From assembly GCF_035594765.1 (NCBI RefSeq), contig NC_085843.1:9873955-9937954 (forward strand): a stretch of 64,000 nucleotides of DNA, written 5' to 3'. A model generated the notes under the pieces. The model was given only the letters and a program-made list of their open reading frames with translations. It was not told the origin of the DNA and searched no databases. Positions 1 through 64,000 of the stretch are shown here, one piece after another (position 1 is the stretch's first letter; each line of letters begins with the position of its first letter). This stretch comes from Anolis carolinensis. Taxonomy: Eukaryota. The translations under genes and the position numbers were made by a program.

Positions 1-1569
1 AGAAGCGACAGAATAACCCTGCTCCTCCAACTAGATTTCCTATTCCAGATCAATATAATTCAATACTTATCTAATTTGGATAGGCTTAGATTGGCCTGGT
101 TTTGAGGATGATTTGTCCCAGTTAGCCTTGCACAGCTCCAGCACGTTGGAAGACTATAGCCAGAATGAAGCTCCAAAATGGAGACTAGACCCTGGTAAAA
201 AGGGCGGTCCTAAGATGTTGCATTCTTTGACCAATCACTGCAAAGAAAACTGCAGCCAGCTCTTGCAGATTCCAAGCCACTTTTCCTAGGCTATTGCAGC
301 CAGAGGCTCAAACAAAATGTAAAGGAGGGAAAACAAACAAATGACCAATAGGTAAGGCAAACCATCGTCCTGGGGGACGGAACAAGTCTCACTTATCCAA
401 GCTAAACGGGCTGTCAGAAGCTTGGATAAGCGAATATCTTGGATAATAAGGAGGGATTAAGAAAAAGCCTATTAAACATCAAATTAGGTTATGATTTTAC
501 AAATTAAGCACCAAAACTTCATGTTATACAACAAATTTAACAGAAAAAGTAGTTCAATACGCAGTAATGTTATGTTATAATTACTGTATTTACGAATTTA
601 GCACCAAAATATCATGATATATTGAAAACATTGACTACAAAAATGGCTTGGATTATCCAGAGGCTTGGATAAGCGAGGTTTGGATAAGTGAGACTCTACT
701 GTACCACACAATTAAACAGGAAATAACATTTCAAACCAGGAATGGAATATTTTCCAAATTTTGTTACATAGTGTAATTTGCCAGCGTTCAATGTCCAGCA
801 GAGTTTTGGAATTAAATTCCAGAATAAAATACTAAGTAGCATGTATTTTACAGTTGTATTACAGGCCAATTCAGGCAGAAACTAATGTAAATGTGATATG
901 AGTTGTACTAGGAATTGTCAAGTCAGGAATTTGGTATTATGTTCTTTAAATACTGCAGCCTATACAAAAATTAATTCTCAAATTAAAACAAAAATATTAA
1001 AAACTCAATAGATATATCTTTTTATTATTTTAAAAGGGGGCAAAGTCAACCTAGTCAAAAGTTAAGCTTAGCTCGACATTTTTCTTCATAACCCCAAATC
1101 CAAAGTTTGGATCCCCAAAAGCACTCTTTACATGCTCAGTAACACACTCTTCCAGCATTGAAATATGAGAATGGAAACAAGATCTGGGGCTAAAGTGGTC
1201 CTTAGAGGAAATTAAACCACATTTTAGGATGCTTAAATGATACTAGATAGTATATAACTTTGTTTATTTGTAATTGTAAGTTTCTAAAGTCATCTTGTAT
1301 CAACGCTCTGCTCCTTCATTGTTCAGTTTTTGGCACAAATGGGAAAAAATTGGATGAAAATACGTATTTAGTCTGCTTAAGGATTAAATTCCAGTTTTGT
1401 GTAACAGATGTGAGACACTTCAATGGAAGACAATAGTCATGATGTGGCTTGAAAGTAAACATTAGCTCACCCGGGGCATGTGATTTGTTCAAATAGCCCC
1501 AGAGAACAAGAATAATAAACAGAACACACAGCTGTTTTGAGTAATTCAAATAAGTATGGAGGTTGCAAG

Positions 1570-1726
1570 GGTGCATCTACACTGTAGAATAAATGCAGTT
1601 TGACTCCACTTTGACTGCCATTGGAGTATTGGAGCCTTATCAAACTCCAGCTCCTATGACTCCATGGCATTGAACCATGGCATTTAAAGTGCTGTCAAAC
1701 TGCATTGATCCGACTATAGATGCACC
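1570..1726. mobile_element. Harbinger-like palindromic MITE (representative copy)
   Basis: TIR GGTGCATCTACACTGTAGAAT..AATGCAGTTTGAC. Copies at ~3236-4192, 6870-7302, 12673-12865, 29733-29930, 33300-33440, 39460-39622, 47741-48030, 61700-61915 and 63240-63350. The superfamily is inferred from the TIR type. Confidence 0.65.
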
Positions 1727-1779
1727 GTATGTCCCAGGAGAGATTGAACTGAGTAATATATATATGTAATATATATATG

Positions 1780-2161
1780 ACCGTCTACACCAGGTCATAC
1801 CCAGCCTCTTACAACCCTTTCTGCTTATCTTTGTGGCATGAGAACAGTCATATTAACTCCAAGCCCTGGCATTTTTATGGTTTTAGCCTTTATGAGGANN
1901 NNNNNNNNNNNNNNNNNNNNNNNNNNNNNNNNNNNNNNNNNNNNNNNNNNNNNNNNNNNNNNNNNNNNNNNNNNNNNNNNNNNNNNNNNNNNNNNNNNNN
2001 NNNNNNNNNNNNNNNNNNNNNNNNNNNNNNNNNNGTAAAGGTTCCTCATAAAGGCTAAAACCATAAAAATGCCAGGGCTTGGAGTTAATATGACTGTTCT
2101 CATGCCACAAAGATAAGCAGAAAGGGTTGTAAGAGGCTGGGTATGACCTGGTGTAGACGGT
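1780..2161. repeat. Perfect 119-bp inverted repeat flanking an N gap
   Basis: 1780-1898 is the exact reverse complement of 2043-2161. Confidence 0.9.
1899..2034. other. Assembly gap
   Basis: Run of N. Confidence 1.
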
Positions 2162-2324
2162 GTCTGCAAAATCATTATCTAGTGAGGCAGAGCAAGGGAA
2201 GCTTCAGTAACTTTGCTATCTGTACTACAACTCTCACAATCCCTTATCACTGGCCATGTTAAATGGAGTTGATGGGAGTTGTAGTCTAAACCATCTGCAG
2301 GAGAGAAAGCTTCCATAATCTTTC

Positions 2325-2553
2325 AGTAGGTTGTTGCTGTGTGTCTCAAAGTCATTTGCCAACTTATGGAGAACCTAAGGCGAAACTATCACAAGACTTT
2401 CTTGGCACGATTTGTTCAGAGGAGGTTTGCCTTCACCTTCCTTTGAGGCTGAGAGAGTGTGATTTGCCCAAATCGGTTTCTATGGCCAAGTGGGGATTTG
2501 AACCCTGGACTCTAGTGTCCTGATCCAACACTGAAGCCACTACACCACACTGG
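2325..2553 (-). mobile_element. MIR/CORE-type SINE
   Basis: CORE-like gggcaaatcacactctctcagcctc and a tRNA head. Similar pieces at ~45390-45520 and 49285-49490. Confidence 0.6.
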
Positions 2554-3589
2554 TCAGAATTTATTTATTTATTTATTTACAGTATTTATATTCCGCTCTT
2601 CTCACCCCGAAGGGGACTCAGAGCGGATCACATTATACACACATAGGGCAAACATTCAATGCCCATAAACACATCAAACAGAGACCGAGACAGACAGACG
2701 CAGAGGCAATTTAACCTTCTTCTGAGGGGATGTTCGATTCTGGCCACAGGGGAAGCAGCTGCTTCATCATCCACTCTGACGGCACTTCCTCATTCCAACA
2801 TCATAAATTAGTTAAACTTGCCTCCTCACTTTTATAAGTAGTACCTTATTTCCTACTTGATAGATGCAACTATCTTTCGGGTTGCTAGGTCAGCAATGAG
2901 CAGGGGCTATTTTTAATTTTTAATTGACGGGACCCCACCACGGGCTGGCCTTGAACTCATGACCTCATGTTCAGAGTGATTTATTGCAGCAGGCTGCTCA
3001 ACAGCCTGCACCACAGCCCAGCCCCAAGAATCTTATTGCTTTCCATATATTATTGGACTGGAACTCCCAGCAGCCCTAGGAAGCAAAACCAGTGGTGAGG
3101 AAGGCTGGGAGCTGCAATCCAAAAACATATGGATGCCGAACAGATTCTTCAAACATGTAGAGCAAATTAACGTTTCCAGGTTCGACAATGCGACTCTATG
3201 ATTAACATCTGCCAAAAGTTGCATTGAAGGATCTAGGCTGCATCTACATTGTAAAATTAATGCAGTTTGATACCACTTTAACTGCCATGGCTGAATGCTA
3301 TGGAATCCTGGAAGTTGAAGTTCCACAAGGTCTTTATTAGCCTTCTCTGTCAAAGAGTGCTGGTGCCTCACTGAACTATTCGTGCCAATTTTTATCATGT
3401 CAGAAACAACTTAAGAACATACTGCAAGTCGCTTCTGGTGTGAGAGAATTGGTCGTCTACAGAGACGTTGTCCAGGGGACGCGCAGATGTGTTACGATCC
3501 TCCTGGGAGGCTTCTCTCATGTCCCTGCAAGCTAGAGCTGACAGACGGGAGCTCACCCCATCTCATCTTCAAACTGGCAACCTTCAGGT

Positions 3590-4026
3590 TGTTACCAGGT
3601 GAGAGTATAGCGGAATCAGTAGCGTCCAGTTAACACCATGTGCAAAAGACTCAGACCAGGCAGAGGAATTTAAAAGAACAAAGGAAACTTTACTCTTGCT
3701 TGTTGAGTTGAAATCAAACAGTTCTGCAATCGTACAATGTCCATGTAGTTGCATAAGATCAATAACTAATCAATCAGCATCAAATATATACAGCATAGCA
3801 CATTCAAAATACTACTTGACCGTAGCTACAGAGCATTTCTTTCCTGTGCTCTCTCTTGAAGCTCAAATTCCCAACTGACAATCTCAGCCACCTGCCAGCA
3901 AACAGATACATTGTTTTAGGCGTGGCTTTGCCTCTGCAAAGCTGAGCTCTTTTGCAGAGTTCCCTTGCAAACAACTTTTTCAAGGATTTCTTTACACACA
4001 CACACATAGCAATTTGGCGCAATACA
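3590..4026 (-). mobile_element. Solo LTR (~437 bp) inserted in a tRNA-SINE
   Basis: TGTTA...TACA termini with ggt/aggt duplicated at the flanks; minus-strand TATA-like motif at ~3783-3790 and AGTAAA at ~3688-3693; the SINE resumes exactly after it. Confidence 0.65.
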
Positions 4027-4246
4027 GGTCAGCATCCCAACCTTCAGGTCAGCAGTCCAGCCGGCACAAGGGTTTAACCCATTGCGCCACTGTGGCTCCA
4101 TGATTTCATAACCATGATTTCATAGCAATGAGCCATGGCAGTTAAAGTGCTATCAAACTACATTAATTCTACAGTGTACTGTAGTTGCACCCGTAGAGAT
4201 CCCTAATCTCAATGAATAGGGAGGCCTGACTGTATTGGCTTTTCTG

Positions 4247-4915
4247 CTACCACCAAGTGAAGGCAAACCTGTAGAAAAAGTCATTGGATTTGAAGCGGAA
4301 GCCTTTCTCCATAGTGTAGGCCTGGAAAGTGATCTGGTAACCTTTGGCTTCTATGTCCATTTTGATGCAGTCCAGCAGATCGGAGATGCTGGGTGAGGCG
4401 TTCCAGGGACCAAACCTGACCACGGACTTCTTGTACGTGTCCAAACTGTTGAAGGTGTCGTGGCACCGGGCGAGGTCCTCCTCCGTCTTCACCGCACAGA
4501 CCATGACGTTGGATCGGCGGGCGGCCACCGCTTCGGCCCGGGCAATGCGGATCATCAGCTCAATGTTCTCGGTGTAGCTGGGAACTCTGGCGAGGAACTG
4601 TTTCCTGGCCACCAACTCCCCGAAGATCGGAGGGGAATCCTCCAGCTGCTTGATCAACGGCTGGATGTCGTAGAAGAGGGCTTCCTTGTAGACCTCCTGG
4701 AAGCATTGATTGGGAACCTGGTTGCTCCGCAGGTATTCCAAGACGTACTTGAAATAAGTGCCGGGACGGTCAATGAAGTATCTCCCTTTGGAGTCAGTGC
4801 GAAGTTTGGACTGGCCGCCGGCAAACATCTCAGCCAGTTTGGAGCCAGGATGTTTCTTCAAGGTGCTCAAGGTGGTCGTGAACATCTCCCCACCGACGTT
4901 CAGCTCTACGACTTG
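4247..4915 (-). CDS. KCTD14: KCTD14 (BTB/POZ KCTD family), main coding exon
   Basis: Translates QVVELNVGGEMFTTTLSTL...FIDRPGTYFKYVLEYLR...ARAEA...FAFTWW*, matching the KCTD14 BTB domain and FTWW C-terminus. Pyrimidine-tract acceptor ttcatttttgttag precedes 4915 (phase 0). Syntenic with THRSP/NDUFC2/ALG8. Confidence 0.95.
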   Translation of the reverse strand, partial: QVVELNVGGEMFTTTLSTLKKHPGSKLAEMFAGGQSKLRTDSKGRYFIDRPGTYFKYVLEYLRSNQVPNQCFQEVYKEALFYDIQPLIKQLEDSPPIFGELVARKQFLARVPSYTENIELMIRIARAEAVAARRSNVMVCAVKTEEDLARCHDTFNSLDTYKKSVVRFGPWNASPSISDLLDCIKMDIEAKGYQITFQAYTMEKGFRFKSNDFFYRFAFTWW

Positions 4916-5088
4916 CTAACAAAAATGAAGGGAAGGAGGGAATAACATAGATTAGATTTAATACAGAGAGAAATAGTGATGCCCAGAACTGAACAACAGC
5001 TGCTACATCTGGTATTGACTCATGTTCAACTTCTGGTTTTAGGAAGACCCCTAGATGCCTTTGACCTGGACTATTGTCAAAAGGACAT

Positions 5089-5330
5089 GGGCCGGGCTGT
5101 GGCGCAGGCTGTTGAGCAACCAGCTGCAGTCAGCTGCAACAAATCACTCTGACCAAGAGGTCATGAGTTCGAGGGCAGCTCGGAGCCCCGCGTTTGTCTT
5201 GTCTTTGTTCTATGTTAAGGCATTGGATGTTTGCCTTATATGTGTAATGTGATCCGCCCTGAGTCCCCTTCGGGGTGAGAAGGGTGGAATATAAATACTG
5301 TAAATAAATAAATAAATAAATAAATAAATA
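5089..5330 (+). mobile_element. tRNA-derived SINE with an L2-type tail (Anolis SINE2-like)
   Basis: Head gggccgggctgtggcgcaggctg with box B gagttcga; tail gccctgagtccccttcggggtgagaagggtgg...(AAAT)n. Copies at ~2560-3022(-) and 13292-13525(-). Confidence 0.7.
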
Positions 5331-5744
5331 TTGTCAAGCCCAGTGTCACCTGTTTTTTGTCTCTACATTTTATGGCATTTACAGATTCCTTTGCCATTGA
5401 TTTAATTTACATACTGTGTTTTGTGAAAACATGGTGATGTGCCCAAGCTTTTGATGAGTAAATGATAAAGTTGACATGGCCTGATTTAAGGATGAAGCAT
5501 GAGGATCTTGGATGAATGGAATTAATTATATATACGTTTTTAAGGTTTTTATAATGTGTTTTAACAATGTTATTGATGGCTCTGTATGTATTGTTCTGTT
5601 TTTATGATTGCATTTTTAGGCATTAAATTTCGCCCATTTTTGTAAGCCGCCCCGAGTCCCCTCAGGTGAGAAGGGCGAGGTATAAATGTTGTAAATAAAT
5701 ACATAAATAAATACTGTTTGTTTGTCACTGGAAGACTGGTGGAT

Positions 5745-6416
5745 TGGGTTGCTGTGAGTTTTCCAGGCTGTCTGGCCATGTTTCCAGAAGCATTCTCTCC
5801 TGACATTTCTCCCACATCTATGGCAGGCATCCTCAGAGGTTGTGAGATATATTAGAACTAAGCTAGTGAGGTTTATATATCTGTGGAAGGTCCAGGGTGG
5901 GAGAAAGAACTCTTGTCTATTGGAGTCAAGGGTGAATGTTGCAATTAATCACCTTCATTCGCATTGAAAAGCATTGCAGCTTTAAGGCCTGGCTGATTCC
6001 TGCCTGGGGGGATCCTTTGTAGGAAGGTGTAAGCTGGCCCTGATTGTTTCATGTCTGGAATTCCCCTGTTTTCTGAGTGTTGCTCTTTACTTACTGTTCT
6101 GATTTCAGAGTTTTTTTAATACTGGCAGGAATCAGCCAGGCCTTGAAGCAGCAAGGCTTTTAAATGCTAATCAAGATGATTAATTGCAACATTCACACTT
6201 GCCTCAGGCAGACAAGAGTTCTTTTTCCCACCCTGTACATTATTCCACAGATATATAAACCTCCCTTGTCTAGTTTCCAACAGACCTCACAACCTCTGAG
6301 GATGCTTGCCATTGTTGTAAGCAAAATGTCAGGAGAGGATGCTTCTGGAACATGGCCAGACACTCCGGAAAACTCACAGCAACCCAGTGATTCTGGCCAC
6401 AAATACCTTCGACAAC
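5745..6416. mobile_element. Penelope pLTR fragments in inverted (fold-back) arrangement
   Basis: Minus pLTR 5745-6124 abuts a plus pLTR 6124-6416 with the same sequence as the pLTR at 25500-25670. Confidence 0.8.
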
Positions 6417-6975
6417 AGACTGGTGAATTGTTTCTTCTCCAGGTTCAAAATGTCTCAGGACGAAGCCAGGAAAGGGGAGGGGGAAGAGAGAGATTGAACT
6501 GGGAAATGTGAGGAATCTTTATTTGGATTATAGGTGTTGGCATGTCATGACATGTACATATGATTGACTATGGCACACACCCAAATGTTAGTTCAATATA
6601 TACACATGGAATATATACTTGTTTAATATATACACTTGCTTAATTTTCACATGAGCTTTGTGCCGCTTCCTATAATGGAATGTTTTACAATAAAATAACT
6701 TGTCCAAAGTGGAATAACCAAAGCATTGTCACATTTAGGTAAATGATACTTCAGAAAATATTTTTTCCCTTTTTAGCAGTGCCCTGTGATGAAGTGGTTT
6801 GAGAGTTCGACAATTACTCAAGAGACCATCTTCATATCCATCTTTGGTCATGGAAGCACCATAATCATGTGTCTACACTGTAGAATATATTCAGTTTGAC
6901 GCCAATTTCACTGCCATGGCTCAGTGCTATGGAATTTTGGGAATTGTAGTTTGGTGACACAACAGCAATCTTTGG

Positions 6976-7190
6976 GGTGGTTGTGTGTTTCCTGGGCTGT
7001 ATGGCCATGTTCCAGAAGTAGTCTCTCTTGACGTTTCACCCACATCTATGGCAGGCATCCTCAGAGGTTGTGAGGTATAATATATATATACCTCACAACC
7101 TCAGGAAAGACTACTTCTGGAACATGGCCATACAGCCTGGAAAACATAAAACAACTCTGTGATCCCGGCCATGAAAGCCTTCGACAACAC
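6976..7190. mobile_element. Short Penelope pLTR hairpin inserted in a Harbinger-like MITE
   Basis: Inverted pLTR arms around an (AT)n spacer, flanked by the direct repeat acacaacagcaatctttgg (6957-6975, 7187-7205). Confidence 0.75.
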
Positions 7191-8381
7191 AACAGCAATC
7201 TTTGGTGGAGAATGCCAAATAGCGTGAAAAACTACAACTCCCAGAATTTCATAGTTTTGAGCTAGGGAAGTTAAAGTAGTGTCAAACTGTATTAATTCTA
7301 CATTGCTCTGAGGCTGAGAGAGCATGACTTGAGCGATCTTGGGCAAGTCACATTCTCTCAGCCTCAGAGGAAGACAAAAAAGTCCAGGATTCCATAGTTT
7401 TGAGCTATGAACATACCTTGCCAATAAACTCAAAGTTATCACTGGGATGCAAAGTCTGCAAATAAAAGGCAGGGACTTTTCAGTGTCTCACCCTCTGCAA
7501 TAATAATAAAGGTAAAGGTAAAGATTTCTCCTGACATTAAGTCTAGTCGTGTCCAACTCTAGAGGTTGGTGCTCATCTCCATTTCTAAGCCAAAGAGCCG
7601 GTGTTGTCCGTAGACACCTCCAAGGTCATGTGGCCGGCATGTTTTCGAACTGCTAGGTTGGCAGAAGCTGGGGCTAACAGTGGGCGCTCATTCCGCTTCC
7701 AGGATTTGAACATGGGACTTTTTGGTCCACCCAGCAGCTCAGCGCTTTAACACACTGTGCCACTTTATTTACAGTAAACTTTCCGTCTTGCTGCGAAGTG
7801 TGTTAAAGCACTGAGCTGCTGAACTTGCAGACCGAAAGGTCCCAGGTTCAAATCCTGGGAGCAGAGTGGGTGCCTGCTGTTGCTCCAGCTTCTGCCAACC
7901 TAGCAGTTCAAAAACATGCCAATGTGAGTAGATCAATAGGTACCGCTCCAGTGAGAAGGTAACGGCACTCCATGCAGTCATGCCGGCCACATGACCTTGG
8001 AGGTGTCTACGGACAATGCTGGCTCTTCGGCTTAGAAATGGAGATGAGCACCAACCCTCAGAGACAGACATGACTGGACTTAACGTCAGGGGAAACCTTT
8101 ATCTTTTACCTTCCATCTTGCAGTTTATTTACACTGTAAACTTTATTTATAGGCCGCCTTAACATCCCAGGGGGGCTAGAAAAATGGGGGATGCATCATT
8201 ATTTGGTTGATGGAAATAATGCTCTCATTTTACCCTTGTAACTTCACCTTTACACCCAGTCCAGCGCACTGTGGTGTCTCACTTTCTGCAATGCTACAAA
8301 TTTAGGATCCTTCTTATGTGGGGCATCATATTTGGGGATGCAATTTAACTCTGTGCCAAACCCTTGTCTTTGCTCACTCAC

Positions 8382-8441
8382 CGTTTGGAGACTGTTCACG
8401 TTTTGTTTCGGGAAGGATTTGGGTTCCGAGGAAATGCTCAT
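8382..8441 (-). CDS. KCTD14: KCTD14 candidate first coding exon (MSISSEPKSFPKQNVNSLQT)
   Basis: ATG at 8441, 20 codons, consensus donor ACG|gtgagt in phase 0, compatible with the acceptor at 4915. Lies in a TE-free stretch. Confidence 0.65.
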
Positions 8442-9407
8442 CCTTCTTTTTGCCCCTCCAGGAAGACCGCCAGAGAAATCCACAGGTGTGTAGACCCGAT
8501 TAGTGGGGTTGGTTGGCTTCTGTTTCTCTCCCCCTTTTTTTGCACAATGTAATCTCTATCAGAACCTGATAGTAACTCATACACTTGCAGTAGTATCTGT
8601 CCCGCTGCCACTCTGCAGCCACAGGTTAGGAGTGCATTGGAGAGTCTGCAGGCGGAAGTATTTGTCACTCTTCTGGCAAGGAGCCTTTGTGGAGAGAGGA
8701 GGCATTCACGCGGCAAGAGGGAAAGTAGCCGTCCAGCATTCTCACTGTTCCTTCTCTCCCACCCTCCTGACACACAGACGCACACATTAGTCAGCTGTGA
8801 CTAACAGCCAGGTCAAGAAATCAGTTCCTCCCATTCTCTACCCTTCCGAAGACACACAACTTAGTTGGCATCGCCTAAAGCACCACCTTTGTGTGACTGT
8901 CATTTGCTGAACCGGTTACACCCTCATTCCAGGGCTTAATACCCAGCCTGACTTCTGTCCTTTTATTTTAAAGAGACAGTATGTTTACCTGGGAGAAAAG
9001 TAGAATTATGGAACAGAATGGGTTATCCCAGGCATGGTCCAAGGGTGTCTCCATACTATATAGCAGTTTGATATTAGAAATGTGCGCGAAATTTTTTCCT
9101 TCGTTTCCTTCGTACTATCATTTCGTTTCAACCGTTCGTCTACACAGAACGAATGATGACATTTTTGTAGGAAACGAGAGGCAACACGAAAAAAAGCCAC
9201 ACAGTCATCGTGCTTGCTTTCGTTTTCCTTTCGTTTAGGCCCAGTAACAATAAGCAGGTACTGACAGAGGGCTGCTTTCCCAATACAGATGATGTGTATG
9301 GGTGTTAATAATAATATTAATATAAAGAATGATAGTTATTCTGGGAGCCAAAGTGAGCCTGGGAGGGAAGTGCCTCCCCATTACATCAGATGTGTATCAA
9401 TGGGTCC

Positions 9408-9456
<49 letters not shown>

Positions 9457-9562
9457 CACAGTCCTAGACACTTGGGAAGTGTTCGACTTGTGATTTTTGT
9501 GATACGAAATCCAGCATATCTATCTTGTTTGCTGTGTCATAATAAAGTAATAATAATAATAA

Positions 9563-11965
9563 TGTTTGGTTTGGACAAATGTTCAACAGTGGCATTGAAG
9601 AAGGGAAAAATCATTGAAAGTGAGGGCATAAATATGCCTAATGGCCAAACAATGAAGTGTCACCAGCCAGAGGCCTATAAATATCTGGGCATATTACAGC
9701 TGGACAACATCAAGCATGAACATGTGAAAACTGTGGTCAGCAAAGAATACACACAAAGGGTCAGAAAAATTCTCAAAAGCAAGCTCAATGGAGGCAACAC
9801 CATCAAGGCCATAAACACCTGGGCCATACCTGTCAAAAGATATACTGTTGGCATTATAAATTGGACACAGATGGAACTGGAGAATTTGGACAGAAAAACA
9901 AGAAAACTCATGACCACTCATTATTCACTGCACCCTCGCAGTGATGTTGACCGGCTGTATCTGCCTAGAAGATCAGGGGGCAGAGGACTCTTGCAAGTAA
10001 AACAAGCAGTCAAAGAAGAAGAACATGCCCTGGCAGAATATGTCAAGCAAAGTGAAGAACCTGCTTTGATTGAAGTCAAAGATCAGAAACTCCTCAAAGC
10101 ACAGCAGACAAAGAATCAGTACAAGAAAACTGCACTACAAACTAGAGCTGACAGCTGGCACAACAAAACATTGCATGGAAAGTTCCTTGACAAAATTGAA
10201 GGAAAAGCTGATAAGGAGAAGACCTGGCTCTGGCTCACGAATGGGACCCTGTCACGACCCAGGCTGCAGAGCACCAATAACCATACACAGAGGCCAGAAT
10301 CTATCTAATATCTTTATTGAAGGAATATATAAAGTTAATAAAAGCAAGTGTATGAAATAGTCCAGAAATAGACCTTTCAGGAAAGGTCAAAGTTAGTCCA
10401 AAGAAACAATGTCCAATATGAAATATTAAGGTCCAAAGTTGTAATCCAATAACCGAAACACTCACTTTGCCAGGCAAAGTGAGGGGAGATGACAAGGTCT
10501 TTTAGTCCATGAAACTTGAGCGAGGCTAAGGAGTAACTTGAAACAAGGCTTGGTATAAGGCAACAAGGAACGAGGAGCAAGGACAAGATCCGTGGAATTA
10601 CTTGGCAAAATCCGGAAAACAAGGCAAGGCTGAGTCCTGGAAAACAAGGCTAGATCCGTGGAGGTAAACAAGGCTGGAAACGGAACGAAGGCTTGGAAAC
10701 AGGAGCGAAGGCTTGGAATAGGGAACAAGGCTTGAAACAGGAACGAGGCTTGGAAACGGAGTAGCTGTCCACACACACTACTCCGGTAGCTGACGAATTG
10801 ACTCCGCAAGATCCCTTTGTGGGTAGAACACCTAAATAGGGTCCCGTTTTTCCCGCCAAAGAGCAGTTCTCTGGAGAACCAGAAACGAAAGCTATTCTCT
10901 GAGTCCAGATGCATGACTCCTTAAAGTTTCCCATGGAAAGCAGACTTAATCAGCTGAATGCTTAGCAGCTATCCTAGCACTCCTGCGAGAGGCCGCTTGA
11001 ACTCCCCTCTGTTGTTTACAAAACTCATGGCGAGAAAACGTAGGAGATTTAGGCTCAGGGCTTGTTTGACAGACTTCTGGAAGACAAATCTCTTGCAGGT
11101 GCAAGGTTCCCAAATCTGGCTGGGAAAGTTCCAGTTCTGACTGAAACGGTGAAAAACCCAAGTTTTCCTCTTCATCTGGCACCACAGTGCCAGGAACGGG
11201 ACTACATGGCCCATGACTCATCACAGACCCTGAAGAAGGAGACAGAAGGCCTGATCCGTGCAGCCCAGGAGCAAGACATCAGAACAAATGCAATTAAGGC
11301 CAAGATCGAAAAATCAGCTGATGACCCAAAATGCAGACTGTGCAAGGAAACCGACGAAACCATTGATCATCTCCTCAGCTGCTGTAAGAAAATCGCACAG
11401 ACAGACTACAAACAGAGGCACAACTATGTGGCCCAAATAATTCATTGGAACTTATGCCTCAAGTACCACCTCCCAGCAGCAAAGAACTGGTGGGATCACA
11501 AACCTGCAAAAGTATTGGAAAATGAACATGCAAAGATACTGAATCCGAATCCAGACTGACAAAGTTCTGGAACACAACACACCAGATATTACAGTTGTGG
11601 AAAAGAAAAAGGTTTGGATCATTGATGTCGCCATCCCAGGTGACAGTCGCATTGACGAAAAACAACAGGAAAAACTCAGCCTCTCTCAGGACCTCAAGAT
11701 TGAACTTCAAAGACTCTGGCAGAAACCAGTACAGGTGGTTCCAGTGGTGATGGGCACATTGGGTGCTGTGCCAAAAGATCTCAGCCGGCATTTGGAAACA
11801 ATAGACATTGACAAAATTACGATCTGCCAACTGCAAAAGGCCACCCTACTGGGATCTGTAGCATCATCCGAAAATACATCACACAGTCCTAGACACTTGG
11901 GAAGTGTTCGACTTGTGATTTTGTGATACGAAATCCAGCATATCTGTCTTATTTGCTTTGTCATA
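9563..11965 (+). mobile_element. R4/Dong-clade non-LTR retrotransposon, 5'-truncated, split by a solo LTR
   Basis: RT C-terminus (FGLDKC, YKYLGI), CCHC finger CRLCKETDETIDHLLSCC, RHN and restriction-like endonuclease PDITVV...IIDVAIP; bounded by AAT/GAT repeats. A 90-bp 3'-end-only copy lies at 9457-9545. Confidence 0.88.
10250..11225 (-). mobile_element. Solo LTR (976 bp, probably Gypsy-type)
   Basis: TG...CA termini; perfect 5-bp TSD gaccc (10245-10249, 11226-11230); removing it restores the R4 reading frame NGTLKKETEG; minus-strand AATAAA at ~10313-10318. Confidence 0.85.
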
Positions 11966-12877
11966 CAATGTCGTTGTGTCAATGATGATGATGATGATGT
12001 AATTAATAACAATAGTACTCAAGGGAAGACCCAAACGTGTGACCTTTTTTCAAATACGTAAACATGTCTTTTTAAAACCATCTCTTCACCAAGTTAAGCA
12101 TACCTAGCTCCATAAGCTGCTCTTCGGATGGATTCATGGTTTCCAGACCTTTGACTATTTGGGTCCCACATCTCTCTGGGATTTCTAAAGCTGGCCCACG
12201 ATACACCCAAAGGTGACTGACAACCAAGATGGAATGGTTTTAGATGACATTCCAAAGCTTTGTTTGCCAAGGCTGGTCACCTTTCCGTAATGAAGGGAAA
12301 CACCCTGGATTCCTGACTTTTTATGGTCATAGAAAAATCTCAGTGGCGAACCTTATTCCAGAGCCAAGGGGAAAATGTGCCATACCTTTCAATCAAACGT
12401 ATTATCAAGCAGCAATCTCAACCACATACTCTGTGGGTACATCTACACCCATGTCCCCGCATGGAGCTGGAGCTGACAGAGGGAGCTCATCCACGCTCTC
12501 CCCAGGTGCTTATAACAAGCAAAGTCTAGCCCAAGGATGGGCAAACTTTGGCCCTCCCTGCAGGTGCTTTGGACTTCAACTCCCACGATTCCTAACAGCC
12601 TTCCGGCTGTTAGGAATCGTGGGAGTTGAAGTCCAAAACACCTGGAGGGAGGGCCAAAGTTTGCCCATGCCTGATCTACACTGTAGAATTGATGCAGTTT
12701 GACACTACTTTAACTACCACGGCTCAATGCTATGGAATCCTGGGAGCTGTAGTTTGGTGAGGGGCCCACTAAAGACCTTGTGAAACTACAACTCCCAGGA
12801 CTCCATAGCATTGAGCTGGGACAGCCAAAGTGATGCCAAACTGCATCAATTCTTCACCGTAGAATGATAATGATGTA

Positions 12878-13185
12878 CAGTAGAGTCTCACTTATCCAAC
12901 ATTCTGGATTATCCAATGCATTTTTGTAGTCAATGTTTTCAGTGCATTGTGATATTTCGGTGCTAAATTCGTAAATACAGTAATTACTACATAGCATGAC
13001 TGCATATTGAACTACTTTTTCTGTCAAATTTGTTGTATAACATGATGTTTTGGTGCTTAATTTGTAAAATCATAACCTAATTTGATGTTTCATAGGCTTT
13101 TTCTTGATCCCTCCTTATTATCCAACATATTCGCTTATCCAACGTTCTGCCGGCCCGTTTATGTTGGATAAGTGAGACTCTACTG
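12878..13185. mobile_element. Tc1/mariner (Tigger/pogo-like) MITE, ~310 bp (representative copy)
   Basis: TIR CAGTAGAGTCTCACTTATCCAA with TA duplication. Copies at ~385-701, 15804-16124, 16365-16467, 16561-16883, 25675-25875, 52370-52689 and 53678-54295. Confidence 0.85.
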
Positions 13186-14114
13186 TACTTTGAATTAAGT
13201 GCAGCCTGAACCCACTCTTATAGCAAAAGGTGCAGACGGCTCTCCATATCCACAGATTCTGTATCCATGGGTTCAAACAATTCAACCCAAAATTTATTTA
13301 TTTATTTATTTATTTATTTACAGCATTTATATTCCACCCTTCTCACCCCAAAGGGGACTCGGGGTGGATCACATTACACATATAGGCAAACATTCAATGC
13401 CTTTTAACATAGAACAAAGACAAGACAAACATAGGCTCCGAGCGGGCCTCGAACTCATGACCTCCTGGTCAGAGTGATTCATTGCAGTGATTCATTGCAG
13501 CTGCTCTCCAGCCTGCGCCACAGCCCAATAGCAAGCCTTGATTTTGCCCTTTCATATGAGGGAGACCATTTTACTACATCACTGTATATAATGTGATTGC
13601 GAATGAAGGATATTTTCCAATCGAAAATGTAATTTACGTGGAAAGATACACAAGATAGGGAGATGCAGTAGTTTCATTTTGTCTCAGCCTCCAAGGAAGA
13701 ATGAGATTCCTCTTCCTCCTTTTCCCTCTCCTTCCTTCAATGGCTGCATCTACACTTGCAGAATTAATGAATTAGACTATAGGTAAAGGTAAAGGTTTCC
13801 CCTGACGTTAAGTCTAGTCATGTCTGACTCTGGAGGTTGGTGCTCATCTCCATTTCTAAGCCAAAGAGCCAGCGTTGTCCGTAGACACCTCCAAGGTCAT
13901 GTGGCCGGCATGACTGCATGGCACGCCATTACCTTCCCACCGGAGCAGTACCTGTTGATCTACTCACATTTGATCTACTCACATTTGGCAGAAGAATTAG
14001 ACTATATGTCAGTGCAAATCCAGTCTGACTCCTCTCTAACAAAGCAGAAAACAATGCTGCCCCCTGGTGTTCACAATAGAGATGCATAAAAATAACTCTA
14101 AAAGTTAAAAAAAA

Positions 14115-14842
14115 GTTGTGTTGGTGTGAGTTTCCCGGGCTGTCTGGCCATGTTCCAGAAGCATTCTCTCATGGCGTTTCACCCACATCTATGGCAGGCA
14201 TCCTTAGACGTTGTGAGGTCTGTTGGAAACTAGGCAAGTGAAATTTATCTATCTATGGAATCTTGATGAACCAACCTAGACACAGCACGTGATTTGAGAA
14301 CACAGAAATGCTAGACCACCCTAACAACCACTATGTCAGATTACACAGAGAAGCCATTGAAATCCACAAGCATGTGGACAATTTCAACAGAAAGGAGGAA
14401 ACCATGAAAATGACAAAATCTGGCTACCAGTGTTGAAAACTTCTAAAATCAGTACAGTAAATAAAGAACAACACTCAGAAAACAGAGGAATTCCAGACAC
14501 TAAACAATCAGGGCCAGTTAGCACCTCCCAACAAAGGATTCCCCCAGGTAGGAAGCAGCCAAGCTTTGAAGCTGCAAGGCCATTCAATGCTATTCAAGGT
14601 GGCCAAGTGCAACATTCACACTTGCTTCAAACAGACAAGAATTCTTTCTCTCACCCTGGACATTATTCCACAGATATATAAACCTCACTTGCCTCGTTTC
14701 CAACAGACCTCACAACCTCTGAGGATGCCTGCCATAGATGTGGGCGAAACGGCAGGAGAGAATGCTTCTGGAATATGGCCACACAGCCCAGAAAATTCAC
14801 AGCACCCTGTGATTCTGGCCACGAAAGCCTTCGACAACACAT
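14115..14842. mobile_element. Penelope fragment with inverted pLTR
   Basis: Minus pLTR 14115-14260, then a plus GIY-YIG tail and pLTR to 14842. Confidence 0.8.
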
Positions 14843-14939
14843 TTTAAAAAGTCATTTGCCCTCCCTAGTCAGACTACTACGAAATCATATTATAAGACAA
14901 GCAGGGAATAATTGTAAAAAGATGAGCAAATACTTAGAA

Positions 14940-15300
14940 AATGTCTTTTTACAGAACATTTTATTAACTGTGAGCGTATCAGCATCAAATACAGTTTGAT
15001 ATAAATAATAACATACAAGCACTGGATTGTCGCAGGCAAGCAACAATCAAAGTGTGGACTGTGCTAAAATATACAAAAGGAGTCCTTGGAAATAATTATG
15101 AGAGGCATAAATCACAATTTGAAATTGATCAGAATGGATTTTCTTGCTAATCAGTGTCATGAGCCGATGAAAAGTATTCAAGTATTCTTTCCTATGATCA
15201 CAACAGAACACCAGCCACACGAAAACAAGTCCCTTGGAGCAAAGTCGAGCTGAATGTCAATATCAGCCATGCAGCCTCCTGGTGATCGCGGTGAGATGAC
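14940..15300 (-). other. Candidate non-coding 3' exon of THRSP copy 1
   Basis: Acceptor tctttttcaattaattctgtag ends at 15301; AATAAA at 14960-14965 (minus); mirrors the two-exon THRSP architecture. The 3' end is approximate. Confidence 0.55.
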
Positions 15301-17048
15301 CTACAGAATTAATTGAAAAAGATATCGATAATTTTAATATATATTTATATATTTCCTACCAGAACATTTTTATTCAAGTACAGAATTATATACACTTAAA
15401 ATAAATAAATAAACAACACTCCTAGCAGCTTCAGGTTGTCTAGTACACCTTACAAGATATCAAGGGCAATTAAAGTTCCATTATTCACATAGCAAGTATA
15501 ATGTCTTCTCCAACTATTTCTTGATATCTGCTAACCACATATCAATTAAAAAGTCTTACACAACTCCACAAAAGACAAATTATATGGGGGATCCACTCAG
15601 ATAACCACTTTGATAAGTCTTTTAACTAATGAAATAGTTCAGGACTATGCAGTAAGGACAAGAGTAATCTTAACTGCATTATAATTAATAATAAATACAT
15701 AGAAACAACACAGATTCATCACCTTGCATTGAAAATTGGGACTTAAAAAGACTCACAATGTAAAATAATTCAATTACAACATACAAAAAATATATTAGAA
15801 ATACAGTAGAGTCTCACGTATCCAAGCAAACGGGCCGGCAGAAGCCTGGATAAGCAGATATCTTGGATAATAAGGAGGGATTAAGGAAAAGCCTATTAAA
15901 CATCAATTAGGTTATGATTTTACAAATTAAGCACCAAAACATCATGTTATACAACAAATTTGACAGAAAAAGTAGTTCAATACGCAGTAATGCTATGTAG
16001 TAATTACTGTATTTATTAATTTAGCACCAAAATATCACGATGCATTGAAAACATTGACTACAAAAATGCGTTGGATAATCTAGAACGTTGGATAAGTGAG
16101 TGTTGGATAAGTGAGACTCTACTGTAATTACAATCAGGCTTGATTTTAATTGCATGGTCATCAAGTATCCAAAATGATAAATTACCAAGAAATGCACCTA
16201 GATGTTCACAGTCATGCATTATTTTATGGATTATTCTGCTCATTCACAATAAATCCTTTCATTTTGTCATTTAAAACACACCTGTCAATACAAAATCAAG
16301 GCAATGCCTGAAGTTCAGCATAATATGGCAGGAATACAATAAAGTGAGAAAATAAGTTGGTAGCATGTTTAATAGGCTTTTTTCTTAACCCCTCCTTATT
16401 ATCCAACATTTTCCCTTATCCAATGTTTTGCCAGCCTGTTTATGTTGGGTAAGTGAGACTCTACTGTACTTCAGACCAGTTTGGAATAGTCTTAAGTGAG
16501 ATCCTATAGATATCTGAGGCTAGAGGTGAATGGGATTACAATCAGCAAAAAATCAAAGTACAGTAGAGTCTCATTTATCCAACACTCGCTTATCCAACAT
16601 TCTGGATTATCCAATGCATTATTGTATTCAATGTTTTCAATACATCATGATATTTTGGTGCTAAATTCGTAAATACAGTAATTACTACATAGCATTATTT
16701 CATATTGAACTACTTTTTCTGTCAAATTTGTTGTATAACATGATGTTTGGATGCCTAATTTGTAAAATCATAACCTAATTTGATGTTTAATAGGCTTTTC
16801 CTTAATCCTTCCTTATTATCCAACATATTTGCTTATCCAACATTCTGCCGGCCCTTTTATCTTGGATAAGTGAGACTCTACTGTATCAGACAACTCATAC
16901 TTGTTGTGTCCGATCTGGAAGAGCCTCAGGTTTTTGATCCTACAGAGATCTGATTGAGGAGAAGTTATCTGACTTACTTTCCCATTCATCCTGCCCACCT
17001 TGGAGTTGCAAGGACATCTTACCTTTGTCTCCTTCAGCTGTGCTTTTC

Positions 17049-17429
17049 TCAGAAGCTGAGTCTCTTTTCGTTCCCGTTTATCTGCCCCATAATTTCATTG
17101 TATTTGGAGGTCACTGCATTGGCTCTCTGGGTCAGCTGCGTGAGGACGCGGTACAAACTGGAGACGTGGTAGTGGAAGAAGCCTTCCAAGTCCTCGTCTT
17201 CATGAACCTCTTCTTCACTAACGAGAGATGTTTGGTGGCTGCGGGGCAGCAGGCCTCCTTCCACCACCAACTTGATGGATTTCAACAACATGTAATACTC
17301 GTACAGGTCTTTTTCCTCAGAGCCAGAATCAGACGTGTCCTCCTTCCCTTCCAAAGAGACTCCTTGTAGAAGACTGGGAAACATGACTGTCTGTTCCATT
17401 TTGTGCACAGCTGAAAAGTACTCTTCCAT
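17049..17429 (-). CDS. THRSP: Spot14/THRSP-family protein, copy 1 (126 aa)
   Basis: MEEYFSAVHKMEQTVMFPSLL...DLYEYYMLLKSIK...DLEGFFHYHVSSLYRVLTQLTQRANAVTSKYNE has the three Spot14/MIG12 conserved blocks. accATGG Kozak context; donor AAG|gtaaga at 17023/17022 just after the stop. Confidence 0.92.
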   Translation of the reverse strand: MEEYFSAVHKMEQTVMFPSLLQGVSLEGKEDTSDSGSEEKDLYEYYMLLKSIKLVVEGGLLPRSHQTSLVSEEEVHEDEDLEGFFHYHVSSLYRVLTQLTQRANAVTSKYNEIMGQINGNEKRLSF

Positions 17430-18107
17430 GGTTTTCCTTCGTCTCAGGTCCTGGTGTATGAATGGAGCTCTCCGCCGAGTCTCACGAAGCCTGGTTTGCA
17501 GTGACTGGTCTTTTACCCGCTCAGTTCGTGGCAATTTATGAGCCCATGCTGAATGATAATCATCCGGAGAGCATGTAGCCGGGATGCCTTCCACTCAAGG
17601 GGTGAATGACACTCCTCTTTCCCCAGCAAATAGGATCCTTTCTTTTTGAACACCCCAGCGAATGGTCCGTTCGTTCGCAATGTGACTTTGTTTACAGGTT
17701 GGAATGCTCTCAAACAAAACGAAGGGCTAAATCAGGATGTTTGACCCCTCAAATGAGGGCAGAATAGGCTGATCAGCTTATAGCCCAGTTATTGCATCAG
17801 ACACCGAGTGGGAAATTCCTAGCATGTTTTGAGCAAGCCATTCCACTCCACTCCACGCCATATTGATCTGGGGAGTGGGGGGGGGGGGGGTCCTCAAACT
17901 TTTTAAGTGGAGGGCCGATTCACAGTCCCTCAGACTGTTAGGGGGCCGGACTATGATGAAATAGTCCAAAATTAAGATTGTTGTTGTTGTGTGCCTTCAA
18001 GTAATTTCAGACTTAGATCAACCCGAAGTCTAAAGTTTAGGACAGAGGCCAGGTCAATGACCTTGGAGGGCTGCATCTGGCCCATGGGCCTTATTTGGGG
18101 ACCCCTG

Positions 18108-18437
18108 ATCTAGTCAATCTCATAAGACCATAGGTAAGCAAAGAGACCTCCAAAGACCATCTAGACCAGGGGTCCCCAAACTTTTTAAGCCGAGGGCCGG
18201 TCCACAATCCTTCAGACTGTTGAGGGGCCAGATTATCATTTGAAAAAAACAAACAAACAAATTCCGATGCACACTGCACATGTCTTATTTGTAGTGCAAA
18301 AACAACAACAACAAGAAAAGTGAAAGAACAATACAATATTTAAAAATAAAAACAATTTTAACCAACATACATTGATCAGGATTTCAATGGGAAGTGTGGT
18401 CCTGCTTCTGGCCAATGAAATAGTCAAGTTAATTAGG

Positions 18438-18481
<44 letters not shown>

Positions 18482-19288
18482 GTGCCTTCAAGTCATTTCA
18501 GACTTTGGGCGAGCCTAAGTCTAAAATTTATTTATTTATTATTTATTTATTTACTGCATTTATTTACTACATTTGTATCACACCCTTCTGACCCCAAAGG
18601 GGACTCAGAGTGGCTTACAAATTATATGTACATACAATATATTATATTATTAGCATAGCACAATATTAGCATTATATATTACTATATTGAACTATGCCAC
18701 TATACTGTAATATTATTAGTAATATTATATGTAATATAGAACATATAATTAATATTATTATATGGTATTATTATTAGTGTTACATTGTATTACATTATAA
18801 TATTATTATCAATATTATATGTATATACAATATATTATATTATAAAACTGAGGGCGGGGGCCAGGTAAATGACCTCGGAGGGCCATATCCGGCCCCCGGG
18901 CCTTAGTTTGGGGACCCCTGATCTAGACGGTCTCATAAGACCATAGGTAAGGAAAGTGACCCTCAAAGGCCATCTAGATGACCTCATCAGGCCATCAGAA
19001 GACCACAGATAAGGAAAGGGACCCTCAAAGACCACCGAGATGGTTTCATAAGACCATAGAGAAGGAAAGGGCCCCCCAAAGGCCATCTAGACTCATAAAA
19101 CCATAGGTAAGGAAAGGGGCCCTCAAAGGCCATCTAGACGGTCTCATAGGACCATAGGTAAGGAAAGTGACCTCCAAAAGCCATCTAGATTGTCTCATAA
19201 GGCCGTAGCTAAGCACAGAGACCTTCAAAAACCATCTAGACGATCTCATAAGACCATAGGTAAGCAAAAAGACCTCCAAAGACCAGGT
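18108..19288. repeat. ~51-bp minisatellite (about 8 units) split by an OC1-like hAT
   Basis: Unit atctagacggtctcataagaccataggtaaggaaagtgaccctcaaaggcc at 18108-18158 and 18921-19288. Confidence 0.85.
18167..18920. mobile_element. Non-autonomous hAT (OposCharlie1/OC1-like)
   Basis: TIRs CAGGGGTCCCCAAACT; perfect 8-bp TSD atctagac; internal aacaaattccgatgcacactgcacatgtcttatt as recalled for OC1. Related pieces at ~17886-18107 and 19289-19388. Confidence 0.8.
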
Positions 19289-21241
19289 AGACTTAGGTCA
19301 ACTCTAAGTCTAAAGTTTAGGACAGGGGCCAGGTCAATGACCTTGGAGGGCCACATCCGGCCACCGGGCCTTAGTTTGGGGACCCCTGATCTGGGGATTT
19401 AACAGGAGCTAAGATCTGTATTTGTACAACCTTATTGGCCGAAGGAAGAGCATAACCCATACTCAAGGGACTGTATTGTATGATAACTGTTGCCAGACAC
19501 CAGATCAGCAGATTTTTGTGTTGTCTTTCACCAGTCTGCTATCTCTCCCATTGAGGCCCATCATTAGCCACAGTCCCACCTTGTGCAGTGAGTCCTGATC
19601 TCCTTGCAATTGTGCAAAACCATGATGGGAAACACTTTATGATGAGAAGTAGTTGCTATTCCACATTACAGAAATGGGGTGAGATAGTGACAAGGGTGCA
19701 GTAATGTCAAAAAATGCAACAAAGGGTGCATCTTCACTGGCACATTTACCGTAAAGGAATGGCAAATCCTCGCCACGGTAGTTGTACTGTAAGACAATTA
19801 CCTTCACAGGGTCCTGGCTCAGGAGGGAAATCAGGCAGAGAAATTGAGTCTCGTGAGAGATGCAAAAAGCAAAGTTTATTTTCACATAGCTATGCCTGGT
19901 AGCACAGTGCGTTAAAGCTCTGAGCTGCTGAACTTGTGGACAAAAAGATTCCAGGTTCAAATCCCTGGAGCGGAATGAGCACCCACTGTTGCCCCAGCTC
20001 TTGCCAACCTAGCAGTTCGAAAACATGCAAATGTGAGTAGATCCATAGGTACCGCTCTGGCGGGAAAGTAACGGCGCTCCATGCAGTCATGCCTGCCACA
20101 TGACCTTGGAGATGTCTATGGACAACTCCGGCTCTTCGGCTTAGAAATGGAGATGAGCATCAACCCCCAGAGTCGGATACGACTGGACTTTTTGCTTTTT
20201 GCCAGTCTGCTATCTCTCCCATTGACTGGTCAGGCGAAACCTTTACCTACCTATGAGAAGGCGGACAGCTGTACATACTCCAGAGGGCTGCACAATGCAA
20301 ATGGCTGCCACAAAGGATTTTATATCTCAGCCTTATCTAGAATTGACCAGTGGCTGAGGGTCTTCCTCACCTTCCACACCTACTTTGGCATAAATGATAC
20401 CAATGACCTAACCTGTTTACTCCGAGCTCTCCTCTCTCCTTAGAACTTTCTGGAGAAAAAGGGAGGGGCATATGCAGGGACAAAACTACATAGGCAATAG
20501 TTTACTACTTTCTGGCTTATAGTCCCTTCAGTACAACCCATGAACAAATGCACGTAAACACAGCTCACTGCAGAGTGTGGTGGGAGTTTCCTTTTCTGGA
20601 GGGTTTTAAGTTGGATGGCCATCTGTCAGGAGTACTTTGATTGTGTTTTTCCTGGTTGGTTTTGGTGGCCATTGTGGTCTCTGATAACTCTATGATCCTG
20701 TGATTCGCTTAATGTGACTTTGAGCCGCATTAACAGAAGCCACGGGGTGCTCCAGAGCTTCTCCAAAACTCCAGAGGAAACTGCAACTTTGGGTACATGT
20801 CATCAGCTGTGCTATTGACTTCCTATTTGGTTGAAGACATTTTCCTTGCACTTGGGTAGTCTTGAGTGAGAGGATGGCACTTAACTTTCCATGTCAGTCT
20901 GGCATTTGCAGTGCTCACTGGGTACAAAAATGACACTGAACACTGCTTGGCATCTGGAATTAGGTTAGCTCAGGCATGGCCAAACTTTGGCCTTCCTTCC
21001 AGGTGTTTTGGACTTCAACTCCCACAGTTCCTAACAGCTGGTGGGCTGTTAGGAATTGTGGGAGTTGAAGTCCAAAACAGCTGGAGGGAAGGCCGAAGTT
21101 TGCCCGTGCCTGGGTTAGCCAAAGTGATTAATCAGTATAATCATTTCTGGCCTGTCAACATGAATCCTAAAACAAATCAGATGGTTTACTGATTTCTAGA
21201 GAAAGAAATATCTATCCATCTCCATTTTTCAAAGGAAATGG

Positions 21242-23348
21242 TGTTATCGACCGCGTTTCAGGGGATCGGGCCCTTAAGGAGAGACCCGACCCGGTCCTGA
21301 GAGAACGGACCTTGGCAGAGCCAATAGGAAAATATGAGCCGCAATACAACCTGAAGCCGAAATGAAGAAGGTCCGCCAAAGTTGAAGGAAAATTCCGCCA
21401 AGGAGTCTTTATTGAGCGATTCAGCCGAAAAGGACTCTAGTAGTGATCATTCAGTCTACTAGGGTACCACATAATCAAAATAAAGCCATATTTATACAAA
21501 ATTTCAGTCTGACAGCCCTTTGAATTTCCCGCCCCGCTCCCCCGCCCATCTGATCGTTGATAGGCTAGAAGGTTGAACGAGGCGGGCTTTCATTTCCCAC
21601 CTTGCTCTGTTGGCCCAATAGGGAGCTGCTTTTTGTCCCCACTCGAGCCAATCAGGAAGGAGAAGGCGGGAGTTATTGAAACAATGAAGTGACAGGGCAG
21701 GAAATATCGGATTAATTCCTGCTAGACCGATTTCTAAAGGGATTAATGGCAGCAATCAAGGGTGTCCGGGTTTCTGTCACATATACAGATTTTAGATATG
21801 CCTTGGGGTGTCAGAGGTGGAAGTAAAGATGGGTGACGATGAGCCATATTGACAGGCTCTGCAGGGCGCCTTCCTGAGGTGTCCTGGATTTTCCTTTGGG
21901 TGAGATATGACAATGTTTGCCTTGGGGCGAATCACCTTTAGGACAACACTCTGAATTCGGCGACTCAAGCCCTATATTGTCCATGCAATCTGAATTTGAT
22001 TGGGTTAAGCGGTGGCAGATTATCCTTTTGTTTTTGGGAAGGGAAGCCTGGGTCATAGGAAATGGGATAGGTTCTGGGGTTCAGGTTGAGTTCAAAATAT
22101 TTCCTATTTGATTTCATGACTTGACAATTATATGAAATAAAATGAAAAATAAAATAAAGTTGGAATATAAACCCTGCTGGGAAAAATACATATTTTCCGG
22201 GGATCCCAAAGAGTACAAATACATATAGGCAGACAGATAGATTTCATGGAAATAAGGGAGAATCCATAAAAGTGAGTTACATTGCATAAAGGGGAATCAT
22301 GAATGATATAAACAATTGAAAATATTTGACAAGAACGAAGTTCATAACATCTGGGGAACCCAATATGGAAATTCATAAAAGTGGAGTTTTAGCAGCATGA
22401 TTTTACAATTCATGAAGTTAGCCCAACGATTAGAAATTCATACAACAGTGATTCATGAGGGTGTCCAGGTACATAGAATATGAAAATTCACGGATACATT
22501 GGGAAAAGAGTTCATCTGTGGTGGAAGGAATTCATAGAAATAGCATGGGGAAGAGGTACATGTGAGTTGCAGTCTTTGGAAGTATAGGATTTCATAAGTT
22601 CAGGGGTAGGTTTGGGGAAGAGTGTTCTTCTCATTCATAAAATTATGAAGGTGTGAATGAAACGTGGAGGGCGCCCGTCCAGGCACCCTCCTGGCAGCTG
22701 TAGAGAGGGTGAAGGTCCTTGGAGAACTATGTCTCCCCAGCGGGAGAGCGATCCCCCATCCACAGTTCACAGAAAGGGACCAGGGATCTCTTAAAACCAT
22801 CCCTCGGGTCACGGGGAGAGGAAAGTCCGGGATAAGGCTGGAAGAGAGCAGTCTGGCTTGAAAAGAGCAGTCGGTTCCGTTTGACAGTCAGCTGATGAGG
22901 TGCCGAGAACTGGACCGATTTTGGTTCCGCTGGTGGTCCTTGGGTCAGGAGCCTTAGGAAGGGTTAGGACTAAAAGAGGAGCGTGCTAGGGGTAATTTTG
23001 ATAAAGATATGAGCCAATTTGTATCGTCCGCCGTATTAACCTATGGCGGGGAAGCCTCCGCCAGGGTTTGAAGGTCGGACGGGTTAGAGAGAGAGAGAGA
23101 GGGGATTGCGTGCAAAAGAAGGAGTCAGGGAAAGACACAAAATAACCAGATAGAGAGTGTTACTGTTAAAAATGAATGCTACTTTTATTGGGGGGATTTG
23201 TTACATAGTTCAGGGAAGGGGAAAGTGAAGAAAAAAAGATCTTTTAATAATAGTCTGCTGCGGTCCCGCTCCGTTCCTTTGGTGATGGATCTGCGGAACT
23301 CTCCGCTGCGGGTTCAAATCAATTTGAAAGCTGGCGCCACGGTCATCA
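21242..23348 (-). mobile_element. Long solo-LTR-like insertion (2107 bp)
   Basis: TG...CA termini; 4-bp TSD atgg (21238-21241, 23349-23352); CpG-rich ends; minus-strand CCAAT/GC boxes, TATAAATA at ~21490-21497 and AATAAA at ~21408-21413. Confidence 0.72.
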
Positions 23349-23961
23349 ATGGGCAGGTATGAAAAGTCAAAGCAAAAATAGGAGACAAAACTTCACGTGT
23401 GAATAGATAATAATCACTTGCTTTATTTGTTTCCTGGGCTTCACATCACACAGAAATTTCTGTAGTTGCATAATATCTCTCTAAAATAATTAAGCAAACA
23501 TTTTGTATACTGTATTATACCATTTAATAAAATTATTGTGTAAAAGGCTTCAACATCACTGTTTTCCAGAATTCATTTAAAAAAAATCTCAGTTCTTTTA
23601 ATCAATCAAATTTCTATATAAAGTTTTTAGACAGCGAGTAACCACATTTAATAGGAACAGCTAATCCCAACCTGGAAGGGCGAAATTGTTCCAGTCTATT
23701 AAAAATGAGAAGACTGTTGGGAGAAAAGAGTAACAAGCCTAATTCTGCGCTAAAATAGTCAAATGGTCAAAGGTTCAAAACTATACTTTTAAAAGCCAAG
23801 TTAACTACTCAGAACCTTCAGTTTAATTTTGCTTTCATCCACTTTAGATTTTCTGAAATCTTAAATTCTTTCTGGGTCATGTGTGAAGAAATGTGTAAAG
23901 TTTGTAAAGCTCTCATTAAAACTAAAATAAATCAATTCCTGCTACTATTCGGTTCTCCACT

Positions 23962-24536
23962 TTTGTCTGCCTGAGGCAGGTGTGAATGTTGCAATTGGCC
24001 AGCTTGATTAGCATTGAATCATTGACAGTTGCCTCAAACAGACAAGAGATCTTTCTCTCACCCTGGACCTCCCACAGATATATAAACCTCACTTGCCTAG
24101 TTTCTTGTCTGGATTTCCCTTGTCTTCTGAGTGTTGTTCTTTATTTACTATCCTGATTTTAGAGTTTTTAAATACTGGCAGCCAGATTTTGTTAATTTTC
24201 ATGGTTTCTTCCTTTCTGTTGAAATTCCAGACAAACAATCAGGGCCAGTTAACACCTCCCAAAAGCATTCCCCCAGGCAGGAAACGCCCAGGCTTTGAAG
24301 CTGCAATGCTATTCAGTGCTAATCAAGCAGGCCAGTTGCAACATTAACACCTGCCTCAGGCAGACAAGAGTTCTTTCTCCCGCCCTGGACATTATTCCAC
24401 AGATATATAAACCCCACTTGCCTAATTTCCCACAGACCTCACCACCTCTGAGGATGCCTGCCATAGATGTGGGCGAAAAGTCAGGAGAGAATGCTTCTGG
24501 AACATGGCCAGACAGCCCGGAAAACTCGCAGCAACG
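23962..24536. mobile_element. Rearranged Penelope pLTR fragments
   Basis: Alternating plus and minus pieces of the same pLTR sequence. Confidence 0.75.
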
Positions 24537-24715
24537 CACAAATTTGCAAAGGTTTGTAAAGTTCTATTTAAAACTAAAAAAAAAACAAAAACCCATTCCT
24601 GCTGGTGTTTGGTTCTTCACACTATAAAGAATAATCTATTCATAAAGGAATTAGTATTGTTACCATGAAGGAAAGCAGTCATGTTTGGGAAGCATTGATT
24701 TGGATGTCATCATGC

Positions 24716-25670
24716 ACAATCAAAGCCCTGACAGACCGTGCACAAAGAATCTGCGAACCTCACCTCCTCCAAGGTGAACTAAACCACCTAAACTGGGCTC
24801 TACAGGCCAATGGATACTCCACCACAGACATCAGAAGAGCTGCAAGGCCAAGAACAAGCCATGAGAGTCAAGACAAAGATCCACCCAGAGGAAAAGTCTT
24901 CTTACCAGACATCAAGGGAACCACTGACCGCATAAGCAAACTGATGAAGAAGCGCAACCTACAAACCATCTACAGACCCACAAAGAAAATCCAACAAATG
25001 CTATGGTCAGCGAAGGACAAGAGGGATCCTCTCTCCTCTGCAGGAGTCTACTGGATACCCTGCAGCTGTGGACAAGTCTACAAAGGGACCACCAAACACA
25101 ACAGCATTGCCCAGGCACGAATCAAGGAATATGAAAGGCACTGCAGACTAACTCAACTAGAGGAGTTAGCCATAGCAGAGCACTTGATGAACCAGCCTGG
25201 ACACAGGATATTATCTGAGAACACAAAAATGCTGGACCACTCCATCAACTATCATGTCAGACAACACAGAGAAGCCATTGAAATCCACAAGCATGTGGAC
25301 AACTTCAACAGAAAGGAAGAAAACATGAAAATGAACAAAATCTGGCTACCAGTATTAAAAAAAAACTCTAAAATCAAAACAGTGGATGGGAACCAACACT
25401 CTGAGCGCAGAGCACAGCTAATGACTAACAAAGGATGCCCCCAGGCAAGAGACAAAAACCTTTCCAATGCTAATTAGGGTGATTAACTGAACAGTGACAA
25501 AAGACTCTTGCCACACCCTGGACTCTACACAGATATATATTCTTTCCTTTCCTTACTTAGTTTATCCATACCTCACAAACTCTGAGGATGCCTGCCATAG
25601 ATGTGGGCGAAACGTCAGGAGAGAATACTTCTGGAACATGGCCACACAGCCCGAAAGACATATAACAACC
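24716..25670 (+). mobile_element. Penelope-like retroelement, 5'-truncated (RT C-terminus, GIY-YIG endonuclease, pLTR)
   Basis: ORF 24665-25477 contains GVYWIPCSCGQVYKGTT...RIKE...AIAEH...REAIEI...NFNR, a PLE GIY-YIG domain. Confidence 0.9.
25580..25619 (+). ncRNA. Hammerhead ribozyme motif at the 3' pLTR of a Penelope coding fragment
   Basis: CUGAGGA-U-GCCUGC-cauagau-GUGGGC-GAAACGUC-AGG directly downstream of the GIY-YIG ORF. Confidence 0.72.
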
Positions 25671-25877
25671 CAATTACTACATAGTATTACTGTGCATGGA
25701 ACTAATTTTTCTGTCAAATTTGTTGTATAACATGATATTTTGGTGCTTAATTTGTAGAATGATTACCTAATTTGATGTTTAATCGGCTTTTCCTGAATCC
25801 CTTCTTATTATCCAACATATTCATTTATCCAACATTCTGCTGGCCTGTTTATGTTGGATAAGTGAGACTCTACTGTA

Positions 25878-26253
25878 TATTTATAATCTTATATTATCTG
25901 CTTAGAACTGGATTATATGAGGCCCCTTCTACACAGTTGTATAAAATGCACACTGAAGTGGATTATATGGCAGTGTGGAAGAGGCCTAAGTGAGGCCTAA
26001 CTCTGCCTGTCCCCAGGGCTAAGTGGGTTGCTAGGAGACCAAGTGGATGGAACTTAGCCTTCTAACTGGCAGCAATTGGATAAAAACAATTATTTCTCTC
26101 CCTCTAATTAGGACTTTATTTTTCTTTTCTTTTTGATGTATGAACGTAGAGGCATGGATGAGGGGCTGTGCTGCCAAGTTTAGTGTTTCTGGGATGTGTA
26201 GTTTAGTTGTTTTGTCCTAGGCCGAAATTTCATTACCCTTTTATATACATAGA
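25878..26253 (-). mobile_element. Possible Helitron 5' fragment
   Basis: The minus strand begins TCTATGTATATAAAAGGG, resembling Helitron 5'-TC ends; no 3' CTRR end was seen. Confidence 0.4.
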
Positions 26254-26409
26254 TAGATTGAACTTTTATGTGTTTAAATACTTTTGCAATCAGTGGATAC
26301 TGGTCTTTTTAGTTCCAAGGGAACCCATTTTCCTTTTCATTCCCTTACTTATGGCAAAATGTGATACGGAGCAAAGTGAAATGATGGTTTAATACAAGAC
26401 AGTGTTATA

Positions 26410-26673
26410 TCGTGTGGTAGGAAATACTTTATTTCTCGAAAGCAGTCGCAATTTACAAGCGTCAGAAAGCAATAGCGCCCAAGGCATACAATTAGATATT
26501 GAGTTCATAGATAAGAAATCTTTGGTCAACAAAGATCAGTGCGAAAGTCATTCAAGTATGGTTCGTGCAACGATGGTCCATGGGGTGGAGATGGCAATGA
26601 AGACCTTTCTGTGTCCTTCCCAGAAACAGGACTGGGGTTGTACATATGTCCAAGTTGCAAAATGCAGTTTGTC
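26410..26673 (-). other. Candidate non-coding 3' exon of THRSP copy 2
   Basis: Acceptor ctctttttttcattatcaattttacag ends at 26674; AATAAA at 26428-26433 (minus). The 3' end is approximate. Confidence 0.55.
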
Positions 26674-27977
26674 CTGTAAAATTGATAATGAAAAAAAGAG
26701 TTAACAAAGGGCACTGAAATCCAATATCATTAAAGTAAAGCTATTTATGGGAGGCTGCTGGAAGGAGTAGATGCACCCTTAGATTAACAAAGACTGAATA
26801 CTCTAAAATGTATGTGTTGTAATATAGGAAGTAATAAAAGGAACAAGACCCCAACCTTGACTCTCTATTGATCCTTATATAGCAGGCCTGGGCAAACTTG
26901 GGCCCTCCAGGTGTTTTGGACTTCAACTCCCACAATTCCTAACAGCCGGTAGGCTGTTAGGAATTGTGGGAGTTGAAGTCCAAAACACCTGGAGGGCCCA
27001 AGTTTGCCCAGGCCTGCCATATAAGGATTAAAAGGATGTTGTTCCCAAGACAGAAATAGCATTTCTGTACAGGCCTAGTAGTTGCTTTCTTTAATTATTT
27101 TTACTATTATTCAAGTAAGTAGTAAACTATCAGTAAGCACAGCAACATCAACACTTGACCTAAGATATTTTGCTGCTTGATTTTGCTGCAGATAACCCTG
27201 GATAATGCTGTATAAAGTCAGAGTTTTTACATTATTAGCTCCAAATAAAGTACAGCCAGTGAATCAATGACATTTGTTGACATCTTCAGAAGCAGATTCA
27301 ATGGATCAACCTTAGATGGAACTTCCAAAAAGATTCAATCCTTAGTGTCAATAGTTTCTTTTTGGCACACAGGGCAGAAAAGTCTATATCTTTCCTGGCA
27401 ATGAAAATAAGTCATAACAAAAGAAATAGCAGAAAATATATATATATCAACACCCAAAAACTAGTTGAGATGATGGTCAGTGTTGGTTAGTAGCTATGGT
27501 GCCATCTACACTGCCATATAATGCAGTTTCAAACCACATTAAAGGGTACTGTAGATGGGGCCCAAAATGCCACACAGTCCTATAACCTGGAATATTAAGC
27601 AGAAAATCTCGCAATACATGCTTTGAATTGGGTTATATAAGTCCATACTGCCATATATTCCAGTTCAAAGCAGAAAATGTGGGATTGTATTCAGCTGTGT
27701 GGAAGGGGCCTGGAGCAGCAATTCCACTCCAGATTTAAGGCTGAACTTAAAGGAGCAAAAGAGGGTTCGAAGTGCAGAATTGCTTTAAAGTTCAGACTAA
27801 AACCCAAAGTGGATCTACTGCTGTATTGACACCAAAGCTATCAGTTGGTTCCACATAACAGCCTAATGGTACAAGTGGTTTGTATGATGTAAAATAATAT
27901 TTATTCCTCCAGTTTCTACTGGCAAATGATGCCAAGAGAAGAAATGTTAGAACAGTGGTTCCCAACCTTTGGGCCTC

Positions 27978-28472
27978 CAGGTCAGTTGAAGGGAGATGTT
28001 GGCAAGCTGGAAAGCGTCCAGAGGAGGGCAACTAAAAGGATCAAGGGTCTGGAGAACAAGCCCTGTGAGGAGCGGCTTAAAGAGCTGGGCATGCTTAGCA
28101 TGCAGAAGAGAAGGCTGAGAGGAGACATGATAGCCATGTACAAATACGTGAAGGGAAGTCATAGGGAGGAGGGAGCAAGCTTGTTTTCTGCTGCCCTGCT
28201 GACTAGGACGCGGAACAATGGCTTCAAACTACAGGAAAGGAGATTCCACCTGAACATCAGGAAGAACTTCCTCACTGTGAGAGCTGTTCAGCAGTGGAAC
28301 TCTCTGCCCTGGACTGTGGTGGAGGCTCCTTCTTTGGAGGCTTTTAAGCAGAGGCTGGATGGCCATCTGTCAGGGGTGCTTTGAATGAGATTTTCCTGCT
28401 ACTTGCAGGGGGTTGGACTGGATGGCCCATGAGGTCTCTTCCAACTCTACGATTCTATGATTCTATGATTCT
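27978..28472 (+). mobile_element. CR1 LINE 3' fragment inserted in a hAT MITE
   Basis: [16 protein letters not shown]...YEERL-type motif and RRLRGDMI...WNSLP; (ATTCTATG)n tail. Confidence 0.9.
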
Positions 28473-28697
28473 AGGTGTTTTGGATTTCAACTCCTAGAAA
28501 TCCCATCCAGCTAACCAGCTGTTAGGAATTGTGGGAGCTGAAGTCCAAAACACTTGGAGACCCAAAGGTTGGGAATCACTGTTTTAATCTTTCTTCCCTT
28601 GGTATCATTTGCCAGTAGAAACTGTAGGAATAAACATTATTTTAGAATGAAATAAGGAGGTTCCAGAGTCAGTAGATAGCTCACCTGGCACATGGTT

Positions 28698-29045
28698 TCA
28701 CCACCGGAGAGAAAATTCGTTCTGGCCGATCTGCCCCATGATTTCGTTGTATTTGGATGTTACGGTGTTGGCCATGCCGGTCAGCCGCGTCAGGATGTGG
28801 TGCAGACAGGACACGTGGAAATGAAAGAGTCCTTCAAGGTCTGCCTCCTCCTTGCCGTCCTCTTCGGGGAGGCCGAGGCTCTTCTCTTTCAGGCCTCCTT
28901 CTGCCGCCAACTTGATGGATTTGAGGAGGCTGTAATATTCATGCAAGTCTTTGTCGTCCTGGTTCTCCAAGGAGACCCCCAAGAGAAGACTGGGGAACAT
29001 CACCGTTTGTTCCATCTTGCGGACGGCAGCAAAGTAGTCTTCCAT
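28698..29045 (-). CDS. THRSP: Spot14/THRSP-family protein, copy 2 (115 aa)
   Basis: MEDYFAAVRKMEQTVMFPSLL...DLHEYYSLLKSIK...DLEGLFHFHVSCLHHILTRLT...KYNEIMGQIGQNEFSLRW. gccATGG Kozak; TATAAA at 29141-29136; donor CAG|gtgagc at 28685/28684. Confidence 0.92.
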   Translation of the reverse strand: MEDYFAAVRKMEQTVMFPSLLLGVSLENQDDKDLHEYYSLLKSIKLAAEGGLKEKSLGLPEEDGKEEADLEGLFHFHVSCLHHILTRLTGMANTVTSKYNEIMGQIGQNEFSLRW

Positions 29046-29135
29046 GGCGAAAAGTAAAGAGATTCTCCGAGTCTGAAGTCCCAAGAAAGACTAGCCAAGT
29101 TGAAGCTGTCATAGCTCCAAACCTTGCGGCATCCC

Positions 29136-29199
29136 TTTATAAAGCAAGATGCAATCCTCCTGGCACATGTCGGACCTCATGATTGGGATGGTCCCAATC
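29136..29199 (-). promoter_or_regulatory. THRSP copy 2 core promoter: TATA box plus paired CCAAT boxes
   Basis: TATAAAG about 95 nt upstream of the ATG; GATTGGGA-tgg-TCCCAATC at 29181-29199 gives a CCAAT on each strand. Confidence 0.6.
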
Positions 29200-30141
29200 T
29201 GGACACTCTTCTTCCAGCTGAGTTAGCAGTTTCTTGCTCACAGCTGGCAACGTGATTTTATTTACAATCTGGACTCATTCCCAAGCTCTTTTGCCCAGAT
29301 CGGAGCTCATGTTGCCTCTCTGTTGGCCAATAACAAGAAGGAAAGAAAGGGAGAGCTCAACGTGAATGGAAATCTCCTATTTCTTTTTTGGCAAGACACA
29401 TTCCTGGTGGCTGGAGAGCCGAGCCAAGGCTGTGAAAGGCACCGAGAGCTATGTTTCGTCACTTGTACTCAGTTTGCGAAATGGGTTCTCCCCATAGTTT
29501 TGCTGAGTATCTGGAGGAACTATTTTCAGGACTCTTCTCCAACCACAAGACATTGGGCAACGGCCCAAGTCTGGTAACCTTGGTCTCCTCTAAATATATC
29601 CATAAAAGTGTCAAAGGGGATAACTGGGGAAAGACATAGCAAGTGGCCATATATTTAGCCAGACCGTATGTCCTTTCGCCTGGTATTGTGAACTTCCAAC
29701 TTGGCTTCCAACTTCAAGGGTGTCATGACTATGGCTACATCTCCACTGTAGAATGAATGCAGTTTGATTTCATCTTAATTGCAATGGTTAAATGCTATGG
29801 AATTATAAGAATTGTATAGCAGAGTGCCAATTTGCTAAAGGCTAAAGACCTTGTAAAACTATAGCTCCCAGGACTCCATGGCCTTGATTCATGACACTTA
29901 AAGTGCATTAATTCTACAGTGGAGATGCGCCTGAAGCTTTGGATTGCATTCCAAACTTCAAAAGAGCTGTTCAAGGTTCACCTTATTTCGCAGCAAATAA
30001 TGTTCCGTATCTTGGGTCATTCTTTTGCAATCTGAAATAAAAAACAGAGTGGGTTTGCTACACTGCTAAACAGAAGCAACAGGCAATCACAGTGGTAACA
30101 GCTTTCCAGGGGACTATTGCGGAGCGGAAAATGTCCTTTCT

Positions 30142-31695
30142 GTTGTTGTGAGTTTTCTGGGCTGTATGGTCATGTTCCAGAAGCATTCTCTCCTGACATT
30201 TTGCCCACATATATGGCAGGCATCCCCAGGGGTTCTGAGGTCTGTTGGAAACTAGTCAAGTGAGATTTATATATCTGTGGAAGGTCCAGGGTGGCAGAAA
30301 GAACTCTTGTCTGCTGGTAGAAAGTGTGACTGTCGCAATTAATCACCTTGATTAGCATAGAAAAGTTTTGCATCTTCAAGGCCTGGCTGCTTCCTGCCTG
30401 ATGCAATCCTTTGTTGGGAAGTGTTTGATGGCCCTGATTGTTTCATGTCTGGAATTCCCTTGTTTTCAGAGTGTTGTTCTTTATTTACTGTCCTGATTTT
30501 AGAGGATTTTAAAAATACTGGTAGCCAGATTTTGTTCATTTTCATGGTTTCATCCTTTGTTGAAATTGTCCACATGCTTGTGGATTTCAATGGCTTCTCT
30601 GTGTCATCTGACATGGTGGTTGTGCGAATGGTCCAGCATTTCTGTGTTCTCAAATAATATACTGTGTCCAGGTTGGTTCATCATGTGCTCTGCTATGGCT
30701 GACTTCTCTGGTTGAGTTAGTCTGCAGTGTCCTTCATGTTCCTTGATTTGTGCCTGGGCAATGCTGTTGCGTTTGGTGGTCCCTCTGTAGACTTGTCTAC
30801 AGCTGCAGGGTATACGGTAGACTCCTACAGATGTGAGAGGATCCCTCTTGTTCTTTGCTGAATGTAGCATTTGTTGGATTTTCTTGGTGGGTCTGTAGAT
30901 AGTTTGTAGGTTGTGTTTCTTCCTCACCTTCCCCATGCAGTCAGTGGTTCCCTTGATGTATGGTAAGAACCCTTTTCCTCTGGGTGGATCTTTGTCTTGA
31001 CTCTCATGGCTTGTTCTTGGCCTTGCAGCTCTTCTGATGTCTGTGGTGGAGTCTCCATTGGCCTGTAGAGCCCAGTTTAGGTGGTTTAGTTCACCTTGGA
31101 GGAGGTGAGGTTCGCAGATTCTTTGTGCACGGTCTGCCAAGGCTTTGATTGTGCTTCTTTTTTGACTTGGGTGATGGTTGGAGTTTTTACGTACTGTAGG
31201 TATCTCTCCGTGTGTGTGGATTTTCTATAAACTGCTTGGCCCAATTGTTGATTGGGTTTGCGGATGAGTAGGACATCTAGAATTTACAGTTTCCTTCATT
31301 TTCTTTTTCCATGGTGAATTGGATGTTTGGGTGGATGCTGTTGAGGTGGTCCAGGAACTTGTTGAGGTCTTTTTCTGCATGGCTTCAAATGGTGAAGGTG
31401 TCATCCAGAAATCTGAACCATATAGTGGGCATTTTTCATGCTGATTCCAGGGCTTGTTTTTCAAAGTGTTCCATGTAAAATGTTCTTGGCAGGAGGTTGG
31501 ACTGGATGGCCCATGAGGTCTCTTCCAACTCTACTATTCTATGATTCTATGTAGAAATTTGCTATGACAGGGCTGAGAAGGCTCCCCATGGCTACTCCAT
31601 CTTCATTGTCCTCCTGAAAATAGCTTGTGGTGAGGGAATGGTGAAACAGGGCTGTGATGTCTCCTGGGAAATGTCTTTTCACCTGCTGCTTTCAA
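30142..31695 (-). mobile_element. Penelope-like retroelement, degenerate, with a short CR1 tail at ~31485-31550
   Basis: Minus-strand DGVAMGSLLSPVIANFYM and WFRFLDDTF (RT motifs), GVYRIPCSC GIY-YIG, then a pLTR; frameshifted. Confidence 0.88.
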
Positions 31696-32595
31696 AATGG
31701 AGATGGTAAGAATCTAATTTGGGACCTTTCCCATTTACCTGTCTCTAATTCAGTGGTTCTCAACCTGTGGGTCCCCAGGTGTTTTGGCCTGCAACTCCAG
31801 ACATCCCAGCCAGTTTACCAGCTGTTAGGATTTATGGAAGTTGAAGGCCAAAACATCTGGGGACCCACAGGTTGAGAACCACTGCTATAATAGATATGGT
31901 TCTATGCTATAGAATTCAGGGATTTGTAGTTTAGGGAGAAACAATCAGAGTTCTCAGCCTCCACCAAACTATAGATCCTGGAATCCATCAAATGCAGCCA
32001 TGACAGTTAAGGTGGCACCACGATGCTGTAATTGTGTCATATCGAAAAGCTCTTGAGATGTCAGGAATTGAACCAGGTACTTTTACTATCATCTGCTATT
32101 TGGTTTTCCTGGATGTGGAATATAGAAATTGAACCCAGAACTTTCCCTATCTATTGCTTTTCAGTTCTAGCTGAAGATGTCACAACTTGAATACAGGACT
32201 TGTTATTTGATTCAGCCAGTGGTCTAAGTTTATCTAAAATAAAGTATAAGGAACAGATCTTTTGGATGATGCTGTCCCAAGAACTTTCCTTTTCCTTTTC
32301 ACTAGATAAAGAATATTTATAATTAATACTATATCTGCTACTCATACCTCCTGTCTCCCCGTTTATCCAAGTCTGTGGTGGATGAATATCAATAGGGGTG
32401 CAAATTACCTTGAGAAGCTGATTATTCCCAAATGTGGATTAATTTTTTTACCAAAATTAAATTTAATGTTTTCTTCTGCTGTTCTGGATAGCTGCTTCCA
32501 GGGAATGCTTTACAAAAGTTAAATTTGCCCTTGTGAAGATGGATTAGTATTATTTATTTATAATTTATTATTTATTTATAATTTATTTATTTATA

Positions 32596-32626
<31 letters not shown>

Positions 32627-33040
32627 TATTATTATTAGTAGAGACCCCATCTCACAAGTTCTTTTTTTTGGGTGATATTGCTAACGGATATCACACGTCT
32701 CTTATATATATATAGTGAAGGTAAAGGTTTTCCCTTGAGATTAAGTCTAGTCGTGTCTGACTCTGGGGGTTGGTGCTCATCTCCATTTCTAAGCCAAAGA
32801 GCGGGCGTTATCTGTAGGCCATGTGGCCAGCATGACTGCATGGAACGCCGTTATCTTCCCACTGGAGCAGTACCTATTGATCTACTCACATTTGCTTCTT
32901 TTCAAACGGCTAGGTTGGCAGAAGCTGGGGCTAACAAAAGCTTTCCCTGGGTTGGCAGAAGCTTTCCCTGCTCCCCAGATTCAAACCGCTGACCTTTTGG
33001 TCAACAAGTTCAGCAGCTCAACGCTGTGCCACCGGGGGCT

Positions 33041-33091
<51 letters not shown>

Positions 33092-33092
33092 C

Positions 33093-33256
33093 AAAATCAA
33101 CTTTGCAATAATTTAAGTTCTCTTTTCCTTAGCTTTGGCTAATAACTACAAATCAGAATATCTTCCATATATATATATATATGGAAGATATTCTGATTTG
33201 TTGTTATTAGCCAAAGCTAAGAAAAAGAGAACTGAAATTATTTCAAAGTTGATTTT
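33093..33256. repeat. Imperfect palindrome centred on (AT)n
   Basis: Arms of ~75 bp with few mismatches around 33167-33182; a (TA)n tract lies at 33043-33090. Confidence 0.85.
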
Positions 33257-35998
33257 TTTCTCTACTCTTATAGTTTGTAAAAATATTATTTAAAAATTCA
33301 GGGAGTTGTCATTTTACAAACTTTCTGTGCCAAAGAGTGCTTTATACCTCAGCAAACTACAACTCCCAGGCTTCCATAGCATTGAGCCATGGCAGTTTAG
33401 GTAATGTCAAACTGCATTAATTCTACAGTGTAAATGCACCTCTAGAGAGAAGGGAGTGAAGAGTAGGGCAGAGGTTATGGGTGGTGGGAGGTTAAGCACA
33501 CCTTCTCCGCATGCCTTTTCTCTTTTCCAGACAGCAGACTTTCCCTTCTTAAATGTTTTTTTAAAATGTCTGGCAGAGACACGGGGGACCAAAGTTCTGT
33601 GGACACAATTGCATTTGACCCTAAAACAGACCACAGAATATTACAAAGACAATATAGTCTACCTCTATATCAGCCATGGGCAAACCTGGCTCCTCCCGAT
33701 GTTTTGGACTACAACTCCCACAATTCCTAACAGCCGGTAGGCTGTTAGGAATTGTGGGAGTTGTAGTCCAAAACACCTGGAGGGCCAAAGTTTGCCCATT
33801 TGTGGTCTATAGAATCATAGAATTATAGACTCTTAAGGGTTTGGCGGAACCGTAAGGGCCATCTAGTCCAACCCCTTGCCATGCAGGAATGTCGTTGGAC
33901 ACTTTAACTGCCATCGTTCATTGCAATGAAACCATGGGAGTAGTAGCTTTACAAGTTCTTTATTTAAGGTTCTCTGCCAAAGAGTGCTGGTATCTCACCC
34001 ATCTGCAACTCCCAGAATGCTATGGCACTGACCCATGGCAGTTAAAGGGGTGTCAAATGGCCCGTGTAGACGCACTGCAAGATTTAAAGATAAAAGTAAA
34101 GGTTTCCCTTGATGTTAAGTCCAGTTGTGTCCGACTCTGGGGGTTGGTGCTCATCTCCATTTCTAAGCCGAAGAGCCGGCGTTGTCCGTAGACACCTCCA
34201 AGGTCATGTGGCCACTGGCATGACTGCATGGAGCGCCATTACCTTCCCGCCAGAGCAGTACCTATTGATCTACTAACATTGGCATGTTTTCGAACTGCTA
34301 GGTTGGCAGAAGCTGGAGCTAACAGCAGCCACTCGCGCCACTCCCGGAGTTTGAACCTGGCACCTTTCGGTCTGCAAGTTCAGCAGCTCAGTGCTTTAAC
34401 ACACTTCGCCACCTGATTTTTCTTCTATTGATTAAACAGAAGGCGTCTTTTGCTTCAAACAGCAACATTCTTGGTATTGCTCTCTGCAACTCTCCTCCAC
34501 TATTTTTAAGGCATAGAAACCTATGGCACCTGGGTCAGTGTGAGATTGGCAGAGAAAGAAGCAAATTCACTGTGTGGATGGTTAGATGTAATGTCCTGGA
34601 AACGGTTCGAGGTTTGGATGGTGCTTCTACACATCACTAATACTGGCCTCAAACCAGTTCCAGGATCTGCATGATTCACAGCTTCACGGCCATCAAGGAA
34701 TCGTATTTTCTTTTTCGCCTCTGCATGTGCAGATCACCAGGGCATCTGTCCCTTCATCTATTTTACCATGCAATGTCGCTTATATTTTAGATATGCATGT
34801 GCGAATTATGGGCTGTATTTTGGCGTGTTCCCCAACTTTGCTTATCCTGGTTTAAAACCCTTAAATGGCGTGTCTGCTGTGTGCATCATTTAAAGTTCGA
34901 ATCCCACCCGGGGAGAATACAGATGAGCTCCCTCTGTCAGCTCCAGCTCCATGCAGGGACATGAGAGAAGCCTCCCACAAGGATGGTAAAACATCAAAAC
35001 ATCCGGGCGTCCCCTGGGCAACGTCCTTTTAGACGGCCAATTCTCTCACTCCAGAAGTAACTCCGGTTGCTCCTGACACACACAAAAAAATAATCATTTA
35101 AATACTGCACCCTCAAGCTGCCTTCGAAGTGCATTTAGTGATCAGTATAGATGTGCCCCAGCAGCTAAAAAAACCCATGCGATTATATATTATAGACATA
35201 ATCTCACTCTATTCTGTTTTGGTCAGACCTCACCTGGAAGGTTTTATCCAATTCTGGGCATCACAATTCAAGAAAGGTATTGATAAATTGGAAAGTGTCC
35301 AGGACATTAAGCCCAATGAGGAACTGGTTAGGGAGCTGGGGACATTTAGCTTGGAGAAAAGAAGGAGACATGAGAGCCATGTTTAAAGATCTGAAAGGAT
35401 GTCACATTGAGGAGGAAGAAGCCTGTTTTCTGCGGCTCTGGAGACTAGTACACCACGAAGCGATGGATTCAAGCTGCAGGAAAAAAGAGATTTCACCTTA
35501 GCATTAGGAAGAACATCTGGATAGTTAGCCTTGTTTGACTGTAGAACATGCCACCTGGAAATCTGGTGGAGTGTCTTTCTCTGGAGGTTTTTAAGCAGAG
35601 GCTGGATGACCATCTGTCAGGAGGGCTTGCATTGTGTCTTCCTTCATGGCAGGACTTCTTAAACTTTTCCCACTTGCAGTCCCTTTCTGGCCGAGACATT
35701 TTTGTGTGAGCTCAGGTATACAGGTATATAAAATAGATATAAAACACCAAACATGTACTGGTAATACATCAGCAATAGCAAGACTTGCTAAACAGGTTGA
35801 TTCTTCTTTTTATGTAGTGTGGTTGAAGCATTTTCTGCAGAATCCACTGTAAACACTGCACGTGGTTGCTAACAGATTTGGATAAATTGGTGGCTTTCAC
35901 AAGCCTTTTACTATTGGTAATTTGTTTGTAGCTCCAACCTCTCAACCTTCCTAATGCCACAACTCCTTAATGCAGTTCTTCATGTTGTGGTGACCCTC

Positions 35999-36073
<75 letters not shown>

Positions 36074-36074
<1 letters not shown>

Positions 36075-36473
36075 TTCTGGAACACAACACACCAGACATC
36101 ACAGTCGTGGAAAAGAAAAAGGTTTGGATCATTGATGTCGCCATCCCAGGTGACAGTCACATTGATGAAAAACAACAGGAAAAACTCAGCCGCTATCAGG
36201 ACCTCAAGATTGAACTTCAAAGACTCTGGCAGAAACCAGTGCAGGTGGTCCCGGTGGTGATGGGCACACTGGGTGCCGTGCCAAAAGATCTCAGTCGGCA
36301 TTTGGAAACAATAGACATTGACAAAATTACGATCTGCCAACTGCAAAAGGCCACCCGACTGGGATCTGCACGCATCATCCGAAAATACATCACACAGTCC
36401 TAGACACTTGTGAAGTGTTCGACTTGTGATTTTGTGATACGAAATCCAGCATATCTATCTTGTTTGCTGTCAT
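36074..36473 (+). mobile_element. R4/Dong 3' fragment
   Basis: LEHNTPDITVVEKKKVWIIDVAIPGD...IIRKYITQS*, flanked by (AAT)n/(GAT)n and (AAT)n. Confidence 0.88.
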
Positions 36474-36475
36474 AA

Positions 36476-36515
<40 letters not shown>

Positions 36516-36538
36516 TCTATCTACTTTGCTGTCAGACT

Positions 36539-36679
36539 NNNNNNNNNNNNNNNNNNNNNNNNNNNNNNNNNNNNNNNNNNNNNNNNNNNNNNNNNNNNNN
36601 NNNNNNNNNNNNNNNNNNNNNNNNNNNNNNNNNNNNNNNNNNNNNNNNNNNNNNNNNNNNNNNNNNNNNNNNNNNNNNN
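36539..36679. other. Assembly gap
   Basis: Run of N. Confidence 1.
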
Positions 36680-37380
36680 CTGCCTCTATCTCCCCAAAGG
36701 GACTCGGCAGCTAACATGGGGCCAAGGGCAGATAGTTACAATATAACCATAAAACTACTTTTGTTGCTTTATTAGTTACTTCATAACTGTCATTTTGCTA
36801 CTGTTATGAATCGTAATGTCAATATCTTATATGCAGGATGTATTTTCATTCACTGGACCAAATTTAGCACGAATGCCTGATACACCCACATTTGAATACT
36901 GGTGGGGTTGGGGGGCCGAGGGAGAATGAGTTTGTCATTTAGGGGTTGTAGTTGCTGGGATTTATAGTTCACCTACAATCAACGAGCATTCTGAACTCCA
37001 TCAATGATGGAGTTGAACCAAACTTGTCACACAAGCAACAAAACACCAGAAGGTTTTGGTAGGCAATGACCTTGAGTTTTTGCACTTTGAGTTGAGTTAT
37101 TGCACTTTAGTTTTAATTGCCTTCCCATGTCACCCCTTTCTCCAATTTGGTGGTCCTTTTTATCTCAAAATTTTATGTTCCAAATTGGTTTTTACAGTTA
37201 TTGTATTGCACTTGTATTCATGTCTGATTTTATTGTATTTTACTTATTTGAATATGCTGTTTTATCTGTTTCACTCTGTTTTATTGTTTTCAGGCTTCTC
37301 TCTGTATTAGCTGCCCTGAGTCCTTGCAGGGAGATGGAAGTGGGATAGAAAAATTAAGTTGTTATTATTATTATTTTATT

Positions 37381-38118
37381 ATGACACAGCAAACAAGATA
37401 GATATGCTGGATTTCGTATCACAAAATCACAAGTTGAACACTTCCCAAGTGTCTAGGACTGTGTGATGTATTTTCGGATGATGTGCGCAGATCCCAGCAG
37501 GGTGGCCTTTTGCAGTTGGCAGATCGTAATTTTGTCAATGTTTATTGTTTCCAAATGCCAGCTGAGATCTTTTGGCACGGCACCCAATGTGCCCATCACC
37601 ACCGGGACCACCTGCACTGGTTTCTGCCAGAGTCTTTGAAGTTCAATCTTGAGGTCCTGATAGCGGCTGAGTTTTTCCTGTTGTTTCTCGTCAATGCGAC
37701 TGTCACCTGAGATGGCAACATTAATGATCCAAACCTTTTTCTTTTCCACAACTGTGATGTCTGGCGTGTTGTGTTCCAGAACTTTGTCAGTCTGGATTCG
37801 GAAGTCCCACAGTATCTTTGTGTGCTCATTTTCCAATACTTTTGCAGGTTTGTGATCCCACCAGTTCTTTGCTGCTGGGAGGTGGTACTTGAGGCATAAG
37901 TTCCAATGAATCATTTGGACCACATAGTTGTGCCTCTGTAGTCTGTCTGTGCGATTTTCTTACAGCAGCTGAGGAGATGATCAATGGTTTCGTCAGTTTC
38001 CTTGCACAGTCTGCATTTTGGGTCATCAGCTGATTTTTCGATCTTGGCCTTAATTGCATTTGTTCTGATGGCTTGCTCCTGGGCTGCAATGATCAGATCT
38101 TCTGTCTCCTTCTTCTCC
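37381..38118 (-). mobile_element. R4/Dong 3' fragment
   Basis: CCHC finger plus REL endonuclease; flanked by (ATT)n on both sides. Confidence 0.88.
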
Positions 38119-38122
38119 TGTC

Positions 38123-38164
<42 letters not shown>

Positions 38165-38166
<2 letters not shown>

Positions 38167-38463
38167 GACACTGAGAACTGGAAAGCCCTGGCCCTTGAGC
38201 GCTCTAATTGGAGGTCAGCTGTGACCAACAGTGCTGCAGAATTCGAAGAAGCATGAATGGGGCTTAAGGGAGAAACGTGCCAAGAGGAACGTGCATCAAG
38301 TCAACCCTGATCGGGACCACCTTCCATCTGGAAACCAATGTCCTCACTGTGGAAGAACATGCAGGTCAAGAATAGGTCTCCCCAACCACCTACACGTCCA
38401 CCACCAAAACACTACACTTGGAGGACCATCATCTTCGAGCTATGAGGCATTGCCTAAGTAAGT
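38165..38463 (+). mobile_element. RTE-clade LINE 3' fragment
   Basis: WKALALERSNWRSAV...CPHCGRTCRSRIGL..HLHVH zinc-finger end and a taagtaag tail. Confidence 0.75.
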
Positions 38464-39029
38464 CTATCTGGGTAAAGGTTTTTGAAGTCATCACGCCACC
38501 GTATTAGCATGTCTACACAGCCAAAACAAGTGGACACCAAGTAAATCAACGTTGCACCATGCCACCCTTCTGTGCTTGAGACGTGTTTTAGGATCTGGCA
38601 TTTCAGCCACCTTTGGGAACATTTCTTGTTCCATTTTCAGACAGCCTGCCTAGTGCATGGCCCCGTCTATTATTAACTGGTGTGGCAAGACAGTCTGATT
38701 TTGTAAAGAAGGGGTCAAGGTTCTGTGTACAGTGCAGTTCTATTTTGGGGAGAGATTTCAGTCCGCAAACAAGACCCACACGGCTGCCCACAATGCATGG
38801 ATGGGCAAGGATAAAGGTTGTGCGGTTACATAAGAGGAGGCCAGCCAGGGTGTCTTTGCTTGGCACGGATTCGGATCACGTTCTCTGTGCCTGGGCTTTG
38901 CAGCTGCTTTGCTACATAAGCTGCCACCAAACTAGACCATCAAGTAGAGCTCACTTCTCGTCTTGGAGAAATCCACTCGAAGAGAGCTCTCTTCTTCTCT
39001 TGGGACCACAAATCCTTTTCCTCGCAGCC

Positions 39030-39407
39030 ATGGAAAGTTACTTCTCGGCCGTCCAGAAGATGGAGCAGACGGTGATGTTCCCCAGCCTCCTTCAAGGAGT
39101 CTCCTTCGAAGAGAAGGAGGACGCCTGCGATCCGGACGGCGCCAAAGACTTGTACGAATATTTCACCCAGCTGAAATCCATCAAGCCGATGGTGGAAGGG
39201 GGCTTAGTGCCTTCTGACAACCGCCGGCTGCTTGGTGTTGCTAACCGAGCAAAGGAACCAGAAGACAACGAAGAGCAAGATCTTGAAAGAGTCTTCTATT
39301 ACCACGTCTCAGCCTTGCACCGCATCCTCCAGCAGCTGACCCGGAGAGCCGATGCCGTGACGTCCAAATACAACGAAATTATGAGCGAAATCTCTCTTCG
39401 CTGGTGA
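39030..39407 (+). CDS. THRSP: Spot14/THRSP-family protein, copy 3 (125 aa; same orientation relative to neighbours as human THRSP)
   Basis: MESYFSAVQKMEQTVMFPSLL...DLYEYFTQLKSIK...DLERVFYYHVSALHRILQQLTRRADAVTSKYNE. gccATGG Kozak; donor TTG|gtgagt at 39432/39433. Confidence 0.93.
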   Translation: MESYFSAVQKMEQTVMFPSLLQGVSFEEKEDACDPDGAKDLYEYFTQLKSIKPMVEGGLVPSDNRRLLGVANRAKEPEDNEEQDLERVFYYHVSALHRILQQLTRRADAVTSKYNEIMSEISLRW

Positions 39408-39645
39408 ACCTCAAACCATGGACTGTACCTTGGTGAGTAATATTTAACTGTCAAGGATCAATGCTTCAACTGCTAAGGCTCAATGTTATGGGATCCTGTG
39501 ATTTATAGTTTTGCAAGGTCTTTAGCCTTCTCTGCCTCACCAAACTACAAATCCTAGGATTCCATATCATTGAGTGGTGGTGGTTAAAGTGGTGCTAAAC
39601 TGCTATAATTCTGCAGTGTGGGTGGGATGTTAGATACAAAAGAGA

Positions 39646-39936
39646 TGTGTTGTTGAAGGCTTTCATGGCTGGGATCACAAGGTGGTTGTGTGTTTTCCGG
39701 TCTGTATGGCCATGTTCCAGAAGTATTCTCTCCTGACGTTTCACCCACACCTATGGCAGGAATCCTCAGAGGTTACCACATATATGAAATGACTTACTGG
39801 AAATTAATTTCCTCCCATTATTTTCCGTTTGCATACCTCACAACCACTGAGCATGCCTGCCATAGATGTGGGTGAAACGTCTGGAGAGAATACTTCTGGA
39901 ACATGGCTATACAGCCCAGAAAACACACAACAATCC
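39646..39936. mobile_element. Penelope pLTR hairpin in the THRSP copy 3 intron
   Basis: Inverted arms 39646-39774 and 39835-39936 with a host-derived spacer. Confidence 0.78.
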
Positions 39937-40345
39937 CACAAAAGAGACATAAACCAAATAGTTTTAGAACAAGGCTGGTCCAGGAAATAAGTCTGTAGCC
40001 TTGATCAAACCATCCATTTGGACTACAACTCCCCAAAACTCCTAGCAGCCAGGCATAATAAGGCAAAAAGAACAGTTTTAGGGGAAGCAGATACTGTATA
40101 ACGTGCTAGACTTTGATTTGTTGCTGCTATTGTTTTTAATGGTTTGTGTATTAACTGAGTCTACAATGCCATATAGCTCAATTCAATGCAGTTGGTCTGC
40201 ATTGTGAAACTGCATTATATGGCAGTGTAGATCCAAGCAAATTTTATTAGATAGTTTACTTGATTTTTACCTCCTGTTTACTGTGAATTTTTAACTACAA
40301 TATTTTAATGGCTGTAAGTAGCCTTGAGTCCCCAACCCAAGGGAA

Positions 40346-40399
<54 letters not shown>

Positions 40400-40637
40400 C
40401 TCATTTCCAAATCAAGCTTGAGCCAGGAAACATGCAAAAGGGTTGCTTTCTTTCCAGAATCTCCTCTCAGCATAACTGGGGAAAATTATGTTTGGGAATT
40501 CTGGTTACTTCAATCCTTTTTCTGAACTTTACCTGCTCAAAATGTAATTATTGTATATAAACATTATTGCTTTGTTACCATATCATAGGAAACGATTTAC
40601 TGGAAATTAATTTCCCTCCGTTATTTTCTGTTTGCAG

Positions 40638-41000
40638 ACGAGCCTGATATCCTTCCTTGGGGATCTATTTGAACAGATCTGCAAAGAAATCGCTTGACCG
40701 GACGACATTGAGACATTATGAACTGCTGTCGTTTAACAGCAACATCTCTGAACATTTCAAGCACATGTATTGTGTTATTGTATTCTATTTTATGTGTTAT
40801 TTTATTTTATTTATACCTGTATCTGGGCATATTTGTGCCTCAGTTGGTATTACAACATTGAAATTCCTAATTATTTAAGAGATATTACATTAATATTACT
40901 AAAGAAACATGACAATTTTTTGTATTTCTCAATACGTTTTTCACTCGCTCGATAATTTCAGATAAATACCAATAAATTGCTTATATTTTTTAAACAGTTG
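40638..41000 (+). other. Candidate non-coding 3' exon of THRSP copy 3
   Basis: Acceptor ttattttctgtttgcag ends at 40637; AU-rich body; AATAAA at 40971-40976. Confidence 0.65.
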
Positions 41001-41190
41001 CCACTGTTGTTATTATATGAAGAAGTTGCAAAGTACATTAAAGCACAAACACATAAAAATACTTTGATTTGAGCTAGTAACTGAACTGGCCCAACCAACC
41101 TTAAGCAGCAAAATCTCAGCTATACTCAATTCATGAGCTTCTTAGCTATTTACCCCATTTGTAAAGGAGAGCTGCAGGTACACCATAGTT

Positions 41191-41324
41191 CAGGCATGGG
41201 CAAACTTTGGCCCTCCAGGTGTTTTGGACTACAACTCCCACAATTCCTAACAGCCGGTAGGCTGTTAGGAATTGTGGGAGTTGTCGTCCAAAACACCTGG
41301 AGGGCCAAAGTTTGCCCATGCCTG
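41191..41324. mobile_element. Palindromic hAT MITE (representative copy)
   Basis: Near-perfect 134-bp hairpin CAGGCATGGGCAAACT...; 8-bp TSD ccatagtt. Related copies at ~12531-12673, 20970-21112, 26883-27016, 27953-28581, 31751-31884, 33671-33800, 48838-48959, 51200-51316, 53448-53560 and 55895-56029. Confidence 0.85.
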
Positions 41325-41784
41325 CCATAGTTTATACCATTCCTGACATAATCATCATCACCATCATCATTCAGCTTTTTCTCAGGATTTAATCCCAAAG
41401 TAGCTTGCAACTTTATAAACTGTACAATTAAAAGCATGCCAAAGATCAATATTAGAACTAAATGTTTATGGTAAATTGAAGATGACATGAAAGGCTTCAC
41501 GAAACTAGGAGCTGTGTCCACACTCGTTTCTGGAAATCCAATGGATGTCATAGGGCAGGTTACACACTCTCAACCTTACAGGAAAGAAATAGCAAATCCT
41601 TTCTGAATGAATGCCAAGAATACCCCATGATAGAATCTACCTTAAATCAGAAAGGATTTGAAGGCACACAACATGAACATGTTATGCCATCATGCCATCA
41701 ATGGCTTTCTTCTGGTTGCCAGCAAAATGCATCCATTGATAAGACTATACCTATATATGGAGGCTTGATATAGCTAACATAATA

Positions 41785-42110
41785 AGGTAAAGGTTTCCCC
41801 TGACGTTAAGTCCAGTCATGTCTGAATCTGGGGGTTGGTGCTCATCTCTATTTCGAAGCCAAAGAGCCGGCGTTGTCCATAGACACCTCCAAGGTCATGT
41901 GGCCGGCATGACTGCATGGAGCGCCGTTACCTTCCCGCCGGAGCAGTACCTATTGATCTACTCACATAGGCATGTTTTCGGACTGCTAGGTTGGCAAAAG
42001 CTGGAGCTAACAGCAGGCACTCACTCCACTCCCGGGATTTGAACCTGGGACCTTTCGGTCTGCAAGTTCAGCAGCTCAGCGCTTTAACGCACTTTGCCAC
42101 CAGGGCTTCT
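41785..42110 (-). mobile_element. Sauria SINE (representative copy)
   Basis: tRNA-like head and ACCTTT tail; 15-bp TSD atagctaacataata (41770-41784, 42111-42125). Other copies at ~7509-7765(-), 7797-8111(+), 13781-13985(-), 19897-20250(+), 32719-33040(-) and 34095-34412(-). Confidence 0.88.
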
Positions 42111-42192
42111 ATAGCTAACATAATAGCTACTGACATATTGCTTTTGCCCTGGGAATAATCTTTGAAGCCACTCAAATTACTTGCCATCTCTA

Positions 42193-42585
42193 CCGTGTTT
42201 CCCCGAAAATAAGACAGTGTCTTATATTAATTTTTGCTCCCAAAGATGTGCTAGATCTTATTTTTAGGGGATGTCTTATTTTTCCATGAAGAAGAATTCA
42301 CATTTATTATATACTGTACAGTAGTTGTCATCATAAACCAGCATAACCAGACAAACTGTGAATCCTATCAAGACTTTCATGTTACTACCATTATTTCCAT
42401 GTACAACAATCTATGGTATTTACATTTACTGATCCTGCATGCTCTGATGTTCTGTTTGGTGGGCATGCTTCCAAACAAAAACTTTGCTAGATCTTACTTT
42501 TGGGGGAGACCTTATATTTAGCAATTCAGCAAAATCTCTACTAGGTCTTATTTTCTGGGGATGTCTTATTTTCGGGGAAACAGGG
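42193..42585. mobile_element. Tc2/pogo-like MITE
   Basis: TIR CCGTGTTTCCCCGAAAATAAGAC / GTCTTATTTTCGGGGAAACAGGG flanked by TA. Confidence 0.8.
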
Positions 42586-43189
42586 TAGACCTTGTAGCAG
42601 TGAATACACGAAATATCACATCGTACTATTGCTTTCTTGATATTGCTTTCAACTCCAAATTCAGCAGTGATGGTATAGAAATGCAACCTGGGTATTCCAC
42701 CTCCCATCATCCCCATCAGCCATGCGAGTGGCCTTGTAAAGTTCACTGAAACGGGGAGTGAATCAAGGTGGGGCTACAGGGAAACAACCCATTGGTTCCA
42801 GATTAAAATAGATGCATGAACTTTAAAAGCCTCTTTGGTCTCTACAGAAAGCAGGTGCAAGACAAAAGAGAGATAAAAGTTTTGAAGGATTTTAAAAAGA
42901 CATTCAGGTCACACTGCACTGGGTCTTCAATAGGTTTGTGCCAATCTAAACAAAGATACCCATGAACAACAAGTTTCATGAATAAGGGCGGTCTGTTTGA
43001 ACAGGCAGCTTCTCCGAAACTGCAGCCAGCCAAGTCAGCATTCCCACAGCTGCTCCTGCTTTGGACATTTTAATATTCTTGTTGTTCGGTGTTAGTTTCT
43101 GGATGCTGAAAGTCTTGATGGATCATAGAGGCTTTTAAGCAGAGGCTGGCTCATGGTGGCATTGATGTGGGTGTACATCCACACTGCAT

Positions 43190-44245
43190 TAGAATCATAG
43201 AATCATAGAGTTGGAAGAGACCTATTGGGCCATCCAGTCCAACCACCTGCCAAGAAGCAAGAAAATCACATTCAAAGCATCCCCAACAGACGGCCAGCTA
43301 GCCTCTGCTTAAAAGCCTCCAAAGAGTGTCCACTACACTTTGGGGCAGAGAGTTCTACTGCTGAACAGCTCTGAGTTAGAAAGTTCTTCCTAATGTTCAG
43401 TGGAATCTCCTTTCCTGTAGTTTGAAGCCATTGTTCCACGTCCTAGTCTGCAGGGCAGTGGAAAACAAGCTTGATTTGATTTGAAAATTTGATTCTAATG
43501 AAGATAAATTGTTTATGTATATTAGTACGGCGGCAAGAATAATATATGCGAAGCATTGGAAATCTCAAACTATCCCCACAAAAGAAGAATGGCAGGCAAA
43601 AATGGAAGATATAAGAGATATGGACGAATTAACTTTTTTGCTAAAATCACATAGAGGTCAACCAATAAAAAAGACAAATTGGTCTTTATTCAGAGACTAT
43701 AAGAATAACGAACAATAAATAAACCTTGATATTGAAGCAATAATAAGACTATACTAGACTATAACCAAGACTATAAATGATATAAATTTACAATATATTT
43801 GGTTCCTGTGAGGGAAGAATGGAAGTACAAATCTGTTCACTTTTATCTTTGGTATTTGTATTCTGTGTTTTTCATTTTTTTTCCTTTCCTTTTTCGATTT
43901 TAGGAGATAGATGTTTGTGATATGTGTTGTGAAAAAACTTCAATAAAAATTATTTTAAAAAAGAAAAGAAAACAAGCTTGCTCCCTCCTCCCTATGATTT
44001 CCCCTCACATATTTATACATAGTTCTCATCATGTCTCCTCTCAGCCTTCTCTTCTACAGGCTAAACATGCCCAGCTCTTTAAGCCGCTCTTCATAGGGCT
44101 TGTTCTCTAGACCCTTGATCCTTTGAGTCGCCCTCCTCTGGACACATTTCAGACCCTTCCATTGCAGTGCCCAGAATTGGACACAGTGTGATTCCAGGTG
44201 TGGTCTGACCAAGGCAGAATAGAGAGGTAGTATGACTTCCCTGGA
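43190..44245 (-). mobile_element. CR1 LINE 3' fragment interrupted by L1
   Basis: Minus-strand [11 protein letters not shown]...VQRRAT...YEERLKELG and a (CATAGAAT)n tail. Other CR1 pieces at ~35200-35650, 46012-46240, 49850-50360 and 52705-52945. Confidence 0.85.
43474..43967 (+). mobile_element. L1-clade LINE 3' fragment
   Basis: TAARIIYAKHWK...PTKEEW ORF2 C-terminus, AATAAA, A-rich tail and a 13-bp TSD gaaaacaagcttg (43461-43473, 43968-43980). Confidence 0.8.
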
Positions 44246-44499
44246 TTGAGACACTATACAATGGTTTTCTGTAGTACAGGGCATGATGGGGCCCCTGATC
44301 TCCTTTAAAAATCCCAGAATGTATGTAGCAACTCCATTTATAGTGGTGCAGTACAGGGGAACTTTGCAAACAGTGGTCCAAAAAGATCTCTTTTCTCAAG
44401 CTTTCCCATCTCCTCAGCTATAAAGAATCAGGAAATCATGAAGAGATGTTTTTGGGTGGCTTTGTTTCCAAATTATGATTATCCTAAGGATAATTTATA

Positions 44500-45383
44500 A
44501 TGTTGTTGAAGGCTTTTATGGCCGGGATCACAGGGTTGTTGTATGTTTTCCAGGCTGTATGGCCATGTTCCAGAAGTATTATCTTCTGATGTTTCGCCCA
44601 CATCTATGGCAGGCATCCTCAGAGGTTGTGAGGTATGGAGAAACTAAGCAATGAAGGTTTATATATATCTGTGGAAAGTCCAGGGTGAGAGAACTCTTGT
44701 CAGTTGGAGGCCAGTGCGAATGTTGTAGTTAATCACCTAAATTAGCATTAAATAGCTTCATCTCCTGGCTTCTTCCTGCCTGGGGGCATCCTTTGTTCAG
44801 AGTTGTTAGCTGCCCCTGGTTGATTCATGTCTGGAACTCCTCTGTTTTCAGAGTGTTGCTTCTTATTTACTGTATATTATTTGAGAACACAGAAATGCTC
44901 GACCACTCCAACAACTATTATGTCAGACTACACAGAGAAGCCACTGAAATCCACAAGCATGAATCCAACTTCAACGGAAAGGAGGAAACCATGAAAATGA
45001 ACAAAATCTGGCTACCAGTATTAAAAAACTCAAAAATCAGAACTGTAAATAAGAAGCAACACTCTGAAAACATGAGTTCCAGACATGAATCAACCAAGGG
45101 CAGTTAACGACTCTAAACAAAGGATGCCCCAGAGGCAGGAAGAAGACAGCAGATAAGCTTTTCAATGCTAATTAAGGTGATTAACTACAACATCCACACT
45201 GGCCTCCAACTGACAAGAGTTCTTCTCTCACCCTGGACATTCCACAGATATATGTAAACCTTCCTTGCTTAGTTTCTCCATACCTCACAACCTCTGAGGA
45301 TGCCTGCCATAGATGTGGGTGAAACGTCAGGAGAGAATACTTCTGGAACATGGCCATACAACCTGTAAAACATACAACAACCC
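44500..45383. mobile_element. Penelope fragment with long inverted pLTR arms
   Basis: Minus pLTR 44500-44870, then a plus endonuclease tail (LHREATEIHKHESNFN) and pLTR. Confidence 0.82.
45291..45331 (+). ncRNA. Minimal type-I hammerhead ribozyme motif in a Penelope pseudo-LTR (best-preserved copy)
   Basis: CCU-CUGAGGA-U-GCCUGC-cauagau-GUGGGU-GAAAC-GUC-AGG: catalytic boxes CUGANGA and GAAA, stem II, palindromic ACGU stem III, GUC cleavage triplet, stem I CCU/AGG. Confidence 0.75.
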
Positions 45384-47099
45384 TAGAATTTATAATGGCT
45401 TTTCCGGGGCTGCGAGTTGTGGCTCACAGAGGATCGCTCAAAGGGTTTCCATGGCTGATTGGGAAATTGAACCCTGGTGTCCAGAATCATAACCCAGTTC
45501 TCAAACCACTACACTGGTCTGAGCACTGGGCTGGTTCTCATTTAGAGACCTAGCCCAGTACAAATATCCATTTATCCGAAATTGTGAGGAATTGAATCCA
45601 AGGCACGTTACATATGAAGCACATTCTGTTAGGGTCCAGAGAATTGGAAAAGGAATGAAAAATGAAAGGGTGAAACTTGTCTGGTGGGGCACTATGCACT
45701 TCAACAAGCCAAAATAAATGTTAGTATTCAAGATTGCATTTCCTTTACAGACCTTCTCAAAATGGCACTGTTTTGAGAAAGAATGAGAAGCAAGTGGAGA
45801 TATATGGAATATGTGTGTGGGGCGTATTTTTGCAATAATAAAAAATGGGGCAACAAAAGCAGGATCTAGGGTCCATATATGGTCCAAAAGCCACACTGTG
45901 CTCATCCTTGGATAATCCAACCAACATTTGAGAGATTAAGGTTCAAATCTCTACAGAGCCATGAGTTTTATTGGGAGACGCTGAACTATCTTCTCTCAAT
46001 CCTTCTCTAAAATCATAGAATCCTAGAGTTGGAAGAGACCTCATGGGCCACGAAGTCCAACCCCCTGCCAAAAAGCATGAAAATCACCCTCAAAGCACCC
46101 CCGACAGATGGCCATCTAGCTTCTGTTTAAAAGCCTCCAAAGAAGGAGTCCCCACCACACTCTGGGGCAGAGAGTTCCACTGCTGAACAGCTCTCAAGTG
46201 AGGAAGTTCTTCCTAATGTTCAGGTGGAATCTCCTTTCCTCTCTCTCCTTCCTTTCTCCCTTCTTTTCTTCATGCTGATCAAACCCAGAGGCTGTTGTGA
46301 AAATTAAGTGGGTAATAGAACTACATACATCACTTTTGATCAATTTGAGAGAAAGATGGAAAATAAATGTATCTGACAACTAATATGGCAGACAATTAAA
46401 TGCTTTTAAGAAAGACACAAAGCAGGAAGGTAATAGCCCAATCCCATCATAGCTCCCCAGAAACTAATTAACTTGCAGTGTACAAGGTGGCTACATACAC
46501 ACCTTTTATGTATGTATGTACCACTATTTTTTTTTCTTATTTGTCATCACATCAGTCTCCATTTACAATGAACCCTGAGAATGAGAGATCTCCAAGAGCC
46601 CAGGTAATCAGCAACTTTCCCAGGTCTTGCAAACTCAAGGCTGTAGTTTCCTTGAGTGAATTAATTTATCTACCCACAATGCATTCTTCCACTACTCTTT
46701 TTATCTTACTCAACATTACAATCATCCTGGTATTTCCAAACTACAGCAGCACATTATTGATTTTGGCTCCTTAGAAAATGTCAGGTTGATTGCTTTCTGA
46801 CTCATTTGTTGGTTTTTCTGACAGTGCAAAAACGTATTGTTATAAGAAGCATTTAACATAGCGTCCACTTCAAACCTATTGCCACATCTAGTGGCATTGA
46901 AGTCCATTAATTAACAAAGTCTAACTTGAGAAATCTGCATCTCCCCCTCAAACCCAAGATATTAAAAACAGATTTTATTTATTCATAGTTTATTTGTTAA
47001 GATTAGTCCTTTAGATCAGATTTTCTGTCCGAAATGCTGACATACATTCAACGCAAGTCTGCACACATAAGAGACACACTGTAGCTGTTTGCAAAGTCT

Positions 47100-47149
47100 T
47101 CAACGAATTGGACGAAAATTCTCCAGGACTTCTGCCATGGTTTTCTTAT
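47100..47149 (-). CDS. NDUFC2: NDUFC2 exon 3 (C-terminus)
   Basis: (D)KKTMAEVLENFRPIR* after a ttttgatag acceptor. The three exons give 113 aa. AATAAA at 46974-46979 (minus). Confidence 0.93.
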
Positions 47150-48344
47150 CTATCAAAAGAAAAAGAAATGCTCTTTAAAAAGCCAGATTGTACACAATTC
47201 ACAAGACGTTGTAACACGGTGTAAAACCTAACTCTGATCAAACTATGCAACACGCATTGAGGCATCTTTTTTCCAGTTTGGGCCCTTTTTACATTTGTTG
47301 GGCTATATTTCCCCTGATTCCCAGCCAGTATGGGCCATTCTCCCTGCCAAACAAAACTGGTATGTTCCATAGTTATGTCCATGCAGAAGGGCAAAAAACT
47401 CACTAAATTCACAAGGGGCAATATTCTGATTCTGATATCTGTTTTAGATATACTGGCTCTTATATTAATCTTTGCTCCTTACTTTCAGGGGATGTCTTAT
47501 TTGTTTATGTACAACAAGAATTTATTCATGTAGAAAAAAATCAACACTTATTCAAATACAGTCATGTCATCTTCTTCTAGAACACTGCCATAATATTATG
47601 TCAAAAATGTTATTTATAGTTAATTATATATTAATATTATTTTTTATAATTCAACGCGCTCATCATGTGTTGCAATGGATGTATTACCAGTAAATGCATC
47701 TGTCTGGCTGATAATATTAATTGGGGAAGTTGACCACAGAGGGTGCACCTACACTATTGAATTAATGCAGTTTGACACCACTTTCACTACCATGGCTCCA
47801 GGTTATGGAATTCTGGGAGTCATAGTCCCCTTGGGGAGAAAGGCAGGGTATAAAAGTAAGTAAACAGGTAAAAAAGTAAATAAATAATAATAGTCTTACA
47901 AGGTTCTATCCTCCTCTGCCAAAGAGTGCTGCTGCTTCACCAAATGACACCTTCCAGGATTCCACAGCCTTGAACCATGGCAGTGAAAGTGGTATCAAAA
48001 CTGCATTCATTCTACAGTATAGAAGCAGACTGAGTCATGTTGGAAGAACTAGAAAATCTTAAAGAGAGGCATTCTCTTAGGTAAGAAAAACCAGCCATTT
48101 CCTTATTTGCAGTTTTTCCACTTTCATGGGGATCCTGTGCTCCTAACCCCAACAAATGTGGAGGAATGACTGTACAACTAAAGTACTCCCTTTGGTTATA
48201 CACAATGGGGAAAATCCCATATCAGAAGATATGACCAAAGACCCATGTACTCCAGGGAATGTTCTTAGGAGTGTTCAACCAGATACATGTGGGTGAATCT
48301 GCCCATGGAGGTCACTCTACATAAAGCCACTTGGCATAAAGTAC

Positions 48345-48488
48345 CTGCTTCCTTAAAGTCTTCAGGGTGGTGCTTTATGTACTCAAACATTTCTCTGTCT
48401 CTGTTTGCGTATGTGTAACTGGCTCGTCTTACAAGATAGTGGCCGAGGTAGAAGCCCACAGAAGCCCACAGGAGTTGCCGATGGACCC
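48345..48488 (-). CDS. NDUFC2: NDUFC2 exon 2
   Basis: [48 protein letters not shown]; 144 bp; tttcag acceptor and gtactt donor, phase 1/1. Confidence 0.95.
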
Positions 48489-50384
48489 CTGAAACACAAC
48501 GAATATACAAATATAAACAGGAAGACTGAGGAATGGCTAGTAAGTTGCCAAACAGACATCAGAGAACAGCATTTCAAATGTTCAGTTCGGTTTTTTAAAA
48601 AAAAAAAGCAACAATGATGAGATTAACTGAACATCAATAAGCACAGCATCAAAACTGGAATGGCAAGCATCACACTAAATCTGTGAATGCTTTCTTGCTT
48701 AGAGAATAGATTCCTAAGAACTTGAATATTCATTCATGGAATCAACTGGCCCCATTCATGTCACTCTCCCCTGAAACCAAAGTCCTCATTAGAGCCTTTG
48801 TGGATTTAACTTTTAACTATGACCACTTCCCTCTACCTTAGGCATGTGCAAACTTTGGCCCTACAGGTGTTTTGGACTTCAACTCCCACAATTACTAACA
48901 GATTGTGAGAGTTAAAATTCAAAACACTTGGAGGGAGGACTGAAGTTTGGCCATGCCTGCTCTACCTCCTTTGTATTCCCCCTCTCATTTTTCCCCTCCT
49001 TCTCTCAGTTTAATTTCTCATCTCCAAAGGCTTGCCACAATCTTCTATAATAAATTAGGCTGTCTGAGAATCCATATCTTCCTAAAGTAACCTACCACAG
49101 ATCTTTACAGAAGGGTTTTCTTTTGGCTAACTACCCTTCCTGGTACACCTGATGCAGATTTAGGAGAGAAGGAGACTCCAGCACAATCCCAGGCAACATA
49201 TTCCACTATCAAACAACTCTTTGAAACCTACAACTCTCATCTGACAAGAAGAACAATTTTCAGTCTAATAATAAAGTGACTATCAGTGTAGTGTAGTGGC
49301 TTGAGTGTTGAACTAGGATATTGAAAAACCATGGTTCAAATCTCTGCTCGGCCATGGAAACCCACTGAGTGAAATCGGACAAGTCACACTTTCTCAGCCT
49401 CGGAGAACAGAAAAGGCTAAACTTCTCTGTACAAATCTTGCCAGGAAAACATTGTAAGTCAAAAATGACTTGAAGACAGACAACAATTATATCTGAAGCT
49501 CCCAACTATGTAAGATGATTTTTGGCCCTGCATTATAATGTCATTTCCTAATTGGTTTGATCATGAAAACATGGGAAAAGTTTAATAAACTGCAAAAACT
49601 TTGTTTTCTTGTGGGACATTCTGCAGCACATTTTTATAGCTTTTCAATCTCATAGAGTCTCAACCAATTCAATATAGTTTGTGGCAACCACAAAAGCAGA
49701 GTTTCTGGAGTAGAAGAACTATTTTCAAAGTAAGTAGTGGTTTTCAAACCAGGAACGTATTTTTTTTAGTATTATCAGAGAAGCTAACTCTCATAGAGTC
49801 ACTTTGGGTGAGAAAGGTGGGGTAAAAATGTTGTAAATAAATAAATAAAATAGAGTTGGAATAGACCGCGTGGGCCATCTAGTCCAACCCCCTGCCATCC
49901 AGGAACGCACAAAGTATCCTGACAGATGGCCATCCAGCCTGTTTAAACATTTCCAAGGAAGGAGCTTCCATTGGACTCAGAGGCAGAGAGTTCCACTGCT
50001 GAACAGCACTTCTTATAGTCAGGAAGTTCTTCCTTACATTCTTCTTTCCTCATATTTGAACCCATTGCTCCATTAAGCCCTGATTTCCAAAGCAGCAGAA
50101 AGCAAGCCTGTTCCCTCTTCCTTATGACACTCTTTCACATATTTATACATGGCTCTCACATCTCTTCTCAACCTTCTCCTCTGCAGGCTAAATATACCCA
50201 GTTCTTTAAGATGCTCCTCATAGGATTCATGGGAATTCATGTTCCTTTTAGTTACCCTCCTCTAGACACCTTCCAGCTTGCAACACAGAAAAAATGAAAT
50301 GCAAAGATACAGAATGGGTGACAACTGGCTCGACAACAGAGTGAGAAAGATCTTGGAGTCTTTCTGGACAACAAAAGTGTGATT

Positions 50385-50920
50385 CAGCAGCAGGCTGAAT
50401 AAAGGCCTAAACCGTTCTGGCCCAGCTTACTTGACTGAATGTATCACCTTTTATAAACCACCTAGGAGATTAAGATCATCAGGGGAGGCCCTGCTCTTGG
50501 TCCCGCCTCTTTCGCAGGCACGTCTGATGGGAACGAGAGACAGGGCCATCTCAGTGGTGGCCCCTCAGCTGTGGAACTCCCTCCTCAAAGATATTAGAGC
50601 AGCTCCCTCCCTCTTTGCCTTCAGAAGAAAAGTGAAAACCTGGCTCTGGGGTCAAGTCTTTGGAAATTAACTACAGTGCAATAATAATTACGAAATATGT
50701 GCAATGATTCTTGACGTTTCGCCCCAGATTACGATTCTGGATGACGCAATTTTAATAATGATTGTAATGTTTATATGTTTTAATGTGAATTTGTAACTTT
50801 AATTTTTAAATTTAACTTAAATGTATTTGTCTGTTATGCAAAGGCATCAAATAGTTGCCGATGTAAAGCCTTGAGTCCCCTTTGGGGTAAAGAAAGATGC
50901 AATATAAAGAGTAGATAAAT
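50385..50920 (+). mobile_element. L2 LINE 3' fragment
   Basis: PRRLRSS...RAISVVAPQLWNSL...FRRKVKTWL, typical of the L2 ORF2 end. A second copy lies at ~60505-60898(-). Confidence 0.8.
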
Positions 50921-50921
50921 A

Positions 50922-52365
50922 TGTGCTGTTGAAGGCTTTCATTGCCAGTCTCACTGAGCTGTTGTGCGTTTTCGGGGCTGTATGGCGATGTTCCAGAAGC
51001 ATACTCTTTTGACGTTTCGCCCACATCAATGGCAGGCATCCTCAGAGGTTGAGGGGTCTGTTGGAAACTAAGCGAGTGAGGACATATCTGTGGAATGTCC
51101 AGGGTGGGGGAAAAAACTCTAGTCTGCTTGAGGTATGTATGAATGTTGCTATTTGCTACCTTGATAAGCATTTAATGGCCTGCAATTTCAAGGGCTGGCT
51201 GGTTTGCAGATGTTTTTTGCCTACAACACCCAGAAATCCCAGCCAGTTTACCAGCTGTTAGGAAGTCTGGGAGTTCAAGGCCAAAACATCTGGGGACCCC
51301 AGGTTAAGAACCACTGCACAAGCACATGGACAATTTCAACAGAAAGGGGGAAACCATGAAAATGAACAAAATCTGGCCAGCAGTATTAAAAAAAACTCTA
51401 GTATCAGGAAAATAAATAAAGAGCAAGACTCAAAAAGTAGGGGAATTCCAGACAAGAATAAATCAGGGCCAGCTTTTCTTTCATGTCAGGAGTGACTTGA
51501 GAAACTCCAAGTTGCTTCTGGTGTGAGAGAATTGGCTGTCTCCAATGATGTTACCTGGGGACACCTGGATGTTTTTTTTTTTAATCATCCTTCTGGGAGG
51601 CTTCTCTCATGTCTGCACATGGAGCTGGAGATGATAATGGGAGCTTATGCGTGCTCTCCCCGGGTTGGATTCAAACCGGCAATCTTCAAGTCAGCAACCA
51701 ACCTTCAAGTCATCAGTCCTGCCGGCACAAGGATTTAATCCACTGCGCCAGCTAACACCTCCCAACAAAGCATTCCCCCAGGCAGCAACCAGTCAGGCCT
51801 TGAAACTGCAGGCCATTAAATGCTAATCAAGGTGGCAAATAGCAACATTCACTCGTAACTCAAACGGACAAGAGTTCTTTTCCCCAACCTGGACATTCCA
51901 CAGATATATAAACATTTATGTGTTTTAAATGCAATTTTTATACTTGCATTGTTGTTTTAATTAATATATTGTATTACTGTTTTATCTTTTTTATATTGTG
52001 ATTTGTTTTATGCTGCTTATATTTTGTCTTTATGTTGTTTGGGCCTCTGCCCCATGTAAGCTGCCCCGAGTCCCCGCGGGGAGATGGTGGCGGGGTATAA
52101 ATAACATTTTATTTATTATTTATTAAACATCACTCACCTACTTTTCAACAGACCCTCAACCTCTGAGGATGCCTGCCATAGATGTGGGTGAAACATCAGG
52201 AGAGAATGCTTCTGGAACATGGCCATACAGCCCCCAAAATTCACAACAACCCAGTGATTCCGGCCATGAAAGCCTTCGAAAACACATATTTCTGTATTTA
52301 TCTACTCTTTATATTCCGCCTTCTGGAACATGGCCATACAGCCCCGGAAAACTCACAGCAACCCA
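50922..52365. mobile_element. Penelope pLTR pieces interrupted by a hAT MITE, a tRNA-SINE and an L2-type tail
   Basis: pLTR motifs at 50922-51200, 51317-51473, 51750-51910 and 52130-52365. Confidence 0.7.
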
Positions 52366-52959
52366 ATTACAGTAGAGTCTGACTTATCCAAGACTTGCTT
52401 ATCCAAGCTTCTGGATTATGCAAGCCATTTTTGTAGTCAATGTTTTCAATATATCGTGATATTTCGGTGCTAAATTCGTAAATACAGTAATTACAACATA
52501 AGATTACTGCGTATTGAACTACTTTGTCTGTCAAATTTGTTGTATAACATGATGTTTTGGTGCTTAATTTGTAAAATCATAACCTAATTTGATGTTTTAT
52601 AGGCTTTTCCTTAATCCCTCCTTATCCACGATATTCGCTTATCCAAGCTTCTGCCGGCCCGTTTAGCTTGGATAAGTAAGATTCTACTGTAATAAATAAA
52701 TTCTGTTTCGGTTAGACCTCTTTACCTGGAAGAAGACTGCGTCCAATTCTGGGCAAAGCAATTCAAGAGAGATATTGACTCTAAACTGGAAAGAGTTCAG
52801 AGGAGGGCAACTAAAAGGATCAAAGGCCTGGAGGACATGAATAATCCCTATGAGGAGCGTCTTAAAGAGCTGGGCCTGTTTAGCCTGCCGGGGAGATGGC
52901 TGAGAGGAGAGACATGAGAGGAGCCATGTATCAAAAGGTGAAAGGCCTGCTCCACACAG

Positions 52960-53380
52960 AAGCCTGGCTCGGTCTGCCCGCCCGCCCGCCTACGCGAGGC
53001 CCGACTGACCGCATCCCAGGACGGGCCTCCGGTTGAGGGCGTTGTCACCCAGGGAGGCGATCCAGCCCATGAGGCCTCCCCAGATGGAGCCATGGTTGAG
53101 CAGCGGCGGAGGCGGCAGCGAGTGGACCTCGTCCGGCAGCCGAAGGAACAAGACCATGGCGGGTCCTTCCCAGGCCAAGGACGAGGGATGGGGTCCGTCC
53201 CCTAACACTGCTCCCCTCGCAACGCGCGCCGCCAGCACAAACGTTCCGCCGCTTTTAGTTCCGCCCTGGCTGGATCTGTCAGGACAAAGCGGCTTCCCCA
53301 ACACAAAAGGCCCGTCTTGTAATACCGTCTCCCTCGCAGCACGCGTCCCTAGCACGAAGGTTCCGGAGATATTTGGTTCC
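52960..53380. promoter_or_regulatory. CpG island over the NDUFC2 promoter and exon 1
   Basis: Markedly GC- and CpG-rich segment in an otherwise AT-rich window; overlaps the NDUFC2 start. Confidence 0.8.
53010..53157 (-). CDS. NDUFC2: NDUFC2 (complex I subunit B14.5b) exon 1
   Basis: gccATGG start; LPDEVHSLPPPPL...DNALNRRP matches the NDUFC2 N-terminus; donor G|gtcagt (phase 1); lies in a CpG island. Confidence 0.93.
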
Positions 53381-54593
53381 CACTGCTTGCAGAAGATTGT
53401 AAAGATATCCAACTTGCAAGTTTGGAAATCTTAGTCAGTTTGAGACTCAGGCCTGGGCAACCTTGGGCCCTCCAAGTGGTTTGGACTACAACTCCCACAA
53501 TTCCTAACAGTCGATAGGCTGTTAGGAATGGTGGGAATTGTAGTCCAAAACACCAGGAAAACCTAAGTCGGCCTGAAGGAGACGTAGTTTCAAACGGGAT
53601 TTTCATGGATGCTTCCAATTATTGTAAGTCCCATATGTCTTGATTTGCAGAGGCCTTTGTCTGCATTAACTCTGATACAGTAGTCTCACTTATCCAACAT
53701 TTTGGATTATCCAACGCATTTTTGTAGTCAATATTTTCAATACATCATGATAATTTGGTGCTAAATTCGTAAATACAGTAGAGTCTCACTTATCCAAGCC
53801 TCGCTTATCCAAGTTTCTGGATTATCCAACACATTTTTGTAGTCAATGTTTTCAATAAATCATATTTTAATGCTAAATTCGTAAATACAGTAATTAAAAC
53901 ATAACATTACTGCGTATTGAACTACTTTTTCTGTCAAATTTGTTGTATAACATGATGTTTTGGTGCTTAATTTGTAAAATCATAACCTAATTTGATGTTT
54001 CATAAGCTTTTCCTTAATCCGTCCTTATTATCCAAGATAATTGCTTATCCAAGCTTCTGCTGGCCCGTTTAGCTTGGATTAAGTGAGACTCTACTGTAAT
54101 TACTACATAGCATTATTGTGTATTGAACTACTTTTTCTGTCAAATTTGTTGTATAACATGTTTTGGTGCTTAATTTGTAAAATCATAACCTAATTTGATG
54201 TTTAATATGCTTTTTCTTAATCTCTCATTATCCAACATATTCACTTATCCAAGGTTCTGCCGACCCATTTACGTTGGATAAGCGAGACTCTACTGTATTT
54301 GGAGAAAGAGCTGCCACAGGGATGAGTTCATCAGAGTATAACTGGCTGGATAGTACACTCTAATTTCACAGCCGCTTGAAATTTGTGCTAGAGTCAGGAA
54401 AGAGATAAAACTGAGCCATAAACACTTTCCAATTAAGTGCTCAGGGTCAGAGACATGAAAGACCAATGATTGTGCCATTGTTAGCCATCACCTGTTTGCC
54501 TTCCTGCTTGTTAGAATCATAGAGAGCCAATGAAAGTTTGTATTAGCCAGCTTAGACCAATGAGATAATTGGTTTTTGTACACCAATAAGAAT

Positions 54594-55510
54594 ATGTGTT
54601 GTCGAAGGCTTTCATGGCCAGGATCACAGGGTTGTTGTACGTTTTCCGGGCTGTATGGCCGTGTTCCAGAAGTATTATCTCCTGACATTTTGCCCACATC
54701 TATGGCAGGCATCCTCAAAGGTTGTGAGGTTTGTTGGAAACTAGGTAAGTGAGGTTTATATACAGCCCAGAAAACATACAACCAATTGAGAATATGCTTG
54801 CGATTTTCTGTAAAAGTGATTAAAAACTCTTGCAACTGCATTTTGAGGTTGCAACAGACCTTTTATGCTCTGGGCATTCTGCCGACTATTGCTTGGCCCA
54901 AAATAAACAGCGCCTGCAGTTGAAATTCAACTTGTGGCGTACTTTCCTTTACATTGCCCTCTCGAGCACAGGGGACTCCTGACATTTTGCAGAGTGCTGG
55001 AGTGCCAGTGGGTCATGGCCCATGTCTGGCTTAGGCTACGCCAGCTGATAATTTAAATTTAATTAAAATCCACCAACATGTGGACAATTTCAAGAGAGAG
55101 GAGGAAACCATGAAAACGAACAAAATCCAGCCAGCAGTATTAAAAATCACCAGAAGCAAGACAGTAAATAAGGAACACTACTTAGAAACAGAACTCCAGA
55201 CAGGAAACAATCAGGGCCAGCTAACACCTCCTAACAAAGGAGTTCCCCAGGCAGGAAGCAGTCAGGCTCTGAAGCTGCAAGACTTGTGAATGCTAATAAA
55301 GGAGGCCAATTGGAACATTGACACTTGCCTCAAGCAGACAAGAGTTCTTTCTCCTACCCTGGACATCATTCCACAGATACATACACTCCACTTACCTCAT
55401 TTCCAACATAACTCACCATCTCTGAGGATGCTGGCATAGATGTGGGCGAAACGTCAAGAAGGAATGCTTCTGGAACATGGCCATACATCCTGGAAAACTC
55501 ATGGCAACCT
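54594..55510. mobile_element. Penelope pLTR fragments
   Basis: Minus pLTR 54594-54780 and plus tail/pLTR 55068-55510. Confidence 0.72.
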
Positions 55511-57916
55511 AATTTACATTTATTTAATATTAATTAAAATAAATTATTGGCAGTTTTGGCAGCACAGGAGCAGAATGAACTAAGAGGGTGACAAGGTCAG
55601 TTTTTTCCTACCTGAATTAAGGTTTATCTCTAACTCTTTAATCATTCCCCAAGTTTCTAATGTTGTTATTCCTGATTTAAGGGTTTGTCATTCCAATGGT
55701 AAGCTCCATTCTCACATCATGTCTATAGCATATAACATATGGGCTTGTCTTTGTTATCAAAGTTGGTGCTTTCTTTTCTGCTGCTCAACTGCCCAAGACT
55801 ATCCCAGAACTTACCATTCAGCCACAATAGACCATGTTCATTCCGTTACTGGTGGAGAACAGGAAGATAGATGAACAAGTCAAGTCCTTACAGCTAAGGC
55901 ATAAGCAAACCCCAGCCTTCCAGGCATTTTGGACTTCAACTCCCATAATTCCTAACAATCAGTGGGCTGCTAGGAATTATGGGAGTTGAAGTCCAAAACA
56001 CCTGGAGAGCCCATGTTGGCCCATGCCTGGCTTACACTAAGCATATGAGAAAACTAACATAATTGTAGGTTGTATGGAAGTATTAGTCATATACCACACT
56101 AGGTGTTCCTAGGCAAGACTTTTTTTTGAAAAACTAATAGCTAAGGAATAGTAAATCTTTTATTTGTATCCCGCTTTTCTCCCACAAAGCGGCTTACAAC
56201 ATATTAAAAAAAACACAAGTCCAAAATAATCAGCATATATTGTATGAAAATACAATATATACAATATAGGAATAACACAAAAAAGATTGTGTTCTTATAG
56301 TACAACAAAGAGTTCGGCATGTTTCAGCAACTTCTTATTCAAAACTAAGAATACGTGTGTGTAAAGTGAAACAACAGTCAGGTAAATAAATGAATAAATA
56401 AAATCATTTTGAAGTTTTTAGACCTTGAAAATTCAGTCATTAATTACTTTCCCAAGGTTTCACTTTTTTCATGATTTTTATTTTGGTATCCAAACTGAAG
56501 GTGTATAGGAATTACAATCTGGTGAGGCTCCAGCACTTTTTGGCAGAGGCGGCCAAGGACTTTGTAAAACTATAACTTCCAGGAATCCATGTAAGCCATG
56601 ATAGTTACAGTGGTTTCAAACTGCATTAATTCTACAGATGGTTCCTTAGATTATGTGTCAACATTCTATTTGGCCCTCCAGAAGGTAGACTACAACTCCT
56701 GTATTCCTCTTCATTAGACATCATGACTAGAACTGATGAGAGTTGGGATACAGAACATCTGGAATGCTGCAGTTTGCAGTTTAGTCAGGAGTGTGAATTT
56801 AGTAAGGCTTGCAGAAATGTCTAGTTTTAAAATGTCCTTTAACTGAGCCACAAATGCTGTTGGGTTGCATTTCCCATTATCCCCAGTCCACATGGTGGAT
56901 AATCCAGTGATTGAAGTTGTCATTCAATATCATCTGGGGGCCTTGTTTCCATGGATCTCTGTCCACGGCCCTTTAAAGGTAACCAGAAGGCTGATGTGGC
57001 CCTCCATGAAAACGAGTTTGACACCTCTGTTATAGATCAGTGTTGTTTTTTTTAACGTGATAGAGATAGCTGGCAAGACAGGATTACTCACTTTCTCCTT
57101 TTCTCTTTGTTCTGCTTTCCCCACATGTTCAGTAAGGGATCCTTGAGATAGCTGATGTTTACCATACCATTGCAGGGTACAACATCAGTTAGAGAATCCC
57201 ATTTTCGTCCAGCTCAAGCAATTCAGGCACCAGTAGAAAACCTCTTTCAGAAGCATTTAGAATCAGTACTTAACCCTTGATTTTCTTTCCTAGATTGCTG
57301 CTTCAGGGGCATGTGTTTTGAATTATGGCGTTACAATAGAAAGTAATTTAAACCATTTTTTTTCAGCAATTGCTATTTTGTAGCATGAATATTCTGTAGG
57401 CTATCATGGCTGCAAAAATTGAAATAAATCTATGTTCAATTAGACAATTTGTCTTCTGAGAATGTAAGTGGAAATACATCGCAAGAGGTATCTTCAATTA
57501 AGATTTTTCTAACATGCAAATATATAGAAAAATTATTTAATTTACACTTTTCCCTGTGCATGATTGTGATTCAATTTCTTTTCTTTACAAATCATGAGCA
57601 AAGATTTGGCAACCAGTATTTGGCACACATGAATTTAAGGTTAAGAATTCAATTTTAAAAAGTTAAAGTTCTTTTGTAAACAAGGTTTCTTCCATCAGAT
57701 GCTCATTTCATAAAGGAACTGTCCAGGCTTCTTTGAGTATTTTGCAGTCCACTTTCTTGCTTGAAAGCCCTTAAAGAAACATAAGCCATCTGTAGAACAA
57801 GGTGTGATATTGATAAAAGAACAGCCCAATGATCCTGAGCGTCAGACACAGCTTCAGTTAGACCTGGATCATTTTCTGGAAGGATCCCTGTGGACTCTGT
57901 CCATTTGTAAACATTA

Positions 57917-58148
57917 TTACTCTTTCTTTTGCCTGAAAGTCAATGGTCCCCTGAAGACAGAGATGTAGAGTTTGAGCCAGGCATACATGATGCCCAGAGC
58001 ACAATATACAGAGATGAGCATTAAAGGCAGGAAGGGAAACTTTGATATCCAGGCCGTGAAAGGAAACACAATTTCACATAAAATTTCAAGAGGGAGCAAA
58101 CCAAGGAGGTAGAGAGTTTCCAGCCAGTTAAGCAGAGGCCCTTCTTTC
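57917..58148 (-). CDS. ALG8: ALG8 glucosyltransferase, last coding exon
   Basis: [58 protein letters not shown]...RQKKE*, the ALG8 C-terminus with a dilysine-like end; ctatag acceptor. Confidence 0.95.
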
Positions 58149-58728
58149 CTATAGTGAGAGAGAAAGGAGTGGGGATGGGGCAGAGAAAGTATTTTTAATA
58201 TATTTTCAATACACTGCTGTTTTCTACAGGCAACAGTAAATATAGTACAACCTATCTGCCTCCAACAAAATGGGTTCTCCTAAGGAATTGTCTAGATCCT
58301 CCAGACAATTTTATGCTATTTTCTGCTGGAAGTTACCATAACTGCTTTAGAGGACCTAGCATATTCCTAAAGAAGTTTAGGAACACATTGCGTATGGAAA
58401 TGGGGAATCATACGGTATACACAAACATGTTTACAAGTTTTTTTTAAAATCACCTTGATGTTTTAATAGCTTATCAAGCGTCACTACAACTGCAATTGTA
58501 TAACAATCTACTACTGGCCCTTGAACAATAGTGGGATGTACTTTTCAGTAAACATCAGTAAAGATTAATCTGCACACCTACTGTTTTATGTGAAGGAAAA
58601 TCCTATGACCCTCACCAGAGCTTACGGAAACAACCAAGGGATTAGAGAGTAGGATATGCACAACCTGATTATTCCAGAAATCTGGAAAACCATCTCCTCT
58701 TAGTCTGTACAATTTATTTATTCATTAC

Positions 58729-58801
58729 CTGAATAAGGTCTTCAGTGAAGAGAAGCTGTACACTGTGAAAAGCAGCATGAGCAGTATTTTAATGGGCAAT
58801 T
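58729..58801 (-). CDS. ALG8: ALG8 penultimate exon
   Basis: ELPIKILLMLLFTVYSFSSLKTLFR; 73 bp; tttcag/gtaatg splice sites; phases fit the neighbouring exons. Confidence 0.93.
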
Positions 58802-60372
58802 CTGAAATACAAAGAAAGGATGGCAAACTTTTATGAGCCAGCTTAATTTACATTTGGGATAAATTAAAAGCTTTGAAAGAGGGGGTTCTTTTGTTTTCTG
58901 ATTATCTGTAGCATAGTATGCATATACCAAGAAAAAGCACCTGCTGCTGTTTTTATAAACACCTATATAGGTACAAGCTCAAAAGTTCTGACAGTCTAGC
59001 CCATTTTTTATTCTGCCCAGCCCTGCCCTATTTTTTTTCTTCTTTTATTTTTTGCTTAGCTAGAATTCTTAAAAGCACTGGCATTGGGAGGATGGGGAAA
59101 GAGGGTTACAGAAACACAGGCTTTCAAAATCAAGTTGCAGCATCATGTCTGTATTAAACAGCGCAATAAAACAAAGCTTGAGCTGGGAAAGAATGGGATT
59201 CAACTTCAGCCAGTCCCACTATATGTGAGGTAAACAGAACCTTTACAAAGCACGTGCGAACAGCAAAAATAGAAAGGAGAGCAGACAAGCCCTCCTTTTC
59301 CAGCTAACTCCGCCATTTAAAAATCTGCAAATCTGACTATCAAAATGTAAGTCACAAGAAAAGTAGAAGATGATGAAAGTGATCTCCAGTTTTTCCCTAT
59401 GGCACATTTTCCATTAAAGGAATAATGCCCAGGAACACATCCACTTAATAAACTGAGAGATAACCTGTATTAAATATTTCAAAAAATAATGGGTTCCTGA
59501 ATTGTTGCCTTTTAATGTAAAAGGTTGCAGCTACATCAAGGAAATAGCCCTATGTTACTTATTTTTCAGTACAAAGTTAAGTGGGTCATGCTGTTACACT
59601 TATTTCCTGCTCTTTTCTTTAATGAACTCAATCCACTCTTCCACTTGATTCATCCAACAATCCTATAAGATAGGTCAGCAAGTATTAACTGGCCCAAGTC
59701 TCCTGGAGTTTCACGGCTCAGTGCAGATTAAATTCTGCCTTTCCCAAATTCCCTCAAACCTCTACACTTTACTGCCCTTTGTTGTCTTTATGCTGCATAG
59801 AGAGGCAGCAAACTCTACCTTTTAAGCTCTTCAAAAGTGAGATATGGACTCATGGGTCCCACTTTGTAGTTTTATCTTTTAAGTCATGCTACCAGTTTAC
59901 TAGGTGAAGTATTTTGGAAGTAAGCATTTCTACAATGAAAAGAAGCCGTATTACGGAATACATTTGTGGAAACCTTAACACTATTTTTAGGATTACAGAA
60001 GTAGAAATACTTGCCTAATAAGGGAAAGAAGAAAAGCCATTTGTTTCCTAAAGATCAAGTAGACAGAATATATTGTAAAGAACAAAAATAACTTTCTAGC
60101 CTTGCCTCGCATTTTAGTGCAAATAATGTTCAATCCAGGAAGTGGCAGAATATCAGAACAAAGGTTAGGCCTAAGCTAGTAGCCAAGGTCATGACCTCTT
60201 TCCTTCCTTTCTATATGTTATGCATAACCAGTAAAGACGAGTAATCTTTTTCTGACCTCATCTTTCAATGTGGCTTGGAAAACCTGCTTTCTGGCCCACC
60301 ACCAAACCACTGCCTTAACAAAGTCAAGATGTATTTGAGGCAAACAGTGTGAAAAGGGGTGAAAAGACTTAC

Positions 60373-60470
60373 CTGGAGCTGTGAACAGCAGGGGGAAGAG
60401 GGAAAGATGTCCTGTAGTAGCCAGGATTAGATAGACACCAGCATCTCTTGACTTCTCCACAGACAGTAAA
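60373..60470 (-). CDS. ALG8: ALG8 exon
   Basis: [32 protein letters not shown]; 98 bp; ttttaaag/gtaagt. Confidence 0.93.
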
Positions 60471-61142
60471 CTTTAAAAGAGAGACAGAGGAGTGTTTGGA
60501 AATAATAATAATAAAACTTTATTTATACCCCGCCACCATCTCCCCGCAGGGACTCGGAGGAGCTTACATGGGGCAGAGGCCCAAACAACATAGGACAAAA
60601 CATAGGCAACATAATACAAATCACACTATAAAAAGATAAAACAGTAATACAATATATCAATTAAAACAAAAATACAGGATAAAAAACTGCATTTAAAACA
60701 CATAAATGGTAAAATCGTAATAAATACGGGATAGATTATTAAAAACCCTCTGGGGCTGATTAATTAATGACTGTATCTCCAAAGGCCTGCCGAACCATCC
60801 AAGTCTTCAGTTGTTTCCTGAAGGAAGGTAGAGAGGGAGCCAACCTAATCTCCCTGGGAGGGAGTTCCAGAGTTGGGGAGCCACGGCCGAGAAGGCAGCT
60901 ACCACTGAAGAGGGGGCAAGTTCATTTTCTGCTGTACAAGCAACTAGGATATGGAGTAATCGCTTCAAGCCACAGGAAAAATCTACCTGAGTCCCCTTTG
61001 AGGTGGAGATAGAGCGGGGCAAAAACATAGTAAATAAACAAACACAGAAAGAACTTCCTGATAGAAAGAGCTACTGGACAATGGGACTGTGGAAGACAGC
61101 TGGCCCTCAAATGCAACCTGAGCCCCTCTCCCGCACTCTTAC

Positions 61143-61282
61143 CTCAAAGGGAGTATGACAAGGAGAATTGCTTTCTCATGAACGTGCCAGCCGAACATGA
61201 AGGAGGTCAATGCACAGAGAACCAAGCACCGCAGGAAGCCTCGGGGCCCTTGGGGTTTAAACCAAAGACAGAAAACAGAGGG
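61143..61282 (-). CDS. ALG8: ALG8 exon with the HVHEKA motif
   Basis: [46 protein letters not shown], the ALG6/ALG8 signature; 140 bp; tttctag/gtaaga. Confidence 0.96.
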
Positions 61283-62553
61283 CTAGAAATGACAGGCAGA
61301 AACAAAGCTTCAGTGGGCATTCTGACATCTACACATAGATTAACATTCTATGGTTCCTGCTTCTGAGATGCAAGGGGCTGCTGGATTTTGACCTTTATAA
61401 ATCTGTTTTGAAATGTCAGAGAAAGTTAAGTTACTTTGCAGAGTCTAGACACATCTATAACACACACCAGTTTAATTGGTATGTCTCTAAAAGGTATTCT
61501 GTAGTTTTGAGGAAATGCCAAAAACTCAAGTGTTACTTTTGTATCAGTCTTCAAATGGAAGGGAAAGGGGCTACAAATAGCCCATGCCTGTCCTTATAGT
61601 ACCCCTTCCTTATAGTCTGGTGGTTATAGTCAATCTCACTACTCTGTTCTACTGCGTGTGAAGACAGGCCCCAAGCAAGAACACAACACTGAAGAGTGAG
61701 GAGTGCACCAATACTGCAGCCTTAATGCAGACTGACACCACTTGAACTGCCATGACCCAATGCTATGAAATCCTGGGCATTAATAGTTTGGTGAGGCTTT
61801 AGCACTATTTGGTAAAGAAGGCTAAAAATGTAAAACTGCGCCACCCAGGATTCCATACCATTGAGGCATAGCAGTTAAAGTGGTGTGAAGCTGCATTAAT
61901 TCAATAGCAGAGGTACCTCAAATTATCTTATATGAGCAAGAGGTATGTATACCTACAAAAAGATATATTTCTAATATTAAGCAGTCAATCTACATATAAA
62001 GAAATCCAAGCATAGAGAGTACAGGAAAGGATTACTGTAAAACTGCCAATATAAATTTTCCAAAGGAAGTTTATAAAGGCAATGTATAGCAGAATTTGGA
62101 GTAGATGGGCCTTTCAACTTTAACCAAATCAGTCTGTGCTAGTCAAACACCGATATACCTACTATTGGAAGAGCTATCAGTTATTTACATTATTCTTGGA
62201 TCTATAAAAAGATCCTGATATGCACAAATTAGAATACAGAGCTCTTCTCTGGTAGTTTAGAAAATGCTTCATTTATTAAACTACCGCATTGTTAGACCAG
62301 TGCGGATGAATCTTTTCCGCAATCCCCCAGATGTTGGATAGCAACTTCCATCAGCCCTCACAATTGGTGATGACGGTTAAAAGCATTTAAAAAGTCCCCT
62401 GGGGGAGGTAGGGCAGAATACAAATAAAGTTATTACTATTATTAAAAGTGAGAAGTTTACTATAAGAGAGCCCCACTGCAACAGTGTGAAGATCCCAGTT
62501 GATGCTACCCACATAAAATAAGAATTTATCAAATCTCAGAGGCTAGGATTTAC

Positions 62554-62693
62554 CAGCATAAAGATGGCTGTACAGACTAAAGTTGCCAGTGGAGTCACAG
62601 ATGGAAGGACAGTATGTTGAAATTCTTGGACCAGCCCTCCAGTCATGGCAGCCTTGGGCATCTCTGCAGGGTTGAGGAATTTGTATTTCAGAC
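62554..62693 (-). CDS. ALG8: ALG8 exon
   Basis: [47 protein letters not shown]; 140 bp; ctccag/gtaaat. Confidence 0.94.
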
Positions 62694-63928
62694 CTGGAGT
62701 TTAAAATGGACATAGATTAGAAAAACACTTTATTTGTCAATCCTGCTAACAAAGTAAATACTAAAGAAAATCTCAGCATTATTTATGCACAAGTGATTAA
62801 GCTTAGAATCACAGTCAGTTTTCAGTCATTTCATTAAACACACTTAAGCACACCTGGATGAAATGTCACACTTCTTTAGCTTGTTCATTTATTTTTTATT
62901 TGATTTATATCCAGTTTTTCTCTTGATGTGTGACCCAAGGTGGCCATACAGCAGATTAAAACAAAGTATACTTAAAATTGATAATAAAAAGTTTAAAAGT
63001 TACATAAACAATCCTATTAAAACATCCCTAATTTTAAACAGTGTAACATTTAAAAAAATAGAAGTATAGTATTAAAAGACCTCTCTGTACAATCAGTTAA
63101 TTGTTGAAGGCCTCTGACAGTTTCGATACAAATAGCTTCAAAGCTGGAAAGTTTGAGAAAGCCTTTTAAAAAACTTATCTGATGTAAGTAAGGGATAATT
63201 GATGTTAATGGAGGTTGATGTCACTTGTAGTTTTACACGATCTCTGCCGAGGAATGCTGGTGTTTCACAGAACTACAAATACCCAAATTCCATAACATTG
63301 AGCCATGGCATTTAAAATGGGGCCAAACAGCATTAATTCTACAGTGTAAGCACAAAGTAAGTTCAGTATGGCAGTAAGAAACCAAAAGGACTAAGCATGT
63401 GGAAATCAGAAGGGACCTTGCAAAGAACTTGATTGCATGAATGGCCATGACATCCACTCATGTTTCAGTGCACATTTCCAGCTTTTCTGTCTGACCTTCC
63501 AAGCTAGTCAGGGGAACGTACAGGCAGTGACCTTTCCAGTGCTGTGTCTGCATGCCAAGTCTGTCTGAGGCACAATGCCGGATCTGATGAGTCAATTGCC
63601 CAACCCTGTACCCTTATTTCAAATATTCCTGTGCACATTTTGAAATTGTAAGAATAACATACAATTAGGGCAAGGGACATTTTCTTGAGCTTTCAGAGGT
63701 TAGGAAGTCTGGTGCCTTCCAGATATGTCCAGACAGTTTCCAAAACCCTCCTCACTAAAACCAATGGCTGGGACTAATGACAACTGTATAACAGAAAACC
63801 CAAAGAAAACCTGATATCCTACAGTGATTGATGTACTGCCTGGTTATTTCTTAAAGTAACAATCTCTGAAAGAAATGAACTTGCAACTTATATTTGCAGT
63901 TGAAAAATACAGAATTAGGGTACTGTAC

Positions 63929-64000
63929 CGATAACAGAGAGAGCTTTGTCTACAGCACTGTATATTGCCCAGAAGTTGGGAGCCCAGTATGCATGACAAA
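63929..64000 (-). CDS. ALG8: ALG8 exon, partial (continues beyond the window)
   Basis: CHAYWAPNFWAIYSAVDKALSVI, the conserved ALG6/8 WAPNFW motif; donor G|gtacag at 63929/63928. Confidence 0.93.

Follow-up and report, generated by a model that had tools for sequence, protein, structure and literature searches.

A tandem cluster of three THRSP (Spot 14) genes between KCTD14 and NDUFC2 in Anolis carolinensis and its probable origin in the squamate stem lineage

Introduction

Among regulators of fatty-acid synthesis, THRSP (Spot 14, S14) is a classic example of one induced by thyroid hormone and carbohydrate, and how it acts at the molecular level is still debated. The human gene is present in one copy, lies at 11q14.1 flanked by KCTD14 and NDUFC2, and consists of two exons with the intron placed after the stop codon. 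Chicken has two THRSP copies, and these duplicates are associated with fatness. One of them, THRSPA, has been used in earlier work (PMC6151027), while MIG12 (MID1IP1) is known to dimerise with S14 and to activate acetyl-CoA carboxylase (PMC12183620). Here we describe the KCTD14-NDUFC2 locus of Anolis carolinensis, for which an initial annotation had claimed three intact THRSP-type genes. The novelty implied there was overstated, since all three anole genes are already RefSeq/UniProt models and homologous sets of two or three genes are annotated in many squamates; the cluster belongs to a kind of system that is already known. We found no published description of a squamate THRSP triplication in the literature.

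Results

The sequence examined is a 64-kb stretch of the A. carolinensis assembly rAnoCar3.1 (CM069369.1), referred to as a whole as the window, and all positions are given within it. Listing and translation of its open reading frames yielded exactly three coding sequences of the Spot_14 family (PF07084), here called c1, c2 and c3. The first, c1 (17049-17429, minus strand, 126 aa plus stop; protein P0017, whose cluster includes RefSeq XP_008116845.1 and UniProt H9GTS3), adjoins KCTD14; c2 (28698-29045, minus strand, 115 aa plus stop; P0046) is the shortest of the three, both of its linkers having deletions; and c3 (39030-39407, plus strand, 125 aa plus stop; P0001) adjoins NDUFC2, with which it is convergent. 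Their PF07084 scores of 118.2 (c1), 92.4 (c2) and 106.2 bits (c3) all exceed the 21-bit gathering score by a wide margin, each match covering positions 17 to about 150 of the 151 in the profile, and the start codons stand in Kozak-like contexts (ACCATGG in c1, GCCATGG in c2 and c3). With KCTD14 (from about 8441, minus strand, BTB_2 and KCTD_C domains) on one side and NDUFC2 (from about 47100, minus strand, NDUF_C2, PF06374) on the other, the order and strands of the genes are KCTD14(-) / c1(-) c2(-) c3(+) / NDUFC2(-). Open reading frames, PF07084 matches and flanking domain matches agree, and the three-gene THRSP cluster at this locus is confirmed, as are the C-termini that had been read for its products (NEKRLSF in c1, NEFSLRW in c2 and EISLRW in c3), which translation bears out. 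A tblastn search of the 64 kb revealed no fourth THRSP copy or fragment, and a gathering-threshold scan of positions 14000-48000 found no Rfam family. The divergent arrangement of c2 and c3 is also present in A. sagrei, there without any N, and in Sceloporus c2 is followed by c1 on the same strand, matching the anole in order and orientation.

At the protein level the paralogs are only 54-62% identical, and their divergence is unevenly distributed. Conserved helices and diverged linkers had been claimed at the outset, and the alignment of c1, c2 and c3 agrees, with 57 of the 84 columns in the three helical blocks invariant (22 of 38 in the heptad-rich helix 3) against 6 of the 47 in linkers and tail. 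A profile of the three proteins aligns to residues 19-151 of the mouse Spot 14 crystal structure (3ONT_A, E=2.4e-28), and an AF2 model of c3 places helices at 2-15, 41-56 and 78-124, helix 3 having a pLDDT of 81-97 and the linkers values below 50; the overall pTM of this model is 0.32, low as one would expect when an obligate dimer is modelled as a monomer. Profile alignment and model both present the three-helix architecture of the solved S14. Just 3 core positions are diagnostic between the orthogroups defined below; the dimer interfaces thus show few signs of having diverged, and the three copies may differ in regulation rather than in structure.

To place the copies within the family we used a maximum-likelihood tree of 93 proteins and 140 alignment columns. 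A split with support 100/99 separates a THRSP side of 88 rows, including amphibian, mammal, coelacanth, turtle and bird THRSP, from the 5 rows of MID1IP1/MID1IP1L. All three anole copies fall in the THRSP clade and none groups with MID1IP1 or any other amniote-wide family member, so that membership of c1, c2 or c3 in MID1IP1 is excluded by that split. The squamate THRSP copies form one clade (100/93), within which three orthogroups corresponding to c1, c2 and c3 span iguanians, anguimorphs, skinks, lacertids and snakes, c2 adding a gecko; this assignment covers all squamate rows but two gecko clades and one fast-evolving snake clade. Support is 92/93 for the c2 group (24 rows, including the gecko) and 91/82 for the c3 group (100/98 for its core), while c1 forms an iguanian clade at 100/96 and an orthogroup that beyond the iguanians is weak (57/17). 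The tree rows include no c3 member among the listed skinks, lacertids and colubroids, and no c1 member among those listed for Varanus. Bird copies are monophyletic (100/100) and lie outside the squamate clade, and the tree indicates that birds acquired their alpha/beta duplication, and squamates their triplication, independently. Since the orthogroups span squamate families, the triplication must be old, and the paralog dS of 1.3-1.6 shows that neither duplication nor conversion has been recent; both results uphold the earlier reading of the copies as old duplicates. As judged from the tree, the triplication is common to most lizards and snakes.

A still older origin has to be weighed, in which the duplications predate squamates and are sauropsid- or amniote-wide, the gene of turtles, birds and human has its true ortholog in c3, and squamate monophyly reflects tandem gene conversion or losses in turtles and crocodilians. 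In an AU test, a clade of c3 plus the non-squamate sauropsids falls just short of formal rejection (p=0.061), although the free tree is better by 13.3 lnL units and recovers the well-supported squamate clade. Birds carry tandem duplicates too, but their monophyly sets these apart, and turtles and alligator have one copy each among the retrieved matches. The few diagnostic positions point both ways: at position 47 c3, turtles and alligator have a residue in common, whereas at position 95 the outgroup state is kept by c2 and not by c3. Further, c3 has the human orientation beside NDUFC2, and concerted evolution in a stem lineage could mimic squamate monophyly. We regard a sauropsid- or amniote-wide origin as disfavoured and unlikely, and duplication within the squamate stem lineage as the preferred reading.

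All three copies are under purifying selection, as had been proposed, with ortholog dN/dS values of 0.10-0.27, not near 1, and a bootstrap P(w>=1) of 0. For c3 the ratio is 0.10 against A. sagrei, and for c2 it is 0.14 with A. sagrei as the reference and 0.27 with Sceloporus; for c1, where no contig is on record for the A. sagrei protein (P0024), the reference is the Sceloporus ortholog, against which the ratio is 0.10 at a dS of about 1.0.

The genes are expected to have a two-exon layout, with the coding sequence complete in the first exon and the 3'UTR interrupted by an intron (exon boundaries are marked below by a slash); single-exon references accordingly served for all protein comparisons. 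Polypyrimidine-AG acceptors occur at 15300 (c1), 26673 (c2) and 40638 (c3), followed 240-335 nt further on by AATAAA. For c3 the layout is directly visible in RNA, and the gene model with a 3'UTR intron in the initial annotation was correct: the predicted junction 39432>40638 is present in a spliced contig of run X5 (record 23), in which the two exon pieces abut, one G being assignable to either side. The donor, CTTG/GTGAGT, has its last exon base at 39432, 25 nt past the stop codon and 28 past the last sense codon. Letters 191-672 of the record align to 38950-39431, giving an exon 1 of 38950-39432 (plus strand) whose start coincides with the contig's 5' end and hence gives a lower bound on the extent of the exon, and letters 3-190 align to 40637-40824. 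The 3'UTR exon, 40638-40976 (plus strand, acceptor TGTTTGCAG/A), is given an end set by AATAAA at 40971-40976, the RNA contig reaching 40824 and stopping short of the polyA site. Thus c3 is spliced and transcribed. Because it contains this spliced contig, run X5 is RNA, and it alone was shown to be so, the run-type labels being guesses. Runs X1 and X3, listed as 'RNA?', were rejected as evidence of transcription and treated as DNA; their contigs, about 1.4 Gb in total, are continuous through intergenic region and intron.

Consensus donor, acceptor and polyA signals, together with the conservation of exon 2 between species, suggest the same two-exon layout for c1 and c2. In c2 the donor CCAG/GTGAGC has its last exon base at 28685, 10 nt past the stop codon and 13 past the last sense codon, and the predicted 3'UTR exon is 26428-26673 (minus strand), with the acceptor TTTTACAG/G at 26673 and AATAAA at 26433-26428; the region is conserved with Sceloporus (26807-26374, 70%) and with A. 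sagrei (26946-26342, 78%). RNA run X5 (73%) and about a dozen small runs contain 0.67-0.73 of the sequence words of the c2 exon, and c2 is very probably transcribed. In c1 the donor AAAG/GTAAGA has its last exon base at 17023, 23 nt past the stop codon and 26 past the last sense codon, and the predicted 3'UTR exon is 14960-15300 (minus strand), with an acceptor ending in TTCTGTAG/G at 15300 and AATAAA at 14965-14960. This exon is conserved with Sceloporus (15284-15176 at 81%, 15179-15014 at 72%), the intervening intron is not, and a skink genomic contig, L005, shares the conserved donor and the beginning of the intron. This Logan contig (SRR12196015, c1 orthogroup) was considered as a transcript and rejected, since it reads through the GT donor into intron-like sequence and is genomic or unspliced. 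Constraint suggests that c1, too, is transcribed.

It is c1 that would most plausibly be affected if only one or two of the copies were functional and the remainder silent or decaying, the RNA evidence bearing on c2 and c3 and orthogroup members being missing among the retrieved sequences of some squamate lineages. Its open reading frame is intact, however, and its dN/dS against Sceloporus, its protein 87% identical to the A. sagrei counterpart, the conservation of its donor, predicted 3'UTR exon and upstream region, and its RefSeq and UniProt models all argue against decay; we hold a silent copy to be very unlikely and retain the reading in which all three genes are functional. More generally, conservation with Sceloporus extends to the predicted 3'UTR exons and to 0.4-0.65 kb of promoter-proximal DNA. 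A motif scan limited to consensus elements within the 64-kb window found no ChoRE, and a scan for DR4 thyroid-response elements found none near c1, c2 or c3, the sole DR4-like site in the window lying far off at 61743.

The assembly contains one gap (N) at 36539-36679, in the intergenic DNA that separates c2 from c3. It falls within the spacer of a transposon present as an inverted pair (414 nt, 94%, arms 36067-36480 and 37376-37789), beginning 59 nt past one of the arms; it hits no coding sequence and no predicted exon and is irrelevant to c1, c2 and c3. The gap and inverted repeat might have suggested an assembly artefact, a haplotype falsely duplicated around the gap, but an assembly duplication is ruled out, with practically no probability left to it, by paralog divergence (54-62% protein identity, dS above 1.3) and cross-species synteny (each copy has its own ortholog in both A. 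sagrei and Sceloporus, likewise arranged and on sequence free of gaps), while c2 and c3 are each present in independent public runs.

Discussion

We consider it very probable that the anole locus is a tandem THRSP cluster produced by two duplications, most likely in the squamate stem, all three products of which have been kept functional since. A single ancestral THRSP between KCTD14 and NDUFC2 would have duplicated twice, and each resulting copy would encode a small three-helix protein with conserved helices joined by acidic, disordered linkers that are free to evolve. If mammalian S14 is a guide, these homologous proteins would form helical dimers and modulate the synthesis of fatty acids de novo, either via MIG12/acetyl-CoA carboxylase or as nuclear cofactors; dimerisation and a role in lipogenesis are thus predicted for the anole copies by analogy. 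Because the helical cores hardly differ, the long retention of the copies would best be explained by partitioned expression, through regulatory subfunctionalisation or dosage, and not by new biochemistry, and we infer that the divergence of the paralogs is regulatory in nature. A bolder and, in our judgement, rather unlikely proposal, conjectural throughout, is that c1, c2, c3 and MID1IP1 form combinatorial homo- and heterodimers, whose differing linkers and tissue-specific expression would tune both the polymerisation of acetyl-CoA carboxylase and lipogenic transcription, separately for liver, fat body, skin and vitellogenic ovary. Were this so, squamates would have evolved their own elaboration of lipogenic control and kept it for over 150 million years.

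Three constrained paralogs kept since before the major squamate families split offer comparative physiologists a natural experiment, and the squamate setting of ectothermy, episodic feeding, lipid storage in fat body and tail, and yolk production may reveal which S14 functions partition. NCBI automatic names label several squamate THRSP copies 'mid1-interacting protein 1-B-like'; the tree corrects these misleading names and provides a framework of c1, c2 and c3 orthology for reptile transcriptomics.

Compared with the systems already described, the anole genes are closest to mammalian THRSP/Spot 14 (mouse S14, 3ONT; human THRSP), which belongs to the same Pfam family and THRSP subfamily, shares with them the three-helix architecture and the layout of two exons separated by an intron past the stop codon, and in human has the same neighbours, KCTD14 and NDUFC2, with the orientation of anole c3. 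The differences lie in number, one THRSP in human against three in the anole, and in length. The anole proteins start at a position aligning with Met17 of mouse S14, the N-terminal extension of about 16 residues found in mammals, amphibians, coelacanth and shark being absent from the anole copies, turtles and birds, and with their shorter linkers they measure 115-126 aa against about 150 aa in mammals; no consensus ChoRE or DR4 was seen near the anole copies. MID1IP1/MIG12/S14-R (with the fish mid1ip1a/b/l) is a member of the same Pfam Spot_14 family, but is only about 28-30% identical to the anole copies, occupies a different locus and stands on the other side of the 100/99 split. The avian THRSPA/THRSPB pair is likewise a tandem duplication of sauropsid THRSP at the same kind of locus, its members likewise N-terminally short at about 130 aa and forming two avian paralog clades in the tree, whereas the squamate copies make up three orthogroups that are far more diverged from each other and stem from a separate event.

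Results

Three intact coding sequences of the THRSP (Spot 14) type are found in the window, which comes from Anolis carolinensis rAnoCar3.1 (GCA_035594765.1, chromosome record CM069369.1, about 9.86-9.93 Mb): c1 (17049-17429, minus strand, 126 aa), c2 (28698-29045, minus strand, 115 aa) and c3 (39030-39407, plus strand, 125 aa). The ORF list and translation confirm the reading frames reported in the initial annotation, with matching motifs and C-termini, and the Pfam Spot_14 scores of 118, 92 and 106 bits respectively compare with a gathering threshold of 21. A tblastn search of the whole window with c1, c2, c3 and outgroup proteins returned exactly three loci, with no fourth locus or pseudogene fragment. 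The AF2 model of c3 presents helices at residues 2-15, 41-56 and 78-124 and two low-confidence acidic linkers. Invariant columns among the three proteins number 57 of 84 in the helices and 6 of 47 in linkers plus tail, which bears out the suggestion that the helices are conserved and the linkers diverged; c2 carries deletions in both linkers. Only three positions (26, 47 and 95 in c3 numbering) are fixed differently between the orthogroups across 45 squamate sequences.

According to database searches, most squamates with good assemblies carry two or three annotated homologs, located on a single chromosome. Three each are found in Sceloporus, Elgaria, Pogona and Eublepharis, while among the matches listed Tiliqua, Zootoca, Varanus, Vipera and others have two each, turtles and alligator one each, and birds two or three. 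In an IQ-TREE phylogeny (93 proteins, 140 columns, named outgroups added) a split supported at 100/99 separates MID1IP1/MID1IP1L from everything THRSP-like, supporting the original assignment of the copies to THRSP rather than to its paralog. Sauropsid THRSP is supported at 99/94, and within it the 61 squamate sequences all group in one clade (100/93), set against turtles, alligator and birds. The bird copies make up a single clade (100/100), inside which two paralog groups are seen, and on this tree the squamate triplication is independent of the avian duplication. The c2 group (24 rows, 92/93) spans iguanians, a cordylid, skinks, lacertids, a teiid, an amphisbaenian, anguimorphs, snakes and the gecko Eublepharis, and the c3 group (11 rows, 91/82; core 100/98) contains iguanians, agamids, Elgaria, Varanus, pythons and Hemicordylus. 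Support is strong for the iguanian c1 clade (100/96) and weak (57/17) for its grouping with the c1-like copies found in Elgaria, skinks and lacertids; outside the orthogroup assignment stand two clades of geckos alone and one long-branched clade of snakes. The spread of these orthogroups indicates that the triplication is older than the Scincoidea/Lacertoidea/Toxicofera split, while the position of Eublepharis indicates that at least c2 predates the split from geckos. A still older duplication, which would group c3 with non-squamate sauropsids, is not formally rejected (p-AU 0.061), although the tree so constrained is 13.3 lnL units worse. With turtles, alligator and birds as the non-squamate sauropsids, the triplication most likely dates to the squamate stem.

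The sole N run within the locus (36539-36679) is intergenic between c2 and c3, affecting no CDS or predicted exon. It starts 59 nt past one arm of an inverted repeat of 414 nt (36067-36480 and 37376-37789, 94% complementary), the arms of which are parts of two opposed retroelement copies with near-identical ORF products on opposite strands (35954-36403 and 37453-37923); this inverted pair is the likely cause of the gap. A misjoin at the gap could in principle have flipped c3 relative to c2, but the A. sagrei locus, with zero N, has the same divergent c3/c2 layout, the two genes lying 7.1 kb apart. In Sceloporus c2 is followed 6.5 kb further by c1 on the same strand.

Very high-copy repeats occupy 39628-39909, in the c3 intron, and 41132-41300, just downstream of c3. 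In each of the four runs summed contig depth there climbs to 10^5-10^6, with many contigs joining or skipping within the repeats. A ~50-nt motif (…CCTGCCATAGATGTGGGTGAAACGTC…) occurs as two inverted copies between 39700 and 39900 and recurs, judging by similar ORF translations, near 14566-14847 and 24295-24627. A transposon ORF pair with closely similar products (…RAQRICEPHLLQGELNHLNWALQANG…) flanks c2 (24665-25477, plus strand; 30604-31140, minus strand), and a LINE-like reverse-transcriptase tail ORF (27926-28384) lies within the predicted c2 intron. Scanning 14000-48000 against Rfam at gathering thresholds gave zero matches.

Nei-Gojobori estimates from codon alignments gave dN/dS of 0.14 for c2 and 0.10 for c3 between A. 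carolinensis and A. sagrei, and of 0.10 for c1 (dS 1.04) and 0.27 for c2 (dS 0.42) between A. carolinensis and Sceloporus. Paralog pairs within the window gave 0.15-0.19 with saturated dS of 1.3-1.6. In every comparison 0 of 1000 bootstrap replicates reached 1. The purifying selection proposed for these genes is supported by an ortholog range of 0.10-0.27. Because paralog dS is saturated, recent duplication, recent gene conversion and assembly artefact are excluded; together with orthogroups that span squamate lineages, this saturation upholds the view of the copies as old duplicates. The 2.5-fold difference in Anolis-Sceloporus synonymous divergence between the neighbours c1 and c2, over ~70-78 synonymous sites, may reflect sampling noise, rates that vary locally, or constraint acting on the synonymous sites of c2.

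Each of the three genes has its entire CDS within one exon, followed by a consensus donor whose last exon base is 17023 in c1 (minus strand, AAAG/GTAAGA), 28685 in c2 (minus strand, CCAG/GTGAGC) and 39432 in c3 (plus strand, CTTG/GTGAGT), respectively 23, 10 and 25 nt past the last base of the stop. Polypyrimidine-AG acceptors at 15300 (c1, minus strand), 26673 (c2, minus strand) and 40638 (c3, plus strand) have AATAAA 335, 240 and 333 nt further. The predicted c3 junction 39432>40638 was confirmed directly by one 672-nt contig of the public run X5, which spans 38950-39431 and 40637-40824 unbroken with one ambiguous G, and X5 is on this account an RNA run. Two other runs, X1 and X3, were rejected as RNA and treated as DNA, their contigs being continuous through intron and intergenic DNA. 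A UniProt model of c3 (P0295, 204 aa) starts at an in-frame upstream ATG near 38793, outside this RNA contig, which begins at 38950. For the c2 exon stretch, 73% of sampled words are present in X5 and 67-82% in ~12 further runs which, at 25-124 million contig letters, are too small to be genome assemblies, compared with 90% in genome-like runs; 67-82% is the share that c2 mRNA lacking the query's flanking intron and promoter letters would be expected to give.

The predicted 3'UTR exon of c1 (15284-15014) is conserved with Sceloporus while the c1 intron is not. The Sceloporus alignment also extends, at 70-75% identity and in the same block as the CDS, over ~420 bp upstream of c1 (17430-17849) and 0.64 kb upstream of c2 (29046-29689), making these blocks candidate conserved promoters. 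Motif scans near the three genes detected no consensus ChoRE or DR4. A skink-like c1 ortholog (L005:986-1040, SRR12196015), though deeply diverged, has almost the same donor after the stop codon and the same opening intron bases (GTAAGA…CTTGCAACTCCAA) as anole c1 (from 17022 downward), pointing to a conserved element where the 3'UTR intron begins.

Discussion

The S14-MIG12 heterodimer and ACC polymerisation were reportedly described by Kim et al. and by Colbert et al., both in 2010. The lipogenic roles of S14 and of its paralog MIG12/S14-R overlap, S14 forms homo- and heterodimers, and MIG12 binds and activates acetyl-CoA carboxylase (PMC12183620, PMC6151027). A combinatorial S14 dimer system had been proposed for the three copies; with so few fixed differences, however, the structural core offers little evidence of diverged dimer specificity, and we consider partitioned expression the likelier reason for keeping three copies.

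NCBI and UniProt already contain all three anole proteins: c1 clusters with XP_008116845.1 and H9GTS3, c2 with A0A803T971 and c3 with the A. sagrei RefSeq model. Their homologs in other squamates likewise have annotations, which frequently carry the misleading name 'mid1-interacting protein 1-B-like'. Full-text searches for THRSP or Spot 14 together with any of reptile, lizard, squamate, Anolis, snake or python found no paper on the squamate cluster, the evolutionary picture of which is apparently unpublished. The genes add members to a well-known family, and they arose through tandem duplication, the commonest mechanism.

Mouse Spot 14 (PDB 3ONT) matches a profile of c1, c2 and c3 at E=2.4e-28, with the alignment starting at the equivalent of Met17. 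Taking the start codons at 17429 (c1), 29045 (c2) and 39030 (c3), the ~16 N-terminal residues of mammal, amphibian, lungfish, coelacanth and shark THRSP have no counterpart in the anole proteins, whereas turtle, alligator and bird THRSP, like the squamate proteins, begin at the residue aligned with mammalian S14 Met17. Two further genes occupy the minus strand, a KCTD-type gene (BTB_2, KCTD_C) downward of about 8441 and NDUFC2 (NDUF_C2) upward of about 47100, giving the order KCTD14(-), c1(-), c2(-), c3(+), NDUFC2(-). Compared with the human locus, KCTD14-THRSP-NDUFC2, the anole has the same arrangement with two extra THRSP copies.
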